From a candidate division WOR-3 bacterium (lineage in GTDB: Bacteria; Hydrothermota; Hydrothermia; LBFQ01): a stretch of 54,517 bases of DNA. Location of the stretch: assembly GCA_015492295.1 (NCBI GenBank), contig WGFI01000099.1, forward strand, positions 1 through 54,517, given 5' to 3'. Made by a program: the position numbers and the translations under genes. This document shows positions 1 to 54,517 of this stretch, one piece after another. The first letter of the stretch is position 1; each line of letters opens with the position of its first letter. The notes under the pieces are model-generated. The model was given only the letters and a program-made list of their open reading frames with translations. It was not told the DNA's origin and made no database searches.

Positions 1-59
1 TAGCGTTGAAGGTCTATGAATGGGCAAAAGATATAGTTGAAGGTACGACCTTAGAATAG
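1..59 (+). CDS. HEPN domain protein, C-terminal fragment (cut by window edge)
   Basis: Frame from base 3 reads ALKVYEWAKDIVEGTTLE*, nearly identical to the C-terminus of HEPN 402..791. Confidence 0.85.
   Translation, partial: ALKVYEWAKDIVEGTTLE
46..57 (+). promoter_or_regulatory. Putative leaderless promoter CGACCT-TAGAAT
   Basis: -10-like hexamer 7 nt before GTG at 65; instance of window-wide motif. Confidence 0.65.
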
Positions 60-64
60 GGGTA

Positions 65-433
65 GTGAAGGAAGGGAAGGATTTACTTAAAAGAGACCCT
101 GTTCTCCGCCGTATAGTTGAGGTGATCGTTAGGGAGATAGACCCGGATAAAATAATCCTCTTTGGTTCAAGAGCGAGGGGAGATTACAAAGAAGATAGCG
201 ATTATGATATTCTCGTGCTTAAAGAAGGGGTTAGAGCGGAGGAAAGGAGGAAGATTGAGATGAAAATTGAGAGAATGTTTCTTAAAGAGGGTATATTTGT
301 CCCAACAGATGTTATAGTTCAAGATTCTCATAGGTATAAAAGTCTCAAAAAGCGTGTAGGTAAGGTATATTACAGCATAGAGAAGGAAGGGGTTCTGGTG
401 TATGAGTGTAGAAGATGCAAAGGAGTGGCTTGA
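65..433 (+). CDS. Minimal nucleotidyltransferase (MNT) antitoxin-like protein
   Basis: FGSRARGDYKEDSDYD (GSx10DxD), DVIV third Asp, EGVLVYE end motif; overlaps HEPN start. Confidence 0.9.
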   Translation: MKEGKDLLKRDPVLRRIVEVIVREIDPDKIILFGSRARGDYKEDSDYDILVLKEGVRAEERRKIEMKIERMFLKEGIFVPTDVIVQDSHRYKSLKKRVGKVYYSIEKEGVLVYECRRCKGVA

Positions 434-791
434 ATTTGCACGAAAGGATATAAGGAGAGCTTACAACAACGCATCGTTGGAAGATTATTCACTTGCAGTG
501 TATTTACTTCAGCAGGCAGTGGAAAAGTCGCTGAAAGCTGTTATCATTTTACATGGTAAAACCCCGCCCCGAACCCACAATATTCGTACGCTTATAGGTA
601 CCATTGAAGAATTTAAAGATTTTCCCGAGGATCTAGAAGATGCGGCTAATTTAACCCGTTATGCATTTGAAACGCGTTATCCAGATGAATACATTTCAGT
701 AGAGGAAAAGGAGTACGAAGAGGCTTATGATTTAGCGTTGAAGGTCTATGAATGGGCGAAAGATATAGTTGAAAGTACAGCCTTAGAATAG
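402..791 (+). CDS. HEPN domain protein (COG2250/HEPN-T type)
   Basis: W..A..D, QQAVEKSLKA, TH, RYPD motifs; paired with upstream MNT. Confidence 0.9.
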   Translation: MSVEDAKEWLEFARKDIRRAYNNASLEDYSLAVYLLQQAVEKSLKAVIILHGKTPPRTHNIRTLIGTIEEFKDFPEDLEDAANLTRYAFETRYPDEYISVEEKEYEEAYDLALKVYEWAKDIVESTALE

Positions 792-959
792 GGGTAATGA
801 AGGAAGGTAGAGATTTACTTAAAAGAGACCCTGTTCTCTGCCGCATAGTTGAAGTGATCGTCAAGGAGATAGACCCAGATAGGATAATCCTCTTTGGTTC
901 AAGGGCAAGAGGGGATTACAGGGAAGATAGTGATTATGATATTCTCGTGCTTAAAGAAG
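733..959 (+). repeat. Conserved junction repeat of MNT-HEPN array, copy 2
   Basis: Aligns without gaps to 1..226. Confidence 0.9.
778..789 (+). promoter_or_regulatory. Putative leaderless promoter CAGCCT-TAGAAT
   Basis: 7 nt before ATG at 797. Confidence 0.65.
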
Positions 960-1180
960 AGGTAAAGCCGGAGGATAGGAGGCCGTTGCAGAGGAGAATA
1001 AGGAGAGCGCTTTGGAGGGAGGATATTTACGGTTCGGCCTCAGTGGATGTGATAGTGCAGGACACTCGAAGATACGAGGATTTGAAGGAGAGGTGGGACC
1101 TTATATATTACGATGCCGATAAGGAGGGGGTGATTCTTTATGAGAGAAAGAGCAAAAGAGTGGCTAAAGTTTTCCCTTGA
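797..1180 (+). CDS. MNT antitoxin-like protein
   Basis: GSRARGDYREDSDYD motif; first ~54 aa almost identical to 65..433, C-terminal half divergent. Confidence 0.9.
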   Translation: MKEGRDLLKRDPVLCRIVEVIVKEIDPDRIILFGSRARGDYREDSDYDILVLKEEVKPEDRRPLQRRIRRALWREDIYGSASVDVIVQDTRRYEDLKERWDLIYYDADKEGVILYERKSKRVAKVFP

Positions 1181-1541
1181 TGACCTTGAGGTGGCCCGTG
1201 AGGCGGCAAAACTCGGAAAGTACAATATAGCGGCGTATCACCTACAACAGGCCGTTGAAAAGGCTATAAAAGGTGTTATAGTTTTTATTGGAAAGCGTAA
1301 AAGTTTAAAAACGCACGATATAAGTGTTCTTTTTAAGATGTTGATGGAGGAGGGTGTTAATGTACCCGTTGAAGTTTTGGACGCTCAGGAACTAACAGAG
1401 TACGCTTTCACAACTCGTTATCCCGACGATTACATCCCCGTTTCTGCGGAGGAGTACGAGGAGGCCTATGAAATAGCGTTGAAGGTCTATGAATGGGCAA
1501 AAGGGATAATAGAAGGTAGTGAAGGAGGGAAAGGGATCTGA
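1140..1541 (+). CDS. HEPN domain protein (COG2250 type), C-terminus altered by deletion
   Basis: QQAVEKAIKG, KTHD, TRYPDD, ALKVYEWAK motifs. Confidence 0.9.
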   Translation: MRERAKEWLKFSLDDLEVAREAAKLGKYNIAAYHLQQAVEKAIKGVIVFIGKRKSLKTHDISVLFKMLMEEGVNVPVEVLDAQELTEYAFTTRYPDDYIPVSAEEYEEAYEIALKVYEWAKGIIEGSEGGKGI

Positions 1542-1640
1542 TTCGGTTCAAGGGCGAAGGGGGATTACAAAGAGGACAGCGATTACGATATTCTCGTGCT
1601 TAAAGAAGGGGTTAGAGCGGAGGAAAGGAGGAAGATTGAG
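1474..1640 (+). repeat. Junction repeat of MNT-HEPN array, copy 3 (with two deletions)
   Basis: TAGCGTTGAAGGTCTATGAATGGGCAAAAG matches base 1 onward; 1591..1640 identical to ~210..259. Confidence 0.85.
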
Positions 1641-1820
1641 GGAAAGCTGCTTGTTGAGTTCCTCAAGGCGAGGATCTATAGGGATGTGGCCGTGGATGTG
1701 ATAGTTCAGCCGCCTGATAAGATTGAGGAGCTGAAGGACGTTCCTTATATGGTCTATTACGACGCTCACAGGGAGGGGGTAGTGATATATGAGGTGGAAC
1801 TTTCGGGTTTAGAATTCTAA
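1519..1820 (+). pseudogene. MNT pseudogene (N-terminal deletion and frameshift)
   Basis: GTG-KEGK start at 1519, about 73 nt shorter than copy 1, then out-of-frame FGSRAKGDYKEDSDYDILVLKE from 1542; no HEPN partner follows. Confidence 0.8.
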
Positions 1821-1821
1821 G

Positions 1822-2115
1822 GTGCTAACGCTTGCGGAGGTAAAGGAGATACTTAAGGGATACAAGGATGAGATAAGAGAGAGATACAAAGCGGAGATTT
1901 TGGGTGTTTTCGGCTCTTATGCGAGGGGTGAGCAGAATGAAAAGAGCGATGTGGATATTCTTGTCAGATTCCATAAGGGTGCAACGCTTTTTGATCTCGT
2001 TGAACTTGGAGATTTCCTTGAAGAAAAGCTCGGTATAAACGTGGATATAGTTTCGGAAAACGCCGTAAGGGAGGAGTTAAGAGATAGAATAGAGAAGGAT
2101 TTGGTCGCGCTGTGA
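1822..2115 (+). CDS. MntA-like nucleotidyltransferase antitoxin (COG1669 type)
   Basis: FGSYARGEQNEKSDVD, L...LG..VD.V motif; GTGA overlap with the DUF86 gene. Confidence 0.9.
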   Translation: MLTLAEVKEILKGYKDEIRERYKAEILGVFGSYARGEQNEKSDVDILVRFHKGATLFDLVELGDFLEEKLGINVDIVSENAVREELRDRIEKDLVAL

Positions 2116-2455
2116 AGAGGGATTATAGGCTTTTCATAAAAGACATGCTTGAGTCTATGGAAGCGATAGAGAGGTTTGTTGAAGGGATGGAGTTCGAGGA
2201 ATTTTCAAGGACAACAAGACAACGAGTGCGGTGATAAGGAAGTTTGAGATCATAGGGGAGGCTGCAAGACATGTTCCCGATTGGATAAGGGAGAGGTATT
2301 CGGATGTCCCGTGGGGAAGTATGATAGGGATGAGGAACAGATTGATTCACGCCTATTTCGGTATAGATTACAGACTCGTATGGGACACGATAAAGGTTGA
2401 ATTTCCAAAGGTAAAACCCCAGCTGTTAAAAATCCTCGAGGATTTGGGGGAATAG
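2112..2455 (+). pseudogene. HepT-like DUF86 (COG2361) RNase toxin, frameshifted
   Basis: GTG 2112 MKRDYRLFIKDMLE...EFEEF, frame change at ~2202-2206, then KDNKTTSAVIRKFEIIGEA...GMRNRLIHAY (Rx4HxY). Confidence 0.85.
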
Positions 2456-3108
2456 CGGTTGTTAAGGGAATAGGCATCCCCTATGTCTTCCACATTTATG
2501 CCTCTCGCCTTTTTGCGATACTCCTCAGCTTTCTTTTTATCCCCTTTCTTCTCGTAGGCTTCGGCGAGGTTTTCGTAGACTGTAGCGACATAAGGATGCT
2601 CAGGTCCTAAGGTTTTGAGACGAATGCTCAGAGCTTTGTTGTAATACTCTATTGCCCTGTCATATTCGCCTTTGTCGCCGTATGCATTGCCCAAGTTGTT
2701 GTATATATCCGCTCTCAGAAGTTCCAACACCTCACCTATTTCCTCTTTGCTCAAATACATCATACCTTCATCTCCAAGTATGACAGGTACCCTCTCCTCT
2801 TCCACCCTTATATCGCTCAGCCCTTCAAGGGCGTACCCGTACATCCTTATCTCTTCATCGTACATCGCACTATTGCTAAGCATATCTCCATACATCCCAC
2901 ATCCCAAAGCTATGGCCTCAGGTATATCCCTCCACAGACCTTCTTTACATACTTCTTCGTACTGACCGTTGGAAATGGGGCGGAGCAAACTCGTGTCTTT
3001 TGCAGCAAGCAGACTAAGAAGGATAGACAACCTATTCTCAACAACGACACTGTCAAGGGCGAGGGTTAGAAAGAGCATAGGGGAGGATGCTGGAAGGAGC
3101 ATTAGCAT
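2368..3108 (-). CDS. Tetratricopeptide repeat protein (TPR_12-like)
   Basis: YNNLGNAY..KGEYDRAIEYYNKAL..RLKTLGPEHPYVATVYENLA; start moved to 3108 (TAAAAT 8 nt upstream); 3' end overlaps the DUF86 gene. Confidence 0.7.
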   Translation of the reverse strand: MLMLLPASSPMLFLTLALDSVVVENRLSILLSLLAAKDTSLLRPISNGQYEEVCKEGLWRDIPEAIALGCGMYGDMLSNSAMYDEEIRMYGYALEGLSDIRVEEERVPVILGDEGMMYLSKEEIGEVLELLRADIYNNLGNAYGDKGEYDRAIEYYNKALSIRLKTLGPEHPYVATVYENLAEAYEKKGDKKKAEEYRKKARGINVEDIGDAYSLNNRYSPKSSRIFNSWGFTFGNSTFIVSHTSL

Positions 3109-3175
3109 AGGCGAATATTTTAACACGGCCAGCTTTTGCAAGGGGGATTTATTCCATCCTTAAAATTAAGGGATT

Positions 3176-3559
3176 GTGAGGGATACGGCGAGAAAGTGGT
3201 ATAAACAGGCTCTTCACGACCTTGAAATGGCCGAAAAGAACATTCAAATAGAAGGTTATGATGTTTCAGCGTTTCTATCGCACCAAGCGGTTGAGAAGCT
3301 CTTAAAAGCGGGTTTTATATTGGAGGGTAAGGAAGTACCCAAGACGCATTTCGTTGATGAACTCGCACAGGGGCTTAATTTACCAAATGAACTTCAAAGA
3401 GAGATCGCAGAGCTTACAGTGGATTACACCTTATTCAGATACCCAGATGTTTCCGATAGTGTCCCTTATGAGCAATACACGAGAGAAATCGCTTTGGAGA
3501 AGATCCACATCGCCAAAAAGGTTTTGAAGTACTTTAAAGAGAGATGGGGGGAGTTATGA
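3176..3559 (+). CDS. HEPN domain protein (COG2250 type)
   Basis: WYKQA..DL, HQAVEKLLKA, PKTH, RYPD; promoter CATCCTTAAAAT at 3155..3166. Confidence 0.9.
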   Translation: MRDTARKWYKQALHDLEMAEKNIQIEGYDVSAFLSHQAVEKLLKAGFILEGKEVPKTHFVDELAQGLNLPNELQREIAELTVDYTLFRYPDVSDSVPYEQYTREIALEKIHIAKKVLKYFKERWGEL

Positions 3560-3900
3560 AGGATAGATGGGTTGAAAGGTTTATCAAAGAGGCTCTACCT
3601 AAGATTTTAAGCGAAGTTTCCCCTTTGCTAGTTATAATCTTCGGCTCAAGGGTAAAAGGTGGTGCAAGGGAAGATTCCGATATTGATGTTATAGTTGTTT
3701 CGGACTACTTTAAGGACATACCTTTTATAAAGAGGATGCCGATGCTTTTGAGATTGGTATATTTCGAAAAGCATATTGATTTTCTGTGCTATACGGAGGA
3801 AGAGTTTAACAGGATAAAGGATGAATCCGTTATCGTGAGGACAGCCCTGCGGGAAGGAATAAACGTATATGCACTTAATCCTCCCCCAACCTCTTCCTGA
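3556..3900 (+). CDS. MNT nucleotidyltransferase
   Basis: FGSRVKGGAREDSDID, IDFLCYTEEEF; ATGA overlap with HEPN stop gives start 3556. Confidence 0.9.
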   Translation: MKDRWVERFIKEALPKILSEVSPLLVIIFGSRVKGGAREDSDIDVIVVSDYFKDIPFIKRMPMLLRLVYFEKHIDFLCYTEEEFNRIKDESVIVRTALREGINVYALNPPPTSS

Positions 3901-4141
3901 TCTCCTCCGCCCTTTTCTTGTCTCCCTTCTTCTCATAGGCTTTGGCGAGGTTTTCGTAAACCATGGCGACATAAGGATGCTCAGGGCCTAAGGTTTTGAA
4001 GTATATCTTCAGGGCCTTGTTGAGATACTCAATAGCCCTGGAGTAGTCTTCTTTGTTGTAGTTTGCACTACATTTGTTTTCTCTTAATTCCTCCCAGCTT
4101 TTGGATAGGTAAAGGGTCCGCTCGGTTTTTCCAAAAAACAA
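3875..4141 (-). pseudogene. Short TPR protein or fragment, paralog of 2368..3108
   Basis: RAIEYLNKALKIYFKTLGPEHPYVAMVYENLAKAYEKKGDKKRAEE; weak TTG start. Confidence 0.6.
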
Positions 4142-4165
4142 ATTTTTCTGGGGTATAATAAACGG

Positions 4166-4864
4166 TTGTTATTACCGATTATAAAACTGAAAAATGTGCA
4201 TAAGACTTATAGAATAGGGGAGAGTTCTGTGCATGTTTTGAAAGGGGTTAATTTGAGGGTTGTTCCAGGTGAGGTTGTGGGGATTATGGGGCCGTCAGGT
4301 TCAGGAAAATCCACACTGCTGAATATTATATCAACTCTTGATTTCGCTGATGAAGGTTATGTTGAAGTACTTGAAAATGAAATTTCTCCCTCAAAATTCA
4401 CGGATAATGAACTTGCGATATTTCGCAGAAAGCACATAGGGATCATATTTCAATCGCACAATCTTATGCCCGAAATGACGGCTTTTGAGAATGTATATTT
4501 CGCTCTGTTGTTAAAAGGCTACTCCTCAAAGAGGGCGAAAAAGAGAGCGGAAGAAGTGTTAGAGGTGTTAGAAATAACCTCCGATAAGATGCACAAGAAT
4601 ATTCAGCTTCTATCCGGGGGGGAGAGACAGAGGGTTGCCGTTGCGAGGGCTTTGGCCATGGATGCGGAGATATTCATATGCGATGAACCTACCGCTGAAT
4701 TGGATAAAAGGAACGCCATAAACCTTATAAGCATTATGAGTAATCTCGCTTTTACGGGTAAAACTTTCATAGTGGCAACGCATGATGAAAGGCTTATGCC
4801 GTTTTTTACATCGGTATATAAGTTGGAAGATGGAGTTTTAAACTTGGTAAAAAAGGAGGTTTGA
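4166..4864 (+). CDS. ABC transporter ATP-binding protein (LolD/MacB-like)
   Basis: GPSGSGKST, LSGGERQRVAVARAL, DEPT, ATHD; TATAAT 6 nt upstream. Confidence 0.9.
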   Translation: MLLPIIKLKNVHKTYRIGESSVHVLKGVNLRVVPGEVVGIMGPSGSGKSTLLNIISTLDFADEGYVEVLENEISPSKFTDNELAIFRRKHIGIIFQSHNLMPEMTAFENVYFALLLKGYSSKRAKKRAEEVLEVLEITSDKMHKNIQLLSGGERQRVAVARALAMDAEIFICDEPTAELDKRNAINLISIMSNLAFTGKTFIVATHDERLMPFFTSVYKLEDGVLNLVKKEV

Positions 4865-4865
4865 T

Positions 4866-5255
4866 ATGGAAAAGATAACGCAAATTTTAACGCAACTGGC
4901 TTCGGAGATGCCTGGATTTTTAGCATGCGCTTTGGTTGATAAAGAGGAAGGATTAACGATAGCGGAGCAGAAATCGGAGCAAGACTTCGAAGTTTCTATA
5001 ACCGCCGCTTACAGTGTAGAACTTCTGAGAGCGCAGAAAAGGGCTTTAGAAAGTATAAACGAACAGGATGAGAGTATAGAAATATTCGCATTTACCAAGA
5101 ATTACCTGTTCATATCAAAATCCGTAGGTGATACACCTTTCTATCTTCACCTCGTTCTGAAAAGGGAAAAAGCGGTTCTTGGGTTGGTTTTTGCGTTTCT
5201 AAGGAGGTATGTATTATTGCTTGAGAAGGCAATAGAGGAATGGCAGAAAGCGTAA
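4866..5255 (+). CDS. Roadblock/LC7-like domain protein
   Basis: 129 aa with L..L...PG..A.ALVD..GL.IA pattern and terminal LVL......LG. Confidence 0.65.
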   Translation: MEKITQILTQLASEMPGFLACALVDKEEGLTIAEQKSEQDFEVSITAAYSVELLRAQKRALESINEQDESIEIFAFTKNYLFISKSVGDTPFYLHLVLKREKAVLGLVFAFLRRYVLLLEKAIEEWQKA

Positions 5256-5258
5256 AAA

Positions 5259-6041
5259 GTGCGCGGAAGATTTTACGGAATTACGGATCTCGGTAAGGTA
5301 AGGAAAAAGAACGAGGATGCTTATATAATAAATCCTTTTACGGGTTTATTCGCTATCGCCGATGGTCTTGGAGGAAGGAAAGCGGGGGATTTCGCATCCA
5401 ATTATGCCCTTGAAGTGCTGGATACGGAGCTTCAAAATCTGCTCCATGTTGAAAAATCACCTAAGGATGCTCTAAGAAGGGCTTTTATCAATACGTCTAT
5501 GGCCGTTTTTCAGAGAACCTCATCTTCACTTGATCTGAAAGGTGCCATGACAACCCTAACCGCCCTATTACTTAAAAACTCAAAATGGTATATAGCACAT
5601 GTTGGAGATACCAGAGCTTATTTGGTTAGAGGGAAACACCTTTACTTATTAACCGAGGATGATACGAAAGCGCAACTTTTGGTAAGGCAGGGGGCATTAA
5701 AGCCGGATGAGGCCTTGAATCATCCTTCAAGGAATGTGTTGGTCAGAGCCTTGGGATCAAGACCGATAGTAAAACCACATATGTACGAAGGTTTTTTAGC
5801 AAAGGGAGATAGATTTCTGCTGGCTTCGGACGGTTTATATTCATACTTTGACTACAAGGAGCTTTTAAACTATATAACAACCTACGAACCAAAGCCCCTG
5901 TTGGAAAAGCTCAGAAAAGAGGCGAATGATCGAGGTGGTGAGGATAATCTTACAGCCGTCGCCGTTGAGATAATTGATGTGCCACCTTACTCAACATTAC
6001 TCGCTAAGTTTCAAAATTTCACTTTAAGGAGGTTGGTATGA
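5259..6041 (+). CDS. PP2C-family Ser/Thr phosphatase (Stp1/PrpC-like)
   Basis: TD.G.VR..NED, ADGLGG, HVGDTRAY, SDGL, GG.DN.T. Confidence 0.92.
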   Translation: MRGRFYGITDLGKVRKKNEDAYIINPFTGLFAIADGLGGRKAGDFASNYALEVLDTELQNLLHVEKSPKDALRRAFINTSMAVFQRTSSSLDLKGAMTTLTALLLKNSKWYIAHVGDTRAYLVRGKHLYLLTEDDTKAQLLVRQGALKPDEALNHPSRNVLVRALGSRPIVKPHMYEGFLAKGDRFLLASDGLYSYFDYKELLNYITTYEPKPLLEKLRKEANDRGGEDNLTAVAVEIIDVPPYSTLLAKFQNFTLRRLV

Positions 6042-7093
6042 ACCTTGAAGGAAAAACATTGGCAGGAAAGTATAAGATAATTGAAAAGTTGGGAAGCGGA
6101 GGTATGGCGATCGTGTATAGAGGGGAGCATACATACCTTAAAAAACCGGTGGCTATAAAGGTCATGCTTCCCGCATTTTCCGAAAATAAGGAACTCGTTG
6201 AAAGATTCTTTCAAGAGGCGGAGACGGCATCAAAACTGGATCATCCAAACATAGTCAAGATATTTGATTTCGGAGATGAGGAAGGATTTCTATACTTGGT
6301 TATGCAGTACGTTCAAGGTGAAACCTTGGAAAGGATATTGCAAGCTAGGGGTAAGTTGGAATTAACCGAAGCCATAAGCATAATACTGCAAGTTCTATCG
6401 GCATTGGATTACGCTCACGAGAAAGGGCTCGTCCATAGGGATATAAAGCCTGCGAACATAATGGTGAATTCCGAAGGCAAGGCCTTCCTGTTGGACTTTG
6501 GAATAGCGATTTTGGCCGAAGCGAAGAGGATAACAAAGACAAAGGTGGCGGCCGGAACGCCCGAATACATGGCTCCTGAGCAATTTAGAGGAAAGGCCGA
6601 TAGGAGATCCGATCTATATTCTGTGGGTGTTATATTCTACGAGATGCTAACGGGAAAAACCCCCTTTTCCGACGCAAAAGATATATACGAGCTGCAATAT
6701 AGGATACTCAGGGACCCCATCCCACCTACAAACATCAAGAAAGAGATCGATGAAATTTTGAACAAGGCCATGTCAAAATTGCCCTCCCAGAGATTTCAGA
6801 CGGCAAGGGAATTCGCCGAGGAACTGTTAAAATTACCGGAAGCTCAAGGCTTAGAATATCGCACCAGAAAACCCACAAGTATATCTATACCCGTCGTTGA
6901 GGAAAGTGAGATGAGTGAGGAGGAGAAAAGTCTAAGAAAAATAACGCAGTTCATAGAACTGCCGGAGGAAGAGGAGTTTGAGATAGAGGATAAGGGTTTT
7001 CCCTGGAAAATCTTCCTTGGAATCCTCTTCTTAGGTCTGATCCTTCTGATCGCTGCTCTCGTGATACTTTGGAGGATACTTGCAAAACCATAA
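6038..7093 (+). CDS. Hanks-type Ser/Thr protein kinase with C-terminal TM anchor
   Basis: LGSGGMA, VAIK, HRDIKPAN, DFG, GTPEYMAPE; terminal hydrophobic helix. Confidence 0.93.
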   Translation: MNLEGKTLAGKYKIIEKLGSGGMAIVYRGEHTYLKKPVAIKVMLPAFSENKELVERFFQEAETASKLDHPNIVKIFDFGDEEGFLYLVMQYVQGETLERILQARGKLELTEAISIILQVLSALDYAHEKGLVHRDIKPANIMVNSEGKAFLLDFGIAILAEAKRITKTKVAAGTPEYMAPEQFRGKADRRSDLYSVGVIFYEMLTGKTPFSDAKDIYELQYRILRDPIPPTNIKKEIDEILNKAMSKLPSQRFQTAREFAEELLKLPEAQGLEYRTRKPTSISIPVVEESEMSEEEKSLRKITQFIELPEEEEFEIEDKGFPWKIFLGILFLGLILLIAALVILWRILAKP

Positions 7094-7113
7094 AGGGCAG
7101 TTTATAATAGGGT

Positions 7114-8064
7114 ATGGTGAAAGTAATGGCACCCGAACTTGAAGGGGCGACTCATTGGATAAACGGTAAGGTGGAACTTAGGAAGTTGCGAGGGAATAAA
7201 GTTGTTTTATTGGATTTCTTTGAATTCACCTGCATAAACTGTATAAGAACATTCCCTTACCTAAGGGAATGGTGGAAAAGGTATAGGGATAAAGGCTTAA
7301 TTATAGTTGGGATTCACACTCCTGAGTTTGAAAGATCAAAGGATATAAACTTTCTCAAAAGGGAATTGGAAAGATACGATATAACCTGGCCTGTGGCTGT
7401 GGATAACGAATATAAGATCTGGGATGCTTATGCCAACATGTATTGGCCTCGAAAGTACCTCATAAACAAAGAGGGATACATAGTATATGACCACATAGGT
7501 GAGGGTAAGTATAGGGAAACCGAAATTGAAATACAGAAGGCCCTTATGGAAATTGATCCATATGTGAAACTTCCAGAGCCTGTAAATATTCTCCGTCCCG
7601 AGGATGATTTAAGGAGGGTGTGCTATCCCAGAACACCCGAAACCTACGCTGGGTATCTTAGGGGAAGGTTCATAGGTAAGATCGCCTATGATAAGGAGCA
7701 TAAGTACAGTGATCCCGAACCCAAAACGGATGGGGTTATATCCCTAAGAGGCATATGCAGGGTTGAAAGTCAAAGAGTTGTATTGTTAAAAGGAAAAGTT
7801 ATTATTACATTTAAAGGGAATTCCGCAAATGCTGTGATGTTTGGAAAGGGTAAGAAAATGGAGGTGTGTATCAATGGAAAACCTGTGCCTCCCGCGATGA
7901 GAGGGGAGGATATATTTGTAGAAAATGGACGAACATACATTTTCGTTGATAGTTATAGAATGTATAATATCATAAATTCGGAGAAATGGGGAATACATAC
8001 ACTTGAAATGGAAGGGGATGGAGTGGAAATTTATGCATTCACATTCGGCTCTTGCGCTATATAA
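7114..8064 (+). CDS. Redoxin/thioredoxin protein resembling the soluble part of DipZ
   Basis: DF..FTCINC.RT.P, G.HTPEF, YWPR.YLI, TPETY.GY, AFTFG. Confidence 0.85.
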   Translation: MVKVMAPELEGATHWINGKVELRKLRGNKVVLLDFFEFTCINCIRTFPYLREWWKRYRDKGLIIVGIHTPEFERSKDINFLKRELERYDITWPVAVDNEYKIWDAYANMYWPRKYLINKEGYIVYDHIGEGKYRETEIEIQKALMEIDPYVKLPEPVNILRPEDDLRRVCYPRTPETYAGYLRGRFIGKIAYDKEHKYSDPEPKTDGVISLRGICRVESQRVVLLKGKVIITFKGNSANAVMFGKGKKMEVCINGKPVPPAMRGEDIFVENGRTYIFVDSYRMYNIINSEKWGIHTLEMEGDGVEIYAFTFGSCAI

Positions 8065-8074
8065 ATGTTTCGGT

Positions 8075-8788
8075 ATGGATTTTGGTGAATGGATATATTT
8101 TTTATCCGAATGTACGGGCATATCAACTTCAAGAATATTGATAGGGGATTTCAATATAAAATCCTTGCAAAAAGCGATAGGCATCCTTTTCAAATATCCG
8201 AAGGGCTATCCTTATCAATACATTTTGCGAAAGAGCGTATTTTATGGTAGGGAATTCTATGTGGATGAAAGGGTGATGATACCAAGGAGCGATACTGAAA
8301 GATTAGTTGATATAGTACTGCCATATTTAAGAGATGGGTTTTATGTTTTGGATCTATGCGCAGGGAGCGGAGTAATAGGAATAACTCTCAAACTCCTTTT
8401 CCCTGGAATAACGGTTTTTTTAAGTGATATATCAAGGGAGGCTTTGAAGGTTGCGGAGATAAATGTAAAGAAATTCGGTATAGATGCCAACATAATAGCA
8501 TGCGATCTTTTAAAATGCTTTAAGAGAAGGTTTGATATAATCGTATCCAACCCCCCATATATACCTGAGGATATGCTTGGGAGGTACGATAGAAGGCTGT
8601 TTTACGAACCAAGAATCTCGTTGGTAGGGGGGAGGTACGGATACGAAATCACTAAGAAGTTGATTGAGGAGGCGAGATTAGCATTGAAGGAAGGGGGGTA
8701 TCTTTTCATTGAGAGTGATCCTATGCATTTCCATATATTCCCGAAAAATGCCAAATTCATTGATAGATTCGTTATTCTGAGGTTTTGA
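8075..8788 (+). CDS. prmC: Release factor glutamine methyltransferase
   Basis: P.QYI, V.IPR.DTE, LDLCAGSG, SNPPYI; ATG 8075 preferred over upstream TTG. Confidence 0.85.
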   Translation: MDFGEWIYFLSECTGISTSRILIGDFNIKSLQKAIGILFKYPKGYPYQYILRKSVFYGREFYVDERVMIPRSDTERLVDIVLPYLRDGFYVLDLCAGSGVIGITLKLLFPGITVFLSDISREALKVAEINVKKFGIDANIIACDLLKCFKRRFDIIVSNPPYIPEDMLGRYDRRLFYEPRISLVGGRYGYEITKKLIEEARLALKEGGYLFIESDPMHFHIFPKNAKFIDRFVILRF

Positions 8789-10718
8789 TGCCGAGCTTCT
8801 TATATAGTCTATCCCTGCTGTGCGGTGAGGATGCGAAATAAGTATCTAAGGAATCAAGGTAATATTGGGTTGCCAAGCCGAAATCTCCGCTCAACGATGC
8901 TATATCCCCTAATTCTTCTTTGATCATAGATAATACAAACGGAAGATTCTTTGTGTATTTTGCGGCTAAGGTCAGATATTCATAAGCACTCGCCCTATAA
9001 GATTTGTTCTTTGTCTCCTTATAGAGATGTGTAAAGGTTTTGCCTACGATGAAATTCAAAATGCCATAAGTTATCGGAAAGATTTCCTCCAGGTTCTCGG
9101 AGAGATTTATCGCCTCATCTATAATATCCAATGGATCTGAAAAAAATATCCTATTGTACAATTTCAAGGATTTGGCCTGTAAGAGGTTGTATATGTTGTT
9201 TGATCCCGTAAGGGACCTTTCCAGTTCATTGAAAAATGTCTCTGCTAGCGTGTGTTGTCCTAAGAGCATATACACTATTCCCATATAAGCATAGATTTTA
9301 GGGTTCTGCGTATGTTTGAGTAATACCTCGTATTCTCTCAGTATGTTATTGGCCATATCATACCTTCCCGTATGGTACATCTTATGAACCATTATCTTTA
9401 ACTTCAACAACCTGTGGTTTTCATCTATTCTAAGTAGTATATTTTGGGCATCATCAAGGTTTTTCAAAGGATCAAAAATATAAGACATCCTCACATAGGA
9501 CCTCACCTTATATATTAAGGCCTCTTTAGCCTTCAATCCATATTTGTTTCTCCTCGCTATATCAAACGAGGCATTAAAGAAATTCAAAGATTTTCTGTAA
9601 TTGTTCAGACATTCAAACTCTCGCCCTTTAAGAAGAAAGTACCTCCCTAGGGATAGATATATATTCATTCTGAGTTCATCGTTATGCAAATATCTGCTTA
9701 TCTCATACAACTGCTGAGCGTAGCTATCCGCGACTTCAAGATAATATCTATCCATATTCTTAAACCACATGCCTAAGAAAATATCAAGGAGAGATATAAG
9801 ATAAACAACCTTATCGTACTTATCAAGCGAACCCATATTTATGGTGTTTATAAGATTAAACGCCTTGTCGTATTTCCTTTCATAAGCGAGTCTTTTAATA
9901 ATAAAGACATCCATCTCATCGTTTATTCCCAAAAGATCATCCAATTTTGTTCCTATCTTTAAATTTAGGATCTGCAAGACTTTTATATCGGGATATAGAA
10001 TTGCGTTGTACTCTCTTATAAAACCCATAAACTTTAAAATTTCAATGTGATTTTCAAACTCCTCATATTTCATTTTTTCTCTGACTATGGAACTTATCCA
10101 AGATTTAGGAATTCCAAAGTTATGTTTAAAGATGCCATTTTCAATCAGAATACTTATGATACCCAATATGTACTTCGTCTTTATATCCAACTTTTCAAGT
10201 CTCTCCTCCCATCTTCGCATAATATCAAGCCCCATTTCCATCTGGGTTTTGTCTTCGCTTATATCTATCAGGTTAATCTTTTGGGGAAATATCTCTTTAT
10301 AATAAATCCCATGATTCTCAAAAAACTTCTTGATTATTATTTCCTCATCGTCTCCCCAGCAACTGATTCCTATTATTTGAAAACCCTTAGACTTTGACTT
10401 CAACAAAAACTTGTGGGCATTGGCGGTATATATATTGGAATCAAAGTCAAAAAGTAATATATGCTTCCTTTTAAGCAAATTTCTCGGTATATAGTTTCTC
10501 TCAATGTCCTTGATTTCAGGGATAAATACGCGTTTCTTTGGAAAGCGCTGTTTAAGGATAGTTAGAACCTTTTGTTTAAGATTATCTCCTAAATATGAGA
10601 ATATGATGATGCTCTCTCCCTTTGATACAGGTATCTCTATCTCATTCCTAACATTTTCATCAACATAAACATCCTCAACTCTTATGCTCTTCAAAGGAAC
10701 GAGTTTTCCCAGAACCAT
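8772..10718 (-). CDS. Large hypothetical protein with C-terminal TPR-like helical repeats
   Basis: ~650 aa ORF; helical repeats such as IYAYMGIVYMLLGQHTLAETFF, LGDIASLSGDFGLATQYY; start uncertain (10718 or 10745). Confidence 0.65.
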   Translation of the reverse strand: MVLGKLVPLKSIRVEDVYVDENVRNEIEIPVSKGESIIIFSYLGDNLKQKVLTILKQRFPKKRVFIPEIKDIERNYIPRNLLKRKHILLFDFDSNIYTANAHKFLLKSKSKGFQIIGISCWGDDEEIIIKKFFENHGIYYKEIFPQKINLIDISEDKTQMEMGLDIMRRWEERLEKLDIKTKYILGIISILIENGIFKHNFGIPKSWISSIVREKMKYEEFENHIEILKFMGFIREYNAILYPDIKVLQILNLKIGTKLDDLLGINDEMDVFIIKRLAYERKYDKAFNLINTINMGSLDKYDKVVYLISLLDIFLGMWFKNMDRYYLEVADSYAQQLYEISRYLHNDELRMNIYLSLGRYFLLKGREFECLNNYRKSLNFFNASFDIARRNKYGLKAKEALIYKVRSYVRMSYIFDPLKNLDDAQNILLRIDENHRLLKLKIMVHKMYHTGRYDMANNILREYEVLLKHTQNPKIYAYMGIVYMLLGQHTLAETFFNELERSLTGSNNIYNLLQAKSLKLYNRIFFSDPLDIIDEAINLSENLEEIFPITYGILNFIVGKTFTHLYKETKNKSYRASAYEYLTLAAKYTKNLPFVLSMIKEELGDIASLSGDFGLATQYYLDSLDTYFASSPHSRDRLYKKLGIKTSE

Positions 10719-10774
10719 AAATGCGCACCTAATATTATAAGACACAAAGATATGAAATTCAACAGGGAAGTTTT

Positions 10775-10786
10775 CAACTTTAAAAT
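10775..10786 (+). promoter_or_regulatory. Putative leaderless promoter CAACTT-TAAAAT
   Basis: 9 nt before nadA ATG, no SD. Confidence 0.65.
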
Positions 10787-10795
10787 ATACACTCT

Positions 10796-11758
10796 ATGAC
10801 TACCTACGATGTGGAGACCATAAAGGAGATGCAGAAAAAGATATTAGAATTGAAAAAGATAAAAAATGCTTATATTATAGCGCATAATTACCAATTGCCG
10901 GAGATTCAGGATGTGGCCGATTATGTTGGAGATTCTTTGGGTATGGCGCTGGAAGCTAAGAAAACGGATTATCCGCTGGTTGTGGTATGTGGGGTTCATT
11001 TTATGGCTGAAACGGCGGCCATACTCCTTCCAGATAAAAAGGTTCTTATTCCCGATCCCAACGCTGGATGCTCCTTAGCCGACAGTATAACACCTGAACA
11101 GCTTATTGAATGGAAAAACAAGCATCCCAATGCCGTAGTGGTATCCTATGTTAATACCACGGCGGAAATAAAATCTTTGTCCGATTATTGTTGCACCTCA
11201 TCAAATGCCGTTAAGGTGGTGAATTCAATACCGAAAGATAAGGAGATACTCTTTCTTCCGGATATGTACTTGGGAATGTATGTAAGGGAGGTTACGGGTA
11301 GGGATAACATACATATATGGCCAGGTGAATGTCATGTGCATGCGAAGGTCAGTCCATCGGATATAGTAAAGTCTATAAAGGAGAATCCGGATGCGGATTT
11401 TTTGGTCCATCCGGAATGCGGATGCACGACGAGCTGTATGTATATGAAAGAAAGACAGAAGATAGATTTGCATATACTTTCAACGGGCGGTATGGTAAAA
11501 CATATAAAGAGTTCCCGTAGGGATAAGTTTATAGTTGCGACGGAGATAGGGATAATTTACAGGCTGAAGAAGGAAACGAAAGGTGAAAATAAGGATATTA
11601 AGCCTTTGAGAGAGGATATGATATGCGAATATATGAAGATGATAACCATAGATAAAGTCCTTAGATCCCTTGAAGAGGAGATTTATGAGGTGAAGATCCC
11701 CAAGGATATAGCAGATAAGGCAAAAAAAGCGGTTGAAAGGATGCTTGAAATAGTGTAA
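10796..11758 (+). CDS. nadA: Quinolinate synthase
   Basis: AHNYQ, GDSL, CGVHFMAE, GCSLA, YVNT, C.VH, HPEC, C.YMK. Confidence 0.96.
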   Translation: MTTYDVETIKEMQKKILELKKIKNAYIIAHNYQLPEIQDVADYVGDSLGMALEAKKTDYPLVVVCGVHFMAETAAILLPDKKVLIPDPNAGCSLADSITPEQLIEWKNKHPNAVVVSYVNTTAEIKSLSDYCCTSSNAVKVVNSIPKDKEILFLPDMYLGMYVREVTGRDNIHIWPGECHVHAKVSPSDIVKSIKENPDADFLVHPECGCTTSCMYMKERQKIDLHILSTGGMVKHIKSSRRDKFIVATEIGIIYRLKKETKGENKDIKPLREDMICEYMKMITIDKVLRSLEEEIYEVKIPKDIADKAKKAVERMLEIV

Positions 11759-12660
11759 TGAGATATGTTCTGATCGTTTTAACTTTTGTATGGTTTATTG
11801 TAATAGGTGGTTTCACGGTATGGTTTGTGGGTTTTAGAAATGGAAAGCAACAGAGTGGGATTGGGAAGATTCTGATGAAGTGGAGGAAAGGTGATTTTAA
11901 AGATTATAAGAAAACCGTTATAAATCATGAGAAATTTGAAGAAATCTTGTTCCTGAACTCCTTACTCGGAAGATCAACCTTACGATGTGAATATGATGGG
12001 AATACTTTAACATGTGAAGGTTTCTCTCCTATTCGCATAAGGAAATATCCCTCGTCCTTAAAGATTCTCGGAGATATTTATCTCCTTGACACTTCCAAAT
12101 CGTTGCTTAAAAAGCGACTGATTGATTGGAAATCCAAGATACATTCCCTTTCACATTACGATGCCTTACAGCTGTGCGTTAAGCAGATTAGAAATTATTC
12201 TGAGATTGATAGTTTATATCTTGAAAAGCTGGCCTTGGAAAACGATATAAAGTTTTGGAAATCCGTAAAGGATAGGAAAATCAACGGTAGATTCTTTGAA
12301 ATTTTTAAGCGCAGATTCTCCGATGGACATATATGTATAAACCATCATAAATTTTTATTCGCTGAAAGGATTTTCAGTAAAAGCGTGAAATCGCCTAAGA
12401 TAAGTGTAAAGGATTACGCGGAGAGGGAGATAAAGAGACTGAACAGCTATGTAAAAATCATCAACGATAAGATATCCCTGAGTTTAAAAAATTCCTATGA
12501 TCCACTTGCAGAGGCTTTTTATAAGAGAGGGCTTGAATATGTGGCTAAGGGCGACTACCATAGTGCGAGGATATACTTTGAGAGGGCATTAAAGGTTGAT
12601 CCGAGACATCAAAAGGCGAAGGAGGCATTGGAAAGGGTGCGCAGGGTGCTATCCAAGTAG
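11758..12660 (+). CDS. Membrane-anchored hypothetical protein with C-terminal TPR
   Basis: N-terminal TM; YKRGLEY..KGDY..A..YFERALKVDP. Confidence 0.7.
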   Translation: MRYVLIVLTFVWFIVIGGFTVWFVGFRNGKQQSGIGKILMKWRKGDFKDYKKTVINHEKFEEILFLNSLLGRSTLRCEYDGNTLTCEGFSPIRIRKYPSSLKILGDIYLLDTSKSLLKKRLIDWKSKIHSLSHYDALQLCVKQIRNYSEIDSLYLEKLALENDIKFWKSVKDRKINGRFFEIFKRRFSDGHICINHHKFLFAERIFSKSVKSPKISVKDYAEREIKRLNSYVKIINDKISLSLKNSYDPLAEAFYKRGLEYVAKGDYHSARIYFERALKVDPRHQKAKEALERVRRVLSK

Positions 12661-13149
12661 TTCCCTTAACATTTCAAAGACTTCATTCCTATTGTCAGGC
12701 GTTAAGAGAATCACTCGGAATCTTCGTCTTATATCTCTCACCAAAGGATGAACATCCTTTATGGGTATGGTGGCTATTATATTCGTTCTATCATTAAAAA
12801 CGATTTTTCTGATTTCCTTAGAAAATCTTTCGCTTAAAAGTTCCATCTTTCCTATCTCGTCAACCAGAAGTAGCTTCCTGAAATCATACCCTTGCAATAT
12901 AGGTAGGACGATCCTTTCAAACTCCTCAACATTTACACCGTATTTGCCGACCTTGCGAGTCTTAAAATTTATATGCGCCAATATACCCTTATCTCCATTG
13001 GTTGTTATTATCCTAAAACCCACCCTATTACCTCTTTCCCTAATCTCCTCAGTCCAAAATCCCGCAAATATGCCAGGGTACAATCCGTATATCTTCTTTA
13101 TCAATGTGGTTTTCCCCGCCTTGGGCTTACCTGTGATGAACAGCTTCAT
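12649..13149 (-). CDS. Nucleoside-triphosphatase (THEP1/NTPase_1 family)
   Basis: ITGKPKAGKTT, GFWTEEIRE.G.RVGF, VGKY.V, DEIGKMEL. Confidence 0.9.
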   Translation of the reverse strand: MKLFITGKPKAGKTTLIKKIYGLYPGIFAGFWTEEIRERGNRVGFRIITTNGDKGILAHINFKTRKVGKYGVNVEEFERIVLPILQGYDFRKLLLVDEIGKMELLSERFSKEIRKIVFNDRTNIIATIPIKDVHPLVRDIRRRFRVILLTPDNRNEVFEMLRELLG

Positions 13150-14455
13150 TCAGTATAGATGATATTTTATCTTTAAACTCCCCTATCTCCCGTAGGGATC
13201 TTTCCACTATGAAAACTTTCCTTTTATCTCTACTCATCTTAGGAACATCCATAACTATTCCGAAGTTCGCGTTCATAGGTTGGAAATTCTTCTTAGGTGA
13301 AGTTATGTAATATATCAGAGAGCCTATCATCGTGTGTTTTGGGGGTTTTAAAGGTTCAAAACCTAAGGCCATCAAGGCGGCATTCAAACCGGCCAGATGC
13401 CCCCCTGCTATCGCAGGTACATAACCTTCGGTTCCTGTTATCTGACCAGCGAAGAAGATCCTTGGCTCATTTTTTAATTGCAATGTCGGCAATAGAAGAT
13501 CAGGTGAGTTTATATATGTGTTTCTATGAATAGCCCCGTATCTTAAAAATTCCGCCTTTTCCAACCCCGGAATCATGCGAAATACCCTTTTTTGTTCGCC
13601 TATTTTAAGCTGAGTTTGAAAGCCGACCAAATTCCAAGCCTTACCTTCCTTATCTTCCCTCCTGAGTTGAACGACAGCATAAGGTAATTTCCCCGTACGA
13701 GGATCCTCCAAACCCGTAGGTCTTAAAGGACCATAAAGTAAAGTCTCCGGCCCCCTCTTGGCCATAACCTCTATCGGCAAACAGGCCTCAAAGTACGTTA
13801 TATCCTTCTCAAATTCCTTGGGTTTATGTATCTTGGCATTTACGAGGGCTTCCCAAAATCTCATATATTCTTCCCTATTCATAGGAGCATTAAGATAAGC
13901 ATCATCCTCATAGCCAAATCTATCTTTGAAATACATCTTACTGTAATCTATGGTATCACCATCAACTATCGGGGATTGCGCATCGTAGAAGTAAAGGTAA
14001 TCATCCCCTATGAGTTTTGCTATGGATTCACTTAGAGGTTCGCTTGTTAAAGGTCCGCTGGCAATGATAACTATTCCGTCGGGGATTTCCTGAACCTCCT
14101 CATTTATAAACTCTATATTAGGATGTTTCCTTATCGCTTTTTCAACTTTACTTGAAAAACACCATCTATCCAAGGCTAAGGCTTTACCTCCTGGCAATTG
14201 ACATTCATAGGCGAATCTAATGAGTTTGGATCCCAAGATTTCCAATTCTTTTTTTAGAAGCCCTGAAGCCGAATATAATTCCCTTGACTTAAAAGTGTTT
14301 GAACATACGAGTTCGGCAGGTTTCCCAGAAGAGTGCGCGGGTGTCATTTTTTTAGGTCTCATCTCGTATAAGAAAACCTTTACACCCATATCCGCTGCAA
14401 CAAGTGCGGCCTCACTACCCGCCAAACCCGCCCCTATGATTTTGATACTCTTCAT
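13127..14455 (-). CDS. trmFO: Folate/FAD-dependent tRNA m5U54 methyltransferase
   Basis: GAGLAGSEAA, ELVCSN, FEACLPIE, HRNTYI, AGQITG.EGY, QPMNANFG. Confidence 0.96.
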   Translation of the reverse strand: MKSIKIIGAGLAGSEAALVAADMGVKVFLYEMRPKKMTPAHSSGKPAELVCSNTFKSRELYSASGLLKKELEILGSKLIRFAYECQLPGGKALALDRWCFSSKVEKAIRKHPNIEFINEEVQEIPDGIVIIASGPLTSEPLSESIAKLIGDDYLYFYDAQSPIVDGDTIDYSKMYFKDRFGYEDDAYLNAPMNREEYMRFWEALVNAKIHKPKEFEKDITYFEACLPIEVMAKRGPETLLYGPLRPTGLEDPRTGKLPYAVVQLRREDKEGKAWNLVGFQTQLKIGEQKRVFRMIPGLEKAEFLRYGAIHRNTYINSPDLLLPTLQLKNEPRIFFAGQITGTEGYVPAIAGGHLAGLNAALMALGFEPLKPPKHTMIGSLIYYITSPKKNFQPMNANFGIVMDVPKMSRDKRKVFIVERSLREIGEFKDKISSILNEAVHHR

Positions 14456-14465
14456 TGAAAAGAAT

Positions 14466-14477
14466 ATTATAAAGTTG
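14466..14477 (-). promoter_or_regulatory. Putative leaderless promoter CAACTT-TATAAT
   Basis: 10 nt before trmFO ATG. Confidence 0.6.
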
Positions 14478-14555
14478 AAAACTCTCTTGACCTAAATTTA
14501 TTCTCATAGCATCATCAATTCACCTTCCTTCACCCTTAGGAATACTTATTTTGCT

Positions 14556-14935
14556 TTGGATATGCGGCATATAGATGTTAAGAAGAATGGCGAATTGCTG
14601 ATCAAGGAGGACATAACTGTCCTTGCAAAGGGTAAGAGGATCAAAAGAGGAATATATAGGGAATTTCCTATGAGGTATAAGCGGAACGGAATAAATTACA
14701 GCATTGATTTTGATCTCGTGAAGGTTCTCAGGGATGGTAGAGAGGAGAACTACTTCACAAAACGGACGGACAGCAGTGTAAGGATATATATTGGGAAAAA
14801 GGAAATTTTTCTGAAAGAAGGTGTGTATGAATACACCCTGAGTTATACTGGAATGTAAATGGAACGAGGTGGGAATTTCCGATAAACAAGGTAAGGGCGA
14901 CTGTAAAACTGCCCGCTGTACCCCCGGATAGTATA
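14556..14935 (+). pseudogene. DUF2207 membrane protein, N-terminal remnant
   Basis: IKRGIYR.FP, RIYIG, Y.Y.LSY, then frameshifted ELYWNVNGTRWEFPINKVRATVKLP. Confidence 0.75.
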
Positions 14936-15859
14936 ATACTAATTCCTTTTATATCCCGTCAAAGAGCGGACAAAATCCTTATCTTTGTAGAAGCGCTGAA
15001 GGATACAAATTAAATCTTCCTCAATATCATCAAGGGAGTCATAAACTTTATTGGCCATTCTCTGTCTGATATACCTCCACATAGCCTCAGCAGGATTTAC
15101 CTCAGGCGTATAGGGAGGTGTGTAGAAAAAGGATATGTTCTCTGGAGCAAATCTCTCATCTCCTTGTTGAACTCCTCAAGAAACACCCTCACCGTCTCTC
15201 CCCCCAAATCAGGCAATATGAAAAACATCACATCCCCACTCAACACATCCACTGCACCGTAAAGATAAAAATACTCGTACTTATGTTGAATAGGTCAATC
15301 TGCCTTCTCTCCCTTAGGTATCCATACCTTTCTATGCTTCACTATCAAACCTACCCTCATCTCATCTTCCCATATCACCCTCTTACCCCTCAATATCACT
15401 ACTTTTTTTGAACTCCTTCTTTGGATCCTTCCTGACACTGTATGGCCTCCCGATTTTCTTCTTTGCTTTCAGCTTTTCCCTCATTATCGCGTGCATCCTC
15501 GTCTTGCTATACCTTACACCGTACTCCCTCACTATGAACTCTATGGCGTCCTTGATTGTTCTTATCCTTCCTCTCAGCATCTCTTCCCTTAACCTCTCAA
15601 ACGCCTTTTCGGGTACCTTCTGCCCACACCCTTTCTTCCTACCTATTTTCTTCAATTCCATCAGCTTTGCTATCCCTACTTCTTCATAACTCTTCCACCA
15701 CCTCGCTATCTGATACTTGCTATATCCTAAGATCTTCCCTGCATTCTCATAAGATGCCTTCGGTTTTTCCTTGAAAAACAATAGCATTTGAAGACGGGTC
15801 CTTCGGATCCTGTTCTTTACCTTTATCGGCATACACGCATTCTAAGGGGAAAAGGGTAT
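14936..15859 (-). mobile_element. Degenerate IS630-family insertion sequence
   Basis: HTH ORF 15383..15832; A7G slippery site 15402..15409; downstream frame WEDEMRVG...YLYGAVD...PPYTPEVNPAE.MW with internal stop and deletion; ends TA|ATAC on both sides (boundaries tentative). Confidence 0.85.
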
Positions 15860-16030
15860 TATGCACTTGATATAGTTGATGTATGGTTAAAGAAGTTTGA
15901 GGGAAGCCTGAAGGACTACAAGTCCGTTTGGTACGATGGGAGGGGCTCTTTTGGAATTCCCAGTATTTATGGCTTATCCGGTGCATTGGGTGCTTTCATA
16001 ATAGACATCCCAGAGAGTGGAGGTGGGTTA
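15860..16030 (+). pseudogene. DUF2207 C-terminal remnant
   Basis: YALDIVDVWLKKFEG....WYDG...SGGG resembles the DUF2207 C-terminus. Confidence 0.55.
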
Positions 16031-17806
16031 AAAAAGATCCTTCCTATCCACTTCCACGATAAGGTTTCTAATCTTAACTCTAACTATGTTCCCCTTTACT
16101 TCAACCACCTTGCCTTTTATGCCCAAACTCTTTATAAAATATTCCTTTCCAACCGAGATCTCACCCTCATCTTTCCTAACCAATCTCTCAGGAACCCTCT
16201 CAACCTTTCCACGCTTGGCATAGGATATGGTCGTTATCAGATCCCTCTTCAGTTCCTTCAATTTCTGACTTTCCCTTTCAATCTCTTTGATTTTTCTCTC
16301 GTATTTTTCCTTTATTTTGAGGATACTCGCGGGGATCTTTTCAAATATATCTTTGGCCGATTTGATTATCTCCTCTGGTAATCCCAAAGTTTCGGCGGTT
16401 TTCAATCCCTTACTCTCCCCTATCTTCCCAACTATGAGAGAGTAATCTTCAAGCGAAGCGACCTCAAAGAAATCGGCTTCGGAAGCCAGGAGTTTCAATG
16501 TGGAAAAGTGCGTGCTTATGAATACATATACTTTTCTATCTGAAAGGTACTTTGCCGTCGCGAAACTCAAAGCGGATGATTCATCCGGGTCCGTTGAGGA
16601 AAATATCTCATCAAAGATGACCACATCAAAGGGTTTAACCTCCTTCAAGATTTTCTTCATCTCAACGATTTCCGCTGCAAAGTGTGATAAATCTTTGCTA
16701 ATATCTCCCATGGATGAGAAACCCAAGGGGAAGACTCTACTACCGTAGGGAATTATAGCCTTCTCGGCGATCACGGGGACGCCCATGGAAGCCATTATTA
16801 TGGCAAAGGCGATGGTTCTGAGAGTTATAGTTTTACCACCTGCGTTGGGACCCGTTATAAGCAAAGCCTTCTTCTTTGCATGAAAATTCAACGGTACCAC
16901 TTTATCCCTTAGCCTTGAACAGAGAATCGGTTCCCTACAATTTTTTAATACGATCTCACCATTCCTGGAAAACTCCGGAATGCAACATTTAAAATCCAGA
17001 TGGAATTTGGCTCTGGCGTATAAACTATCAATGAAACCCAAACTATCGTAAAGTCTCTTTAAGCTATCCTTCAAATCCAGAAACCTCTTTATCAGCCCTC
17101 CTATTATCCTATTTTCCTCCTCCCTTATCCTATCATCCAACTGTATAACCTGATTCTGCAAAGGAACTATATCATAAGGTTCAACGAATATAGTTTCAGT
17201 AGTGTGAGAATATCCATGTATCACACCATCTATTTGATAGTTTGATATTACGGGAAGCGTTAATCTGCCATTCTTGATCACAGGTTGTCTCTCTCTGAGT
17301 TTATCCCAGTGAATATTTATTATCCTCGCGTAGGCATTCAGAAGATTTTGCCTGAGTTTGTTCCTTCTATTGTAGAGTTCCTTCAAAGACGGATTTATAA
17401 ACACCTTGACCTTTCCATCCCTATCAATATACCTGTTTATATCCTCGGCGAATGATACGAGTTCCCTACCTATATTCAAATATGAGGATACATTCGCGGA
17501 ATGTATCCCTTCCCTAAGCTTCAAAGCTTTGTTTATGAAGTCGGCTAAGACTATCAGTTTTTCGCCCGTCAAAACCCCGAATTTATCAAAATAAACGAAG
17601 ACCTCGCCTATATCCGGAAACATCGGAAGACTCAATGAATGACCGAGTTCGTGCTCCATTATTATATTTTTCAAGAGTTTGAAATCCCTAAGTGCCTTTG
17701 AATAATCGGGCTTTAAAGATTTTATCCACCTCTCCCCCGTGGAAGTTGATACATACCTTAAAAGCAAATTCCTCAATTCATCTATAAGATTCTCCCTATC
17801 CCTCAT
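16028..17806 (-). CDS. mutS2: MutS2-like protein lacking the Smr domain
   Basis: G.IH..S.T.ETIFVEP, ITGPNAGGKT, DE..S.TDP.E, STH, C-terminal KOW-like segment. Confidence 0.8.
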   Translation of the reverse strand: MRDRENLIDELRNLLLRYVSTSTGERWIKSLKPDYSKALRDFKLLKNIIMEHELGHSLSLPMFPDIGEVFVYFDKFGVLTGEKLIVLADFINKALKLREGIHSANVSSYLNIGRELVSFAEDINRYIDRDGKVKVFINPSLKELYNRRNKLRQNLLNAYARIINIHWDKLRERQPVIKNGRLTLPVISNYQIDGVIHGYSHTTETIFVEPYDIVPLQNQVIQLDDRIREEENRIIGGLIKRFLDLKDSLKRLYDSLGFIDSLYARAKFHLDFKCCIPEFSRNGEIVLKNCREPILCSRLRDKVVPLNFHAKKKALLITGPNAGGKTITLRTIAFAIIMASMGVPVIAEKAIIPYGSRVFPLGFSSMGDISKDLSHFAAEIVEMKKILKEVKPFDVVIFDEIFSSTDPDESSALSFATAKYLSDRKVYVFISTHFSTLKLLASEADFFEVASLEDYSLIVGKIGESKGLKTAETLGLPEEIIKSAKDIFEKIPASILKIKEKYERKIKEIERESQKLKELKRDLITTISYAKRGKVERVPERLVRKDEGEISVGKEYFIKSLGIKGKVVEVKGNIVRVKIRNLIVEVDRKDLF

Positions 17807-18449
17807 ATTTAAACTTTAAACCCTTTGAGTGCTGCAACAGGATTTCCTTTCCTATCTTTCTCCTTTTAGCATAAATCTCCACATACTTTTCCATATCCAT
17901 AAACCAATGCGCCAGGGAATTGCCGAGATAAGGAATCACCTCTTCTTCCTTTCCCTTCCTTACGATCCACACGGCTAAGGGTAAATCCCTATCCACAAGA
18001 TTGTATATGTGTATATACTCATCAAAATCCCTTCTGAGAGCTCTATCCCCATAAACCACGAAGGCATCCGCGTTAAATATATCTGGAAAATTCTTTAACT
18101 TGAAGATTTTTCCTGAAAATAGTGAGGATAATCTATCCTCAACGGAGTACAATATCGGCTCGTACCCTTGAACTATACCGAGCGTAAAGTTATCAAGATT
18201 CCTTATATCATCCTTTGAAATCAGAACCAAACTCTGAGAAAGCGGAGTTAAAACCACATAGAATTTGGTTATTATAAACTCATCCGGGATGAATGATATT
18301 ATATGATACGGGCATGGTACGGCATCAATCTTGCCGGACTGTAATAAAGCCCTTATATGGGATATGGAAACATAAAATCTCTTCCATCGCTTGGGCAATT
18401 CAATATAATACGGATAAAAATCAAATTCTGATATTACTCCTAAGGTCAT
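17796..18449 (-). CDS. Divergent MqnA/MqnD-family protein (futalosine pathway fold)
   Basis: LG.IS..D..P, L..G.IDA...P, DA.V..GDRAL, LP.AVW. Confidence 0.55.
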   Translation of the reverse strand: MTLGVISEFDFYPYYIELPKRWKRFYVSISHIRALLQSGKIDAVPCPYHIISFIPDEFIITKFYVVLTPLSQSLVLISKDDIRNLDNFTLGIVQGYEPILYSVEDRLSSLFSGKIFKLKNFPDIFNADAFVVYGDRALRRDFDEYIHIYNLVDRDLPLAVWIVRKGKEEEVIPYLGNSLAHWFMDMEKYVEIYAKRRKIGKEILLQHSKGLKFKYEG

Positions 18450-19471
18450 TAAAAGCTGAAGGTGCTAACCGCATAAACCGCCACTTTCCAATCCACTTTC
18501 TCGTTCAAATATATACCACCCGATGCGCCTAGATATATCGTTTCCGCCCAATCAAGTCTGATATTGGCATCCGCGAAGTATCTATTCCTTTTCTGCATGT
18601 CAAGGGGTTTCTCCTGATACATACCCATATCCAAGTAAGGTTTGGCGATCCAATCTTCGTTTATAGGCCATAGTAGGGATAATCTGAGGAACTCTCCGGA
18701 TCTTCCGGTTATGTTCGTCCAAGGTATCTCATACATGCTGTAAGTTAGATATGTTGAAAATCCGAAGAATCCGCTCCTCTCCTCATCAAAAACTATACCT
18801 TGACCCACTATCCTTTCGTATCCTTCCGTAGTTGAAAATCCATGCAATCCCATAGAGAATCTTCCGATCTCCAAGTCGGTTGAGAGGTAAATCGCCCCAT
18901 CCCTTTCGTTTGTACCTACGCCTTCGGCATTGAAATCAAATATGCCGAAATTCAAGTTGGATGAGATTCCCCCATAAACTGTCCCCGAAGTATCATATAT
19001 CCCATAACCGGTTAAGCTGAAAATTCCAAAGTCCAAGGATGCTCTGAGTCCCGAAACCATCTTATCAAAGGGCAAAGCGAGAACGAAGTCCAACCATACA
19101 TTCCTACCATAGGAAATTCCTAAGAAGGGTATTCCACCTAAGTAATCGCCGAATGTTAAACCGTTCTCCCAGTACAAAGGACCCAAACCGCCTCGTATAT
19201 CAAGGGAATTCGCGAAGGCGAATTCTATGAAAGATTCTTTGAGTCTAACATAAGGTGATACATAAGGGTAAAATCTGTCAAAGGATATTATTGAAAATCT
19301 ACCATATACACCTATATCAAACTGCATCTGGACACCGAGTTCCCCTCGGTAATACTGGTTATCAGAAGCCCAAAATCCTATGTTCCCATCTATATTGTAA
19401 AACCTCGTCCTCGTAGCCTTTATCTCCTCCTCCAATTCAAGCTCCTGAGATAACAATGTTAGCAGCAACAT
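18449..19471 (-). CDS. Putative outer-membrane beta-barrel protein
   Basis: Gly/aromatic alternating beta strands, C-terminal YAVSTFSF, short hydrophobic N-terminus. Confidence 0.7.
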   Translation of the reverse strand: MLLLTLLSQELELEEEIKATRTRFYNIDGNIGFWASDNQYYRGELGVQMQFDIGVYGRFSIISFDRFYPYVSPYVRLKESFIEFAFANSLDIRGGLGPLYWENGLTFGDYLGGIPFLGISYGRNVWLDFVLALPFDKMVSGLRASLDFGIFSLTGYGIYDTSGTVYGGISSNLNFGIFDFNAEGVGTNERDGAIYLSTDLEIGRFSMGLHGFSTTEGYERIVGQGIVFDEERSGFFGFSTYLTYSMYEIPWTNITGRSGEFLRLSLLWPINEDWIAKPYLDMGMYQEKPLDMQKRNRYFADANIRLDWAETIYLGASGGIYLNEKVDWKVAVYAVSTFSF

Positions 19472-19474
19472 GGG

Positions 19475-19972
19475 TTATCCTTTCCACTTTATCGTGCATC
19501 CCACCGCGGGCGTTTCCTCATAAGGCACCTTCTCCCCTTTGAGCAAGGCTTCAAGGACTTCTACAAGGTATCTCTTGGTGGGATTTCCCTCATAGTTATC
19601 ATCGGGGGCCCCTTTATATACGAGAATGCCTTCCCTATTGAACACGAACACATGGGGGGTTCTTTCCGCGCCGAAGGATTTGGCAACCTCCTGCGTTTCA
19701 TCGTACAAATAAGGTACCGGATAGTCCTTCTTCTTCATGTTTTCAAACGAATCCTCGGGATACTTCGTAGGGTCGTTTGAGTTTATGAAAGCAAAACCGA
19801 ATTTGTCTTTAAATCTATCCACTATATTTAAGACTTCACCTTCCCAGGCTTTAACATAGGGACAGTGATTACACCAGAATATTATAACCGTCCCGAACTC
19901 TCCCTTTATATCTTTATGAGTATAAAACTTCTCATCCGTACCTTTGAGTTTAAACTCCGGTATCCTCATCAT
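19475..19972 (-). CDS. Thioredoxin/AhpC-TSA family protein (PRX-like1)
   Basis: WCNHCPYV, INSND...YPEDS, A.RTP, GCTIKW. Confidence 0.9.
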   Translation of the reverse strand: MMRIPEFKLKGTDEKFYTHKDIKGEFGTVIIFWCNHCPYVKAWEGEVLNIVDRFKDKFGFAFINSNDPTKYPEDSFENMKKKDYPVPYLYDETQEVAKSFGAERTPHVFVFNREGILVYKGAPDDNYEGNPTKRYLVEVLEALLKGEKVPYEETPAVGCTIKWKG

Positions 19973-19981
19973 AATCCGAGT

Positions 19982-20007
19982 ATTATAAAGATGTTCATCC
20001 TTAAAAT
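19982..20007. promoter_or_regulatory. Back-to-back divergent promoters (CATCTT-TATAAT on -, CATCCT-TAAAAT on +)
   Basis: 9 nt before ATG 19972(-) and 8 nt before ATG 20016(+); motifs separated by 2 nt. Confidence 0.65.
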
Positions 20008-20015
20008 ATCTTCTT

Positions 20016-20219
20016 ATGAAGGGTAGGAAGAAAATCGTATGGAAGGCTGTGGATAGGGTTTTTTCAAAAATGGGATACTTACTCCTTGATATGGAATTTT
20101 TGGAGGATAACCTCGTAATTATGTACGTTCTAACTCCGAAATGGACTATAAAAGAAATGACTGCGAGAATAGAGTTTGATGGACCTCTATCGTTCCGCTT
20201 AAAATTCGTTCGCCCTTAA
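20016..20219 (+). CDS. Small hypothetical protein
   Basis: 67 aa ORF filling the gap, with its own promoter motif. Confidence 0.6.
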   Translation: MKGRKKIVWKAVDRVFSKMGYLLLDMEFLEDNLVIMYVLTPKWTIKEMTARIEFDGPLSFRLKFVRP

Positions 20220-20232
20220 AATACACGATGGT

Positions 20233-20697
20233 ATGAAGGTGGAAAATGGAATGTATGTAAAGATAGAGTATGAGCTTTATCTTGCGGACAACGATGAGGT
20301 TATAGATGCTGGAACATTGGTTTATAGGCATGGGTACGGTGAGATATTTCCAGCGATTGAAAGGCGGCTTGAAGGTTCAAGTGTCGGTGATGTTTTGGAT
20401 ATAACCCTTCCCCCTGAGGAAGCATTTGGAGAGTTTGATAGGGAGTTGGTCAAGGAGATTCCCTTAAAGTACTTTGAAGATAAGAATGTACATCCTGGAC
20501 AGATTTTGAGGGCTCAAACCGTTGATGGCACCATATTGCAATTTACGGTTTTGGATGTTAAAGACGATACCGTATATGCCGACTTTAACCATCCCTTAGC
20601 CGGCGAAACTGTAAGATTCAAAATAAGGGTTCTTGATATAAATGAGGAGGAACCGGAGCATGGATGTTCTTGTGGAGGAAATTGCAATTGCCAATAA
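20233..20697 (+). CDS. slyD: FKBP-type peptidyl-prolyl isomerase SlyD
   Basis: PEEAFGE, DFNHPLAG, Cys/His tail HGCSCGGNCNC; promoter CGCCCTTAAAAT at 20211..20222. Confidence 0.92.
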   Translation: MKVENGMYVKIEYELYLADNDEVIDAGTLVYRHGYGEIFPAIERRLEGSSVGDVLDITLPPEEAFGEFDRELVKEIPLKYFEDKNVHPGQILRAQTVDGTILQFTVLDVKDDTVYADFNHPLAGETVRFKIRVLDINEEEPEHGCSCGGNCNCQ

Positions 20698-21889
20698 CAT
20701 AAGGAAGGAATTTCCGAGTCTGAGAGGGGATGAGATATACTTGGATTCAGGGGCGACCTCTTTAAAACCCCGTAAGGTCATAGAAGCGGTAAGAAGGTAT
20801 GAGGAGGAGTTTCCCGCTAATGTCCATAGAAGCGCCTATCCCTGGGCTGAAAAGGCTACGGATGAATATGAGAATGCGAGAAAAAATGTGGCTAAGCTTT
20901 TGAATTCCAAAAAGGAGGAGATCGTTTTCACGAAGAACTGCACGGAGGCTATAAACCTCGCAGCATTCATACTATCCAAGTACGTTAATAGGGGGGATAG
21001 GATCATAGTTAGCATCCTTGAGCATCATGCGAATTTTTTACCTTGGATGAGACTTTGCAATCGGAAGGGGGCGGAATTTACCGTTGTTGATGTTGATGAG
21101 GAAGGTTTCTTAGACATGGATGATTTTCAAAGGAAACTGACGAAAAATACCAAGATCGTCGCGATAACCATGGCATCAAATGTTGTAGGTACCGTACCAC
21201 CTATAAAGGATATAGTTAAGCTGGCTAAGGATAAAGGTGCGTTCGTGGTTTTGGATGGAGCCCAGTATGTGCCTCATCATAGGGTGAATGTGGGGAGTCT
21301 GGGTGCGGATTTTATAGCCTTTTCCGGGCACAAATTGTTCGGACCATCCGGAACTGGTGTTCTTTGGGGAAGGAAGGATATACTTGATGAAGGGGAACCT
21401 TTACTCCTAGGTGGAAGTATGATAAAAGAGGTGTATATAGATGGATTTGAGATGGCGGATCCTCCAACGAGATATGAAACGGGTACCCCAAACATAGGGG
21501 GGATAATAGGTCTCGGGGCGGCCGTTGAATTCGTTGAAAGTATAGGATACGACTTCATTGAAAGGTATGAGAAAAAACTCGTAAGGTACCTTTATGACTC
21601 CCTTAAATCCGTTGAAGGAGTTGAGGTATATGGCCCCCCCCCTGAACATAGGACCTCGCTCGTCGCTTTCAACATAAGAGGGGTGCATCCACATGATGTC
21701 GCCTGGTACCTCGGTCTTGAAGGTATAATGGTCAGGTCCGGTGGGCATTGCGCCCATCCTTTGCATAGGAGATTGAGCATCCCTTTTAATCAATCCGTGA
21801 GGGCGAGTTTGTCTGTGTTCAATACGCCGGAGGACATAGACAGATTGATTGATGCTTTGTATAAGGTCAAAAGGTCCTTCAAAGTTTAG
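20660..21889 (+). CDS. sufS: Cysteine desulfurase, SufS/class II
   Basis: YLDSGAT, EHHAN, DGAQ, SGHK, GTPN, RSGGHCAHP. Confidence 0.92.
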   Translation: MDVLVEEIAIANNIRKEFPSLRGDEIYLDSGATSLKPRKVIEAVRRYEEEFPANVHRSAYPWAEKATDEYENARKNVAKLLNSKKEEIVFTKNCTEAINLAAFILSKYVNRGDRIIVSILEHHANFLPWMRLCNRKGAEFTVVDVDEEGFLDMDDFQRKLTKNTKIVAITMASNVVGTVPPIKDIVKLAKDKGAFVVLDGAQYVPHHRVNVGSLGADFIAFSGHKLFGPSGTGVLWGRKDILDEGEPLLLGGSMIKEVYIDGFEMADPPTRYETGTPNIGGIIGLGAAVEFVESIGYDFIERYEKKLVRYLYDSLKSVEGVEVYGPPPEHRTSLVAFNIRGVHPHDVAWYLGLEGIMVRSGGHCAHPLHRRLSIPFNQSVRASLSVFNTPEDIDRLIDALYKVKRSFKV

Positions 21890-23198
21890 CATAGAATACC
21901 AGCAGCATCTCAAATAGCAGGATCCCTATGATAATGAATTTTATCCAATTGTTAAGGGGTTTTGGTGGTTCAGGAATACTTATACCCTCCCTCTCATTCA
22001 CTACGATGATACCTTTAAGCTCCCCGTCCTTATAAGCCTTATATATTCCCGCCTCCCTTGGTACAAAAACATCGGGACAGCATACGGATGTCTTTCCTTT
22101 TATCTCGTAGGAATTGAACAGCTCAACACTATCACCTATCTTAGCATAGATCTTCCAAACATCCTTTGAGAATAAGGAGATGAATCTGAGGAATTCGGGT
22201 GTGAAACCCCAACCCGTATAACTCGGCGAAAAACCGAATATATAAAGATTCCTATACTTCACACCTACTATTTTACCCGATTTATCGTAAAGTATAGGCT
22301 CCCCATCAAGGAACACGCATCCGCTGTCCGAAAATATGAATTTAACCAAATCCTCCCTGAATCTCAACTTCAAATCCTTTAACTTCCCGCATTTCCTTAT
22401 AAACAATATGGATCCAGGTATATTTATGAAGGTATCCACACCTACGGTTATATTGGAATTAGTTATTTTCATCGCCGTTTCAAGTATCTCCCTATCCAAA
22501 CCCCTACCGAGCACCTCACCCTTGGCCTCACCCTTTACGGCATAATCGTAGAATTTTATGTCGCCGATCTCTATAATCACCTCCCCCTCAAACTCGCCGA
22601 GAACCGAGTAATCAACTGTGCTATCCCTTCGTAAGAATATCTTATCCGCGAGGGAAAACGATTTACCCGATACCTTTATAGGTATATATCTATCGGAGGA
22701 TTTGTTTCTGATCCTCAATTTTAACTCCTTAGGGGACAGATACACATCAATTATATCCAAACCTTGATTTCCCGACCATACCTCATAATCCGTATTTGGA
22801 TATATATTCCAAGAGCCTATGAGCGCCACCTTGCCTTTCGTATTTGTGGAAGGTGAAAATCTTATTTCGGCGAACTCTCCCCATCTTTTTATCACCTCCT
22901 GAACATCCGACAATGATACATCCTTTATCCATATCTCCTTCGGAGGTTTTCCCTTGTACAAAAAAGGTTTTGAGGGAAGAAGTAGAAACAAAAAGACCAA
23001 TAATGTCCTCAAAAACAATATCAGATAGTCCCTAAGCTTTAAGAAAAATACGGCCCTCGTTTTTCCAGATGTAAAATACCCTACCCATGAGAATTCAACC
23101 TTTGGGGCCAATCTGCTCGCAACGGTATGGACTATTATGACGGTTAAACCTCCGATTACTGCTATGTATAACCATTGGGGATTCAGCGTCCAAAACAT
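21879..23198 (-). CDS. BatA-domain-like membrane protein
   Basis: N-terminal LNP.WL....IIVH and L..LR.L...L..L..SKP, C-terminal TM; TGATG coupling to pyrG. Confidence 0.6.
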   Translation of the reverse strand: MFWTLNPQWLYIAVIGGLTVIIVHTVASRLAPKVEFSWVGYFTSGKTRAVFFLKLRDYLILFLRTLLVFLFLLLPSKPFLYKGKPPKEIWIKDVSLSDVQEVIKRWGEFAEIRFSPSTNTKGKVALIGSWNIYPNTDYEVWSGNQGLDIIDVYLSPKELKLRIRNKSSDRYIPIKVSGKSFSLADKIFLRRDSTVDYSVLGEFEGEVIIEIGDIKFYDYAVKGEAKGEVLGRGLDREILETAMKITNSNITVGVDTFINIPGSILFIRKCGKLKDLKLRFREDLVKFIFSDSGCVFLDGEPILYDKSGKIVGVKYRNLYIFGFSPSYTGWGFTPEFLRFISLFSKDVWKIYAKIGDSVELFNSYEIKGKTSVCCPDVFVPREAGIYKAYKDGELKGIIVVNEREGISIPEPPKPLNNWIKFIIIGILLFEMLLVFYAKL

Positions 23199-24757
23199 CA
23201 CATTTCCATCAATCTTAGGAATATAGGATGTGGTTTTAAGGGCTTGGAGGAGTACTCAGGATGAAACTGGACACCCACAAAGAACGGATGCTCACTCCAT
23301 TCAATGACTTCAACCAGTCCCTTCGTCTCTCCCGAGATCGTGAGACCGCTATTTTCAAAATCCTTTTTAAACTCGTTGTTGAATTCGTACCTATGTCTGT
23401 GCCTTTCAACAACGCTATTCCTCTTATAAATTTCGTATATCATCGTACCCTTTTTGAGTTTGATCTCCTGTCCTCCGAGTCTCATAGTCCCTCCTAAGGG
23501 TTTATCCTTCTGCTCCGGAAGGAGATGTATAACGGGATGTTTGGTATCTTTGTTGAATTCCTCGCTATGCGCATCTTTCCATCCGAGCACATTCCTGGCC
23601 CATTCCACAGTCATAAGCTGCATACCCAAGCATATGCCGAGTATCGGTATTTTGTTCTCCCTAGCAAACCGTATGGCTTCTATCTTTCCCTCTATACCTC
23701 TCCTTCCAAATCCCCCTGCTATTATTATGACATCGTATCCTTTAAGGATCTCCTCGGCCCCCTTCTCCTCTATATCAAGAGAATCCACCAGATCTATCTC
23801 GGGTTTCGTTAAGGTATGCGCGCCGGCATGTATTATAGCCTCTATCAAACTCTTGTAAGCGTCCCTAACTTCAACATATTTCCCAACTATCGCCACCTTT
23901 TTCGTCCTCTTGGGATTTTCCAGTTTCTTTATAAACTCCTCCCAGCTGCTCATATCCCTTTTTAAATATGTCCTTATACCCAACTTTTCAAGTATGAGGT
24001 CATCAAGACCCTGAGAGGCCAATATGAAAGGTATCCTATAAACATTATCCACATCATAGGCGCTTATCACAGCCCTGATAGGTACGCTTGAAAATAATGC
24101 TATCTTGGACCTGGCTTCCTCGGTTAAAGGGTATTCACTTCTACAAACTATGGCATCGGGTTGGATACCTATTTCCCTCAATTTCTGAACGGAATGCTGG
24201 GTGGGTTTGGTTTTCAATTCACCTACTGACTTGACGAACGGCACATAGGACACATGCACATAAAAACAGTTCTCTTCAAGACCCATCTGTCTGGCCGCTT
24301 CAAGGAAAGGCAAACTTTCAATATCCCCAACCGTACCCCCTATCTCAACCAGACAGAGGTCGTACTCCTTACCTATCTCCTTAAATTTATCCTTTATAAG
24401 GTTGGTTAGATGAGGAACGACCTGTACCGTAGCGCCGAGATAATCCCCCTTCCTCTCTTTGTGTATGATTTCATGATAAACCTGTCCAGCCGTTATGTTG
24501 TTCCTCTTTGGAAGGTTCTCACCGAGAAATCTCTCATAGTGCCCGATGTCAAGGTCGGTTTCCCCGCCATCTTCCGTAACGAATACCTCCCCATGCTGAT
24601 AAGGGTTCATCGTACCCGCATCGGAATTCAAATAAGGATCAACCTTAACGAGAGTTACTTTGAGCTTCCTGCTTTTCAGTAAAAGTCCCAAAGATGCGGT
24701 GGTTATACCTTTACCGAGGGATGAGAGGACACCCCCGGTTATAAAGACGAATTTCAT
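23198..24757 (-). CDS. pyrG: CTP synthase
   Basis: GGVLSSLGKG, KTKPTQ, GICLGMQ, QFHPE. Confidence 0.97.
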   Translation of the reverse strand: MKFVFITGGVLSSLGKGITTASLGLLLKSRKLKVTLVKVDPYLNSDAGTMNPYQHGEVFVTEDGGETDLDIGHYERFLGENLPKRNNITAGQVYHEIIHKERKGDYLGATVQVVPHLTNLIKDKFKEIGKEYDLCLVEIGGTVGDIESLPFLEAARQMGLEENCFYVHVSYVPFVKSVGELKTKPTQHSVQKLREIGIQPDAIVCRSEYPLTEEARSKIALFSSVPIRAVISAYDVDNVYRIPFILASQGLDDLILEKLGIRTYLKRDMSSWEEFIKKLENPKRTKKVAIVGKYVEVRDAYKSLIEAIIHAGAHTLTKPEIDLVDSLDIEEKGAEEILKGYDVIIIAGGFGRRGIEGKIEAIRFARENKIPILGICLGMQLMTVEWARNVLGWKDAHSEEFNKDTKHPVIHLLPEQKDKPLGGTMRLGGQEIKLKKGTMIYEIYKRNSVVERHRHRYEFNNEFKKDFENSGLTISGETKGLVEVIEWSEHPFFVGVQFHPEYSSKPLKPHPIFLRLMEM

Positions 24758-25137
24758 CAATCCCTGTAATCTTTATATGGAGCATCAATGGGGAAGCTCT
24801 TCAAGAGCGGATGTCCTTCGTAATCATCGGGAAGGAGTATCCTCTTTAAATTGGGATGACCCTCAAATTTAACACCGAAGAGGTCATAGCACTCCCTCTC
24901 ATGCCAATCCGCGCCCTCAAATATGTCATAAAGTGAAGGGACGGTCGCATCGTAAGGCACATTTTCAACTATAATCCAAAGGTGAGAATCGTTCTCAACA
25001 TTCAATAGCTTGTAGTACAATGTTAGACTTTGACCGTTATCAACGGCCGTCATGAAGGAAAAGTAGGTGTATCCGCTTTCCTTTACCTCCTTAGCCTTAT
25101 CCCTTAACTCATCAACACTTATCCTCAGTTCATTCAT
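24757..25137 (-). CDS. nuoC: NADH-quinone oxidoreductase subunit C
   Basis: A.W.ERE.YDLFG..F.GHPNL.RILLP.....HPL.K. Confidence 0.9.
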
Positions 25138-25146
25138 AAGTATGCT

Positions 25147-25179
25147 ATTCTAAGGTCGTAATTATTTCAGCCTTAGAAT
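25147..25179. promoter_or_regulatory. Divergent promoters (CGACCT-TAGAAT on -, CAGCCT-TAGAAT on +)
   Basis: 9 nt before nuoC ATG and 8 nt before rpmI ATG. Confidence 0.7.
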
Positions 25180-25187
25180 AACGGTTT

Positions 25188-25379
25188 ATGAAAACCAAAA
25201 AATCAATAGCCAAGAGATTTAAAATAACCGCAACGGGAAAGATAAAACATCAGAAGAGCGGTAGGAGGCACAATCTGGGTCCAAAGAAGAGTAAGGCGAG
25301 GAAGAGAAGGTTGAGAAAGCCCGGATATGTTAAGAGCACGGACGCGTTAAAGGTTTTGGCAGGTCTGGGACTTAAATAA
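25188..25379 (+). CDS. rpmI: 50S ribosomal protein L35
   Basis: MKT.K..AKRFKITATGKI......RH. Confidence 0.95.
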   Translation: MKTKKSIAKRFKITATGKIKHQKSGRRHNLGPKKSKARKRRLRKPGYVKSTDALKVLAGLGLK

Positions 25380-25762
25380 TGTTTAAGGATCCTTTTGAGG
25401 AATTTGAGGAGATCTTTGGAAACCTCGTAAGATCGGGTTATAGGGTTTATAAACCCCCTATAAGCGCATATGAAACGGATGATGAGTTCGTGATATATAT
25501 GGCTGTTGGGGGAGCGGATAAAACCTCATTAAAAGTGATCTACGATAACGGAACGCTTATAATATCAGGTAAAAGACCCGAACCCGAAGGGCCGGAAAAT
25601 AGGATATACCACATAGCGGAGATCTATTTCGGACCCTTTGAAAGAAGGCTTTATCTGAATGCCGATATAGATGTGGATAATATAACGAGCAAGTACGAGA
25701 ACGGTTTGCTGGAGGTGAAGATACCGAAGAAAAAGAAAACCATTCAAATAGAGGTGGAATAA
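25379..25762 (+). CDS. Hsp20/alpha-crystallin small heat-shock protein
   Basis: L.ISGKR, EI.FG.FER, Y.NGLL.V.IPK, I.VE tail. Confidence 0.9.
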   Translation: MFKDPFEEFEEIFGNLVRSGYRVYKPPISAYETDDEFVIYMAVGGADKTSLKVIYDNGTLIISGKRPEPEGPENRIYHIAEIYFGPFERRLYLNADIDVDNITSKYENGLLEVKIPKKKKTIQIEVE

Positions 25763-25763
25763 T

Positions 25764-28121
25764 ATGCAGTTGCCATTTAAAGATGTTAATATACCTAAGG
25801 AGTTGCCTATATTACCCATAAAAGGGGGTGTGGTTTTTCCATTTTCAACAGTGCCCGTTCTCGTTGGCGTTGAGAAGTCAAAGAGATTGGTGAATTCCGT
25901 ACTATCAACTCCCGTTGAGCCTAAGATCATAGGAGCCTTTATGCAGAAGGATCCGGAAAAAGAGGTTGAAGGTTTGGAAGATCTCTATCCCATAGGTACC
26001 GCCTCAGCCCTCATGCGTATGAACAGATTGCCGGATGGAAATATAAGGATAATTCTCAGCGGATTGAAAAGGCTGAGGATACTGAGGCAGGTGCAGTTCG
26101 AGCCTTATATAATCGCCGAGGTTGAGGTTCTAAACGACATTGAATACCCAGAAGATGAATTGCTCCCCATGAGGGAAGCCCTGATGATGAGTTTGAATAA
26201 GCTGGTTGAATTCCATAAGATACCTCAGGAGGCCCTGAACGCTCTTACAAATGTCCCCAACTCCTCCATGCTCGCCGATATAGCTGCGTCAATGCTTCAA
26301 AACTTGAAACCCGAGGAGAGGTATGAGATCCTTGAGACCTTGGATGTTAAGAAGAGGTTGGAGATAGTTCTGAAATTCGCGAGTAGAGAGGTTGAGCTTA
26401 TGGAGCTCTCCCAAAAGATACAGAAATCCGTACAGGAGGAGATGGAGAAGGCCCAAAGGGAGTTCTTCCTGAGGGAACAGCTCAAAGCCATACAGAAGGA
26501 GCTTGGAATATCGGATGAGCAGTCCGAAATCTCCGAACTTGAAAAGAGGTTGAAGGAAAAGAAGCTGCCGGATTATGTTCGTAAGGCCGCCGAGACGGAG
26601 CTGCGTAGGTTGCAAAAGGTTCCAAGCGCATCCCCGGAATATCATGTGATAAGAACCTACTTGGAATGGATACTTGATCTTCCCTGGCTTGAAAGTACGG
26701 AGGATAATATGGATATATCTAATGCTCGTAGGGTCTTGGATGAGGATCATTATGACCTTGAAAGGGTTAAGGAGAGGATATTGGAGTACATAGCAATAAA
26801 GAAGCTAAATCCCACGGGTAAGGCTCCCATACTCTGCTTCGTTGGTCCTCCTGGTGTTGGAAAGACGAGTCTTGGAAAGTCCATAGCCAGAGCGCTTAAC
26901 AAGAAGTTCGTTAGGCTGAGTCTAGGTGGAGTTAGGGATGAAGCGGAAATAAGGGGTCATAGGAGGACCTATGTTGGGGCTCTTCCCGGAAGGATAATAA
27001 TGGCGCTTAAAGAGGCTGGAAGCAATAATCCCGTTATGATGCTGGATGAGATTGACAAACTCGGGACGGATTGGAGGGGTGATCCCGCCTCGGCCCTACT
27101 TGAGGTTCTTGATCCCGAGCAGAATCACTCCTTCAAGGATCATTATTTAGACTTACCGTTTGATCTATCAAAGGTTTTCTTCATAACCACCGCAAATACT
27201 ACCTTAACGATACCTTCACCTCTACTTGACAGGATGGAGGTCATAGAAATACCGGGCTATGTCCTTGAAGAGAAGATACAGATAGCGTTAAATTTCATAA
27301 TACCCAAACAAAAGGAGGAGACGGGCTTGAAGGATTGTCATGTTGAGTTTAAAGAGGATGCGATAGCAAGGATTATAGAGGAATACACGCGCGAAGCGGG
27401 TGTTAGGGAGCTCCAAAGGAAGATAAATAGGATATTCCGGAGGATCGCATTGAAGGTTACGGAAGAAGATAGTAAGTGCGATTTCACAATAACCAAAGAC
27501 AATGTTGAGGAATACTTAGGAAAACCGGATTACTTTCCGGAGATAGCCGAAAGGGAGGCGAGGGTTGGAGTAGCCACCGGTCTCGCATGGACACCCGTGG
27601 GGGGATCGGTTCTGTTCGTTGAGGCGCTCAGGGTGCCCGGTGAAAAAGGGTTCAAACTCACGGGGAAATTGGGCGATGTTATGAGAGAATCCGCGGAGGC
27701 TGCTCTGACCTTAGCCAGAAAGTACTCTTATGAAAACGGCGTTTCCTCGGACTTCTGGGATAAGGGGTTCATCCATTTACATGTTCCATCTGGTGCCATA
27801 CCTAAGGATGGACCATCGGCTGGAATCACCATGTTCGTTGCCCTGTATTCTTTGAGTATGAACATACCTGTTCCCCCGGATATAGCCATGACAGGGGAGA
27901 TAACTCTCAGGGGAAGGATACTGCCGGTGGGGGGCATAAAGGAGAAGGTTTTGGCTGCGGATAGGGCGGGTATAAAGAAGGTAATTTTACCATCATGGAA
28001 TAGAAAGGATCTTGAGGATGTTCCGGATACGGTTAAAGGAAGATTGAAGTTTATATTCGTTGAAACTGTGGAGGATGTCCTGAATGAAGTTTTTGAGACG
28101 ACGCTGGTTAGAAAGACTTGA
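25764..28121 (+). CDS. lon: Lon protease
   Basis: GPPGVGKTS, RTYVGALPG, PKDGPSAG, GGIKEK. Confidence 0.97.
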   Translation: MQLPFKDVNIPKELPILPIKGGVVFPFSTVPVLVGVEKSKRLVNSVLSTPVEPKIIGAFMQKDPEKEVEGLEDLYPIGTASALMRMNRLPDGNIRIILSGLKRLRILRQVQFEPYIIAEVEVLNDIEYPEDELLPMREALMMSLNKLVEFHKIPQEALNALTNVPNSSMLADIAASMLQNLKPEERYEILETLDVKKRLEIVLKFASREVELMELSQKIQKSVQEEMEKAQREFFLREQLKAIQKELGISDEQSEISELEKRLKEKKLPDYVRKAAETELRRLQKVPSASPEYHVIRTYLEWILDLPWLESTEDNMDISNARRVLDEDHYDLERVKERILEYIAIKKLNPTGKAPILCFVGPPGVGKTSLGKSIARALNKKFVRLSLGGVRDEAEIRGHRRTYVGALPGRIIMALKEAGSNNPVMMLDEIDKLGTDWRGDPASALLEVLDPEQNHSFKDHYLDLPFDLSKVFFITTANTTLTIPSPLLDRMEVIEIPGYVLEEKIQIALNFIIPKQKEETGLKDCHVEFKEDAIARIIEEYTREAGVRELQRKINRIFRRIALKVTEEDSKCDFTITKDNVEEYLGKPDYFPEIAEREARVGVATGLAWTPVGGSVLFVEALRVPGEKGFKLTGKLGDVMRESAEAALTLARKYSYENGVSSDFWDKGFIHLHVPSGAIPKDGPSAGITMFVALYSLSMNIPVPPDIAMTGEITLRGRILPVGGIKEKVLAADRAGIKKVILPSWNRKDLEDVPDTVKGRLKFIFVETVEDVLNEVFETTLVRKT

Positions 28122-30226
28122 AGCTAAATGTATTAACACTTAGAGGGATCTTTTCTTATAGAGGCGAGGGTAAAGTCGGCGATTTGGTTGAAGTTCCTTT
28201 AAGAAACAAGAAAGCCATTGGAGTTGTTTGGTCCGTTGATGAAACGGATGAGGAGAATCTGAAAGATGCAAAGAATTTAAACATAAACATTCCTGGGGAT
28301 GTTTTAAGGTTGGTTGAGTTCGCATCAACATACTATTTCTCACCGTTGAGAGCATTCATACCTCTGATAATCCCTCCATCCTACTATACCCTTTCAAAAA
28401 CATATTATAGACGAATCTCAAATGAACCTCCAAAAACGAGGTTGTTGGAGCTCTGGGAATATCTTGAAAAACCCCGAACTTTGAGATCCATAAAAAGAAA
28501 ATTCGGCAAGGATCTATCGTATCATCTTAGGAGGTGGGAAAGGGAAGGTTATATAGAGAGGTTTGAGAAGATGGTTTCACCGAGGTTGAGGGAACCTAAG
28601 ATTTACGATTTTGGAGAGTACGAGTTGCCGGCGGAAATAACCAAAGATAAGGAGAGGGTTCTTCATATAATATACAACGCCATAAACAGAGGGAATTTTA
28701 AACCGTTCCTGCTTAAAGGCCCTACGGGTTCGGGGAAGACTCTGGTGTATCTTCAAGCCATAAGAAAAACGGTGGAAAAAGGGAAAAGCTCCTTAGTTCT
28801 CGTTCCTGAGATATTCCTATCCTACCATTTGGCACGAGCATTTCAGAAGGTTTTCGGAAATATGTTCGCCCTTTATCATAGCGGCATGCCCAAGGGGGAT
28901 AGGTTGGCGGTTTGGATGGGTGTTCTTAAAGGAGATATAAAGGTGGTTATGGGTACACGGGGGGCCATATTTTTGCCGTTTAAGGATCTCGGTATGATAG
29001 TGGTTGATGAGGAGTTTGATGAGAGCTATAAGGAGGAGGAGAGGATTCCGATGTTCAACGCCAGGGATATGGCTGTATATAGGGCGAGTATTCTCAAAAT
29101 ACCCGTAATTCTCGGCAGCGCAACCCCTTCACTTGAAAGTCTTCACAATACCAGAATGCATAAGTACCATTTGTTGGAAATATCCAATGAATATTGGGAA
29201 AATCCGAAACCGGATATAAGGATCATAGATATGAGGAAGGAGAACAGATTAAAAGGGGCATTTTCGGAGAGATTCATTGAGGAGTTGAAAAGAGCGCTTG
29301 ATACCGGTAAAAACGCTATAATTTACATAAATCGCAGGGGGTATAAACCCTACTTTTTCTGCAAGGATTGCGGGACACCTATAAAGTGCGAAAGCTGCGA
29401 TGTGGTTATGGCGCTACATAAGGGAAAATACGGTGAATTTTTAAAATGCCATATTTGCGGCTATTCTCAGATGAAACCTTTAAAATGTGAATATTGTGGA
29501 GGAACGAATCTGATGGGTGCGGGAATAGGTACCCAGAGGGTTGAGGAGGCGTTGAATGAGCTTCTCGGAGTGAAGATCGCACGAATGGACTCCGATGTTA
29601 TCAGAAGAAGAAAGGAGGTGATTGATATATTAAAGAGGTTTAAGAAAGGTGATATAAGGATTCTGGTAGGTACGAAGATGGTTATAAAGGGACTTGATTT
29701 TAAGAATGTCGGTTTCGTTGGGGTTGTAAGCGCCGACGATTTTATATATTACACGGGTGATTTTAGATCCGAGGAAAAGGCCCTTCAAACGTTGGTTCAG
29801 GTTGTGGGAAGGCTCAGAACCGGTGGTAAGGCTATCGTACAAACCTACAATCCGGAACATAGGGTTATAAGCTCCCTACTAAAAGGGGATGTTGATGAAG
29901 CGATGAAAGAGATATACCTTGAAAGGAAAAAACTCGGATTCCCTCCTTTTAGAAGGATGGCGTTTTTTGAAGTCTGGACTCGTAGTGAGGACAATAGGAA
30001 TATTAACTATAAACTTCTGGAAGGGTTTGTAAAGGGATATAAGGGGGATGTAGTTGTTTGGGGCCCCTCCTATCCACCCATATCAAGGCTCAGGGATTTT
30101 TATCGTATAAGGCTTATACTCCTCTCGGATAACCATAGGAAATTTTACGATATTTTCAATACATTAAACTCATTGCGATTAAAGGGTAAGAAAATCGTGA
30201 ATGTGGATCCCATAAATATGCTCTAA
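28118..30226 (+). CDS. priA: Primosomal protein N'
   Basis: GPTGSGKT, DEE.D.SYK, SATPS, four CxxC motifs, KGLDF. Confidence 0.93.
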   Translation: MKLNVLTLRGIFSYRGEGKVGDLVEVPLRNKKAIGVVWSVDETDEENLKDAKNLNINIPGDVLRLVEFASTYYFSPLRAFIPLIIPPSYYTLSKTYYRRISNEPPKTRLLELWEYLEKPRTLRSIKRKFGKDLSYHLRRWEREGYIERFEKMVSPRLREPKIYDFGEYELPAEITKDKERVLHIIYNAINRGNFKPFLLKGPTGSGKTLVYLQAIRKTVEKGKSSLVLVPEIFLSYHLARAFQKVFGNMFALYHSGMPKGDRLAVWMGVLKGDIKVVMGTRGAIFLPFKDLGMIVVDEEFDESYKEEERIPMFNARDMAVYRASILKIPVILGSATPSLESLHNTRMHKYHLLEISNEYWENPKPDIRIIDMRKENRLKGAFSERFIEELKRALDTGKNAIIYINRRGYKPYFFCKDCGTPIKCESCDVVMALHKGKYGEFLKCHICGYSQMKPLKCEYCGGTNLMGAGIGTQRVEEALNELLGVKIARMDSDVIRRRKEVIDILKRFKKGDIRILVGTKMVIKGLDFKNVGFVGVVSADDFIYYTGDFRSEEKALQTLVQVVGRLRTGGKAIVQTYNPEHRVISSLLKGDVDEAMKEIYLERKKLGFPPFRRMAFFEVWTRSEDNRNINYKLLEGFVKGYKGDVVVWGPSYPPISRLRDFYRIRLILLSDNHRKFYDIFNTLNSLRLKGKKIVNVDPINML

Positions 30227-30236
30227 AATCCCTTAA

Positions 30237-31286
30237 ATGTCCGCTTTATTATATCCACTTATGAAGTGGGTGATCGTGGTGGGTATATTTTTCGGCTGCA
30301 TTATAGTGGGTTGGATTTTGCAGTTTATAATAACGAAGTATATAAAAAGATTGACCTCCAAAACCCGCACCAAAGTTGATGATATACTCGTTAATTCCAT
30401 AGGAAAAACTGTAATAGTTTGGTTTCTATTCTTGGGAGTATATCTTTCGGTGCAGTTTTTACCGGTGAATATACCGGCGAAGGTATTGCATCTGATAAAC
30501 TCTCTGATACTTGGGGGATTCATAGTGAGTTTCTTCTGGATATTGGGCGATGCACTTTCGGTTTTCGTTGAGGAGTACATAAGGTCTTTGAGCGAGGAGC
30601 TTCCGACATCTATTTTCAAAAATCTTACAAAGATAACGACGATAGTTATAGGTATTCTTATGGCGTTGCAGAGTGTAGGAATATCAATAGCACCCATACT
30701 TACCGCCTTAGGTGTAGGTGGTCTTGCCGTAGCGTTGGCCTTGCAGGATACCTTGGCGAACCTCTTCGCAGGGATACATATCATACTTACAAGACAGATA
30801 AGAAGGGGCGATTACATAAAGCTTGAAAGTGGTGAGGAGGGTTTCGTTGAGGATATAAATTGGAGAAATACGGTTATAAAGACGCTTCCGAATAATAGGG
30901 TGATAGTTCCGAATACGAAGATGGCGAGTTCCATATTGGTGAATTACGATCTACCTCAAAATGAAATGTCCGTGCCCGTACCCGTAGGTGTGAGTTATTC
31001 TTCCGATCTTGAAAAGGTTGAAAGGATAACTTTGGAGGTGGCGAGGGATATTCAAAGGAGCGTTGAGGGTGCAAAGAGGGACTTTGAGCCTTTCATAAGA
31101 TTCAAGGAGTTCGGCGATTCATCAATAAACCTCGTGGTTATACTTAGAGCCGAAGATTATACCAAGCAATTCGTTATTAGGCATGAGTTCATAAAGAGGT
31201 TGAAGAAGAGGTACGATGAGGAGGGTATAGAGATACCTTTCCCTCAAAGGGATGTATGGATAAGAGGTTATCCGAGGAATGATTGA
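30237..31286 (+). CDS. mscS: Small-conductance mechanosensitive channel
   Basis: LGVGGLAVALALQDTLAN, G.VEDI.WR.T, FGDSS, IPFPQ. Confidence 0.92.
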   Translation: MSALLYPLMKWVIVVGIFFGCIIVGWILQFIITKYIKRLTSKTRTKVDDILVNSIGKTVIVWFLFLGVYLSVQFLPVNIPAKVLHLINSLILGGFIVSFFWILGDALSVFVEEYIRSLSEELPTSIFKNLTKITTIVIGILMALQSVGISIAPILTALGVGGLAVALALQDTLANLFAGIHIILTRQIRRGDYIKLESGEEGFVEDINWRNTVIKTLPNNRVIVPNTKMASSILVNYDLPQNEMSVPVPVGVSYSSDLEKVERITLEVARDIQRSVEGAKRDFEPFIRFKEFGDSSINLVVILRAEDYTKQFVIRHEFIKRLKKRYDEEGIEIPFPQRDVWIRGYPRND

Positions 31287-32503
31287 GGGAGAATCATTTT
31301 CAGTATATCAAAAAAGTCGGGTTCGTTGGGATTCAACCTATCAAACCCCACATGATACTCCCCTCCCTCCTCATATATAAATGGTATCCACACTATCCTC
31401 CCTTGAACTTCAACCAATGGATAGATATCACGGAGAAATCCAGGTAGCTTCACTTTATCAAAGATATGTTTTACCTTTAACTTTCCAATGGTATCGCCGG
31501 GTTTTCTAAATCTCGCTATGGGTATGCCAGGAGTGCTAATCTTCCCCTTATATCTTCCATTATCAGCCATTTTGAGATTCAAATCCTCCAGGCGTAAAGC
31601 CCTGTTTGGAATTATAAAAATAAAATCCTTGAATTTTACGAGCTTCTTATCCCTTACAATGAAAGTTTTACCATCCCTTAAAGACATGATCCGTCTTAAA
31701 GGCTTTATTTCCACATCCATGATCCGGGATAAAACTCTAAGTGAAAGGATTTCATTTTTTATCCTTAATAAGCCCATATTTCCCGCTTTAAGGAAGTTCT
31801 CAGAGCTATAATTTTCAACCGACCCCAGCAGTTCCTCCCTTTCCTCATATAGATTTATATATGTGTTCCTGAATCTGTCGCACCAGTTTATAAATATTTT
31901 TTTCATCTCAGGTTCTACGAACATCCTTATTCTGTTTCTTGAAAATGTGGGATCCAGATTACTTTCATCCTCAATCCAAGAATATCCCGCGTTTCTAAGA
32001 GCATTCCTTATATCTTCTCTGCACATAAGTATAAGAGGCCTAACGAATATACCCACCTTAGGCGGTATAATTAGACCCAATATTCCTGTTCCTCTGATCC
32101 CATTGAACAAGAATGTTTCAAAGGCATCCGTCAGATTATGCGCCAATGCCACCTTATTAAATCCGTACTTTTTGGAGTAAATTTTAAACAATTCATATCT
32201 TTTTTTTCTCGCCTTCTCCTCTATACCTTTACCCTCAACCTTTATCCTCTCAACGAATATATCCACATTTATACTATTACAAAATTCTACGCACCATATC
32301 TCATCCCTTAGAGCATTTTTCCTTATTCCATGATTTATATGTAAGGCTGATATATCATAACCTAAATGTTTTAACGCGAGAAGACAATAGGTTGAGTCCG
32401 CTCCACCTGAAAAACCCACAAGAACCTTATCACCATCACGGAGAAGTTTGAATCTCTCCACGGCCTCAGAAACTCTTTCAAGATCTAAGGATTTTTTGAA
32501 CAT
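31268..32503 (-). CDS. tilS: tRNA(Ile)-lysidine synthase
   Basis: SGGADS, H.NHG.R, AH...D..ET, RPL, DESN...RNRIR. Confidence 0.92.
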   Translation of the reverse strand: MFKKSLDLERVSEAVERFKLLRDGDKVLVGFSGGADSTYCLLALKHLGYDISALHINHGIRKNALRDEIWCVEFCNSINVDIFVERIKVEGKGIEEKARKKRYELFKIYSKKYGFNKVALAHNLTDAFETFLFNGIRGTGILGLIIPPKVGIFVRPLILMCREDIRNALRNAGYSWIEDESNLDPTFSRNRIRMFVEPEMKKIFINWCDRFRNTYINLYEEREELLGSVENYSSENFLKAGNMGLLRIKNEILSLRVLSRIMDVEIKPLRRIMSLRDGKTFIVRDKKLVKFKDFIFIIPNRALRLEDLNLKMADNGRYKGKISTPGIPIARFRKPGDTIGKLKVKHIFDKVKLPGFLRDIYPLVEVQGRIVWIPFIYEEGGEYHVGFDRLNPNEPDFFDILKMILPQSFLG

Positions 32504-33092
32504 TCATTCTAACCCTTTTTATATCGTCTGTAAGTCCATTTAACAGTCCTTCAAGTACTCTAAAATCTCCGCTGAATTTGACATTCTCTCGTAATATACC
32601 GAGCCTTATATCGTTTAGAGCTTCCTGCAACTTTAATATGTTCCTTCTGTTTTCAAGCATCCACATCACGGTGAAAAACAGGGTTAATATGAATGTAGGC
32701 ATAAACATAAATATGTATGTTAAGTTTAAGTTGCGCCCGTGTCCTAAGATCATAGCATCAGTCTGGGAATTTAAAGAGGTCAAGATACTTTGTAAGTTTG
32801 CGACGTCTATTTTATCCCGATTCAGGATCATTCCCAAAGAGTCTAGCAATGTTATGATCTTCTCATTTTTTAATTCTTTCGCTATACTCTTGGCGGCATC
32901 CAACGATGACTTCATATAAACTTCCTGATTCATATAGGCGTACGCTATAGATTTGGAGATGTTGTTTCTGAGATCAAGGATCTTGATCTTAACATTTGCA
33001 TCCTCGCTTACTTTAATGGAATTAAAAATGAAAAGAATCGCAGAAGCTGACATTACCATCGTTGAAATCAATATACCTAATCCCCATTTCAT
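32478..33092 (-). CDS. Hypothetical two-TM membrane protein with HAMP-like tail
   Basis: TM - helical extracytoplasmic domain - TM - L...L..I..G.L......GDF..L...LN pattern. Confidence 0.6.
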   Translation of the reverse strand: MKWGLGILISTMVMSASAILFIFNSIKVSEDANVKIKILDLRNNISKSIAYAYMNQEVYMKSSLDAAKSIAKELKNEKIITLLDSLGMILNRDKIDVANLQSILTSLNSQTDAMILGHGRNLNLTYIFMFMPTFILTLFFTVMWMLENRRNILKLQEALNDIRLGILRENVKFSGDFRVLEGLLNGLTDDIKRVRMNVQKILRS

Positions 33093-33985
33093 AGGATCTT
33101 TTCCAATTCCTCTTTTAGTTCTTGTATTTCCTCTAATCTTGGGTTTAAGGCAGATAATATATCACAGATTGATATGAGTGCCTTTAAAGTGGGATAAGGT
33201 GGCAGGTGTATGTTTATGCCTTTTTCCGTAGGTTCAACTAACCCAAGGATAGGATCCAATAAGGGTTCATTTTGGGAGAACTCTATCATCTTGTAGCGAA
33301 ATTTTGTGGGGAGAGAATCATGAGATCTCAACATTTTTGAGTATATCTTGTTGATCTTTCGTGCATATTCCCTTCCATAATACTCATAGTTTCTCTCCGA
33401 CATAGGTTCATCAACGGAAAAGGCCTTAATTTCGTATATACCTTGCTGGAATAATATCTCATTGATATTCATAGTCTTTCCTCTTGAAAATGCCCCAAAA
33501 ACCACCCCGGATATTAAAACGCAGGAAACTTGAATGGGGGAATATATGCGCAGTATCCCAGAAAATCCAATATCTTTAAGCTCCTCAAAGACCTTTTGAG
33601 GTTCAGGTGTCATAGAATCCATTATTCTTGAAGACTTGTGTATTAGGGAGATCACAATAATTATATCGCTGTTGTGAGGATAAAACTTGAAGTTATACGC
33701 CTTCACTTTGGCAGAGGATGAAATCCTTCTTATAAACTCCTCATATCCGTATGAATATATATTGTCTTCGGATATACTTAGACCTTCAAGCATAACGCCA
33801 GAATCATAAAAACTAATGAACATTTCATTTAAACGAGAGAAGACCAATATCCCGGAGAGTGAATTATCCTTTATATCTCCCACCACATTTCTTAAATCAT
33901 TCCATTTTCCCTCACCTTCATAAAGGGGATCGTTGTAAAAGTCTTCAAGAATTTCTAAGATGTTTAAAGTCTTCAAGTATGCCAT
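33089..33985 (-). CDS. Hypothetical protein with two PATAN/DUF4388-like repeats
   Basis: LSGILVF...FYDSG and FSGILRI...LISG repeats. Confidence 0.5.
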   Translation of the reverse strand: MAYLKTLNILEILEDFYNDPLYEGEGKWNDLRNVVGDIKDNSLSGILVFSRLNEMFISFYDSGVMLEGLSISEDNIYSYGYEEFIRRISSSAKVKAYNFKFYPHNSDIIIVISLIHKSSRIMDSMTPEPQKVFEELKDIGFSGILRIYSPIQVSCVLISGVVFGAFSRGKTMNINEILFQQGIYEIKAFSVDEPMSERNYEYYGREYARKINKIYSKMLRSHDSLPTKFRYKMIEFSQNEPLLDPILGLVEPTEKGINIHLPPYPTLKALISICDILSALNPRLEEIQELKEELEKIL

Positions 33986-34322
33986 CTTTAACCGTATATG
34001 GATCCAATGTCCTTAAAAACGCGAATTCAAGTATCTCACCTTTATAAATGTGTTTTGCCAATTCATCGGGAGGATTTACTAAGCAATCCAGCAACTTCTC
34101 CTTTAAATTTTCCGCGGCATCGATGAGTACTATAAGATCCTTTTGGAACTTTCTCCTTATTATGAAAACTCCCGGTTCCTCAGGAACAAATTTCAATATG
34201 CTAAACTCATCAAAATCATACACATCATGCCAATCTGGCCACATCTTGATATTATAAACCCGAAAGAATTGTTCCACCTTGTAAAAATCTCTCACCTTTA
34301 AAATATCGTTTATGGATGTCAT
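33945..34322 (-). CDS. Degenerate GIY-YIG-like protein
   Basis: VPEEPGVFII...VLIDAAENLKEKL resembles UvrC N-terminal P..PGVY...YVGKA.NL..R. Confidence 0.5.
   Translation of the reverse strand: MTSINDILKVRDFYKVEQFFRVYNIKMWPDWHDVYDFDEFSILKFVPEEPGVFIIRRKFQKDLIVLIDAAENLKEKLLDCLVNPPDELAKHIYKGEILEFAFLRTLDPYTVKDGILEDFKHLRNS
34293..34304 (+). promoter_or_regulatory. Putative leaderless promoter CACCTT-TAAAAT
   Basis: 7 nt before ATG 34312, embedded in the antisense gene. Confidence 0.6.
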
Positions 34323-34719
34323 AGTGGGGATTCTTTCCGTATCAATGAATTACTTGGGGGTACCTTATAAGTACGGTGGTATGGATAGTACGGGTATGGA
34401 TTGCAGCGGTTTTGTAAAGACGGTTTTGGGACACTTTGGAATAAACGCCCCGAGAAGGGCGAGGGATTATGTTAATTTTGGGAAACCCGTACCCCTTGAC
34501 AGTATAATGCCGGGCGATATATTGCTCTTCAAGTACAAACATCCTTATGTTGATCATGTCGGGATATATATCGGCGATGGGAAGATGATACACTCCGCTT
34601 CCAGAAGGGGGGTAGTGATTGACGATTTAAAATACAGAAGAAAAAATCTCGTTGGTGCTCGCAGAATAAACTTTCCATTTAGATTCTTACCTGTGTTTGA
34701 TAGCGTAGGTGAAATATGA
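34312..34719 (+). CDS. NlpC/P60 (C40) peptidase
   Basis: LGVPYKYGG, DCSGFV, PGDILLF, HVGIY.G. Confidence 0.93.
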   Translation: MDVIVGILSVSMNYLGVPYKYGGMDSTGMDCSGFVKTVLGHFGINAPRRARDYVNFGKPVPLDSIMPGDILLFKYKHPYVDHVGIYIGDGKMIHSASRRGVVIDDLKYRRKNLVGARRINFPFRFLPVFDSVGEI

Positions 34720-34973
34720 GGTACGAACTCGATTCATGCTGCTACCCCAAGAGTTCCTGTTGCATAAAATACGGCAGGGTTAATGGTAGGCAGAGTTATA
34801 AATGCAAAAGAACCGGTAGGAGATTCATATGGGGAGGCAAGTGGTATAAATACTCCGATGTTCTTCGGAGAAAGGCGAAAGAGATGTATATTCATGGTAT
34901 GAGCATAAGGGAGATTTCACGCGAACTCGCTATTCCATACTCAACAGTTAGAAGATGGATACGCAACCTGTAA
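34716..34973 (+). CDS. IS1 InsA-like zinc-ribbon + HTH protein (stand-alone)
   Basis: K.G..NGRQ.YKCK..GR.F then Y..GMSIREISR.L.I..STV.RW; ATGA-coupled to NlpC. Confidence 0.7.
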   Translation: MRYELDSCCYPKSSCCIKYGRVNGRQSYKCKRTGRRFIWGGKWYKYSDVLRRKAKEMYIHGMSIREISRELAIPYSTVRRWIRNL

Positions 34974-34986
34974 GTTTGCAAATTTT

Positions 34987-34998
34987 CAACCTTATAAT
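34987..34998 (+). promoter_or_regulatory. Putative leaderless promoter CAACCT-TATAAT
   Basis: 7 nt before ATG 35006. Confidence 0.7.
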
Positions 34999-35005
34999 AC
35001 CTACT

Positions 35006-35377
35006 ATGAAAGATTTCCTATCGCAGGTGAGATACAGAAAATCGGGAGAATATTGCGTTGTAAGGTTCATTGGAAGTTTGGATACCGCTTATAGGGAGCC
35101 CCTGATCATGTTCTTCGCCGACAGGTTAAAGGAAGGTTCCAGATACTTTATCATTGATCTGGCCAAGACGGATTACATGTCTTCAACGATATGGGGGGCA
35201 CTTATAACGGTGGCGAAAAGGGTGAGAGAAGGTGGAGGAGATATTTACCTGTGCGGAATACATGGGCAGGTAGGTACAGTTTTCAAAATACTCCAACTCA
35301 ATAGGATCATAAAGACTTATCCTGATGTATATAAGGCTGTTGAAGATTTGGGAATCGTTGGATTGGATATAGAATAA
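35006..35377 (+). CDS. STAS domain anti-sigma-factor antagonist
   Basis: G.LD, IIDL..TDYMSS..GAL, V..VF.I..L; start reassigned to ATG 35006. Confidence 0.88.
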   Translation: MKDFLSQVRYRKSGEYCVVRFIGSLDTAYREPLIMFFADRLKEGSRYFIIDLAKTDYMSSTIWGALITVAKRVREGGGDIYLCGIHGQVGTVFKILQLNRIIKTYPDVYKAVEDLGIVGLDIE

Positions 35378-35380
35378 ATC

Positions 35381-36970
35381 ATGTTTGAGATCAACTATGT
35401 TCTATATAGGATATTTGAGGTCATAGGTGATATTGAGGAGATAAAGGGTGAAAATCGTTTTAAAGTTGAGGCGTATCGTAGGGCGGCAAAGAGGATAATA
35501 TCTTTCCCCGAAGATATAAAGTCGCTTTACGATGCCGAAGGTTTAAGAGGTTTAAAGGAGAAGCTCAAAGTGGGTGATGCGATAGCGGGAAAGATAGTGG
35601 AATATCTGCAAAGTGGAAGAATACATAAATATGAAGAATTAACCTCTGAGGTTCCCATAACTCTGATTGATCTCTTAAAAATCAGGGGTATAGGTCCAGC
35701 CACCGTAAGGGATCTGTGGAAAAAGGGTATAACCTCCTTGGAAGATTTGGAGAGATTTCTGAATAAAGAAGAGGCGAGAAAAATGTTCAAGGATCCCGAA
35801 AAAATATATGAAAATCTGAAATTTTACAAGTCTCAGAAGGATTTACTCTTGATCAGTGAAGCCGTTCCTCTGGTTAAATCATTCACCTATGAGTACAGAT
35901 CCGCCATAGCAACCGGTGCGTTCCGCAGGGGGGAGCCCTTGATAGACATCCTTGAGTTCGCGATTATGGAAGATGACGCGTTCAAATTGGCTGCATCCGG
36001 TAGGTTTGAAAACGGTTATTGGTTGTGGGGAGGCGAAAGGATACCCGTAAGGATACATATATACGATGAGGATAATTTGGGGGAGGTCTTGGTTTATTCA
36101 ACCGGTCCCGACGAGCATATACGAGCATTGATGAATCTCGGAGAGATAAAGGGTGCGAGCGAGGAGGAGGTTTATGAGAGGCTCGGTCTAAAATACATAC
36201 ATCCTTTTCAGAGGAACGATGGGAGGGAGGTTGAACTTGCACAGGATGGAAATCTTCCCAAACCGATCTTGCCCGAAAATGTAATGGGCGATTTCCATGT
36301 GCATACGACATTCTCCGACGGTTCCATGAGCGTTGAGGAGGCCATATTAAACGCGATAAATAGAGGATATACGGCCGTCGCTTTGGCTGATCATTCTCCA
36401 TCATCAGGATACGCAGGTGGATTGAATGAGGAGAGGTTGAAGGAGAAGTATCTTGAAATATTAAGATTAAGGGACAAGTATCCTTATATAAGGATACTTT
36501 TTGCTACGGAGGTTGATATAAAATCCGATGGGAGTTTGGACTATCCGGATGATATACTTGAAAAGTTTGACCTTGTAATAGCTTCCGTGCATAACTGGAA
36601 GGATGATGAGGATGTAACGGACAGATTGTTGGCTGCTATAAGGAACCCTTATGTGCATATAATAGCTCATCCACGAGGAAGGATATTGAAAAAGAGGCCT
36701 TCCTATAATGTTGATATTGATACCGTTCTTGAAAAAGCCAAGAAATACGGTAAAGTATTGGAAATAAACGCCAATCCAAAGAGGGTGGATCTTGATGCCT
36801 ATGTCATTATGGACTACGATGGACTCGTGTGCATAAATACGGATGCGCATAGGGAATGGGATATGGATTTTATGTTCATAGGGTGCGCGCAAGCGAGTAG
36901 AGCGAGGATTCCCGGCAATAGGGTTATAAACTGCGAGGAATCGGATTTCATAAAAAATCTTCACCTTTAA
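35381..36970 (+). CDS. polX: PolX/PHP protein with degenerate polymerase site
   Basis: ENRFKVEAY, HhH G.GP, GAFRR, PHP motifs DFHVHT.SDG, DHS, EVDI, AHP, EIN, TDAH. Confidence 0.9.
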   Translation: MFEINYVLYRIFEVIGDIEEIKGENRFKVEAYRRAAKRIISFPEDIKSLYDAEGLRGLKEKLKVGDAIAGKIVEYLQSGRIHKYEELTSEVPITLIDLLKIRGIGPATVRDLWKKGITSLEDLERFLNKEEARKMFKDPEKIYENLKFYKSQKDLLLISEAVPLVKSFTYEYRSAIATGAFRRGEPLIDILEFAIMEDDAFKLAASGRFENGYWLWGGERIPVRIHIYDEDNLGEVLVYSTGPDEHIRALMNLGEIKGASEEEVYERLGLKYIHPFQRNDGREVELAQDGNLPKPILPENVMGDFHVHTTFSDGSMSVEEAILNAINRGYTAVALADHSPSSGYAGGLNEERLKEKYLEILRLRDKYPYIRILFATEVDIKSDGSLDYPDDILEKFDLVIASVHNWKDDEDVTDRLLAAIRNPYVHIIAHPRGRILKKRPSYNVDIDTVLEKAKKYGKVLEINANPKRVDLDAYVIMDYDGLVCINTDAHREWDMDFMFIGCAQASRARIPGNRVINCEESDFIKNLHL

Positions 36971-36973
36971 AAT
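36962..36973 (+). promoter_or_regulatory. Putative leaderless promoter CACCTT-TAAAAT (includes polX stop)
   Basis: 9 nt before ATG 36983. Confidence 0.6.
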
Positions 36974-36982
36974 CCCTTATTT

Positions 36983-38554
36983 ATGGATGACTTCATCCTA
37001 GAAATATCGGATATTGTAGGAAGGTATATCAATGCGAAACCGATCATCTTGTCGGAGAATAAGCTTGAAATCGGAGAGTTCATCATCATCAAGCACGATG
37101 AGCAGATTAAAATAACGAGTTCGACATTCGCGGATGTTCTTCCCGAAATAATTCACTCAAAAATCTGGAAATTGAGATTCTTCTCGGAGGACCTGTCGTC
37201 CGTCCCATACAAACCTTTACTCAGGGAATTACCACGGAACGAAATTGAAAATCTTTTCAGGGTTATGTTGAGTAAGGATTACGAGATAAGATTCGTAAAA
37301 GAGAAATATACCGTCAAAGATCTGGAGGATCTAATATCAAAGATACATTCACCTGCCATAGATCCCTCGTCGTACTCATATATGGAAGTCGCTTATAATG
37401 GAGATGAGTTCCCCTACGATTTCCTGAGGTTTATAAAGGTTATGAAGGACAGGTATGTTATGAGCTATCCAAGACGCAAGGAGAGGTTAAACCAGCTGTT
37501 GGAGTTTTTTGATGTAAAGGTTTATAATGCCGTAGGAGTTGAATGGTGCGAAATTTATACGGATTTTGGAAGAATTGTGATAAGCAGGGAGGTTGGCAGG
37601 GAGGATTACGGCGTATTTATGGAAGACGATTTTACAAGTTCGGGCACGCGATTCAGAAGGGATAAGTCGTTTGGTAATGCACCTTTTATCAACGGTAGTT
37701 TCCCCGATAGTTCAGGGGAATTGATATTCTTAGGGTATGATAATCAAAGGGAGCTGATAAAGGAGAAGCTTGAACAGATGGGGAAAGATACGGTTTTTAT
37801 CAAATTTGAAAGTTTAACGGAGAAGGAAGAGAAGATCATAAAATTGCTTAACAAATACGGCAGCATCCTGCTCGTGGGACCTCCTGGGACGGGAAAAACA
37901 TACACAGCAAGGAGGGTGGCGAATTTCATCGCTGGCAGAGAAGGGAAGAACTGGATACTCATCCAATCTTCTCAATCGTTTGAATATGAGAATTTTGTTG
38001 AGGGATTGAAACCCGTTGAAAGCTCGGGGGTGATAAACTTCAAGGTTGTAGAGGGACCGTTTCTAAAACTGCTTAACAGAGCATTATCAAATCCCAAGGA
38101 GAAGTTCGTAGTTATAATAGATGAGATAAACAGGGGAAATGTGGCGGCATTGTTGGGAGAAATACTCTACGCAATTGAATATAGGGATAGCCCCGTTATA
38201 AGACCCTATTCCTCCAAGTTCATGATCATACCCAGAAATCTTTACATAATAGCCACTATGAATGAAAGGGATAGTAATGTTATAAAGGTGGATCAGGCTG
38301 TATTGAGGAGATTTCCGGTTGTATTCTTTGAGCCTTCGGAGGAGGAATTGAGAAATTACTTGGAATCCAAAGGTTGGCATGAGGAGGATATAGAGGAGGT
38401 TGTGAGTCTCTTCAAGAAAATAAACTCATTGACGAATAATTCCTTAGGTCATACCTACTTTTATTCTGAGAATTTGGAGGATTTTAAAGAGAGATTTGAA
38501 CACTTCATAAAACCTCTCCTAAAAATACACTTCGGCATAACAGAACTGAAATAA
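36983..38554 (+). CDS. McrB-like AAA+ NTPase with unrecognised N-terminal domain
   Basis: GPPGTGKT, YE.FVEG, IIDEINRGN, ATMNERD (NxxD), LRRF, GHTYF. Confidence 0.85.
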   Translation: MDDFILEISDIVGRYINAKPIILSENKLEIGEFIIIKHDEQIKITSSTFADVLPEIIHSKIWKLRFFSEDLSSVPYKPLLRELPRNEIENLFRVMLSKDYEIRFVKEKYTVKDLEDLISKIHSPAIDPSSYSYMEVAYNGDEFPYDFLRFIKVMKDRYVMSYPRRKERLNQLLEFFDVKVYNAVGVEWCEIYTDFGRIVISREVGREDYGVFMEDDFTSSGTRFRRDKSFGNAPFINGSFPDSSGELIFLGYDNQRELIKEKLEQMGKDTVFIKFESLTEKEEKIIKLLNKYGSILLVGPPGTGKTYTARRVANFIAGREGKNWILIQSSQSFEYENFVEGLKPVESSGVINFKVVEGPFLKLLNRALSNPKEKFVVIIDEINRGNVAALLGEILYAIEYRDSPVIRPYSSKFMIIPRNLYIIATMNERDSNVIKVDQAVLRRFPVVFFEPSEEELRNYLESKGWHEEDIEEVVSLFKKINSLTNNSLGHTYFYSENLEDFKERFEHFIKPLLKIHFGITELK

Positions 38555-38569
38555 TTTTTCAGGCTTAGA

Positions 38570-40495
38570 ATGTTTATCTTGCTGGGCTGGTATTTATGGA
38601 CCAATACGGAAAATCTTTTGGATGTTTGTAGTAGGAATGATACTTTCTATTTGGCGACTTCGGGAGGATTACTCGTGGTCTATAACGATAGCGTAATAAG
38701 AAAATACACAAAACTTGATGGGATAAATACCGCTGAGGTGCTTTCCGTATCGTGTGAAAACGGTTTATGGATTTTGAGTGGAAGGGGTTTGCAATACTTT
38801 GAAGATGGTAGGTTTAAGACATTGGATCTCATATCCTTTAACGATCCTGATGAGGTGCTTAGCGCTAAGAAAATAGGGGTAAAGGGTCAGTATATGTTCA
38901 TACTCGGTAAAACTCGGGTACTCGCTTACCGCATTACCGATTCAACGGAGGTGCCCTTTTATGTGGGATTTAACAAGCCGAAATATATTGAAATATTCGG
39001 AGATACGTTGGTTGTAGGGGATACACTCGGCCTGTATAAGGTATTCTATTCAAGCTTCTCATCCTCCTCCTGGGATACGGTATTCTTGGGTCGTCCTGTA
39101 TTTTCAGCGGCAAGGCATCCCTATATGGGTTGGTTGATGGGTACGGATACGGGAATTCTGGATACAAATGGAAGCATAATGTACCTTGCCGGTAGAAAGA
39201 TAAACTTTATAAGTCTTAGAGGGGATACGATCTGGGTTTCAACGGATACATTCGTTTATAGGATAGATCCATCGTCCTCTCCCGTGGCCGTTAAAGGGGG
39301 TTATGCGCTATATCTATCAAAGGACTTCGTCGGTTTTGGAAAGCTCAACGCATCGTTTTATATGTTTGGGGGAGGAATATATAGGATTCCGGATTTCAAA
39401 AAGTTGAAAACCCGTGGGATTCCCTATACCACCATAACCGGTATGCTTCTACTCGGCGACAGTCTTATAGCATGCGGGAGAGGTGGAGTTAATGCATGTG
39501 CCGTGTGGCCATCGGGTGATACATTCGGATTTGGACTCGTCAATGTTGTGAAGTACTACGATGGTAAGATTTATTTGGGTTTAAACGGTGGAGGTTTGGT
39601 TATACTTTCTCCCGACTTTTCCGACACCGTAAAGATTGAACCTTCGGAGATCGGAGGGTTCGGTTATGTGTTTGACATAACTCGCATGAACGGGAATATA
39701 TACTTCGTATCCTGGGAACCTTTGGGAAATGCAAAGGTTTTTAAAGTAGTAGATACGGTTGCAGAAGAAACGGGATTTATAGATTACGCTACGGATATAT
39801 TGTACTCTGCGGGTGATAAGTTTGTGCTCTGCGGGCAGGGTGCTTGCAAGGTACTATATTCGGACTTCAAACCTTATGGAAGCATAAGCGCTGACGCGAA
39901 TGTTGTATATCATTATGGGGATACACTGTTCATAGGTACCAGCGATGGTCTTGAAGTGTATTCTTTGAGTACCCTCGGATTCATAACCAAGGTTCTTGAA
40001 GGTAGTTCAATAACGGGTATTTGGAGGGGGTTGGATGGAAAGCTATGGGTATCTGGAAGCGATGGACTGGTGGTATTGGATAAGGACTTCAACGTAATCG
40101 GAACCTACACACCCGAAAATTCACCTCTGCCGGGATATTCAATTTCTCCCAGCGTTCTCTATCCCCTTAGATTTACCCTTCTCGGTGATGCTCCGAGTGG
40201 AAGGATATATATTGCGACGGATAAAGGTATAGGGATATTGCAGGATACGAGTGTATCATCAGGTTGGTGGAAGAGTTTAAAGGTGTATCCGAATCCTGCT
40301 AAGAGGAATGCCATAGTTAAGGTACTAAACTGCCCCGAGGGTGCAAATTTAAAGGTTTTTACACTTTCGGGAATCTTACAAAGAGAGGTTAAGGGTTGCT
40401 CCTTTAAGAACGACCTACCCGCTGGACTTTACATAATACATATTGAATACTCTGGAAAACGAGCGCTTCTGAAAGTCGTCTTGCTTGATAGATGA
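38570..40495 (+). CDS. PorZ-like beta-propeller protein with T9SS-type C-terminal domain
   Basis: Propeller blades (ATSGGL, GT..GL, YTPENSPLP) and VYPNP...VFTLSG...AGLYII C-terminus. Confidence 0.7.
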   Translation: MFILLGWYLWTNTENLLDVCSRNDTFYLATSGGLLVVYNDSVIRKYTKLDGINTAEVLSVSCENGLWILSGRGLQYFEDGRFKTLDLISFNDPDEVLSAKKIGVKGQYMFILGKTRVLAYRITDSTEVPFYVGFNKPKYIEIFGDTLVVGDTLGLYKVFYSSFSSSSWDTVFLGRPVFSAARHPYMGWLMGTDTGILDTNGSIMYLAGRKINFISLRGDTIWVSTDTFVYRIDPSSSPVAVKGGYALYLSKDFVGFGKLNASFYMFGGGIYRIPDFKKLKTRGIPYTTITGMLLLGDSLIACGRGGVNACAVWPSGDTFGFGLVNVVKYYDGKIYLGLNGGGLVILSPDFSDTVKIEPSEIGGFGYVFDITRMNGNIYFVSWEPLGNAKVFKVVDTVAEETGFIDYATDILYSAGDKFVLCGQGACKVLYSDFKPYGSISADANVVYHYGDTLFIGTSDGLEVYSLSTLGFITKVLEGSSITGIWRGLDGKLWVSGSDGLVVLDKDFNVIGTYTPENSPLPGYSISPSVLYPLRFTLLGDAPSGRIYIATDKGIGILQDTSVSSGWWKSLKVYPNPAKRNAIVKVLNCPEGANLKVFTLSGILQREVKGCSFKNDLPAGLYIIHIEYSGKRALLKVVLLDR

Positions 40496-42030
40496 CTTAT
40501 CGCAGAACGATAATCCTGCTCACTTTCTCTTTTATGGGTTTTATATTCTCCTTTGTTGTGTATCTGAATAGGATAAATGATAGTTCATTGATAGGTCTTG
40601 ATAGGAAAAACTATCAGAAAAAGATACCCATGGGGAAGATAAGGGGAAGACTCATAAGCGCGGATGGAAAATATATAACGGACTTTTATGTGAAATACAA
40701 GGTTGTACAGATGAATTCAAAGGACAATAGGGATGTTTTGGAGAGGAAGGAAGTTGAAGAATTTTTGGGTAGAAGGTTGAAAATCAAGGAATACAAATAT
40801 TTGGGCTATTCGGAATTCTTGGATTTAACGGACGATGAGGTTTTAAAACTTATGAAAAAGAAGTATAAGTTTAAAACTTTGGTGTTTGTGCCTTATGCGA
40901 AGAGGATACTAAGATGTAAGCCTTGCTATCATATAATTGGCCATGTTTCAATAGATGGAAGAGGATTAGGGGGGTTGGAGAGGTTTTATGATAAGAGATT
41001 ATCCGGATCATTCGCGAATATAATTATGGATGTTGATGCATTTGGCAATGTAGTTTCTCCTTTTATAGTTGAAACGAATACAAAGGTAAAAGACATCGTG
41101 CTTACTTTGAGATATGATCTATACGAACTCGTGGATAGTCTGTTCTCTAACTACGAAAGGGGTGCAGTTTTTATGTTTAACCCCAAGAATGGTTATGTAT
41201 ATTTGGTGTATTCAAAGCCTTCCCCTTTTGATAGTTTAAAGGACGCACCGATGCTTAATAGGGCTTTGAGCGGTTTATACCCACCAGGTTCAACCTTTAA
41301 GCCTTTGGTAGCGCTTTTGGCATTGAAAGAAGGCATAATAGACACCGGCTTTGGTGTATCATGCCCGGGATATATATTCGTGGGCGGACACAGATTTCGT
41401 TGCTGGACGAAGCATGGATATGTTAAGTTTGAAAGAGCGATAGCTTTATCATGCAATGTATATTTTTACAACATAGGCGGAAGATTCGGTGCGAGAAGAC
41501 TTTTGAGATCCTTACTCTCAACGGGTTTATTCGACAGGAAATTTACCCAACTTCCTGAGGAGACTCCTTCAAGGATAAGGGTAAGGAACTTCTACTTGGG
41601 TACCGCCTTGAATCTGGCGATAGGCCAAGGTGAAGTATTGGTAACCCCCGTGTTCATGGCCGTGCTCGCGGGTTTGATAGGGAACGGTGGATGGGTGGTT
41701 TTACCAAGATTCTCATCTTATGACAGTGAGAGGGTTTTTAGACTTGAGGCGCCGAAGTGGGCTTATGATAAGGTTAGGAAGGGTATGTTAAGGGTTGTGG
41801 AAGAAGGGACGGCTTACTATTCGCGCATAGAGGGATTTAAATACGGAGGTAAGACGGGTACGGCGCAAAATCCTCATGGGAAGGATCATTCCCTTTTCAT
41901 AGCGTTTGCTCCTTATGATGATCCCACCGTGGCTATGGCGGTTATCGTTGAAAATGCTGGACATGGAAGCTCCGCAGCCGCACCCATCGCCTCAAAAATA
42001 ATAAAACACTTCTTCAACATTCAACCGTAA
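40492..42030 (+). CDS. mrdA: Class B penicillin-binding protein (PBP2-like)
   Basis: N-terminal TM, YPPGSTFK, SCNVYFY, IGQG, KTGTAQ. Confidence 0.85.
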   Translation: MTYRRTIILLTFSFMGFIFSFVVYLNRINDSSLIGLDRKNYQKKIPMGKIRGRLISADGKYITDFYVKYKVVQMNSKDNRDVLERKEVEEFLGRRLKIKEYKYLGYSEFLDLTDDEVLKLMKKKYKFKTLVFVPYAKRILRCKPCYHIIGHVSIDGRGLGGLERFYDKRLSGSFANIIMDVDAFGNVVSPFIVETNTKVKDIVLTLRYDLYELVDSLFSNYERGAVFMFNPKNGYVYLVYSKPSPFDSLKDAPMLNRALSGLYPPGSTFKPLVALLALKEGIIDTGFGVSCPGYIFVGGHRFRCWTKHGYVKFERAIALSCNVYFYNIGGRFGARRLLRSLLSTGLFDRKFTQLPEETPSRIRVRNFYLGTALNLAIGQGEVLVTPVFMAVLAGLIGNGGWVVLPRFSSYDSERVFRLEAPKWAYDKVRKGMLRVVEEGTAYYSRIEGFKYGGKTGTAQNPHGKDHSLFIAFAPYDDPTVAMAVIVENAGHGSSAAAPIASKIIKHFFNIQP

Positions 42031-42037
42031 AATATCA

Positions 42038-43057
42038 ATGTTGAGGAGATGGGTAATACTTTTGGGTTTTATGGTCGTATCCTGTGGTGATAACGAGGTT
42101 GAAATTTGGTATTGGCTCGGTGAAATACACGATTATCATTTCAGGCAGTCCCTTAACAAGACTTGGAGAAAAGTCAATGTCAGTCTCCTTAGGAAGAGCT
42201 TTTCATCTATAAATGAGCTGGACGAATCATTGAAGGTTAGGAAGCCGGATGTGGCCTTGGTCTATCCGAGCACTTTGAAGAATCTGATAAAGAAAGGGGA
42301 AGTGGTTAGGATCACCGATAAAGATATAATACCCGATTATTGTGAAGGTCATTGCTTTCCCATCTTTAAGAGCTTTGTAGGTTTTTACATCAACGAGGAT
42401 CTCGCGAAGCAGGTGAATTTTCCCTTGAATTTCAAGATAGAGGATCTTTTGAATCTAAATACGGATTATATAGTTTTCGGAATCTACCCTTCGGCAACAT
42501 TATACACTGCGCTGATCTTCACGTACTTATCCGAGGGATACGATACTCTTGAAGCCTGCGTTAAGGTTTTTAACTATCTTAGGGCATTAGCCAAGCGACC
42601 TTATGTTAGAATATATCCTAATCCGCGGGTCGCTGAGATGGATATGGTTCTTATGAAAATAGTTTCAATAGTGGGGACGAGCGCTTACAAACCTTACATT
42701 GAAAGGGAAGGAGTGAGTCTGACATTCTTGCCTTTAATAAACTCTAAGGGTGAGAAGGTTTATTTCCTTTCGGGGCCGGATTTTGTGGTATTTAGAGGTG
42801 GAAATGTGAAAAAATCAAAAGAATTTCTCAATGTCCTCAACGATGTTATAAAGAACGATACTATGTGGCAAAGGTTCGGGTATTATCACATTGATAAATT
42901 GGAGAGTTTTGGAAATGTTTTTCATGATTTGAAGGTGGATTTTGATAGGGTTAAGTTGAGAAATCTGGCAAGAAAGGCGCTGAATCCTATGGATACTTTG
43001 AACTACGATATAGAAGGGCTTTGTAAGAAAGCTGTTATGAAGAAGCTACACCAATAA
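42038..43057 (+). CDS. Lipoprotein, ABC substrate-binding-like
   Basis: Lipobox VVSC; extracellular solute-binding family 1-like pattern (PDV, P....GFYIN). Confidence 0.55.
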   Translation: MLRRWVILLGFMVVSCGDNEVEIWYWLGEIHDYHFRQSLNKTWRKVNVSLLRKSFSSINELDESLKVRKPDVALVYPSTLKNLIKKGEVVRITDKDIIPDYCEGHCFPIFKSFVGFYINEDLAKQVNFPLNFKIEDLLNLNTDYIVFGIYPSATLYTALIFTYLSEGYDTLEACVKVFNYLRALAKRPYVRIYPNPRVAEMDMVLMKIVSIVGTSAYKPYIEREGVSLTFLPLINSKGEKVYFLSGPDFVVFRGGNVKKSKEFLNVLNDVIKNDTMWQRFGYYHIDKLESFGNVFHDLKVDFDRVKLRNLARKALNPMDTLNYDIEGLCKKAVMKKLHQ

Positions 43058-43063
43058 ATCTTA

Positions 43064-43091
43064 CAGCCTTATAATACCTGCTGACAGGAGG
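43064..43091 (+). promoter_or_regulatory. Promoter CAGCCT-TATAAT plus Shine-Dalgarno AGGAGG
   Basis: Motif 22 nt before ATG 43098 with a canonical SD in between. Confidence 0.7.
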
Positions 43092-43097
43092 TAAGTA

Positions 43098-43985
43098 ATG
43101 GCAACGGAAGTAAAGAAAAGAACATTGAGGGATTATGATTCGCACAAGCCCACGTGGTGTCCTGGGTGTGGGGATTATGCGGTTTTGTTGGCTTTAAAGA
43201 AGGCTTTACTTGCGCTTAACAAGGATCCCCATGAGGTCGTTGTTGTATCCGGTATAGGTTGCAGCGGTAAAATAAGTGATTATATAAAGGCTTACGGTTA
43301 TCACGGAATACATGGTAGAGTTTTGCCTACGGCTACGGCCATAAAGTTGGCCAATCCTACGCTTACTGTCATAGGTGCAGGTGGGGATGGAGATGGTTAT
43401 GCGATAGGAGGAAACCATTTCCTTCATGTTTGTAGAAGGAATCCGGATATAACCTACATAGTTATGAACAACATGATTTATGGTCTTACCAAAGGTCAAA
43501 CATCACCCACTTCCTTAAAAGGATTCATAACAGGTACGACTCCTTACGGTGCGGTTGAAGGCCCCGTTGAACCTCTGTATATAGCACTTTCTATGGGTGC
43601 CACATTTGTGGCGAGGGGTTTCTCAGGCGATCCTAAGACGCTCGCGGAGATATTCACCCAAGCCATACAACATAAAGGATTCTCTCTGGTTGATGTGTAT
43701 TCTCCTTGCGTTACCTTCAACAAGTTCAACACCTACGATTGGTTTAAGGAGAACATAGTTAAGAACGAAAAACCTTTTGAAAGTAGAGCGGAGGCCATAT
43801 CCCATATAATGGATGTCTGGAACTCGGGGAAGGTACCGGTTGGAATATTCTACAAGGAGGAGAACTCAGTATCCTACGATGAGCAGTTAGTTAAGGATAT
43901 TAAGCTCGCTCCCGCATTGCAGGATATAACGGATAAGGTTTGGAAGGAGAAGGTTAAAAGGATAATTGAGGAGAACTTCGTATAA
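43098..43985 (+). CDS. korB: 2-oxoacid:ferredoxin oxidoreductase beta subunit
   Basis: WCPGCGD, SGIGCS, HGR, GGDGD, NNMIYGLTKGQ.SP, SPCVTF. Confidence 0.93.
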   Translation: MATEVKKRTLRDYDSHKPTWCPGCGDYAVLLALKKALLALNKDPHEVVVVSGIGCSGKISDYIKAYGYHGIHGRVLPTATAIKLANPTLTVIGAGGDGDGYAIGGNHFLHVCRRNPDITYIVMNNMIYGLTKGQTSPTSLKGFITGTTPYGAVEGPVEPLYIALSMGATFVARGFSGDPKTLAEIFTQAIQHKGFSLVDVYSPCVTFNKFNTYDWFKENIVKNEKPFESRAEAISHIMDVWNSGKVPVGIFYKEENSVSYDEQLVKDIKLAPALQDITDKVWKEKVKRIIEENFV

Positions 43986-43988
43986 GGT

Positions 43989-44726
43989 TTGAAGGCGGTC
44001 ATACTTGGGGCGAATTCTGAGATAGCAAGGAAGTTCTGTGAGATATGTGCAAGGAATAGTTGGGAACTTTTCTTGGCGAGTAGAAACATATCAGAACTTG
44101 AAAGATTCGTGAAGCACATAGAAACCGTTTATGGTGTAAGATCCAAATACTCCGAGTTTGATGCCTTAGATTATGAATCTCATAAACCCTTCTGGAATAA
44201 GGTTATAAAGGAGTTCGGTGATGTTGATGTTGTTCTCGTTGCGTTTGGGTACTTTGGAAATCAGGAGAAGGCCTTAAAGGATTTTGAGGAGGCGAGGAGG
44301 ATCATAGAAACCAATTATTTGGGGGCGGTCTCAATAATAAATATCGTAGCTAACTATATGGCGGATAGGGGTAGAGGGGTGATAGTTGGAATATCATCGG
44401 TTGCAGGTGATAGGGGTCGCGCTAAGAATGTTATTTACGGGAGTTCAAAGTCCGCATTTTCCGAATATTTGAGTGGGTTGAGAGCTAAGATGTTCAGTAA
44501 AGGTGTAAAGGTCATAACCGTTAAACCGGGTTTCGTTGATACCCCGATGACAAAGGGTTTGAAGGTGCCCAAGGTTCTCTTGGCATCCCCTGAGAAAGTC
44601 GCGATGGATATATACAAGGCTGTGTTGAGGGGGAAGGATATAGTATATACCCCGTTTTATTGGAGATACATAATGTGCATCGTTAAAGCGATACCCGAAT
44701 TTATGTTTAAAAGAACGAGGTTCTGA
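43989..44726 (+). CDS. Short-chain dehydrogenase (DprE2-like subgroup)
   Basis: ILGANSEIA, SSVAGDRGR.N..YGSSK, KPGFVDT.MT. Confidence 0.88.
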   Translation: MKAVILGANSEIARKFCEICARNSWELFLASRNISELERFVKHIETVYGVRSKYSEFDALDYESHKPFWNKVIKEFGDVDVVLVAFGYFGNQEKALKDFEEARRIIETNYLGAVSIINIVANYMADRGRGVIVGISSVAGDRGRAKNVIYGSSKSAFSEYLSGLRAKMFSKGVKVITVKPGFVDTPMTKGLKVPKVLLASPEKVAMDIYKAVLRGKDIVYTPFYWRYIMCIVKAIPEFMFKRTRF

Positions 44727-47176
44727 TGGGTAAGAGAAGGGAAACCCCATTACTTGAACAGTACAAAAGGATAAAATCACAATTCCCAGAGGAGATACTT
44801 CTATTTCACTTGGGAGATTTCTACGAAACATTCTTTGAAGATGCCAAGATAGTATCAAAGGTCCTCGGTATAGTTCTTACGAGCAGACCTATGGGGAAAA
44901 ATATCCGTGTTCCTATGGCGGGAATACCCGTAAGATCAGCGGAGGTTTATATAAACAAACTTCTTGAAGCTGGATACAAGGTTGCCATATGCGACCAGAC
45001 AGATGAGAAGGAGAGTAGAACTCTATTGAAAAGGGTGGTTACCGAGGTTATAACCCCTGGGACCATAACATCCGAATCCCTATTACCCGAAGATACGAAC
45101 AATTACCTCGCTGGATATAATGAGGCTATGGGTGAATCTTCCTTGGTTTTGGTTGATGTATCATCTGGGGATGTGTTTTATATTTACGGGGATAAGGAAA
45201 AGGTATGGGAAGAGGTTGAAAGATTGAATATAAAGGAGATCGTTCTGCCGAAAGGGAAGGATATAAATATAGGATGCACGAAAACTTTCAGGGACAAGGA
45301 AGAGTTCTCATCAAAGGTGGGGTACGATATGCTCAAGGATATATTCGGAAGAGGCGCCGACATTCCTCCATTGGTTTTAAGCGCTCTCGGTGGAGTCCTA
45401 AGTTATCTCAAAGAGAAAAAAGGTGATGCCATAAAACATTTACAGTTTCCAACGGAGTATCCGATAAGCGAATATATACCCTTGGATAGAAGGACCATTG
45501 AGACCTTAGGTTTGGTAGGGGAGAGATCCCTCTATTCCTTGCTGAATATGTGTTTGACCCCTATGGGTAAAAGATCCTTACGGTTCAGCATATTGCATCC
45601 ATACAATCGCATAGACAAGATAAATTCAAGACTAAGAAGGGTTGAATATTTCTATAAGAATGTTGAAATTTCGCAGTTCGTGGAGGATAAACTGGGGAAG
45701 ATTTACGATTTTGAAAGAGAACTTTCAAGGATAGCGAGTAAGAAAATATCCCCAAAAAATCTCGTTAGATTTAAAGAATCTCTGAGGCACTCAATGGATA
45801 TACTTGATCGCTTGGGTGCCAAGTACGATAAGGGAATTAAGGAGGTTTGCGAATATATAGAAAGGACAATTTACGATGATCCCCCCGCCGATACCTCGGA
45901 TGGAGGATATATAAGGGACGGTGTAAATCAATATCTTGATGAACTTAGAAAAGTCCAAAGAAATTCCGAGGAAATGCTGAAAGATATAGAAAGAAGGGAG
46001 AGGGAGAAAACGGGTATAAGTAATCTGAGGATAGGGTACAACAGCGTGTTCGGTTATTATATTGAGGTTAGTAGGGCTCAGGCTAAAAAGGTTCCCGAAT
46101 ATTACCACAGAAAGCAAACATTGACAAACACCGAGAGATTTACCACGGATGAACTTCAAAATATTGAAAATCTGCTTCTATCATCAAAAGAGAAATCCGT
46201 TAAACTTGAAAAGGAGATATATCATGGCCTTCTGAATAAGATAGTCTCTTTCAAGGATTCCATAAAGGAAATCGCGAACAAGATAGCGGAGATTGATCTA
46301 TGCCTTTCCTTAGCGAAGGTTGCAAAGAAGTTTCGATATACCAAACCCATGGTATATACGGGTTATGATTTGGAGATAAAAAAGGGGAGGCATCCGACGG
46401 TTGAAGGGTTTATGGATATAACCTTCGTCCCAAACGACACCCATCTCAGCGAAAGTAAATTCTTCGCGTTAATAACCGGACCAAATATGGGAGGTAAATC
46501 AACGTATCTGAGGCAGGTCGGATTGATCAGCATAATGGCGCACATAGGGAGCTTCGTCCCAGCTGAATATGCCAAAATCCCTATAATGGATAGAATATTT
46601 ACGAGAATCGGGGCATCTGATGATTTGACCCGTGGTATATCCACATTTATGGCCGAGATGAACGAGGTTTCAAATATATTGAAGTATGCCACAAAAAGGA
46701 GCCTTATACTTCTGGATGAGATAGGTAGAGGAACATCAACGCATGATGGTTTGGCCATAGCTTGGGCCGTATCGGAGTATATTTTGAAATTTATAAAGGC
46801 GAAGACCCTATTCGCAACGCATTATGTTCAACTGTCCAAACTGGCGGCCGAACATGAAAATGCCTTCAATCTCTGTATGAAAGTTGAGGAGAAAGAGGAC
46901 AAGGTTGAGTTTTTATATAAGGTGGTTCCGGGCAGCGCAGATAGGAGTTATGGTATATATGTTGCGAAACTCGCGAGTTTGCCCGATGAGGTTATAAACA
47001 GGGCTAAAGAGATTCATGAAAAACTTGAAAGGGAATTTCTCATAAGAACCTCGGGTGAGGGAGGGGATATAGTGGAATATATAAGAAGTATAAACCTTGA
47101 TTCGCTTTCACCCAAGGATGCTTTGGATATACTCTATGAGTTGAAGAGGTTGGTTGAAAGTGCTCATAAGGAATAG
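44726..47176 (+). CDS. mutS: DNA mismatch repair protein MutS
   Basis: TPL..QY..IK, GDFYE, TGPNMGGKST, STFMAEM, DEIGRGT, SYGI.VA. Confidence 0.97.
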   Translation: MGKRRETPLLEQYKRIKSQFPEEILLFHLGDFYETFFEDAKIVSKVLGIVLTSRPMGKNIRVPMAGIPVRSAEVYINKLLEAGYKVAICDQTDEKESRTLLKRVVTEVITPGTITSESLLPEDTNNYLAGYNEAMGESSLVLVDVSSGDVFYIYGDKEKVWEEVERLNIKEIVLPKGKDINIGCTKTFRDKEEFSSKVGYDMLKDIFGRGADIPPLVLSALGGVLSYLKEKKGDAIKHLQFPTEYPISEYIPLDRRTIETLGLVGERSLYSLLNMCLTPMGKRSLRFSILHPYNRIDKINSRLRRVEYFYKNVEISQFVEDKLGKIYDFERELSRIASKKISPKNLVRFKESLRHSMDILDRLGAKYDKGIKEVCEYIERTIYDDPPADTSDGGYIRDGVNQYLDELRKVQRNSEEMLKDIERREREKTGISNLRIGYNSVFGYYIEVSRAQAKKVPEYYHRKQTLTNTERFTTDELQNIENLLLSSKEKSVKLEKEIYHGLLNKIVSFKDSIKEIANKIAEIDLCLSLAKVAKKFRYTKPMVYTGYDLEIKKGRHPTVEGFMDITFVPNDTHLSESKFFALITGPNMGGKSTYLRQVGLISIMAHIGSFVPAEYAKIPIMDRIFTRIGASDDLTRGISTFMAEMNEVSNILKYATKRSLILLDEIGRGTSTHDGLAIAWAVSEYILKFIKAKTLFATHYVQLSKLAAEHENAFNLCMKVEEKEDKVEFLYKVVPGSADRSYGIYVAKLASLPDEVINRAKEIHEKLEREFLIRTSGEGGDIVEYIRSINLDSLSPKDALDILYELKRLVESAHKE

Positions 47177-47843
47177 ATTCTTGGCCTTCTATTTAGCACT
47201 ATGTTTGCTTATTCTCCTCTTTTGGGATACGGGTATCCTCTATCCTTTCCGTATGCTCGCAGTATTCTTTCATGAACTCGGACATCTTACGGTCGCTATA
47301 CTCACAGGTGGAAGGGTAGGGGAATTCGTTCTTAAACCTATGGAAGGCGGGCATGTCCTTTCTTATGGCGGTAATACCTTCTTGGTCGCCTTCATGGGCT
47401 ATCCATCATCAATTCTGGTAGGCGTTATTATATTCTATTTATCAAGTTTGAGAGGTGTTGAGGATTTCCTTACATTGGTTATAGGATTCCTCGTGGGTGC
47501 AATAGGTATGTTGTTCGGTAGGGGAATTTACACGCTTATATTTTCGGTATTCATGAGCATTTTCTTTATAGTATCAGCCCTGTTCTCTCCATCAATCATA
47601 AACGCTATACTCTTACGGGTCGTAGGTTTAACCTCTATTCTCTATACGCCTTATGATATATTCACCGATATTTTCCTGAATTCGGGATGGTCGGATGCCC
47701 AACTCTTGGCGGGAATCACTAAGATAGGGCCTACGATATGGGGGATCGTCTGGCTTGCTTTATCAATCTTCATGTTGCTTTTCTTGGTTTTTTGGGTTTC
47801 GGTGAAGGATGAGGAGGAGATCACATCACGAGGTTTATTATGA
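47154..47843 (+). CDS. M50B-like membrane metallopeptidase
   Basis: HELGH, GY, SDA..LA; multiple TMs. Confidence 0.85.
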   Translation: MKVLIRNRFLAFYLALCLLILLFWDTGILYPFRMLAVFFHELGHLTVAILTGGRVGEFVLKPMEGGHVLSYGGNTFLVAFMGYPSSILVGVIIFYLSSLRGVEDFLTLVIGFLVGAIGMLFGRGIYTLIFSVFMSIFFIVSALFSPSIINAILLRVVGLTSILYTPYDIFTDIFLNSGWSDAQLLAGITKIGPTIWGIVWLALSIFMLLFLVFWVSVKDEEEITSRGLL

Positions 47844-48603
47844 ATTTCCCGGCTTTGAGGATGTAGGATGCCCACTTTTTGAGTTTATGGACCTTCTCAA
47901 CATCCTTCTTTTTAACTATTATATCGCAACCTTTCGTTTGTGCCGCTTCTATGACTATTCTCCCTCCTGGTAGAGTTTGAACCTTACCTTTCACATACTT
48001 TATGGCTTTACTCCACATATCCTTTGCGACCTGATGCTCCGCAGCGTCAAACAGGACATTCCCATTCTCATCCAGAATCCTCGGATACATACAGGCCTTC
48101 ATTCCCTCGGGAGTTTTCACTATAACGCTGCCGTCAAACGGTTCCTCCTTAGGCATACTGACCACAGGTTTTTTGGCTGGCAAATTTTTCGCGAGTTCAT
48201 CCAGCCTCATCTCAACCCATACCTCAACACGACCATCTTTGTAATACTTTGGTTTCCCTATTACACGAGCGTTCTTAACGAGACCTTGAACCCTCTGTAC
48301 TATAATATCGCTTGAAGTCATATAATCCTCAACCACGGTTTCGGATGTTATATGAACACCTTTGACTATTTCAAGTAGGTTTCTGCGAGCATCAACCACT
48401 GCCGCCCTTTCAGCCAGGAGTCTGGCCTGACCTTTCGGTTTCTTGGGATCCATGAAACCGTATCCTTTGGCTCGTATGAATCCGTTGGTCCAGTCTATCT
48501 CACCTTTATCGTATATCTCCTTTACGGTCGTGTCCCTTATGCTCTTTTCTTTTTTACCCGGTTGCACAGCAGGCTTTTGCGCTAATATAACTATCCACAT
48601 CAT
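47821..48603 (-). CDS. LPP20-domain exported protein
   Basis: IDW..G.I.A.G.G, A.RAA.VDARRNL.E.V.G. Confidence 0.7.
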   Translation of the reverse strand: MMWIVILAQKPAVQPGKKEKSIRDTTVKEIYDKGEIDWTNGFIRAKGYGFMDPKKPKGQARLLAERAAVVDARRNLLEIVKGVHITSETVVEDYMTSSDIIVQRVQGLVKNARVIGKPKYYKDGRVEVWVEMRLDELAKNLPAKKPVVSMPKEEPFDGSVIVKTPEGMKACMYPRILDENGNVLFDAAEHQVAKDMWSKAIKYVKGKVQTLPGGRIVIEAAQTKGCDIIVKKKDVEKVHKLKKWASYILKAGKFIINLVM

Positions 48604-48611
48604 ACTTGGAA

Positions 48612-48640
48612 ATTCTAAGGTTGTTTCTCTCGTTTGTCAA
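48612..48640 (-). promoter_or_regulatory. Canonical sigma70 promoter TTGACA-17nt-TAGAAT, leaderless
   Basis: Perfect -35, 17-nt spacer ending in CAACCT, -10 located 8 nt before ATG 48603. Confidence 0.85.
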
Positions 48641-48645
48641 GTGGG

Positions 48646-49776
48646 TTATTTGACAATGACTTTTAGATGGGCACCTTTTATGGATATGATATACACACCT
48701 TTTGGAAGGCGGAATTTTCTTTCTCCCTTTACATATCCTTCTTCCACCAAAGCGCCAGATAGGTTGTAAATTTTCACTTCTCCTTCGTAGTTCTTAACAA
48801 TCACATACTCTCCATCGTAATACGCTTTCGGATTCCTTATAATGTTCTTCTCCTCAACTCCAAGTTCATCTTCACCAACCAATGGACATGTGCCGCATAG
48901 CGCCCTTGCGGTTATAAGATCGCCATAGCTTCCACCGCCAACATAGCAATACTCAACTGTGGCCGTTCCATAAGGAGGTAGATTTCCTATGTACCAATCA
49001 AGCAGACAGTATCCATCCCCTGTGTAAGATGAAGGGTAATCTATTGACGAAGTATATGCGTCATAATTGTCCCATGCGTAAAGCTCATAGATGCTTACCG
49101 GCGTTATTCCTGTAAGTCCGGCATAATGCGCCCAGTCGTTTGCGACAGCGTAGCACATGTCGTTTGCACCATCCCAGTAGAAATAGTTGCTTGAGAAGTA
49201 CCCCGGATTCATATCCCAATCTATGAATCTCTTAAACTTCACACCCGTGAGCGTGGTTGATGTTAGGTTTATTATGGTGGCCCTTCCTCTAAGGGCGCCT
49301 ACGGATGGGCAGTACGAGTACTGCTGATATACTTCTATCGTACCATCCCACAATCTTGTCCTCGTCCACCACTGATACACTGTGGGTCCCCAGGTTGCTG
49401 TACCTGAACCCAGATTACTTAAGTTGAAATAGCTCGCATCCCCATGAGTATAACCGTAACGTGTTCCGTATGTGGTATGTCCCACTCCGAAACCGTTGCA
49501 CATGCATCCCCATCTGTAATGCTCTTGACCGGGAGGATATTGAAACCTATATATCTGTGGATCCATCATCTGCACCATTATTACACCCGATGGAGGGCTG
49601 AAAAGGACAAAAGGTACCCAGGTCTCTCCATCCTGGATGTGAGCCCTCTGCTCATCGCTTAGAGGTGGAAACTCCCCAGCGTATAATAAGGGAGTTATAC
49701 CTGCTATACTGAGTAGCATTAGGGGTTTTATACCCCTTTTTCCTTTTGCGAAGATTTTGAAGTTTAGCATTTTCAT
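48646..49776 (-). CDS. Secreted Cys/aromatic-rich protein with T9SS-type C-terminal domain
   Basis: Long classical signal peptide, SD AGGAGGTG, C-terminal GVEE...IYNLSG.LV...LPKGVYII...KVIV. Confidence 0.8.
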   Translation of the reverse strand: MKMLNFKIFAKGKRGIKPLMLLSIAGITPLLYAGEFPPLSDEQRAHIQDGETWVPFVLFSPPSGVIMVQMMDPQIYRFQYPPGQEHYRWGCMCNGFGVGHTTYGTRYGYTHGDASYFNLSNLGSGTATWGPTVYQWWTRTRLWDGTIEVYQQYSYCPSVGALRGRATIINLTSTTLTGVKFKRFIDWDMNPGYFSSNYFYWDGANDMCYAVANDWAHYAGLTGITPVSIYELYAWDNYDAYTSSIDYPSSYTGDGYCLLDWYIGNLPPYGTATVEYCYVGGGSYGDLITARALCGTCPLVGEDELGVEEKNIIRNPKAYYDGEYVIVKNYEGEVKIYNLSGALVEEGYVKGERKFRLPKGVYIISIKGAHLKVIVK

Positions 49777-49894
49777 AACATCACCTCCTTTTTTGCCATT
49801 ATTTTTAAGCTGTTAAGCTAAGAATATATTATAAAGGGGTAAAAAAGTTTGTGGGGGGTGAGATCCATTCAGACCTCATATGAGCCACCTTTCG

Positions 49895-49906
49895 CAACCT
49901 TATAAT
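49895..49906 (+). promoter_or_regulatory. Putative promoter CAACCT-TATAAT
   Basis: 14 nt before ATG 49921. Confidence 0.6.
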
Positions 49907-49920
49907 AGCGACTTACACCT

Positions 49921-50628
49921 ATGAAGAAAATTGAGATTTTAAAAATTGACGATGGAAAGGTGAAGAGGTGGGAATTGGGAGGTTTTAAATACACTCTGGT
50001 GAAGTTCATAGTGTTGATCTTTGTTATGCTATCCCTCATAGGTCTATTGACGCTTGGTTCCATTTCCTTTTTTATGGTATTCCGAAAGGATAAGCTTTAT
50101 GAATATGTTAAAATCGCAAGTTCCAAGGAAAAACTCAAAAAACTTGAAACGAAATATAAATACTTACAGGAAAGAATGGAACGATTGGAAAGGGTGATCG
50201 TTGGAGATGTTGAATATCCAAACGGTGATGAGAGTGCGGGGTCTTTACCGATATATACGAATCAATGTGATACACCCTGCGCCTTACCTGCGGTTGGGCC
50301 GATCGTAAGGGGGATGCATGGAGATGATCATAGAGGTATAGATATTGATATACCCGAATCAACCTTCGTATTCTCAACGGCTAAGGGTGTGGTATATGAG
50401 GTTTCATATAATGAGAACTACGGGAAATATGTTATAATCAAACACTCAAAAGGATACAAAACCCTATACGCTCATCTATCAAAAGTCTTCGTCAAGAAAG
50501 GTGATAGTATAAAAACCGGTCAGATCATCGGATTGTCTGGGAAAACGGGGAAAACCACGGGCCCTCACCTGCATTACGAGGTATATAAGCATAAAAAGAT
50601 CTTGGATCCGGTGATGTTTGTTCAATGA
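49921..50628 (+). CDS. M23 family metallopeptidase
   Basis: TM + coiled coil; HRGID, YAHL, GPHLHYEV. Confidence 0.92.
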   Translation: MKKIEILKIDDGKVKRWELGGFKYTLVKFIVLIFVMLSLIGLLTLGSISFFMVFRKDKLYEYVKIASSKEKLKKLETKYKYLQERMERLERVIVGDVEYPNGDESAGSLPIYTNQCDTPCALPAVGPIVRGMHGDDHRGIDIDIPESTFVFSTAKGVVYEVSYNENYGKYVIIKHSKGYKTLYAHLSKVFVKKGDSIKTGQIIGLSGKTGKTTGPHLHYEVYKHKKILDPVMFVQ

Positions 50629-51458
50629 ATATACCAACGGAAATAATTCAGGACTTTGAGATAAATGTCAAAAAAGTCGTTGATGGATTGCTCGCTGGAA
50701 AATTCAGAAGTAGAAACTTAGGCGGTTCCCCGGAGTTTGCCGGTCACAGGCCCTATGTTGAGGGGGACGATATAAGGAGAATAGATTGGAGAGTATTTGC
50801 AAGAAAACAAAGGTTATATACGAAGCTCTTCACCAGTGAAACCGAGGCCCCGCTCATTTTGATTTACGATGATAGCCCATCAATGAAACTGTGGAACAAA
50901 GATAGAACATCCTCTCTGATCGCGGGAATGCTCTTTTATGTATCAAATAAGATGAACGCCCGATTCGGATTATTCACACTTTCGGGAATATATGTTCCCC
51001 TTGATAAAGGTTATTCCCACCTTTTAAGGTGCTATTATACACTTCAAAATAGCAGATCTAAGGATTCCGAATTTCTGAAAATCGTACTGACCTTGCTTTC
51101 CAACATAAACAAAAGGATAATATTTGCCGTAATATCCGATTTTGCCTTTGACTATCAAATGATACAGAAAGGATTGAATCTTCTCGCAAAGAATGGGGAT
51201 TTGGTGGTTATTCAGGTTATGAGTGGGGAGGAGTGGAATTTTAAATACGACGGCAAGACATTGGTGGATGCTGAGACGAGAGAAAGAATAAGGATTCCTC
51301 CCAACAGCAGGGATATGCAGAGGGAGAGGATAAGAAACTGGGCAAAAGGTGTAAGAAACTTGACTTTTCAGGTTGGAGGAAGATACGGTCTGATATTTTC
51401 GGATGCACCTTTTCACAAGGAAGCTCTAAAAGTTATGGAAATTATGGAGGTAGTTTGA
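50625..51458 (+). CDS. DUF58 (MoxR-associated vWA-like) protein
   Basis: EFAGHRPY..GDD.RRIDW...AR, D.S.SM, ISDF. Confidence 0.9.
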   Translation: MNIPTEIIQDFEINVKKVVDGLLAGKFRSRNLGGSPEFAGHRPYVEGDDIRRIDWRVFARKQRLYTKLFTSETEAPLILIYDDSPSMKLWNKDRTSSLIAGMLFYVSNKMNARFGLFTLSGIYVPLDKGYSHLLRCYYTLQNSRSKDSEFLKIVLTLLSNINKRIIFAVISDFAFDYQMIQKGLNLLAKNGDLVVIQVMSGEEWNFKYDGKTLVDAETRERIRIPPNSRDMQRERIRNWAKGVRNLTFQVGGRYGLIFSDAPFHKEALKVMEIMEVV

Positions 51459-52023
51459 AACTATCACCGAAACCCAAGGGCTTATGGGATGTGATTATGA
51501 AAGCCTTCCCTTTGTTTGCAAGATTGATTATAATCTCATGAAGTATTTCCTTTGAAACCTCATCAAGATGAGAAAAAGGTTCATCCAGCGCTATTATAGG
51601 TGCGGATGAGGATAGGGCTCTTATGAGTTGAACCTTTCTGTTCTGACCCGTTGATATTTCCCTTAGGGTCTTATCCATTATATCAGAAATCCTAAAAATT
51701 TCTACCAAATCCTCCCATATAGGCGAAGGGGAGATCTCAAAGTACCTTTTTATTGTTATATCGCTTCTTATAACCTCAGCGAATGCTATGGAAATGTATC
51801 TTATCCTTTCAATAGGCGCAAGATCCAATATATTCCTTGAACACACCCTTATCTCACCGCGCAAGGTGGATATTCCAAGGAAGGCTTTCAACAATGTAGT
51901 CTTACCGACACCATTTTCACCGTAAATGTTCAATATTTCACCCGAACCGACGCTGAAAGATATACTTTTCAATATGGGTTTTCCATACCCTATATCACAA
52001 TCCTTTACCTCTAACACTTTCAT
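51442..52023 (-). CDS. ABC transporter ATP-binding protein
   Basis: GENGVGKTT, STGQ, LDEPF, ITSH. Confidence 0.85.
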   Translation of the reverse strand: MKVLEVKDCDIGYGKPILKSISFSVGSGEILNIYGENGVGKTTLLKAFLGISTLRGEIRVCSRNILDLAPIERIRYISIAFAEVIRSDITIKRYFEISPSPIWEDLVEIFRISDIMDKTLREISTGQNRKVQLIRALSSSAPIIALDEPFSHLDEVSKEILHEIIINLANKGKAFIITSHKPLGFGDSFKLPP

Positions 52024-53143
52024 ACTTTTCCATCAAATAGAAATAATACTCCTCAACCTGCCTCGCTATGTTTTCCCAGGAGAATCGTCTCGCCGTATTC
52101 AATCCACCCTCTATTAGCTTACAGCGTAAGGATTCATCGGTCAATACCTTTACAACTTTGTTAGCCAGATCTATCGCACTCTCCGGATCGCATAACAATC
52201 CATTCTCACCGTCCTTTACGACATATCTATAACCCTCATTATTTGAAGCCACAACGGGTATTCCAGAGGCCATAGCTTCCAAAAGCACCATACCGAAGCT
52301 TTCGGATTTGGTTGCGGGTGAAACGAACACGCTGGCGGAAGCATAATATCTCGGTAAAATCTTACCATCAACCGATCCTTCAAATAGAACCCTGTCCTTT
52401 ATCTCATCGGGTACGAGCGATTTGTAGTACCTGAGTAGAGGGCCGGAACCCACTATTACGAGCCTCGCATCCGGAACCTTTGATAGTATCATCGGCATGG
52501 CTTCTATTATGAATCTCAATCCCTTACGAGGCTCCGGCCTTCCAACGAAAAGGATATTTCTATACCCTGAGAGATGTTTAAGCGGTTTATTCGTGGGTTT
52601 AAACCTATCTATATCAACTCCGTTGGGTATGATCCTGTAATCTATTTCCCCAAAATATTTAATTATAGGTTCTATGGCAGCGGGTGAAACCGCTATAAAG
52701 CCGTCCAGCATGGAGAAGTATCCTTTAATATAAGGCTTAAAGGTCTTTGCCAGTATGTTTCTCTTATAAGCCGCATGAAAAGTTATAACATTTATGCTAT
52801 TGGAGAATTTCAAGGATAGGAGGGGGAGTATAGGGGCGACCTGTCCATGAATATGGATAATATCGTATCTCCCTTTTCTTATTATGTTCTTTACATAGAA
52901 GTTCAATCGGGGTGAAAACGCCACTGGGGCTATTGATCCGTTGGCGGGTATCTTTATAGGAAATCCCACCCTAAAAACCCAAGGAGGTTCATCAAATTCT
53001 AGCTTCTCTTTAAAATTGGTGGTCAATATATAGGTTTCCCAACCCAACTTCCTTAGTGTTTTTGACAATTGATGCACATGCTCGGATATTCCACCCGGAT
53101 AAGGATAATAAACATCGCTGACGAATAAAACCTTACCCTTCAT
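51995..53143 (-). CDS. Glycosyltransferase family 4 (PimA-like)
   Basis: GGI..H, PNGVD, VGR.EPRKG, ESFGMVLLEAMA. Confidence 0.92.
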   Translation of the reverse strand: MKGKVLFVSDVYYPYPGGISEHVHQLSKTLRKLGWETYILTTNFKEKLEFDEPPWVFRVGFPIKIPANGSIAPVAFSPRLNFYVKNIIRKGRYDIIHIHGQVAPILPLLSLKFSNSINVITFHAAYKRNILAKTFKPYIKGYFSMLDGFIAVSPAAIEPIIKYFGEIDYRIIPNGVDIDRFKPTNKPLKHLSGYRNILFVGRPEPRKGLRFIIEAMPMILSKVPDARLVIVGSGPLLRYYKSLVPDEIKDRVLFEGSVDGKILPRYYASASVFVSPATKSESFGMVLLEAMASGIPVVASNNEGYRYVVKDGENGLLCDPESAIDLANKVVKVLTDESLRCKLIEGGLNTARRFSWENIARQVEEYYFYLMEKYESVRGKGL

Positions 53144-54213
53144 AATCCCACATCCTTTCGGATCTGTTCAAACATCCTACCAAAATCGGTATCCCTCAAT
53201 CTATCCCAGATCATGAATGTGGCAAGCATAAATAGGAAGCTGAGAGTCATTATTGAAAATGTGAGTATGGTGGGAACAACCCTCTTTGGCCAAACCTTCT
53301 TCTCTCTACCCAACGGTTCGGATGCCGGTTGAAGGAAAGGATTATCCTTCTTCTCAAGTAATTTGGCCTTTTCATATTCTTGATATAGGGTCGCATATAC
53401 CGTGGATAGAATCATAAGTCTCGCCCTATACTCATACGCCTTCCTTATGTTATAGGGGAGCTTCTGGAATTTTGATTTAAGATTTCCCATAAGGGCATTG
53501 AGTTCATTTCTCACTATCTTAACATCAGGTATATTCTCGGAGAATACAGATTTCAGTGTCGTCAATTGAACCTCCTTTTCAACGATCTTCGCTATGAGTT
53601 CTCCCACCGCCGGTCCCATAATATCCTCAGCAGCAGGAACGAGTATGTTTTCCCTCTTTTCAAATGCGACTATACTGTCCTGCAAGAGTTTTAAGGAATC
53701 TTCAACCTCCTTCAATCTATTTTCAAGGAACCTTCTAAGCTCCCTACCCTTAGCGTTTAATGTTAGATTGGCCTTATAATTCAGGAAATATACATACTTA
53801 TTCACCAAATCCTTCGCCCTCTCTTTATCAATATCCCTGACTTTTAGTATAAAAGAACCGCTGGGTAGGGGCTCGAGTTTGAATCTTCCATCCATAGCTT
53901 CGACAGCGTCATCTATTTTCTTGGTTTCGAAAATGGGCATAAGATTGTACTTCTCTATGAACTCCCTCTTAAAGTTGTACGATGTTGCAATATCAACGAA
54001 TATTTGGGCGGGTGAGGACATGGCTCCTCTTGTCAATTGGAATATTAGCATGGCTTGGGATTGCAATTCACTCAACTCCTCAATTGATGGTACGAGTATA
54101 ACGGCCCTTTCATAAACGGGCTTAACTATGAACGAGGATACGAGGAGAGTTATTAAGGTTCCAGCGGTTGTAGTATAGTATATCCAGCGAACCTTTTTGA
54201 AAAGTTCAAACAT
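53140..54213 (-). CDS. Wzz/GumC-like polysaccharide chain-length regulator
   Basis: Two TMs flanking a coiled-coil domain; P....WPKR before TM2. Confidence 0.8.
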   Translation of the reverse strand: MFELFKKVRWIYYTTTAGTLITLLVSSFIVKPVYERAVILVPSIEELSELQSQAMLIFQLTRGAMSSPAQIFVDIATSYNFKREFIEKYNLMPIFETKKIDDAVEAMDGRFKLEPLPSGSFILKVRDIDKERAKDLVNKYVYFLNYKANLTLNAKGRELRRFLENRLKEVEDSLKLLQDSIVAFEKRENILVPAAEDIMGPAVGELIAKIVEKEVQLTTLKSVFSENIPDVKIVRNELNALMGNLKSKFQKLPYNIRKAYEYRARLMILSTVYATLYQEYEKAKLLEKKDNPFLQPASEPLGREKKVWPKRVVPTILTFSIMTLSFLFMLATFMIWDRLRDTDFGRMFEQIRKDVGL

Positions 54214-54215
54214 AC

Positions 54216-54517
54216 CTATATCTTAAAATCCTTTGATGTCAGACCCAGATTTATCTTTATGTTCTTAAATTTAACCATCCTGACCTTCTTTCCATCCTGG
54301 GTATAGTCTATGATCAGGAGGGGTAGAAGCCTATCGGCATCAATCCAATATTTGGAATAGGTTGCGCCGTAATTCTTCTCGGGATCCAAAGGAACTTTTA
54401 TAATATAAACCTTCCTTCCCCGTAGAGTGCCTTCCGAAAGGAACTCCGCTGAGTTTATCCTTTCAACAAAATAAATTATATGGCTTTCGTAAATCCTATG
54501 ACCAACGGGGGATCTCA
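54216..54517 (-). CDS. LolA-like/outer-membrane lipoprotein-sorting fold protein, C-terminal part
   Basis: Open frame from window end: G.L.GRKVYII...YWIDAD.LLP...F.NIKIN.GL...DF*. Confidence 0.6.
   Translation of the reverse strand, partial: RSPVGHRIYESHIIYFVERINSAEFLSEGTLRGRKVYIIKVPLDPEKNYGATYSKYWIDADRLLPLLIIDYTQDGKKVRMVKFKNIKINLGLTSKDFKI

Follow-up and report, generated by a model that had tools for sequence, protein, structure and literature searches.

The tandem array of minimal nucleotidyltransferase (MNT) and HEPN genes at the start of contig C99 is probably a row of paralogous type VII-like MNT-HEPN pairs, each with its own promoter, in which the junctions are homogenised, the cores belong to old types, and homologous recombination turns the cassettes over. 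Positions 1–1820 of the window (the whole stretch of DNA analyzed, 54,517 nt) hold the tail of a HEPN gene followed by two complete MNT-HEPN pairs and a third MNT that is broken (Table 1), with MNT starts at 65, 797, and 1519, i.e., spacings of 732 and 722 nt. Since window and contig share their first position, which falls within the HEPN tail, the array runs off the assembly. An earlier note on this DNA had described at least three units with a ~730–740 bp period extending past the edge: the period and the open left end stand, but the third unit is incomplete (double deletion, no HEPN). All five array genes have Pfam profile matches, and MNT and HEPN overlap by 32 and 41 nt in units 1 and 2 and by 25–41 nt across 20 aligned units, as calculated from coordinates.

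Table 1 Features of the array and its right flank (window coordinates).
Feature	Coordinates	Strand	Evidence and remarks
HEPN 3′ end, last 18 codons and stop (unit 0)	1..59	+	tblastn, 3–56 matches HEPN1 residues 112–129, 89%; gene body beyond contig start
Predicted extended −10 box CGACCT-TAGAAT, unit 1	46..57	+	7 nt before GTG at 65; overlaps HEPN coding end
MNT unit 1, type T1, minimal nucleotidyltransferase	65..433	+	PF18765 7.1e-12, PF01909 7.6e-11
Gene-conversion tract	206..259	+	same letters as 1587–1640 of unit 3; ERRKIE where T1 relatives have DRGKWE
HEPN unit 1, type T1	402..791	+	PF05168 2.6e-27; 1UFB 2.8e-15; 32 nt overlap with MNT
Predicted extended −10 box CAGCCT-TAGAAT, unit 2	778..789	+	7 nt before ATG at 797
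MNT unit 2, type T2	797..1180	+	PF18765 5.9e-11; 83–88% aa to G010c21_3097, G006c18_1518, and G009 copy
HEPN unit 2, type T2, altered C-terminal tail (…EGSEGGKGI)	1140..1541	+	PF05168 1.1e-25; alignment
Dead junction, double deletion (19 nt + 73 nt)	1506..1545	+	alignment; blastn 1416–1627 vs C70 1341–1130, 89.6% over 212 nt
MNT remnant unit 3, type T9, 5′-deleted	1542..1820	+	PF18765 6.8e-08 from profile position 19
DUF86-type MntA (1822–2115) and broken HepT-like gene, outside array	1822..2455	+	PF01909 1.4e-15, PF01934 7.2e-20
Distant HEPN (3176–3559) and MNT (3544–3900) pair, third, gene order reversed	3176..3900	+	PF05168 1e-24, PF01909 9.8e-10

Within the dead junction, the 19-nt deletion takes the normal HEPN stop and the −10 box, and the 73-nt deletion takes MNT codons ~8–32; the altered tail of the unit 2 HEPN results from the junction deletion. 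The unit 3 remnant has neither an in-frame start codon nor a HEPN partner, and intact T9 pairs are present in genomes G009 and G010. An in-frame TGA separates the unit 2 HEPN from this remnant, the chance odds of being in frame being one in three. The array ends near 1793, and flank homology begins at GGAACTTTCGG; GTTTAGAAT, at 1806–1814, was considered as a cassette end and dropped, orthologous flanks placing it in the promoter of the next gene. The neighboring DUF86-type MntA and HepT-like genes, the latter interrupted by a stop at 2232–2234, form a conserved right flank in the sister genus (86–88% nucleotide identity to the G009, G010, and G006 loci). Because the longest TRF period is 500, the array was invisible to TRF, which reported two short repeats only in the window. 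An Rfam scan of the window gave no match, and a tRNA scan of the array loci found none. A cobalamin riboswitch adjoins the C59 array.

Next, we compared the units with each other. Positions 1–226 and 733–958 are 89.8% identical (88.4% by blastn for 1–250 vs 733–982), and this block consists of the last HEPN codons, the −10 box, and MNT codons 1–55; in the unit 1 MNT, codons 1–56 form part of the constant junction. The extent given earlier (HEPN end, promoter, and MNT N-half, not a whole gene) is therefore right, but “near-identical” is too strong for 89.8% identity and a synonymous difference of 0.47. As the earlier note also held, the MNT C-half and most of the HEPN are diverged: across six pairs of paralogues from this genome, nucleotide identity was 54% in the MNT C-half and 53% in the HEPN N-part vs 84% in the MNT N-half. 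Divergence was not uniform in sliding windows either, in-array pairs reaching 83–97% in the MNT 5′ part and 72–100% in the HEPN tail, vs mostly 32–60% in the cores, where a single conserved helix reached 67%. Unit 2 compared with a T2 relative showed the reverse pattern (MNT 5′ part 73–83%, core 78–98%). Superimposed on this is the tract seen earlier in units 1 and 3 and absent from unit 2: 206–259 equals 1587–1640 exactly over 54 nt, and unit 2 agrees at 43 of 54 positions in the same register.

To place these units among their relatives, 20 intact units of 21 extracted, from five genomes, were aligned, and types were named after viewing the alignment. The unit G006c79 was left out because its HEPN is broken; its reading as a re-assorted MNT/HEPN pair was rejected, the HEPN being a pseudogene. 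The cores fell into at least 9–11 discrete types shared between genera at 70–93% amino acid identity. Cores of different types differed by pS 0.72–0.80 and pN 0.37–0.41, and cores of the same type across genomes (16 pairs) by pS 0.37–0.40 and pN 0.06–0.08. These rates indicate that the cores are old discrete types under purifying selection, kept across genera, rather than the hypervariable cores that had been proposed. Clusters of the MNT C-half and the HEPN N-part differ, in that the MNT C-half does not separate T2 from T2b, and the T1 of this genome separates at a 65% threshold in core clustering. The variable block, earlier seen as one linked unit, mostly travels together, but the linkage was broken once (T2 vs T2b), and adjacency alone would give as much linkage.

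The MNT N-half behaved differently: pS was 0.485 between different types of the same genome (29 pairs) vs 0.753 between this genome and the sister genus for the same type (6 pairs), while pN remained at 0.06–0.08 in every pair class. On the MNT N-half tree, the genome label required 7 changes (null mean 12.1; 0 of 500 shuffles with ≤7) and the type label 12 (81 of 500 with ≤12), vs 14 and 13 genome-label changes, and 8 type-label changes, the minimum (0 of 500), for the MNT C-half and HEPN N-part trees. AU tests agreed, rejecting an own-genome clade on the core data (p = 4.5e-57) and type clades on the MNT N-half data (T1 0.011, T2 0.0028, T3 0.029). These trees rest on 20 units from five genomes that are related by kinship and not independent.

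Base composition differs between the genomes (GC3 0.42 vs 0.55–0.61) and by itself draws the conserved segments of one genome together. We controlled for this in the present genome only, comparing identical codons at same-amino-acid sites of its paralogues with the codon-usage expectation. The observed value was 69.9% vs 43.9% expected in the MNT N-half and 60.0% vs 44.0% in the HEPN tail; in the cores it was 49.3% vs 43.9% and 44.3% vs 38.9%. Junction flavors, including shared indels, were specific to each genome, G003 included, and the double-deletion junction was common to the C99 and C70 arrays, between different cores. Over a delimited segment, paralogues of one genome thus resemble each other more than same-type copies of different genomes do, and above the codon-usage level, a pattern that identifies the junction as subject to concerted evolution. 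Since the junction synonymous difference is still 0.47 in this genome, homogenisation here is not recent; near-identical junctions occur in the sister genus.

These data bear directly on a reading without recombination, in which old tandem duplicates would be under strong purifying selection in the catalytic halves and weak selection elsewhere. The uniformly low pN of the MNT N-half fits it, as does the encoding of both active sites in the junction. It leaves unexplained, however, the AU rejection of congruence, the synonymous identity above the codon-usage expectation in the junction only, the closer resemblance of same-type cross-genus pairs in cores than in the MNT N-half, and the shared double deletion and exact 54-nt tract, so that we regard it as very improbable. 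The junction is conserved for three reasons, namely protein constraint, promoter, and concerted evolution. Together with cassette turnover, the incongruent trees, AU tests, excess synonymous identity, copied dead junction, and 54-nt tract bear out the proposal that recombination occurs in the constant junctions.

Cassette turnover was evaluated from the arrays of this genome and its relatives. Four arrays are found in this genome (G000), that of C99 and three others, and the sister genus has arrays in four genomes. Overall, 10 of 41 genomes, counting G000, had array matches, including 8 of 11 of the same family and 6 of 7 of the sister genus. Cassette content differs between orthologous loci: this genome has ..T1, T2, T9del, where G010c21 has T2, T4, T4 and G006c27 has T1, T4, and a further pair of loci reads T5, T2b, T1 in G010c31 vs T2 in G006c18. 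Decay is frequent, both genes being whole in only 5 of the 10 units of this genome. Among 31 MNT copies, the HEPN was broken and the MNT whole in four, the converse was found in none, and both genes were lost in three; this 4:0 imbalance is slight, with a one-sided sign test giving about 0.06, and loss of the HEPN with the MNT kept is as expected if the HEPN is the toxin.

A second alternative is evolved cassette exchange. Here the junction would be dedicated to recombination, in the manner of an integron or a site-specific system, and the array would be kept by selection as a library of toxin-antitoxin (TA) or defense variants insulated from one another. Several features point that way: in five genomes, every array left end lies within ~5–17 nt upstream of CCTTAGAAT, even next to unrelated genes; at the end of the C84 array, too, ACAGCCTTAGAATAAA is joined to a truncated HEPN; orthologous loci carry different cassettes; and the types have been kept across genera, as balancing selection would have it. 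Yet left-end positions differ by as much as 12 nt, the right ends consist of ragged deletions, one dead junction has been propagated, half of the units of this genome are decayed, and the motif is accounted for by the genome's own −10 consensus. No recombinase was found near the arrays: the assembly has only two tyrosine recombinase genes (PF00589), located on C96 and C121, neither an array contig, although one could have been missed because the genome is 90% complete. Inverted repeats were likewise absent from the junction, the four inverted pairs in 1–5000 all lying elsewhere. We consider evolved exchange improbable. As a candidate recombination site, CAGCCTTAGAAT was dropped in favor of a promoter, which explains it better given the genome-wide −10 consensus.

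This promoter lies in the coding end of the HEPN rather than in a spacer, as only 5 nt separate the HEPN stop from the MNT start. All 20 aligned units are preceded by CCTTAGAAT and a further 7 nt, even first units whose upstream DNA is unrelated, and the HEPN reads the box in different frames (A-L-E-stop vs Q-P-stop). Genome-wide, TANNNT occurs with a 6–9 nt gap to the start in 444 of 1306 long ORFs, TAGAAT being the second most common hexamer (93) among the start-proximal boxes; the box consensus is C(-6) a n C(-3) C/T T TAnAAT, with C(-6) at 0.73 and C(-3) at 0.61, and a Shine-Dalgarno-like word is present in only 1 of the 444 boxed ORFs. CAGCCT-TAGAAT, 7 nt before the MNT starts, is thus supported as a match to this genome's extended −10 consensus for leaderless genes, in agreement with the idea that each unit has its own promoter; the promoter call is one of motif statistics only. 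There was no −35 at proper spacing, and a sigma-70 scan yielded no −35/−10 pair at the junctions (4 sites vs 3.6 expected). Like the genome's other leaderless promoters, the junction box is a TAnAAT 6–9 nt before the start; unlike them, it doubles as the last HEPN codons and stop and is copied with each cassette.

A tandem order that begins inside a repeat, in a metagenome bin where k-mer contigs end at junctions, could in principle reflect mis-joined repeats. We checked this against Logan contigs (k-mer contigs for all runs), excluding read-contig joints with short sides (26–54 nt). In run X1, depth was even over the array stretch (54.8, 50.2, 43.7), and one contig of 1248 nt, from a second assembler, spanned 230–1477 (core-junction-core) with zero differences, support that is not independent insofar as X1 may be the source sample. 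The X1 contig on 1–150 ends at window position 1, and an X2 contig extends 37 letters further left; X2 did not cover parts of 1132–1392 at a depth of ~4–7, which we did not take as absence. Since similar arrays also sit within long contigs of four other genomes, a misassembly, which the earlier note had allowed for, is extremely unlikely.

We then considered what the proteins might do. A G-S … D-x-D motif defines the minimal nucleotidyltransferase family, and MNT residues G34, S35, D46, Y47, and D48 are invariant in 10 aligned sequences, with PF18765 scores of 45.8, 42.8, and 33.0 bits for units 1, 2, and 3 (curated cut-off 26.9). The HEPNs score 95.8 and 90.5 bits against PF05168 (curated cut-off 22) and have 1UFB, 1WOL, and 1O3U as relatives. 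The array HEPNs lack the Rx4-6H RNase motif: R92-Y-P-D-D/E-Y97 is invariant in eight sequences, with Tyr in place of the Rx4H His, where 1UFB has RYPDAH. RNase toxicity is not assured because of this replacement. H59, Y93, and Y97 are invariant. According to passages of Anantharaman 2013 (PMC3710099), several HEPN-T proteins have this His replaced and a His kept elsewhere.

The HEPN is the probable toxin and the MNT the probable antitoxin. A non-TA reading would make MNT and HEPN the subunits of a nucleotidyltransferase, like kanamycin nucleotidyltransferase, with the variable block as substrate pocket and the array as a set of enzymes for different substrates. Parts of the published record lean toward it, since the initial proposal made HEPN-T the partner of MNT that binds the substrate (PMC2701414, PMC3710099) and Makarova 2009 left antibiotic inactivation open (PMC2701414), and so do the Tyr at the canonical His position and the lack of any HEPN match in PADLOC or NCBIfam. 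The MNT-first, overlapping genes, as in HepT/MntA, the retained His and Tyr residues, and HEPN decay beside whole MNTs, which an enzyme does not predict, tell against it, and we judge this reading unlikely. A complex prediction for MNT1 and HEPN1 (alignments A1 and A2) scored 0.00 and gave no verdict either way.

Comparison with known systems places the array closest to thermophile MNT-HEPN modules (COG1708 MNT with COG2250/HEPN-T PF05168), which it resembles in Pfam families, small proteins, MNT-first order, and gene overlap. Such modules are abundant in thermophile-type genomes, and multi-copy MNT/HEPN clusters in crenarchaea are noted in sections of Makarova 2009 (PMC2701414) and Anantharaman 2013 (PMC3710099). 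In the portions of the literature searched, supplements aside, there was no account of constant junctions with concerted evolution, trans-generic old core types, or an in-junction promoter. With HepT/MntA, the array shares an upstream MNT, the MNT GS…DxD, and a conserved Tyr at the HEPN motif (the MntA AMP target in studied systems). The HEPN differs, being HepT-like PF01934 there and PF05168, with R-Y-P-D-D/E-Y and no His, here; no array HEPN matches PF01934, which is found just in the neighbor at 2231–2455. The array MNTs also fall under the cut-off of 60 bits of the MntA equivalog model NF047752 (35.3 and 38.0 bits). The literature searches turned up no experimental work on this branch.

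Two kinds of cassette array provide further comparisons. In CDI/Rhs orphan toxin-immunity arrays, the constant part belongs to a single large gene that is expressed, and the cassettes downstream of it are silent. As in these arrays and in silent-cassette conversion, a constant segment here serves as recombination homology, the toxin part and its protector move together, and there are several versions per array, many incomplete; unlike in them, each cassette carries both genes and a promoter of its own, with no delivery system. Integron arrays are made of tandem small cassettes, often TA genes, inserted at gene ends. The tandem small cassettes are common to both, whereas the array has no integrase or attC-like inverted repeats (in an assembly 90% complete), has its own promoters, and has inexact boundaries.

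Taken as a whole, the pairs belong to the thermophile-type family (COG1708-like MNT with HEPN-T PF05168) and are most likely type VII TA-like, the MNT acting as a modifying antitoxin, presumably through AMP transfer. Each pair would be its own transcription unit, the box 7 nt before the MNT start, overlapping the previous HEPN stop, giving a leaderless message from a predicted start; because the HEPN start lies within the MNT end, the HEPN would be translated by coupling. The constant junction combines the promoter with the active-site region at the HEPN C terminus (R-Y-P-D-D/E-Y) and with the catalytic half of the MNT (GS…DxD). Protein and promoter constraint conserve it, and gene conversion and unequal crossing-over, acting between units as well as between arrays, would homogenise it within a genome. 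The variable block, i.e., the MNT C-half and the HEPN N-terminal helices, exists as at least 9–11 old types outlasting genera and would be inherited as one piece because recombination occurs mainly in the junctions; partner specificity likely resides in this block. Through ordinary homologous recombination at the junctions, cassettes would be added, deleted, replaced, and reordered, and damage would spread as well, so that arrays grow and decay.

A bolder extension, which we hold to be doubtful, is that the promoter and the two catalytic halves make the junction a portable unit, shaped for the shuffling of specificity blocks by ordinary recombination, and that the pairs form a balanced polymorphism of mutually insulated versions, a chromosomal counterpart of polymorphic-toxin arrays, for defense or inter-genome competition. 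Beyond this lineage, in a search that excluded it and returned relatives of ≤50% amino acid identity except one 84% fragment, tandem copies were found in 6 of 80 distant loci, including Aenigmatarchaeota, Nanoarchaeota, and Acidilobaceae, and loci L045 and L065 showed 85–91% nucleotide patches at the MNT 5′ part. Archaeal MNT-HEPN arrays may thus share the same design, with the MNT 5′ part again most alike.

MNT-HEPN pairs are among the commonest thermophile genes, and the reason for so many per genome is unsettled. This locus offers a natural dissection of such pairs into a constant part (active sites and promoter) and a variable part of old discrete versions, which points to where partner specificity should lie, and its core types provide ready cognate and non-cognate sets for cross-neutralisation. 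A promoter overlapping the stop codon would make cassettes self-sufficient in a genome using leaderless messages, and simple homologous recombination is enough to assemble, rearrange, and wear down TA arrays with no dedicated enzyme.

The array at the left end of the window comprises two complete MNT-HEPN pairs and the remnant of a third MNT, with MNT start-to-start distances of 732 and 722 nt, and the Pfam matches of its MNTs and HEPNs all exceed the curated cut-offs. Since window position 1 is also the first position of its contig (C99), one of 121 in the 1.96-Mb source assembly (G000; 90% complete, 41.7% GC), the array extends past the assembly end. The regularly spaced tandem units running off the edge that the earlier note described are thus confirmed, while its count of three consecutive units holds for two complete pairs only: the third is an MNT remnant without HEPN, with two junction deletions. 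Logan contigs from sequencing run X1, possibly the source sample, cover the array evenly (depth 54.8, 50.2, and 43.7), and a single 1248-nt contig from this run spans 230-1477 with zero differences.

Features of the array and its neighbors (window positions), and composition of the further arrays in the same genome
Feature	Position	Strand	Basis or remark
HEPN gene 3' end, last 18 codons	1-59	+	sequence
Unit 1 MNT	65-433	+	PF18765 + PF01909
Unit 1 HEPN	402-791	+	PF05168
Unit 2 MNT	797-1180	+	PF18765 + PF01909
Unit 2 HEPN	1140-1541	+	PF05168
Third MNT, remnant only	1542-1820	+	PF18765 / PF01909 family
DUF86-type MntA	1822-2115		start preceded by TAGAAT + 6 nt + GTG
HepT-like gene, two ORFs	2112-2234 and 2231-2455		broken by a stop at 2232-2234
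TPR-repeat gene	2368-3141	-	
Third kind of pair, HEPN then MNT	3176-3900		34% and 30% aa to array genes; HEPN start preceded by CCATCCT-TAAAAT + 9 nt
Gene fragment	3875-4141	-	
C84 array			three units: whole; frameshifted HEPN; HEPN 3'-cut
C70 array			one whole unit, then 5'-deleted MNT with HEPN cut by insertion sequence
C59 array			one pair, then decayed pair; adjoins cobalamin riboswitch

The MntA/HepT-like pair at 1822-2455 is kept at 86-88% nucleotide identity beside arrays in three sister-genus genomes (G009, G010, and G006), and orthologous flanks assign TTAGAAT at 1808-1814 to the promoter of this next gene. Farther right, TPR copies at 2521-2686 and 3902-4067 are 77% alike over 166 nt, and in G009 numerous TPR pieces of this kind lie around the arrays.

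Each unit can be divided into a junction (HEPN tail, -10 box, and MNT N-half) and a core (MNT C-half and HEPN N-part). Identity between units 1 and 2 reached 89.8% for 1-226 vs 733-958 (88.4% by blastn for 1-250 vs 733-982), and by blastn their HEPN tails (671-777 vs 1412-1518) were 77.6% identical; among own paralogues, nucleotide identity was 54% for the MNT C-half and 53% for the HEPN N-part (6 pairs). All aligned units (n = 20) are similar over the first 56 MNT residues and the C-terminal ~35 residues of HEPN, and adjacent junctions in the sister genus are 95-100% alike in sliding windows, which display a crossing pattern. The mosaic tract of ~50 nt noticed earlier in units 1 and 3, but not unit 2, proved exact: 206-259 and 1587-1640 are identical at all 54 nt, with unit 2 matching at 43 of 54.

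The cores, previously described as hypervariable, are instead old, discrete types conserved across genera and under purifying selection. The alignment held 20 intact units from 21 extracted, one being left out as a HEPN pseudogene. At a 65% amino acid threshold, these formed 9 clusters for the MNT C-half and 9 for the HEPN N-part, with bimodal core identity distributions, and own unit 3 and unit b of C84, both outside this alignment, represent two additional types. Core types recur across genera; own unit 2 (type T2) is 83-88% (MNT) and 86-93% (HEPN) identical to the G006, G009, and G010 copies, and own unit 1 (T1) is 71-76% identical to its relatives. Different-type cores are saturated (pS 0.72-0.80, pN 0.37-0.41), while same-type cores across genomes displayed a pS of 0.37-0.40 vs a pN of 0.06-0.08 (16 pairs), indicating purifying selection. 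The MNT C-half and HEPN N-part partitions almost match but are not identical: T2 and T2b have the front of the MNT C-half in common and unrelated HEPNs, and the MNT C-half of own T1 falls outside its type when clustered at 65%. Because adjacency on the DNA and recombination confined to junctions would by themselves yield co-inheritance of the two parts, such co-inheritance is by itself no proof of co-adaptation.

On the MNT N-half tree, genome labels required 7 changes (null mean 12.1; ≤7 in 0 of 500 shuffles) and type labels 12 (≤12 in 81 of 500), so that this tree tracks genomes and not types. On the core trees, type labels required the minimum of 8 changes (0 of 500 shuffles) and genome labels 14 and 13, so that these trees track types and not genomes, the HEPN tail tree being intermediate (10 changes, 39 of 500 shuffles). 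AU tests rejected an own-genome clade for the core data (p = 4.5e-57) and type clades for the MNT N-half data (T1, p = 0.011; T2, p = 0.0028; T3, p = 0.029), and the four own units formed one clade in the MNT N-half tree (support 89.9). MNT N-half pS was 0.485 between different types within one genome (29 pairs) and 0.753 between own and sister-genus units of the same type (6 pairs), the cores of the latter being closer (0.62). Since GC3 differs among genomes (0.42 vs 0.55-0.61), we added a codon-usage control, i.e., the share of identical codons at same-amino-acid sites among own paralogues, compared to the expectation from genome codon usage. This share was 69.9% observed vs 43.9% expected for the MNT N-half, 60.0% vs 44.0% for the HEPN tail, and 49.3% vs 43.9% and 44.3% vs 38.9% for the two cores. 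Junctions also come in flavors: YKEDSDYD is found in own and G009 units and Y[NT]EGSDYD in G010 and G006, and HEPN tails end in ..ALE-stop in all own copies and ..QP-stop in most sister-genus copies, both from the same CAGCCTTAG letters with the reading shifted by one base. A third flavor is present at three places in G003, a related genome; one junction in G009 resembles the own flavor, so that the genome-specific rule is not absolute. Overall, constraint on protein and promoter accounts first of all for junction conservation, and concerted evolution adds to it.

The promoter constraint was evaluated across 1306 ORFs of ≥200 aa in G000. TANNNT lay 6-9 nt before the first start in 36.9% of these vs 8.3% in a within-gene control (four gap rows summed). 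Counting each ORF once, 444 had such a box, most commonly TAAAAT (121), TAGAAT (93), or TATAAT (92), preceded by T-rich sequence at -11 to -7, C at -6 (0.73) and -3 (0.61), C/T at -2, and T at -1. The box and a Shine-Dalgarno-like word were almost exclusive, occurring together in 1 of the 444. The extended -10 consensus of this leaderless gene class closes with TAnAAT. The junction, CAGCCT-TAGAAT + 7 nt + GTG/ATG, matches the consensus base for base, its motif is kept as DNA though HEPN reads the same letters in two frames, and the TAGAAT box is missing from the dead junction of unit 3. Each cassette therefore most likely has a promoter of its own, giving a leaderless message, in agreement with the earlier note; no -35 at proper spacing was found in internal junctions. 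In all genomes examined, the left end of each array lies at ..CCTTAGAAT.., some 15 nt ahead of the first MNT start, also where the adjacent genes are unrelated. We initially read CCTTAGAAT as a recombination site, a reading set aside given that the motif fits the genome's -10 consensus base for base; the common left end is accounted for in that only copies bearing the promoter would persist. In G009 (locus record L016, G009:C1), a ~50-nt element, …CAGCATAGACG.ATATTTTAACACGG.CGGCCGG.TTTTGCAA…, precedes the DUF86 mntA and both arrays (about 3140-3180, 5100-5150, and 9830-9878), with TTGCAA, 17 nt, and TAGAAT before mntA and a spacing of only 10 nt before the arrays.

The same family forms three further arrays in G000, and DNA matches were detected in 10 of 41 related genomes, G000 included (same family, 8 of 11; sister genus, 6 of 7; own genus, 2 of 4). 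On one G009 contig, a group of four units is separated by 1.8 kb from a group of three. The C59 riboswitch lies immediately upstream of its array (record L001, 4582-4751, minus strand, 112 bits), and the second-unit HEPN of C70 is interrupted after about 42 residues by an ORF that is transposase-like by eye (record L003, about 100-800, plus strand). Outside this family, the best relatives reach ≤50% amino acid identity. At least two tandem MNT copies occur in 6 of 80 distant loci (Aenigmatarchaeota, Nanoarchaeota, Acidilobaceae, and others), and in two of these (L045 and L065) the highest similarity is again in the 5' part of the MNT (85-91% nt). Four archaeal loci from the three named lineages (L045, L097, L075, and L065) are tandem arrays of 4-6 MNT-HEPN pairs, with a whole-unit similarity of about 69-74% in L045 and L097.

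Invariant residues include G34-S35 and D46-x-D48 in the constant MNT half and R92-Y-P-D-D/E-Y97 in the constant HEPN end, with an invariant H59 farther up. The related HEPN structure 1UFB has RYPDAH at R92-Y97, so that Tyr replaces the canonical His in the array HEPNs. According to PMC13000451, the MNT of characterized HepT/MntA pairs transfers AMP to a tyrosine next to the motif. Array MNTs score 35-38 bits against the MntA equivalog model (cut-off 60) and Pfam does not class the HEPNs as HepT-like, hence we file the pairs under the thermophile MNT/HEPN-T family of Makarova 2009 (PMC2701414) and Anantharaman 2013 (PMC3710099). They probably function in the manner of a type VII pair. A decay census of 31 MNT copies at 12 loci in 5 genomes, with the terminal HEPNs of the G008 and G010c16 arrays outside close inspection, yielded four broken HEPNs beside a whole MNT (C84 b, C84 c, G009 T2, and G006c79), no broken MNT beside a whole HEPN, and three cases with both genes lost or broken. 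HEPN-first loss is the order expected if HEPN is the toxin, an indirect sign from small numbers. In G000, both genes are whole in 5 of 10 units, two of these 5 having an altered HEPN tail.

Compared to normal junctions, that of unit 3 lacks 19 nt, with which the regular HEPN stop and the TAGAAT box are lost, and a further 73 nt covering MNT codons about 8-32; no HEPN follows the remnant. This dead double-deletion junction, between a T2 HEPN and a T9 MNT in C99, is also found between a T6 HEPN and a T7 MNT in C70, the two being 89.6% identical across 212 nt and flanked on each side by dissimilar cores. In both copies HEPN ends at a TGA (window 1539-1541 and the equivalent place in C70) that shares its reading frame with the MNT remnant, and read-through would yield a HEPN-MNT fusion without the MNT N-terminus; an in-frame placement has a one-in-three probability by chance. 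Own unit 1 has GVRAEERRKIE, as in T9, where T1 relatives have ..DRGKWE, and this stretch is a conversion tract ending at 259. The proposal that recombination acts at junctions is therefore supported by the incongruent trees and AU tests, the codon excess, the shared dead junction, and the conversion tract. Unit number and order also differ among related genomes, as comparison of orthologous loci revealed: the right flank of C99, with its DUF86-type MntA/HepT pair, is common to G010c21 and G006c27 (86-88% nt), with cassettes ..T1,T2,T9del in C99, T2,T4,T4 in G010c21, and T1,T4 in G006c27. Another pair of orthologous loci carries T5,T2b,T1 vs T2, and C99 and G009 both have the order T2 then T9.

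No tyrosine recombinase was found on the array contigs, matches in the 90% complete assembly being confined to C96 and C121, and no inverted repeat was found at the junction. The literature searched mentions multi-copy MNT/HEPN clusters, but in it we found no account of this kind of mosaic evolution. A dedicated shuffling device or adaptive library is shown by none of the data; instead, a dead junction has spread and half the units have decayed, both arguing for ordinary homologous recombination on repeated DNA.

Follow-up and report, generated by a model that had tools for sequence, protein, structure and literature searches.

A C-rich extended -10 element at gene starts in a thermal-vent bacterium of the class Hydrothermia: a probable housekeeping promoter

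The DNA considered here (the window, a stretch of 54,517 nt) derives from a MAG of an uncultured thermal-vent bacterium in the class Hydrothermia, phylum WOR-3. A prior sequence-only reading had reported 16 matches to the pattern CRNCYTTADAAT at gene starts, where fewer than one was expected by chance. All 16 were recovered, with positions and strands unchanged, and 100 dinucleotide-preserving shuffles of the window averaged 0.74 matches and gave at most 3, none reaching 16. As was also claimed, sequence context and the ORF list place 14 of the 16 at 7-10 nt before an ATG or GTG. At a gap of 7 nt, CGACCTTAGAAT (46..57, +) precedes a GTG at 65 and CAGCCTTAGAAT (778..789, +) an ATG at 797, each opening a gene for an MntA-like nucleotidyltransferase. 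These two sites belong to a tandem duplication, nearly identical over ~40 nt upstream and ~60 nt downstream, and therefore count as one independent event; the second falls within the 3' end of an ORF at 402-791. The same gap separates CACCTTTAAAAT (34293..34304, +) from the ATG at 34312 of an NlpC/P60 peptidase gene, and CAACCTTATAAT (34987..34998, +; PWM score 27.8 bits) from an in-frame ATG at 35006, 17 codons into the longest ORF (34955-35377).

Gaps of 8 nt follow CATCCTTAAAAT (19996..20007, +; ATG at 20016; 23.9 bits), which precedes a short ORF under the gene-calling threshold; a second copy of CAGCCTTAGAAT (25168..25179, +; ATG at 25188; 21.1 bits), whose short ORF we take, by eye from its sequence, to be a candidate ribosomal protein L35; and CAACCTTAGAAT (48612..48623, -; ATG at 48603), where a perfect TTGACA (48635-48640) stands 17 nt 5' of the hexamer, as had been noted. 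Gaps of 9 nt occur at another CATCCTTAAAAT (3155..3166, +; GTG at 3176), before a 127-aa ORF lacking a family match; at CAACTTTAAAAT (10775..10786, +; ATG at 10796; 24.5 bits), before quinolinate synthase NadA; at CATCTTTATAAT (19982..19993, -; ATG at 19972), before a thiol-disulfide oxidoreductase-like gene; at CGACCTTAGAAT (25147..25158, -; ATG at 25137), before a NuoC-family gene; and at CACCTTTAAAAT (36962..36973, +; ATG at 36983), which overlaps the end of a PolX-like gene and precedes a McrB-like ATPase. The remaining two gaps are of 10 nt: CAACTTTATAAT (14466..14477, -; ATG at 14455) precedes TrmFO, whose GxGxxG begins at residue 8, so that a later start is impossible, and CGCCCTTAAAAT (20211..20222, +; ATG at 20233) precedes an FKBP-type prolyl isomerase whose residue 1 is matched to profile position 1. 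Two pairs are back-to-back, 19982-/19996+ separated by 2 nt and 25147-/25168+ by 9 nt.

Outside this range of gaps lie CAGCCTTATAAT (43064..43075, +), which outscores every other site of the window by PWM (29.5 bits) and here serves a leadered gene, with 22 nt that include GGAGG between it and the ATG at 43098 of a 2-oxoacid:ferredoxin oxidoreductase beta gene; and CAACCTTATAAT (49895..49906, +), 14 nt before the ATG at 49921 of an M23 peptidase gene. Four near-matches reported earlier are likewise present. TCCCCTTAGAAT (15839..15850, -) stands 6 nt before an ATG at 15832, and CAGGCTTAGAAT (38560..38571, +; 18.5 bits) 7 nt before an in-frame TTG at 38579 of a protein whose C-terminus carries a T9SS-type sorting domain. 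CAACCGTAAAAT (42022..42033, +; 19.6 bits) precedes either an ATG at 42038 (gap 4) or an in-frame TTG at 42041 (gap 7), and CCCCTTTATAAT (49828..49839, -; 16.5 bits) is followed by a 51-nt leader and an ATG at 49776. To these we add three promoter-like sites, all with a gap of 6 nt: CGGGTTTAGAAT (1804..1815, +; GTG at 1822; 13.5 bits by a tRNA-derived PWM), CTGGGGTATAAT (4148..4159, +; TTG at 4166; 15.0 bits) and CGGGTTTATAAT (34251..34262, -; ATG at 34244; 19.6 bits), the last in frame with an ORF at 33945-34322 and divergent from the site at 34293+.

The enrichment predicted from the window extends to the whole genome (1.96 Mb), in which 425 exact matches to CRNCYTTADAAT compare with 27 to the reversed pattern. 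CRNCYT accompanies 6.5% of the 6540 genomic TADAAT hexamers, versus ~0.3% from base composition. Of the exact matches, 285 have the in-frame start of a called gene 4-13 nt downstream, 26 precede tRNAs, 40 have a start 14-200 nt downstream and 74 are located elsewhere; all gene counts are approximate, as genes were called by a crude ORF and codon-bias caller. PWM sites of at least 15 bits number 723 (43 in the control), 115 of them without a called target, and a PWM built from tRNA genes only finds 409 sites of at least 14 bits (31 when the sequence is reversed). With its consensus TAnAAT the hexamer is a -10 box of the sigma70 type, and the C-rich half is a conserved element in its own right (C-18 88%, C-15 77%, Y-14 84% and T-13 70% over 695 sites), preceded by a T-rich tract at -23 to -19 (T 47-67%). 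The information content is ~20 bits, a value inflated by thresholding, versus 12.2 bits needed for ~800 sites. A second promoter class, TTGACA-N17-CATAAT, precedes 16S, 5S and tmRNA.

The absence of a dedicated -35 element, first suggested by the closely packed divergent promoters, holds genome-wide: aligned promoter sites carry no information at -36 to -30, and among adjacent divergent pairs 39 of 164 have no more than 30 nt between hexamers (minimum 14). TTGACA matched at five or more of six positions, at spacers of 16-20, occurs 78 times in total over 720 sites, against ~5 per control offset. Compensation between quality of the extension and presence of a -35 is weak (3% vs 5-8%) and based on small numbers. 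These patterns suggest that the promoter may act independently of a -35 in vivo.

The spacing of the motif also supports the leaderless-type layout that had been proposed, from which the start sites themselves would follow. Of the 723 PWM sites, 511 have an in-frame start 4-13 nt downstream (mode 8-9), out of 1795 ORF-called genes; this is the first possible start for 414 of them, and just 2 have an SD in addition. Among 368 divergent transcription-unit heads 220 have the promoter, compared with 163 of 1067 operon-internal genes. At other starts SD-like motifs peak 5-9 nt upstream, and the 16S 3' end contains CCTCC. Family profiles of TrmFO, FKBP and NadA match from the N-terminus. Orthologues of TrmFO in related MAGs have a -10 box 8-10 nt before ATG, GTG or TTG, and those of Bacillota and Aquificota have AGGAG in its place. 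Since it rests on spacing, "leaderless" is to be taken as a probable description of these mRNAs.

It is possible, though we think it doubtful, that the promoters are real and their mRNAs not strictly leaderless, with transcription beginning at a conserved purine or another upstream position and producing leaders of 3-6 nt. Irrespective of the gap, 68-78% of sites retain a purine at the fifth nucleotide past the hexamer, so that a start there, with leaders of ~3-5 nt, is conceivable; moreover, counted from the hexamer, the A of the start codon falls at base 9-10, about as far out as E. coli start sites extend. Yet no sigma70 holoenzyme start known to us lies as near to the hexamer as 5 nt. Pyrimidines occupy both positions that precede the start codon (-1 is T in 68%), so that the A of the ATG stands in the usual Y(-1)R(+1) start context, and at least eight tRNA promoters of the ATCTTCTTC type are free of purines between the second nucleotide past the hexamer and the first base of the tRNA.

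We consider it highly probable that this organism uses the motif as its main housekeeping promoter, a self-sufficient element of ~22 bp that works without a -35. From 5' to 3' its parts would be an A/T tract (-26 to -19), C-18, C-15, C/T-14 and T-13, TAnAAT, and a discriminator that begins with A and is then pyrimidine-rich; the C-rich block would stand where a TGn "extended -10" is otherwise located, and the T-tract in the place of a spacer AT-tract. RNA would start 8-10 nt downstream of the hexamer, giving operon first genes leaderless mRNAs or leaders of at most 5 nt, and tRNAs and RNase P RNA an almost leaderless 5' end, while many operon-internal genes, and the minority of first genes that are leadered, have SD-like motifs upstream. 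Most transcripts should accordingly be expected to start at the start codon or a few bases from it.

The element is lineage-specific, as had been supposed: the 12-mer is enriched only in the source genome's own family. A sister family keeps C-15, T-14 and T-13 and lacks C-18, and three sampled families of the class show TTG-N17-TATAAT together with SD. The -10 box, C-rich element, missing -35, layout and lineage restriction of the earlier interpretation all stand; its altered sigma region 3 is not supported. R441, R451, H455 and E458 (E. coli numbering), the residues that touch positions -17 to -12 in solved open-complex structures (PMC4593229), are unchanged in RpoD and throughout the class, in motif users and non-users alike, and thus lend no positive support to a direct reading of C-15 and C-18 by sigma. 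RpoD also keeps W433/W434, Q437 and T440, and the -35-reading residues R584, E585, R588 and Q589. The sole order-specific substitution near these contacts, Q446H, is not sufficient: sigma A of Planctomycetota has it as a rule too, and a Planctomycetota genome with Q446H has TTGACA-type tRNA promoters without C-15.

The reader would most likely be the primary sigma factor, RpoD. That the C-rich block is instead the site of a separate, abundant DNA-binding factor, recruiting or stabilizing RNA polymerase at nearly every promoter, seems unlikely, even if it would accommodate the identity of the -17 to -12 sigma contacts in families with and without the motif, the insufficiency of Q446H, and the occurrence of a beta' insertion by the zipper in a family (f5) that still uses a -35 TTG. 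The block adjoins the hexamer, within -18 to -13, on a DNA face that sigma regions 2 and 3 and the beta' zipper already fill in the structures described (PMC4593229); the E. coli extended -10 and AT-tract, at the same positions, need no extra factors in the accounts drawn on here, and no candidate factor was found. Still less can be said for a 287-aa alternative sigma factor (contig C51) in place of RpoD, which we judge very improbable. Only three sigma70-family genes were found in the genome, and the TTGACA-N17-CATAAT class looks like the better classic RpoD target, but TAnAAT agrees with the consensus of primary sigma factors. The 287-aa protein, whose region 2.3 is without the WW pair, scores above cut-off with none of the primary-sigma models, and its homologues occur in 30 of 30 relatives searched, in every sampled family, whether motif users or not.

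Stable RNA genes bear on the nature of the signal. The motif ends 7-15 nt before the mature 5' end of 40 of 45 tRNA genes (mode 9), the other five being internal in a tRNA cluster or directly 3' of the RNase P RNA gene, and the latter has CCACTTTATAAT ~9-10 nt upstream. A translation signal in the mRNA, a non-SD ribosome-binding site next to start codons, would fit the fixed distance and absent SD at those codons, but is hardly credible given these RNA genes with the same motif at the same distance, its concentration at transcription-unit heads and its occurrence 14-200 nt 5' of SD-led genes, such as that behind site 43064. The motif is a promoter for transcription and not a signal for translation.

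Lineage-wide housekeeping promoters that depart from the TTGACA-N17-TATAAT model have parallels in Campylobacter and Helicobacter, whose promoters lack a -35, and in Bacteroidetes, with TAnnTTTG; the sequence grammar differs in each, and we know of no pervasive leaderless mRNAs there. In E. coli and Gram-positive bacteria, the TGn extended -10, a block at -13 to -18, is described as able to replace the -35 (PMC4593229). Here too a sequence block lies immediately 5' of the hexamer, but its bases are C-15 and Y-14 where TGn has T-15 and G-14, TG is not enriched, and there is an additional invariant C-18; the TG-reading residues E458, R441 and H455 are conserved despite the differing bases. An AT-tract at -17 to -23 is reported to activate cryptic -10 hexamers of E. 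coli without a -35 via sigma70 R451 (PMC7229825), resembling the T-rich, probably -35-independent tract (-23 to -19) and conserved R451 in our genome. That source presents the E. coli tract as a mark of spurious or horizontally acquired promoters, depleted at canonical ones (PMC7229825), whereas here it is part of a canonical promoter and joined to specific C bases.

The closest likeness is to group C of GeneMarkS-2, defined by leaderless transcription and a Pribnow box near first-gene starts and exemplified by Actinobacteria and Deinococcus-Thermus (PMC6028130): a -10 box stands a few nucleotides before operon first genes, and internal genes use SD. Our genome joins this leaderless architecture to a new extended -10, with a strong C-18/C-15/Y-14/T-13 extension and no -35, unlike group C as characterized there. 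The lineage, WOR-3/Hydrothermia, receives no mention in the portions of that source drawn on here, and the spacer of 8-9 nt exceeds the 6-8 nt given for group C. For M. tuberculosis leaderless genes in particular the gap is put at 6-8 nt (PMC6028130), and the longer gap in our genome counts against a leaderless reading.

All 16 exact matches to CRNCYTTADAAT that a sequence-only reading had reported in the 54.5-kb window are present, each in its place, as are its four near-matches, and its estimate of less than one match by chance agrees with dinucleotide-preserving shuffles (mean 0.74, maximum 3). Fourteen of them are followed by an ATG or GTG at a distance of 7-10 nt, as that reading had it and as sequence context and the ORF list bear out; the exceptions are the site at 43064, with a 22-nt leader that includes GGAGG, and the site at 49895, with a 14-nt gap. 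The TTGACA claimed 17 nt 5' of the hexamer at 48612 (minus strand) is there, and the back-to-back pairs do lie 2 nt and 9 nt apart. The sites at 46 and 778 fall within a tandem duplication (1-1541) of a two-gene module, promoter and flanks included, in which each ORF encoding an MntA-like nucleotidyltransferase (65-433 and 797-1180) is followed by an overlapping ORF; these two sites therefore represent one event and are not independent. Scans of the window for tRNAs and Rfam families returned no matches.

The proposed enrichment holds throughout the source assembly (1.96 Mb, 41.7% GC, 121 contigs, 90% complete), where the exact 12-mer occurs 425 times versus 27 for the reversed pattern, and the CRNCYT block precedes 6.5% of all TADAAT hexamers versus about 0.3% expected. 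Since the 1795 genes were called by a simple script combining ORFs and codon bias, all gene counts given here are approximate. A TADAAT hexamer ends 6-11 nt 5' of the first possible start in 531 of 1748 genes, and SD-like words at other starts peak 5-9 nt upstream. Alignment of 695 sites, defined by TAnAAT 5-12 nt 5' of any of the three earliest start candidates, resolves an extension of C-18 (88%), C-15 (77%), C/T-14 (84%) and T-13 (70%), with C-15 and C/T-14 standing where an extended -10 of the TGn type would have T-15 and G-14. Further upstream are a T-tract (T at 47-67% over -23 to -19) and a run of A (51-53% over -26 to -24); downstream, A occupies -6 in 62%. The stretch from -17 to -23 is A/T-rich, as in spacer AT-tract promoters that have a -10 without a -35, save that -18 is C; from -36 to -30 the alignment holds zero information and no -35 signal. 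A 22-nt PWM finds 723 sites at a threshold of at least 15 bits versus 43 in the control: 511 lie 4-13 nt 5' of an in-frame start, 39 before a tRNA and 58 at 14-200 nt 5' of a start, the 115 elsewhere including 91 that are intergenic.

On sequence evidence the motif is a transcription signal, and the genes for untranslated RNAs are decisive on this point. In 40 of the 45 tRNA genes in the genome (ARAGORN), the motif ends 7-15 nt (mode 9) 5' of the mature 5' end, in 26 of them as the exact 12-mer, and the five without it are either internal in one tRNA cluster or directly 3' of RNase P RNA. The RNase P RNA gene itself has CCACTTTATAAT about 9-10 nt upstream. The distance to untranslated RNAs is thus the same as that to start codons, which argues for transcription as the process served. 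In DNA piece L237 (contig C53, 8302-8794, minus strand), a tRNA-Leu gene without a promoter of its own lies directly 3' of the RNase P RNA gene, and the two are probably co-transcribed. A PWM seeded on tRNA sites alone recovers 409 genome sites versus 31 in reversed sequence, and after iteration 804 versus 79, with an information content of about 20 bits, a value inflated by thresholding, versus the 12.2 bits needed for that number of sites. Its end point is TAnAAT, with 99% at each position, in agreement with the earlier assignment of the hexamer as a sigma70 -10: A-11 and T-7 are near-invariant in a TATAAT-like hexamer, and the element precedes all kinds of units, non-coding RNA genes included, as a sigma70-type promoter does. 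The RpoD (566 aa) keeps Y430, W433, W434, Q437, T440 and R441 of E. coli sigma70, as befits a primary sigma factor.

Alternative identities for the motif fare poorly. A ribosome-binding motif of non-SD type, as in group B of the FCB bacteria, would be located on the mRNA and stand alike at first and internal genes; the motif also precedes tRNAs, and operon-internal genes often carry an SD-like motif instead (329 of 1067 under a strict definition). A leaderless promoter of archaeal BRE/TATA type would place its TATA some 22-26 nt 5' of the start, versus a modal gap here of 8-9 nt, and an archaeal host is contradicted by a 16S that fits the bacterial SSU model (1458 bits) and by the presence of sigma70 and a bacterial RNase P RNA. 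A reading as a mobile repeat was rejected.

A promoter of leaderless-type layout is well supported by the sequence. At the 511 sites near in-frame starts the modal gap is 8-9 nt, the codon is ATG in 440, and the start indicated is the first candidate in 414 and a candidate of rank greater than 0 in the 97 remaining promoter-linked genes genome-wide; an SD word occurs in addition to the promoter in only 2. The promoter stands at 220 of 368 divergent transcription-unit heads, at 88 of 213 genes with at least 40 nt of upstream spacer, and at 163 of 1067 operon-internal genes; with CCTCC at the end of its 16S rRNA, the genome has SD pairing available for other genes. Start assignments for TrmFO, FKBP and NadA match their family profiles, and the TrmFO orthologues of related MAGs retain a -10 box 8-10 nt 5' of ATG, GTG or TTG, where those of Bacillota and Aquificota have AGGAG in its place. 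The two bases just 5' of the start codon, -1 and -2, are pyrimidines (T-1 in 68%), as would suit a transcript beginning with the A of ATG, and a purine as the fifth base after the hexamer, in 68-78% of sites, leaves room for a possible leader of about 3-5 nt. To judge from our own gene calls, this layout, with a box about 6-10 nt from the starts of first genes and RBS elsewhere, is that of GeneMarkS-2 group C, a class that part of the source paper describes by its Pribnow box near first-gene starts and assigns mainly to Actinobacteria and Deinococcus-Thermus (PMC6028130).

The genome has two promoter classes, the main one without a -35 signal. Over 720 sites, TTGACA matches at 5 or more of its 6 positions, with spacers of 16-20, number 78 in total, and compensation by a -35 for a weak extension was set aside, the trend being weak and the numbers small. 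Hexamers are separated by at most 30 nt (mode 20-22, minimum 14) in 39 of 164 pairs of adjacent divergent promoters, and where they lie so close, the discriminator of one promoter takes up the "-35 region" of its partner. The second promoter class consists of a conserved cassette of about 45 nt, TTGACA-N17-CATAAT, present in 12 copies and reading in full AGATGACCCTAC-TTGACA-AGGGGGTCAATTTCAGA-CATAAT-TGAATGG, with a TTGAC...GTCAA palindrome spanning the -35. It precedes 16S (minus strand, at about 3120-3170 of piece L081 from contig C48), 5S, tmRNA and several SD-led protein genes, the other 11 copies lying on contigs C16, C33, C45, C48, C54, C57, C61, C84 and C113. The C-rich extension is absent from all 12 copies. 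RpoD retains R584, E585, R588 and Q589, and this polymerase would still be able to use a -35.

The element was also proposed to be lineage-specific, and its distribution agrees. In passages of two papers the source's EM3 lineage, Hydrothermia, is placed as a class of WOR-3 (PMC12285271, PMC12542636), and one of its members, the isolate sy37, is in culture (PMC12285271). In every one of the 11 other genomes from the source's own family (f1), the 12-mer outnumbers its reversed control by 4.7- to 24-fold, and in one genome from the sister family (f2), with which f1 forms the order, by 2.5-fold; it stands at about 1-fold in the remaining families of the class and in some 110 genomes from other classes of the phylum, one genus excepted (up to about 2.3-fold). 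Promoter patterns were further derived from tRNA upstream regions and gene starts in pieces of seven genomes. A second f1 genus (57% GC) has the same grammar, with C-18 at 92%, C-15 at 70% and the box at about half of genes. In three f2 genomes we find C-15 (77-88%), T-14, T-13 and TAAAAT-TT, without C-18 and without a -35, and a weaker leaderless peak; their tRNA promoters read (G/A)C(T/C)T-TAAAAT-TTT in genomes G013 and G014 (28-30% GC; L157-L196) and in G012 (L197-L206), where they are equally AT-rich despite 51% GC. Where E. coli sigma70 has T440, the RpoD of genus g4 carries M or I. Three other families (f3, f4, f5; one genome each) show TTG at -36 to -34 with TATAAT, and SD dominates. 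These patterns point to stepwise innovation, in which the order lost the -35 and gained C-15, and f1 later added C-18.

As to what reads the C bases, we favour direct readout of C-18 and C-15 by RNA polymerase itself, since solved complexes place these positions beneath sigma and beta'; the less favoured reading is that an accessory factor may serve instead. In the portion of the Taq open-complex study drawn on here, the phosphates at -17 and -16 are contacted by H455 and R451, and that at -17 by the beta' zipper as well; the G:C at -14 is read by E458 and R441 (PMC4593229). Beta' offers a lead: a 13-residue basic insertion (EAERKGRERNEYGL) follows the conserved WS, directly before the zipper GEVK...INY, in the rpoC N-terminus (piece L388, contig C19; relatives, L389-L417), present in f1, f2 and f5 and absent from f3, f4, f6-f9 and from the chains of Thermus and E. 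coli. An insertion occurs at this site in cyanobacterial gamma subunits, too. In f1 alone, K replaces the zipper arginine (INYKTL versus INYRTQ). The insertion is not sufficient as a determinant, since f5 carries it and still keeps the -35 TTG. Within sigma, aligned to E. coli sigma70 at a constant offset of +50, Q446H is the sole order-specific change nearby, separating f1 and f2 from eight other families. A degenerate DNA scan for ADHxRTIRIP found more than 100 loci, mostly from Planctomycetota and Rokubacteria among the matches listed, and a Planctomycetota genome (G160) has the change, yet its tRNA promoters are of TTGACA type without C-15; Q446H is therefore not sufficient either. Among the matches listed (L238-L317), this sequence, with H instead of the Q found at E. 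coli position 446 in most solved sigma factors, recurs widely in the sigma A of MAGs from Planctomycetota, Rokubacteria and Methylomirabilota. The altered sigma region 3 that had been suggested as reader finds no support, H455, R451, E458 and R441 being identical in every family of the class. A 287-aa second sigma, which has no primary-sigma features, was rejected as reader, its homologues occurring in 30 of 30 relatives searched and in every sampled family of the class.

A tentative reading, which we regard as possible but rather doubtful, is that one Hydrothermia order has rewired basal promoter recognition, dropping the -35, acquiring a new duplex readout by RNA polymerase and shifting the start site. 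The -35 would have been lost genome-wide at mRNA and tRNA genes and replaced by readout of the duplex just 5' of the -10 (C-15/Y-14/T-13 in the order, with C-18 added in f1), effected by the polymerase outside its canonical sigma 3.0 residues; the beta' zipper region, with its basic insertion and its change from R to K, would be a candidate, as would a re-used E458. The start site, too, would have shifted, to 9-10 nt 3' of the hexamer, yielding leaderless mRNAs and nearly leaderless tRNAs, and rRNA, tmRNA and a few protein genes would have kept the classic -35/-10 cassette. Substitutes for the -35 just 5' of the hexamer are known, in sections of the papers concerned, as TGn (PMC4593229) and as the spacer AT-tract acting via R451 (PMC7229825). 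What appears new is the sequence of the extension (C-15/Y-14/T-13 with C-18) and its service to mRNA, tRNA and RNase P RNA genes across the genome, together with a spacing of 8-9 nt, the lineage, and a transition traceable within one class. Literature searches found nothing linking leaderless transcription or promoters with WOR-3, nothing naming sigma70 with Q446 and, judging from the search listings on -35/-10 elements, leaderless mRNAs and thermophiles, nothing on this motif; the two WOR-3 papers do not mention leaderless, promoter or Shine-Dalgarno, nor does "sigma" occur in PMC12285271 or "sigma factor" in PMC12542636.

This genome offers a naturally occurring example, on the scale of a whole genome, of promoters that by sequence lack a -35 and would owe their specificity to a non-TG extended -10 while the TG-reading sigma residues are unchanged, a combination that would permit a direct experiment on how RNA polymerase reads -13 to -18. 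The series within one class, from families with TTG-N17-TATAAT and SD, through the sister family with CTT-TAAAAT, to f1 with C-18, would supply matched polymerase pairs for swap experiments, and a self-sufficient promoter of about 22 bp would be a compact expression part for thermophiles. WOR-3, deep-branching and barely cultured, joins the bacteria with pervasive leaderless-type gene starts, and gene callers that assume SD will misplace many starts in this group. The window provides an example in ORF 34955-35377, where the promoter at 34987-34998 indicates an ATG at 35006, 17 codons 3' of the longest-ORF start at 34955, which is probably wrong. Elsewhere in the window, a McrB-like AAA ATPase (36983-38554) adjoins a 641-aa protein (38570-40495) with a T9SS-type C-terminal sorting domain, a tail that fits the FCB-related placement of WOR-3.
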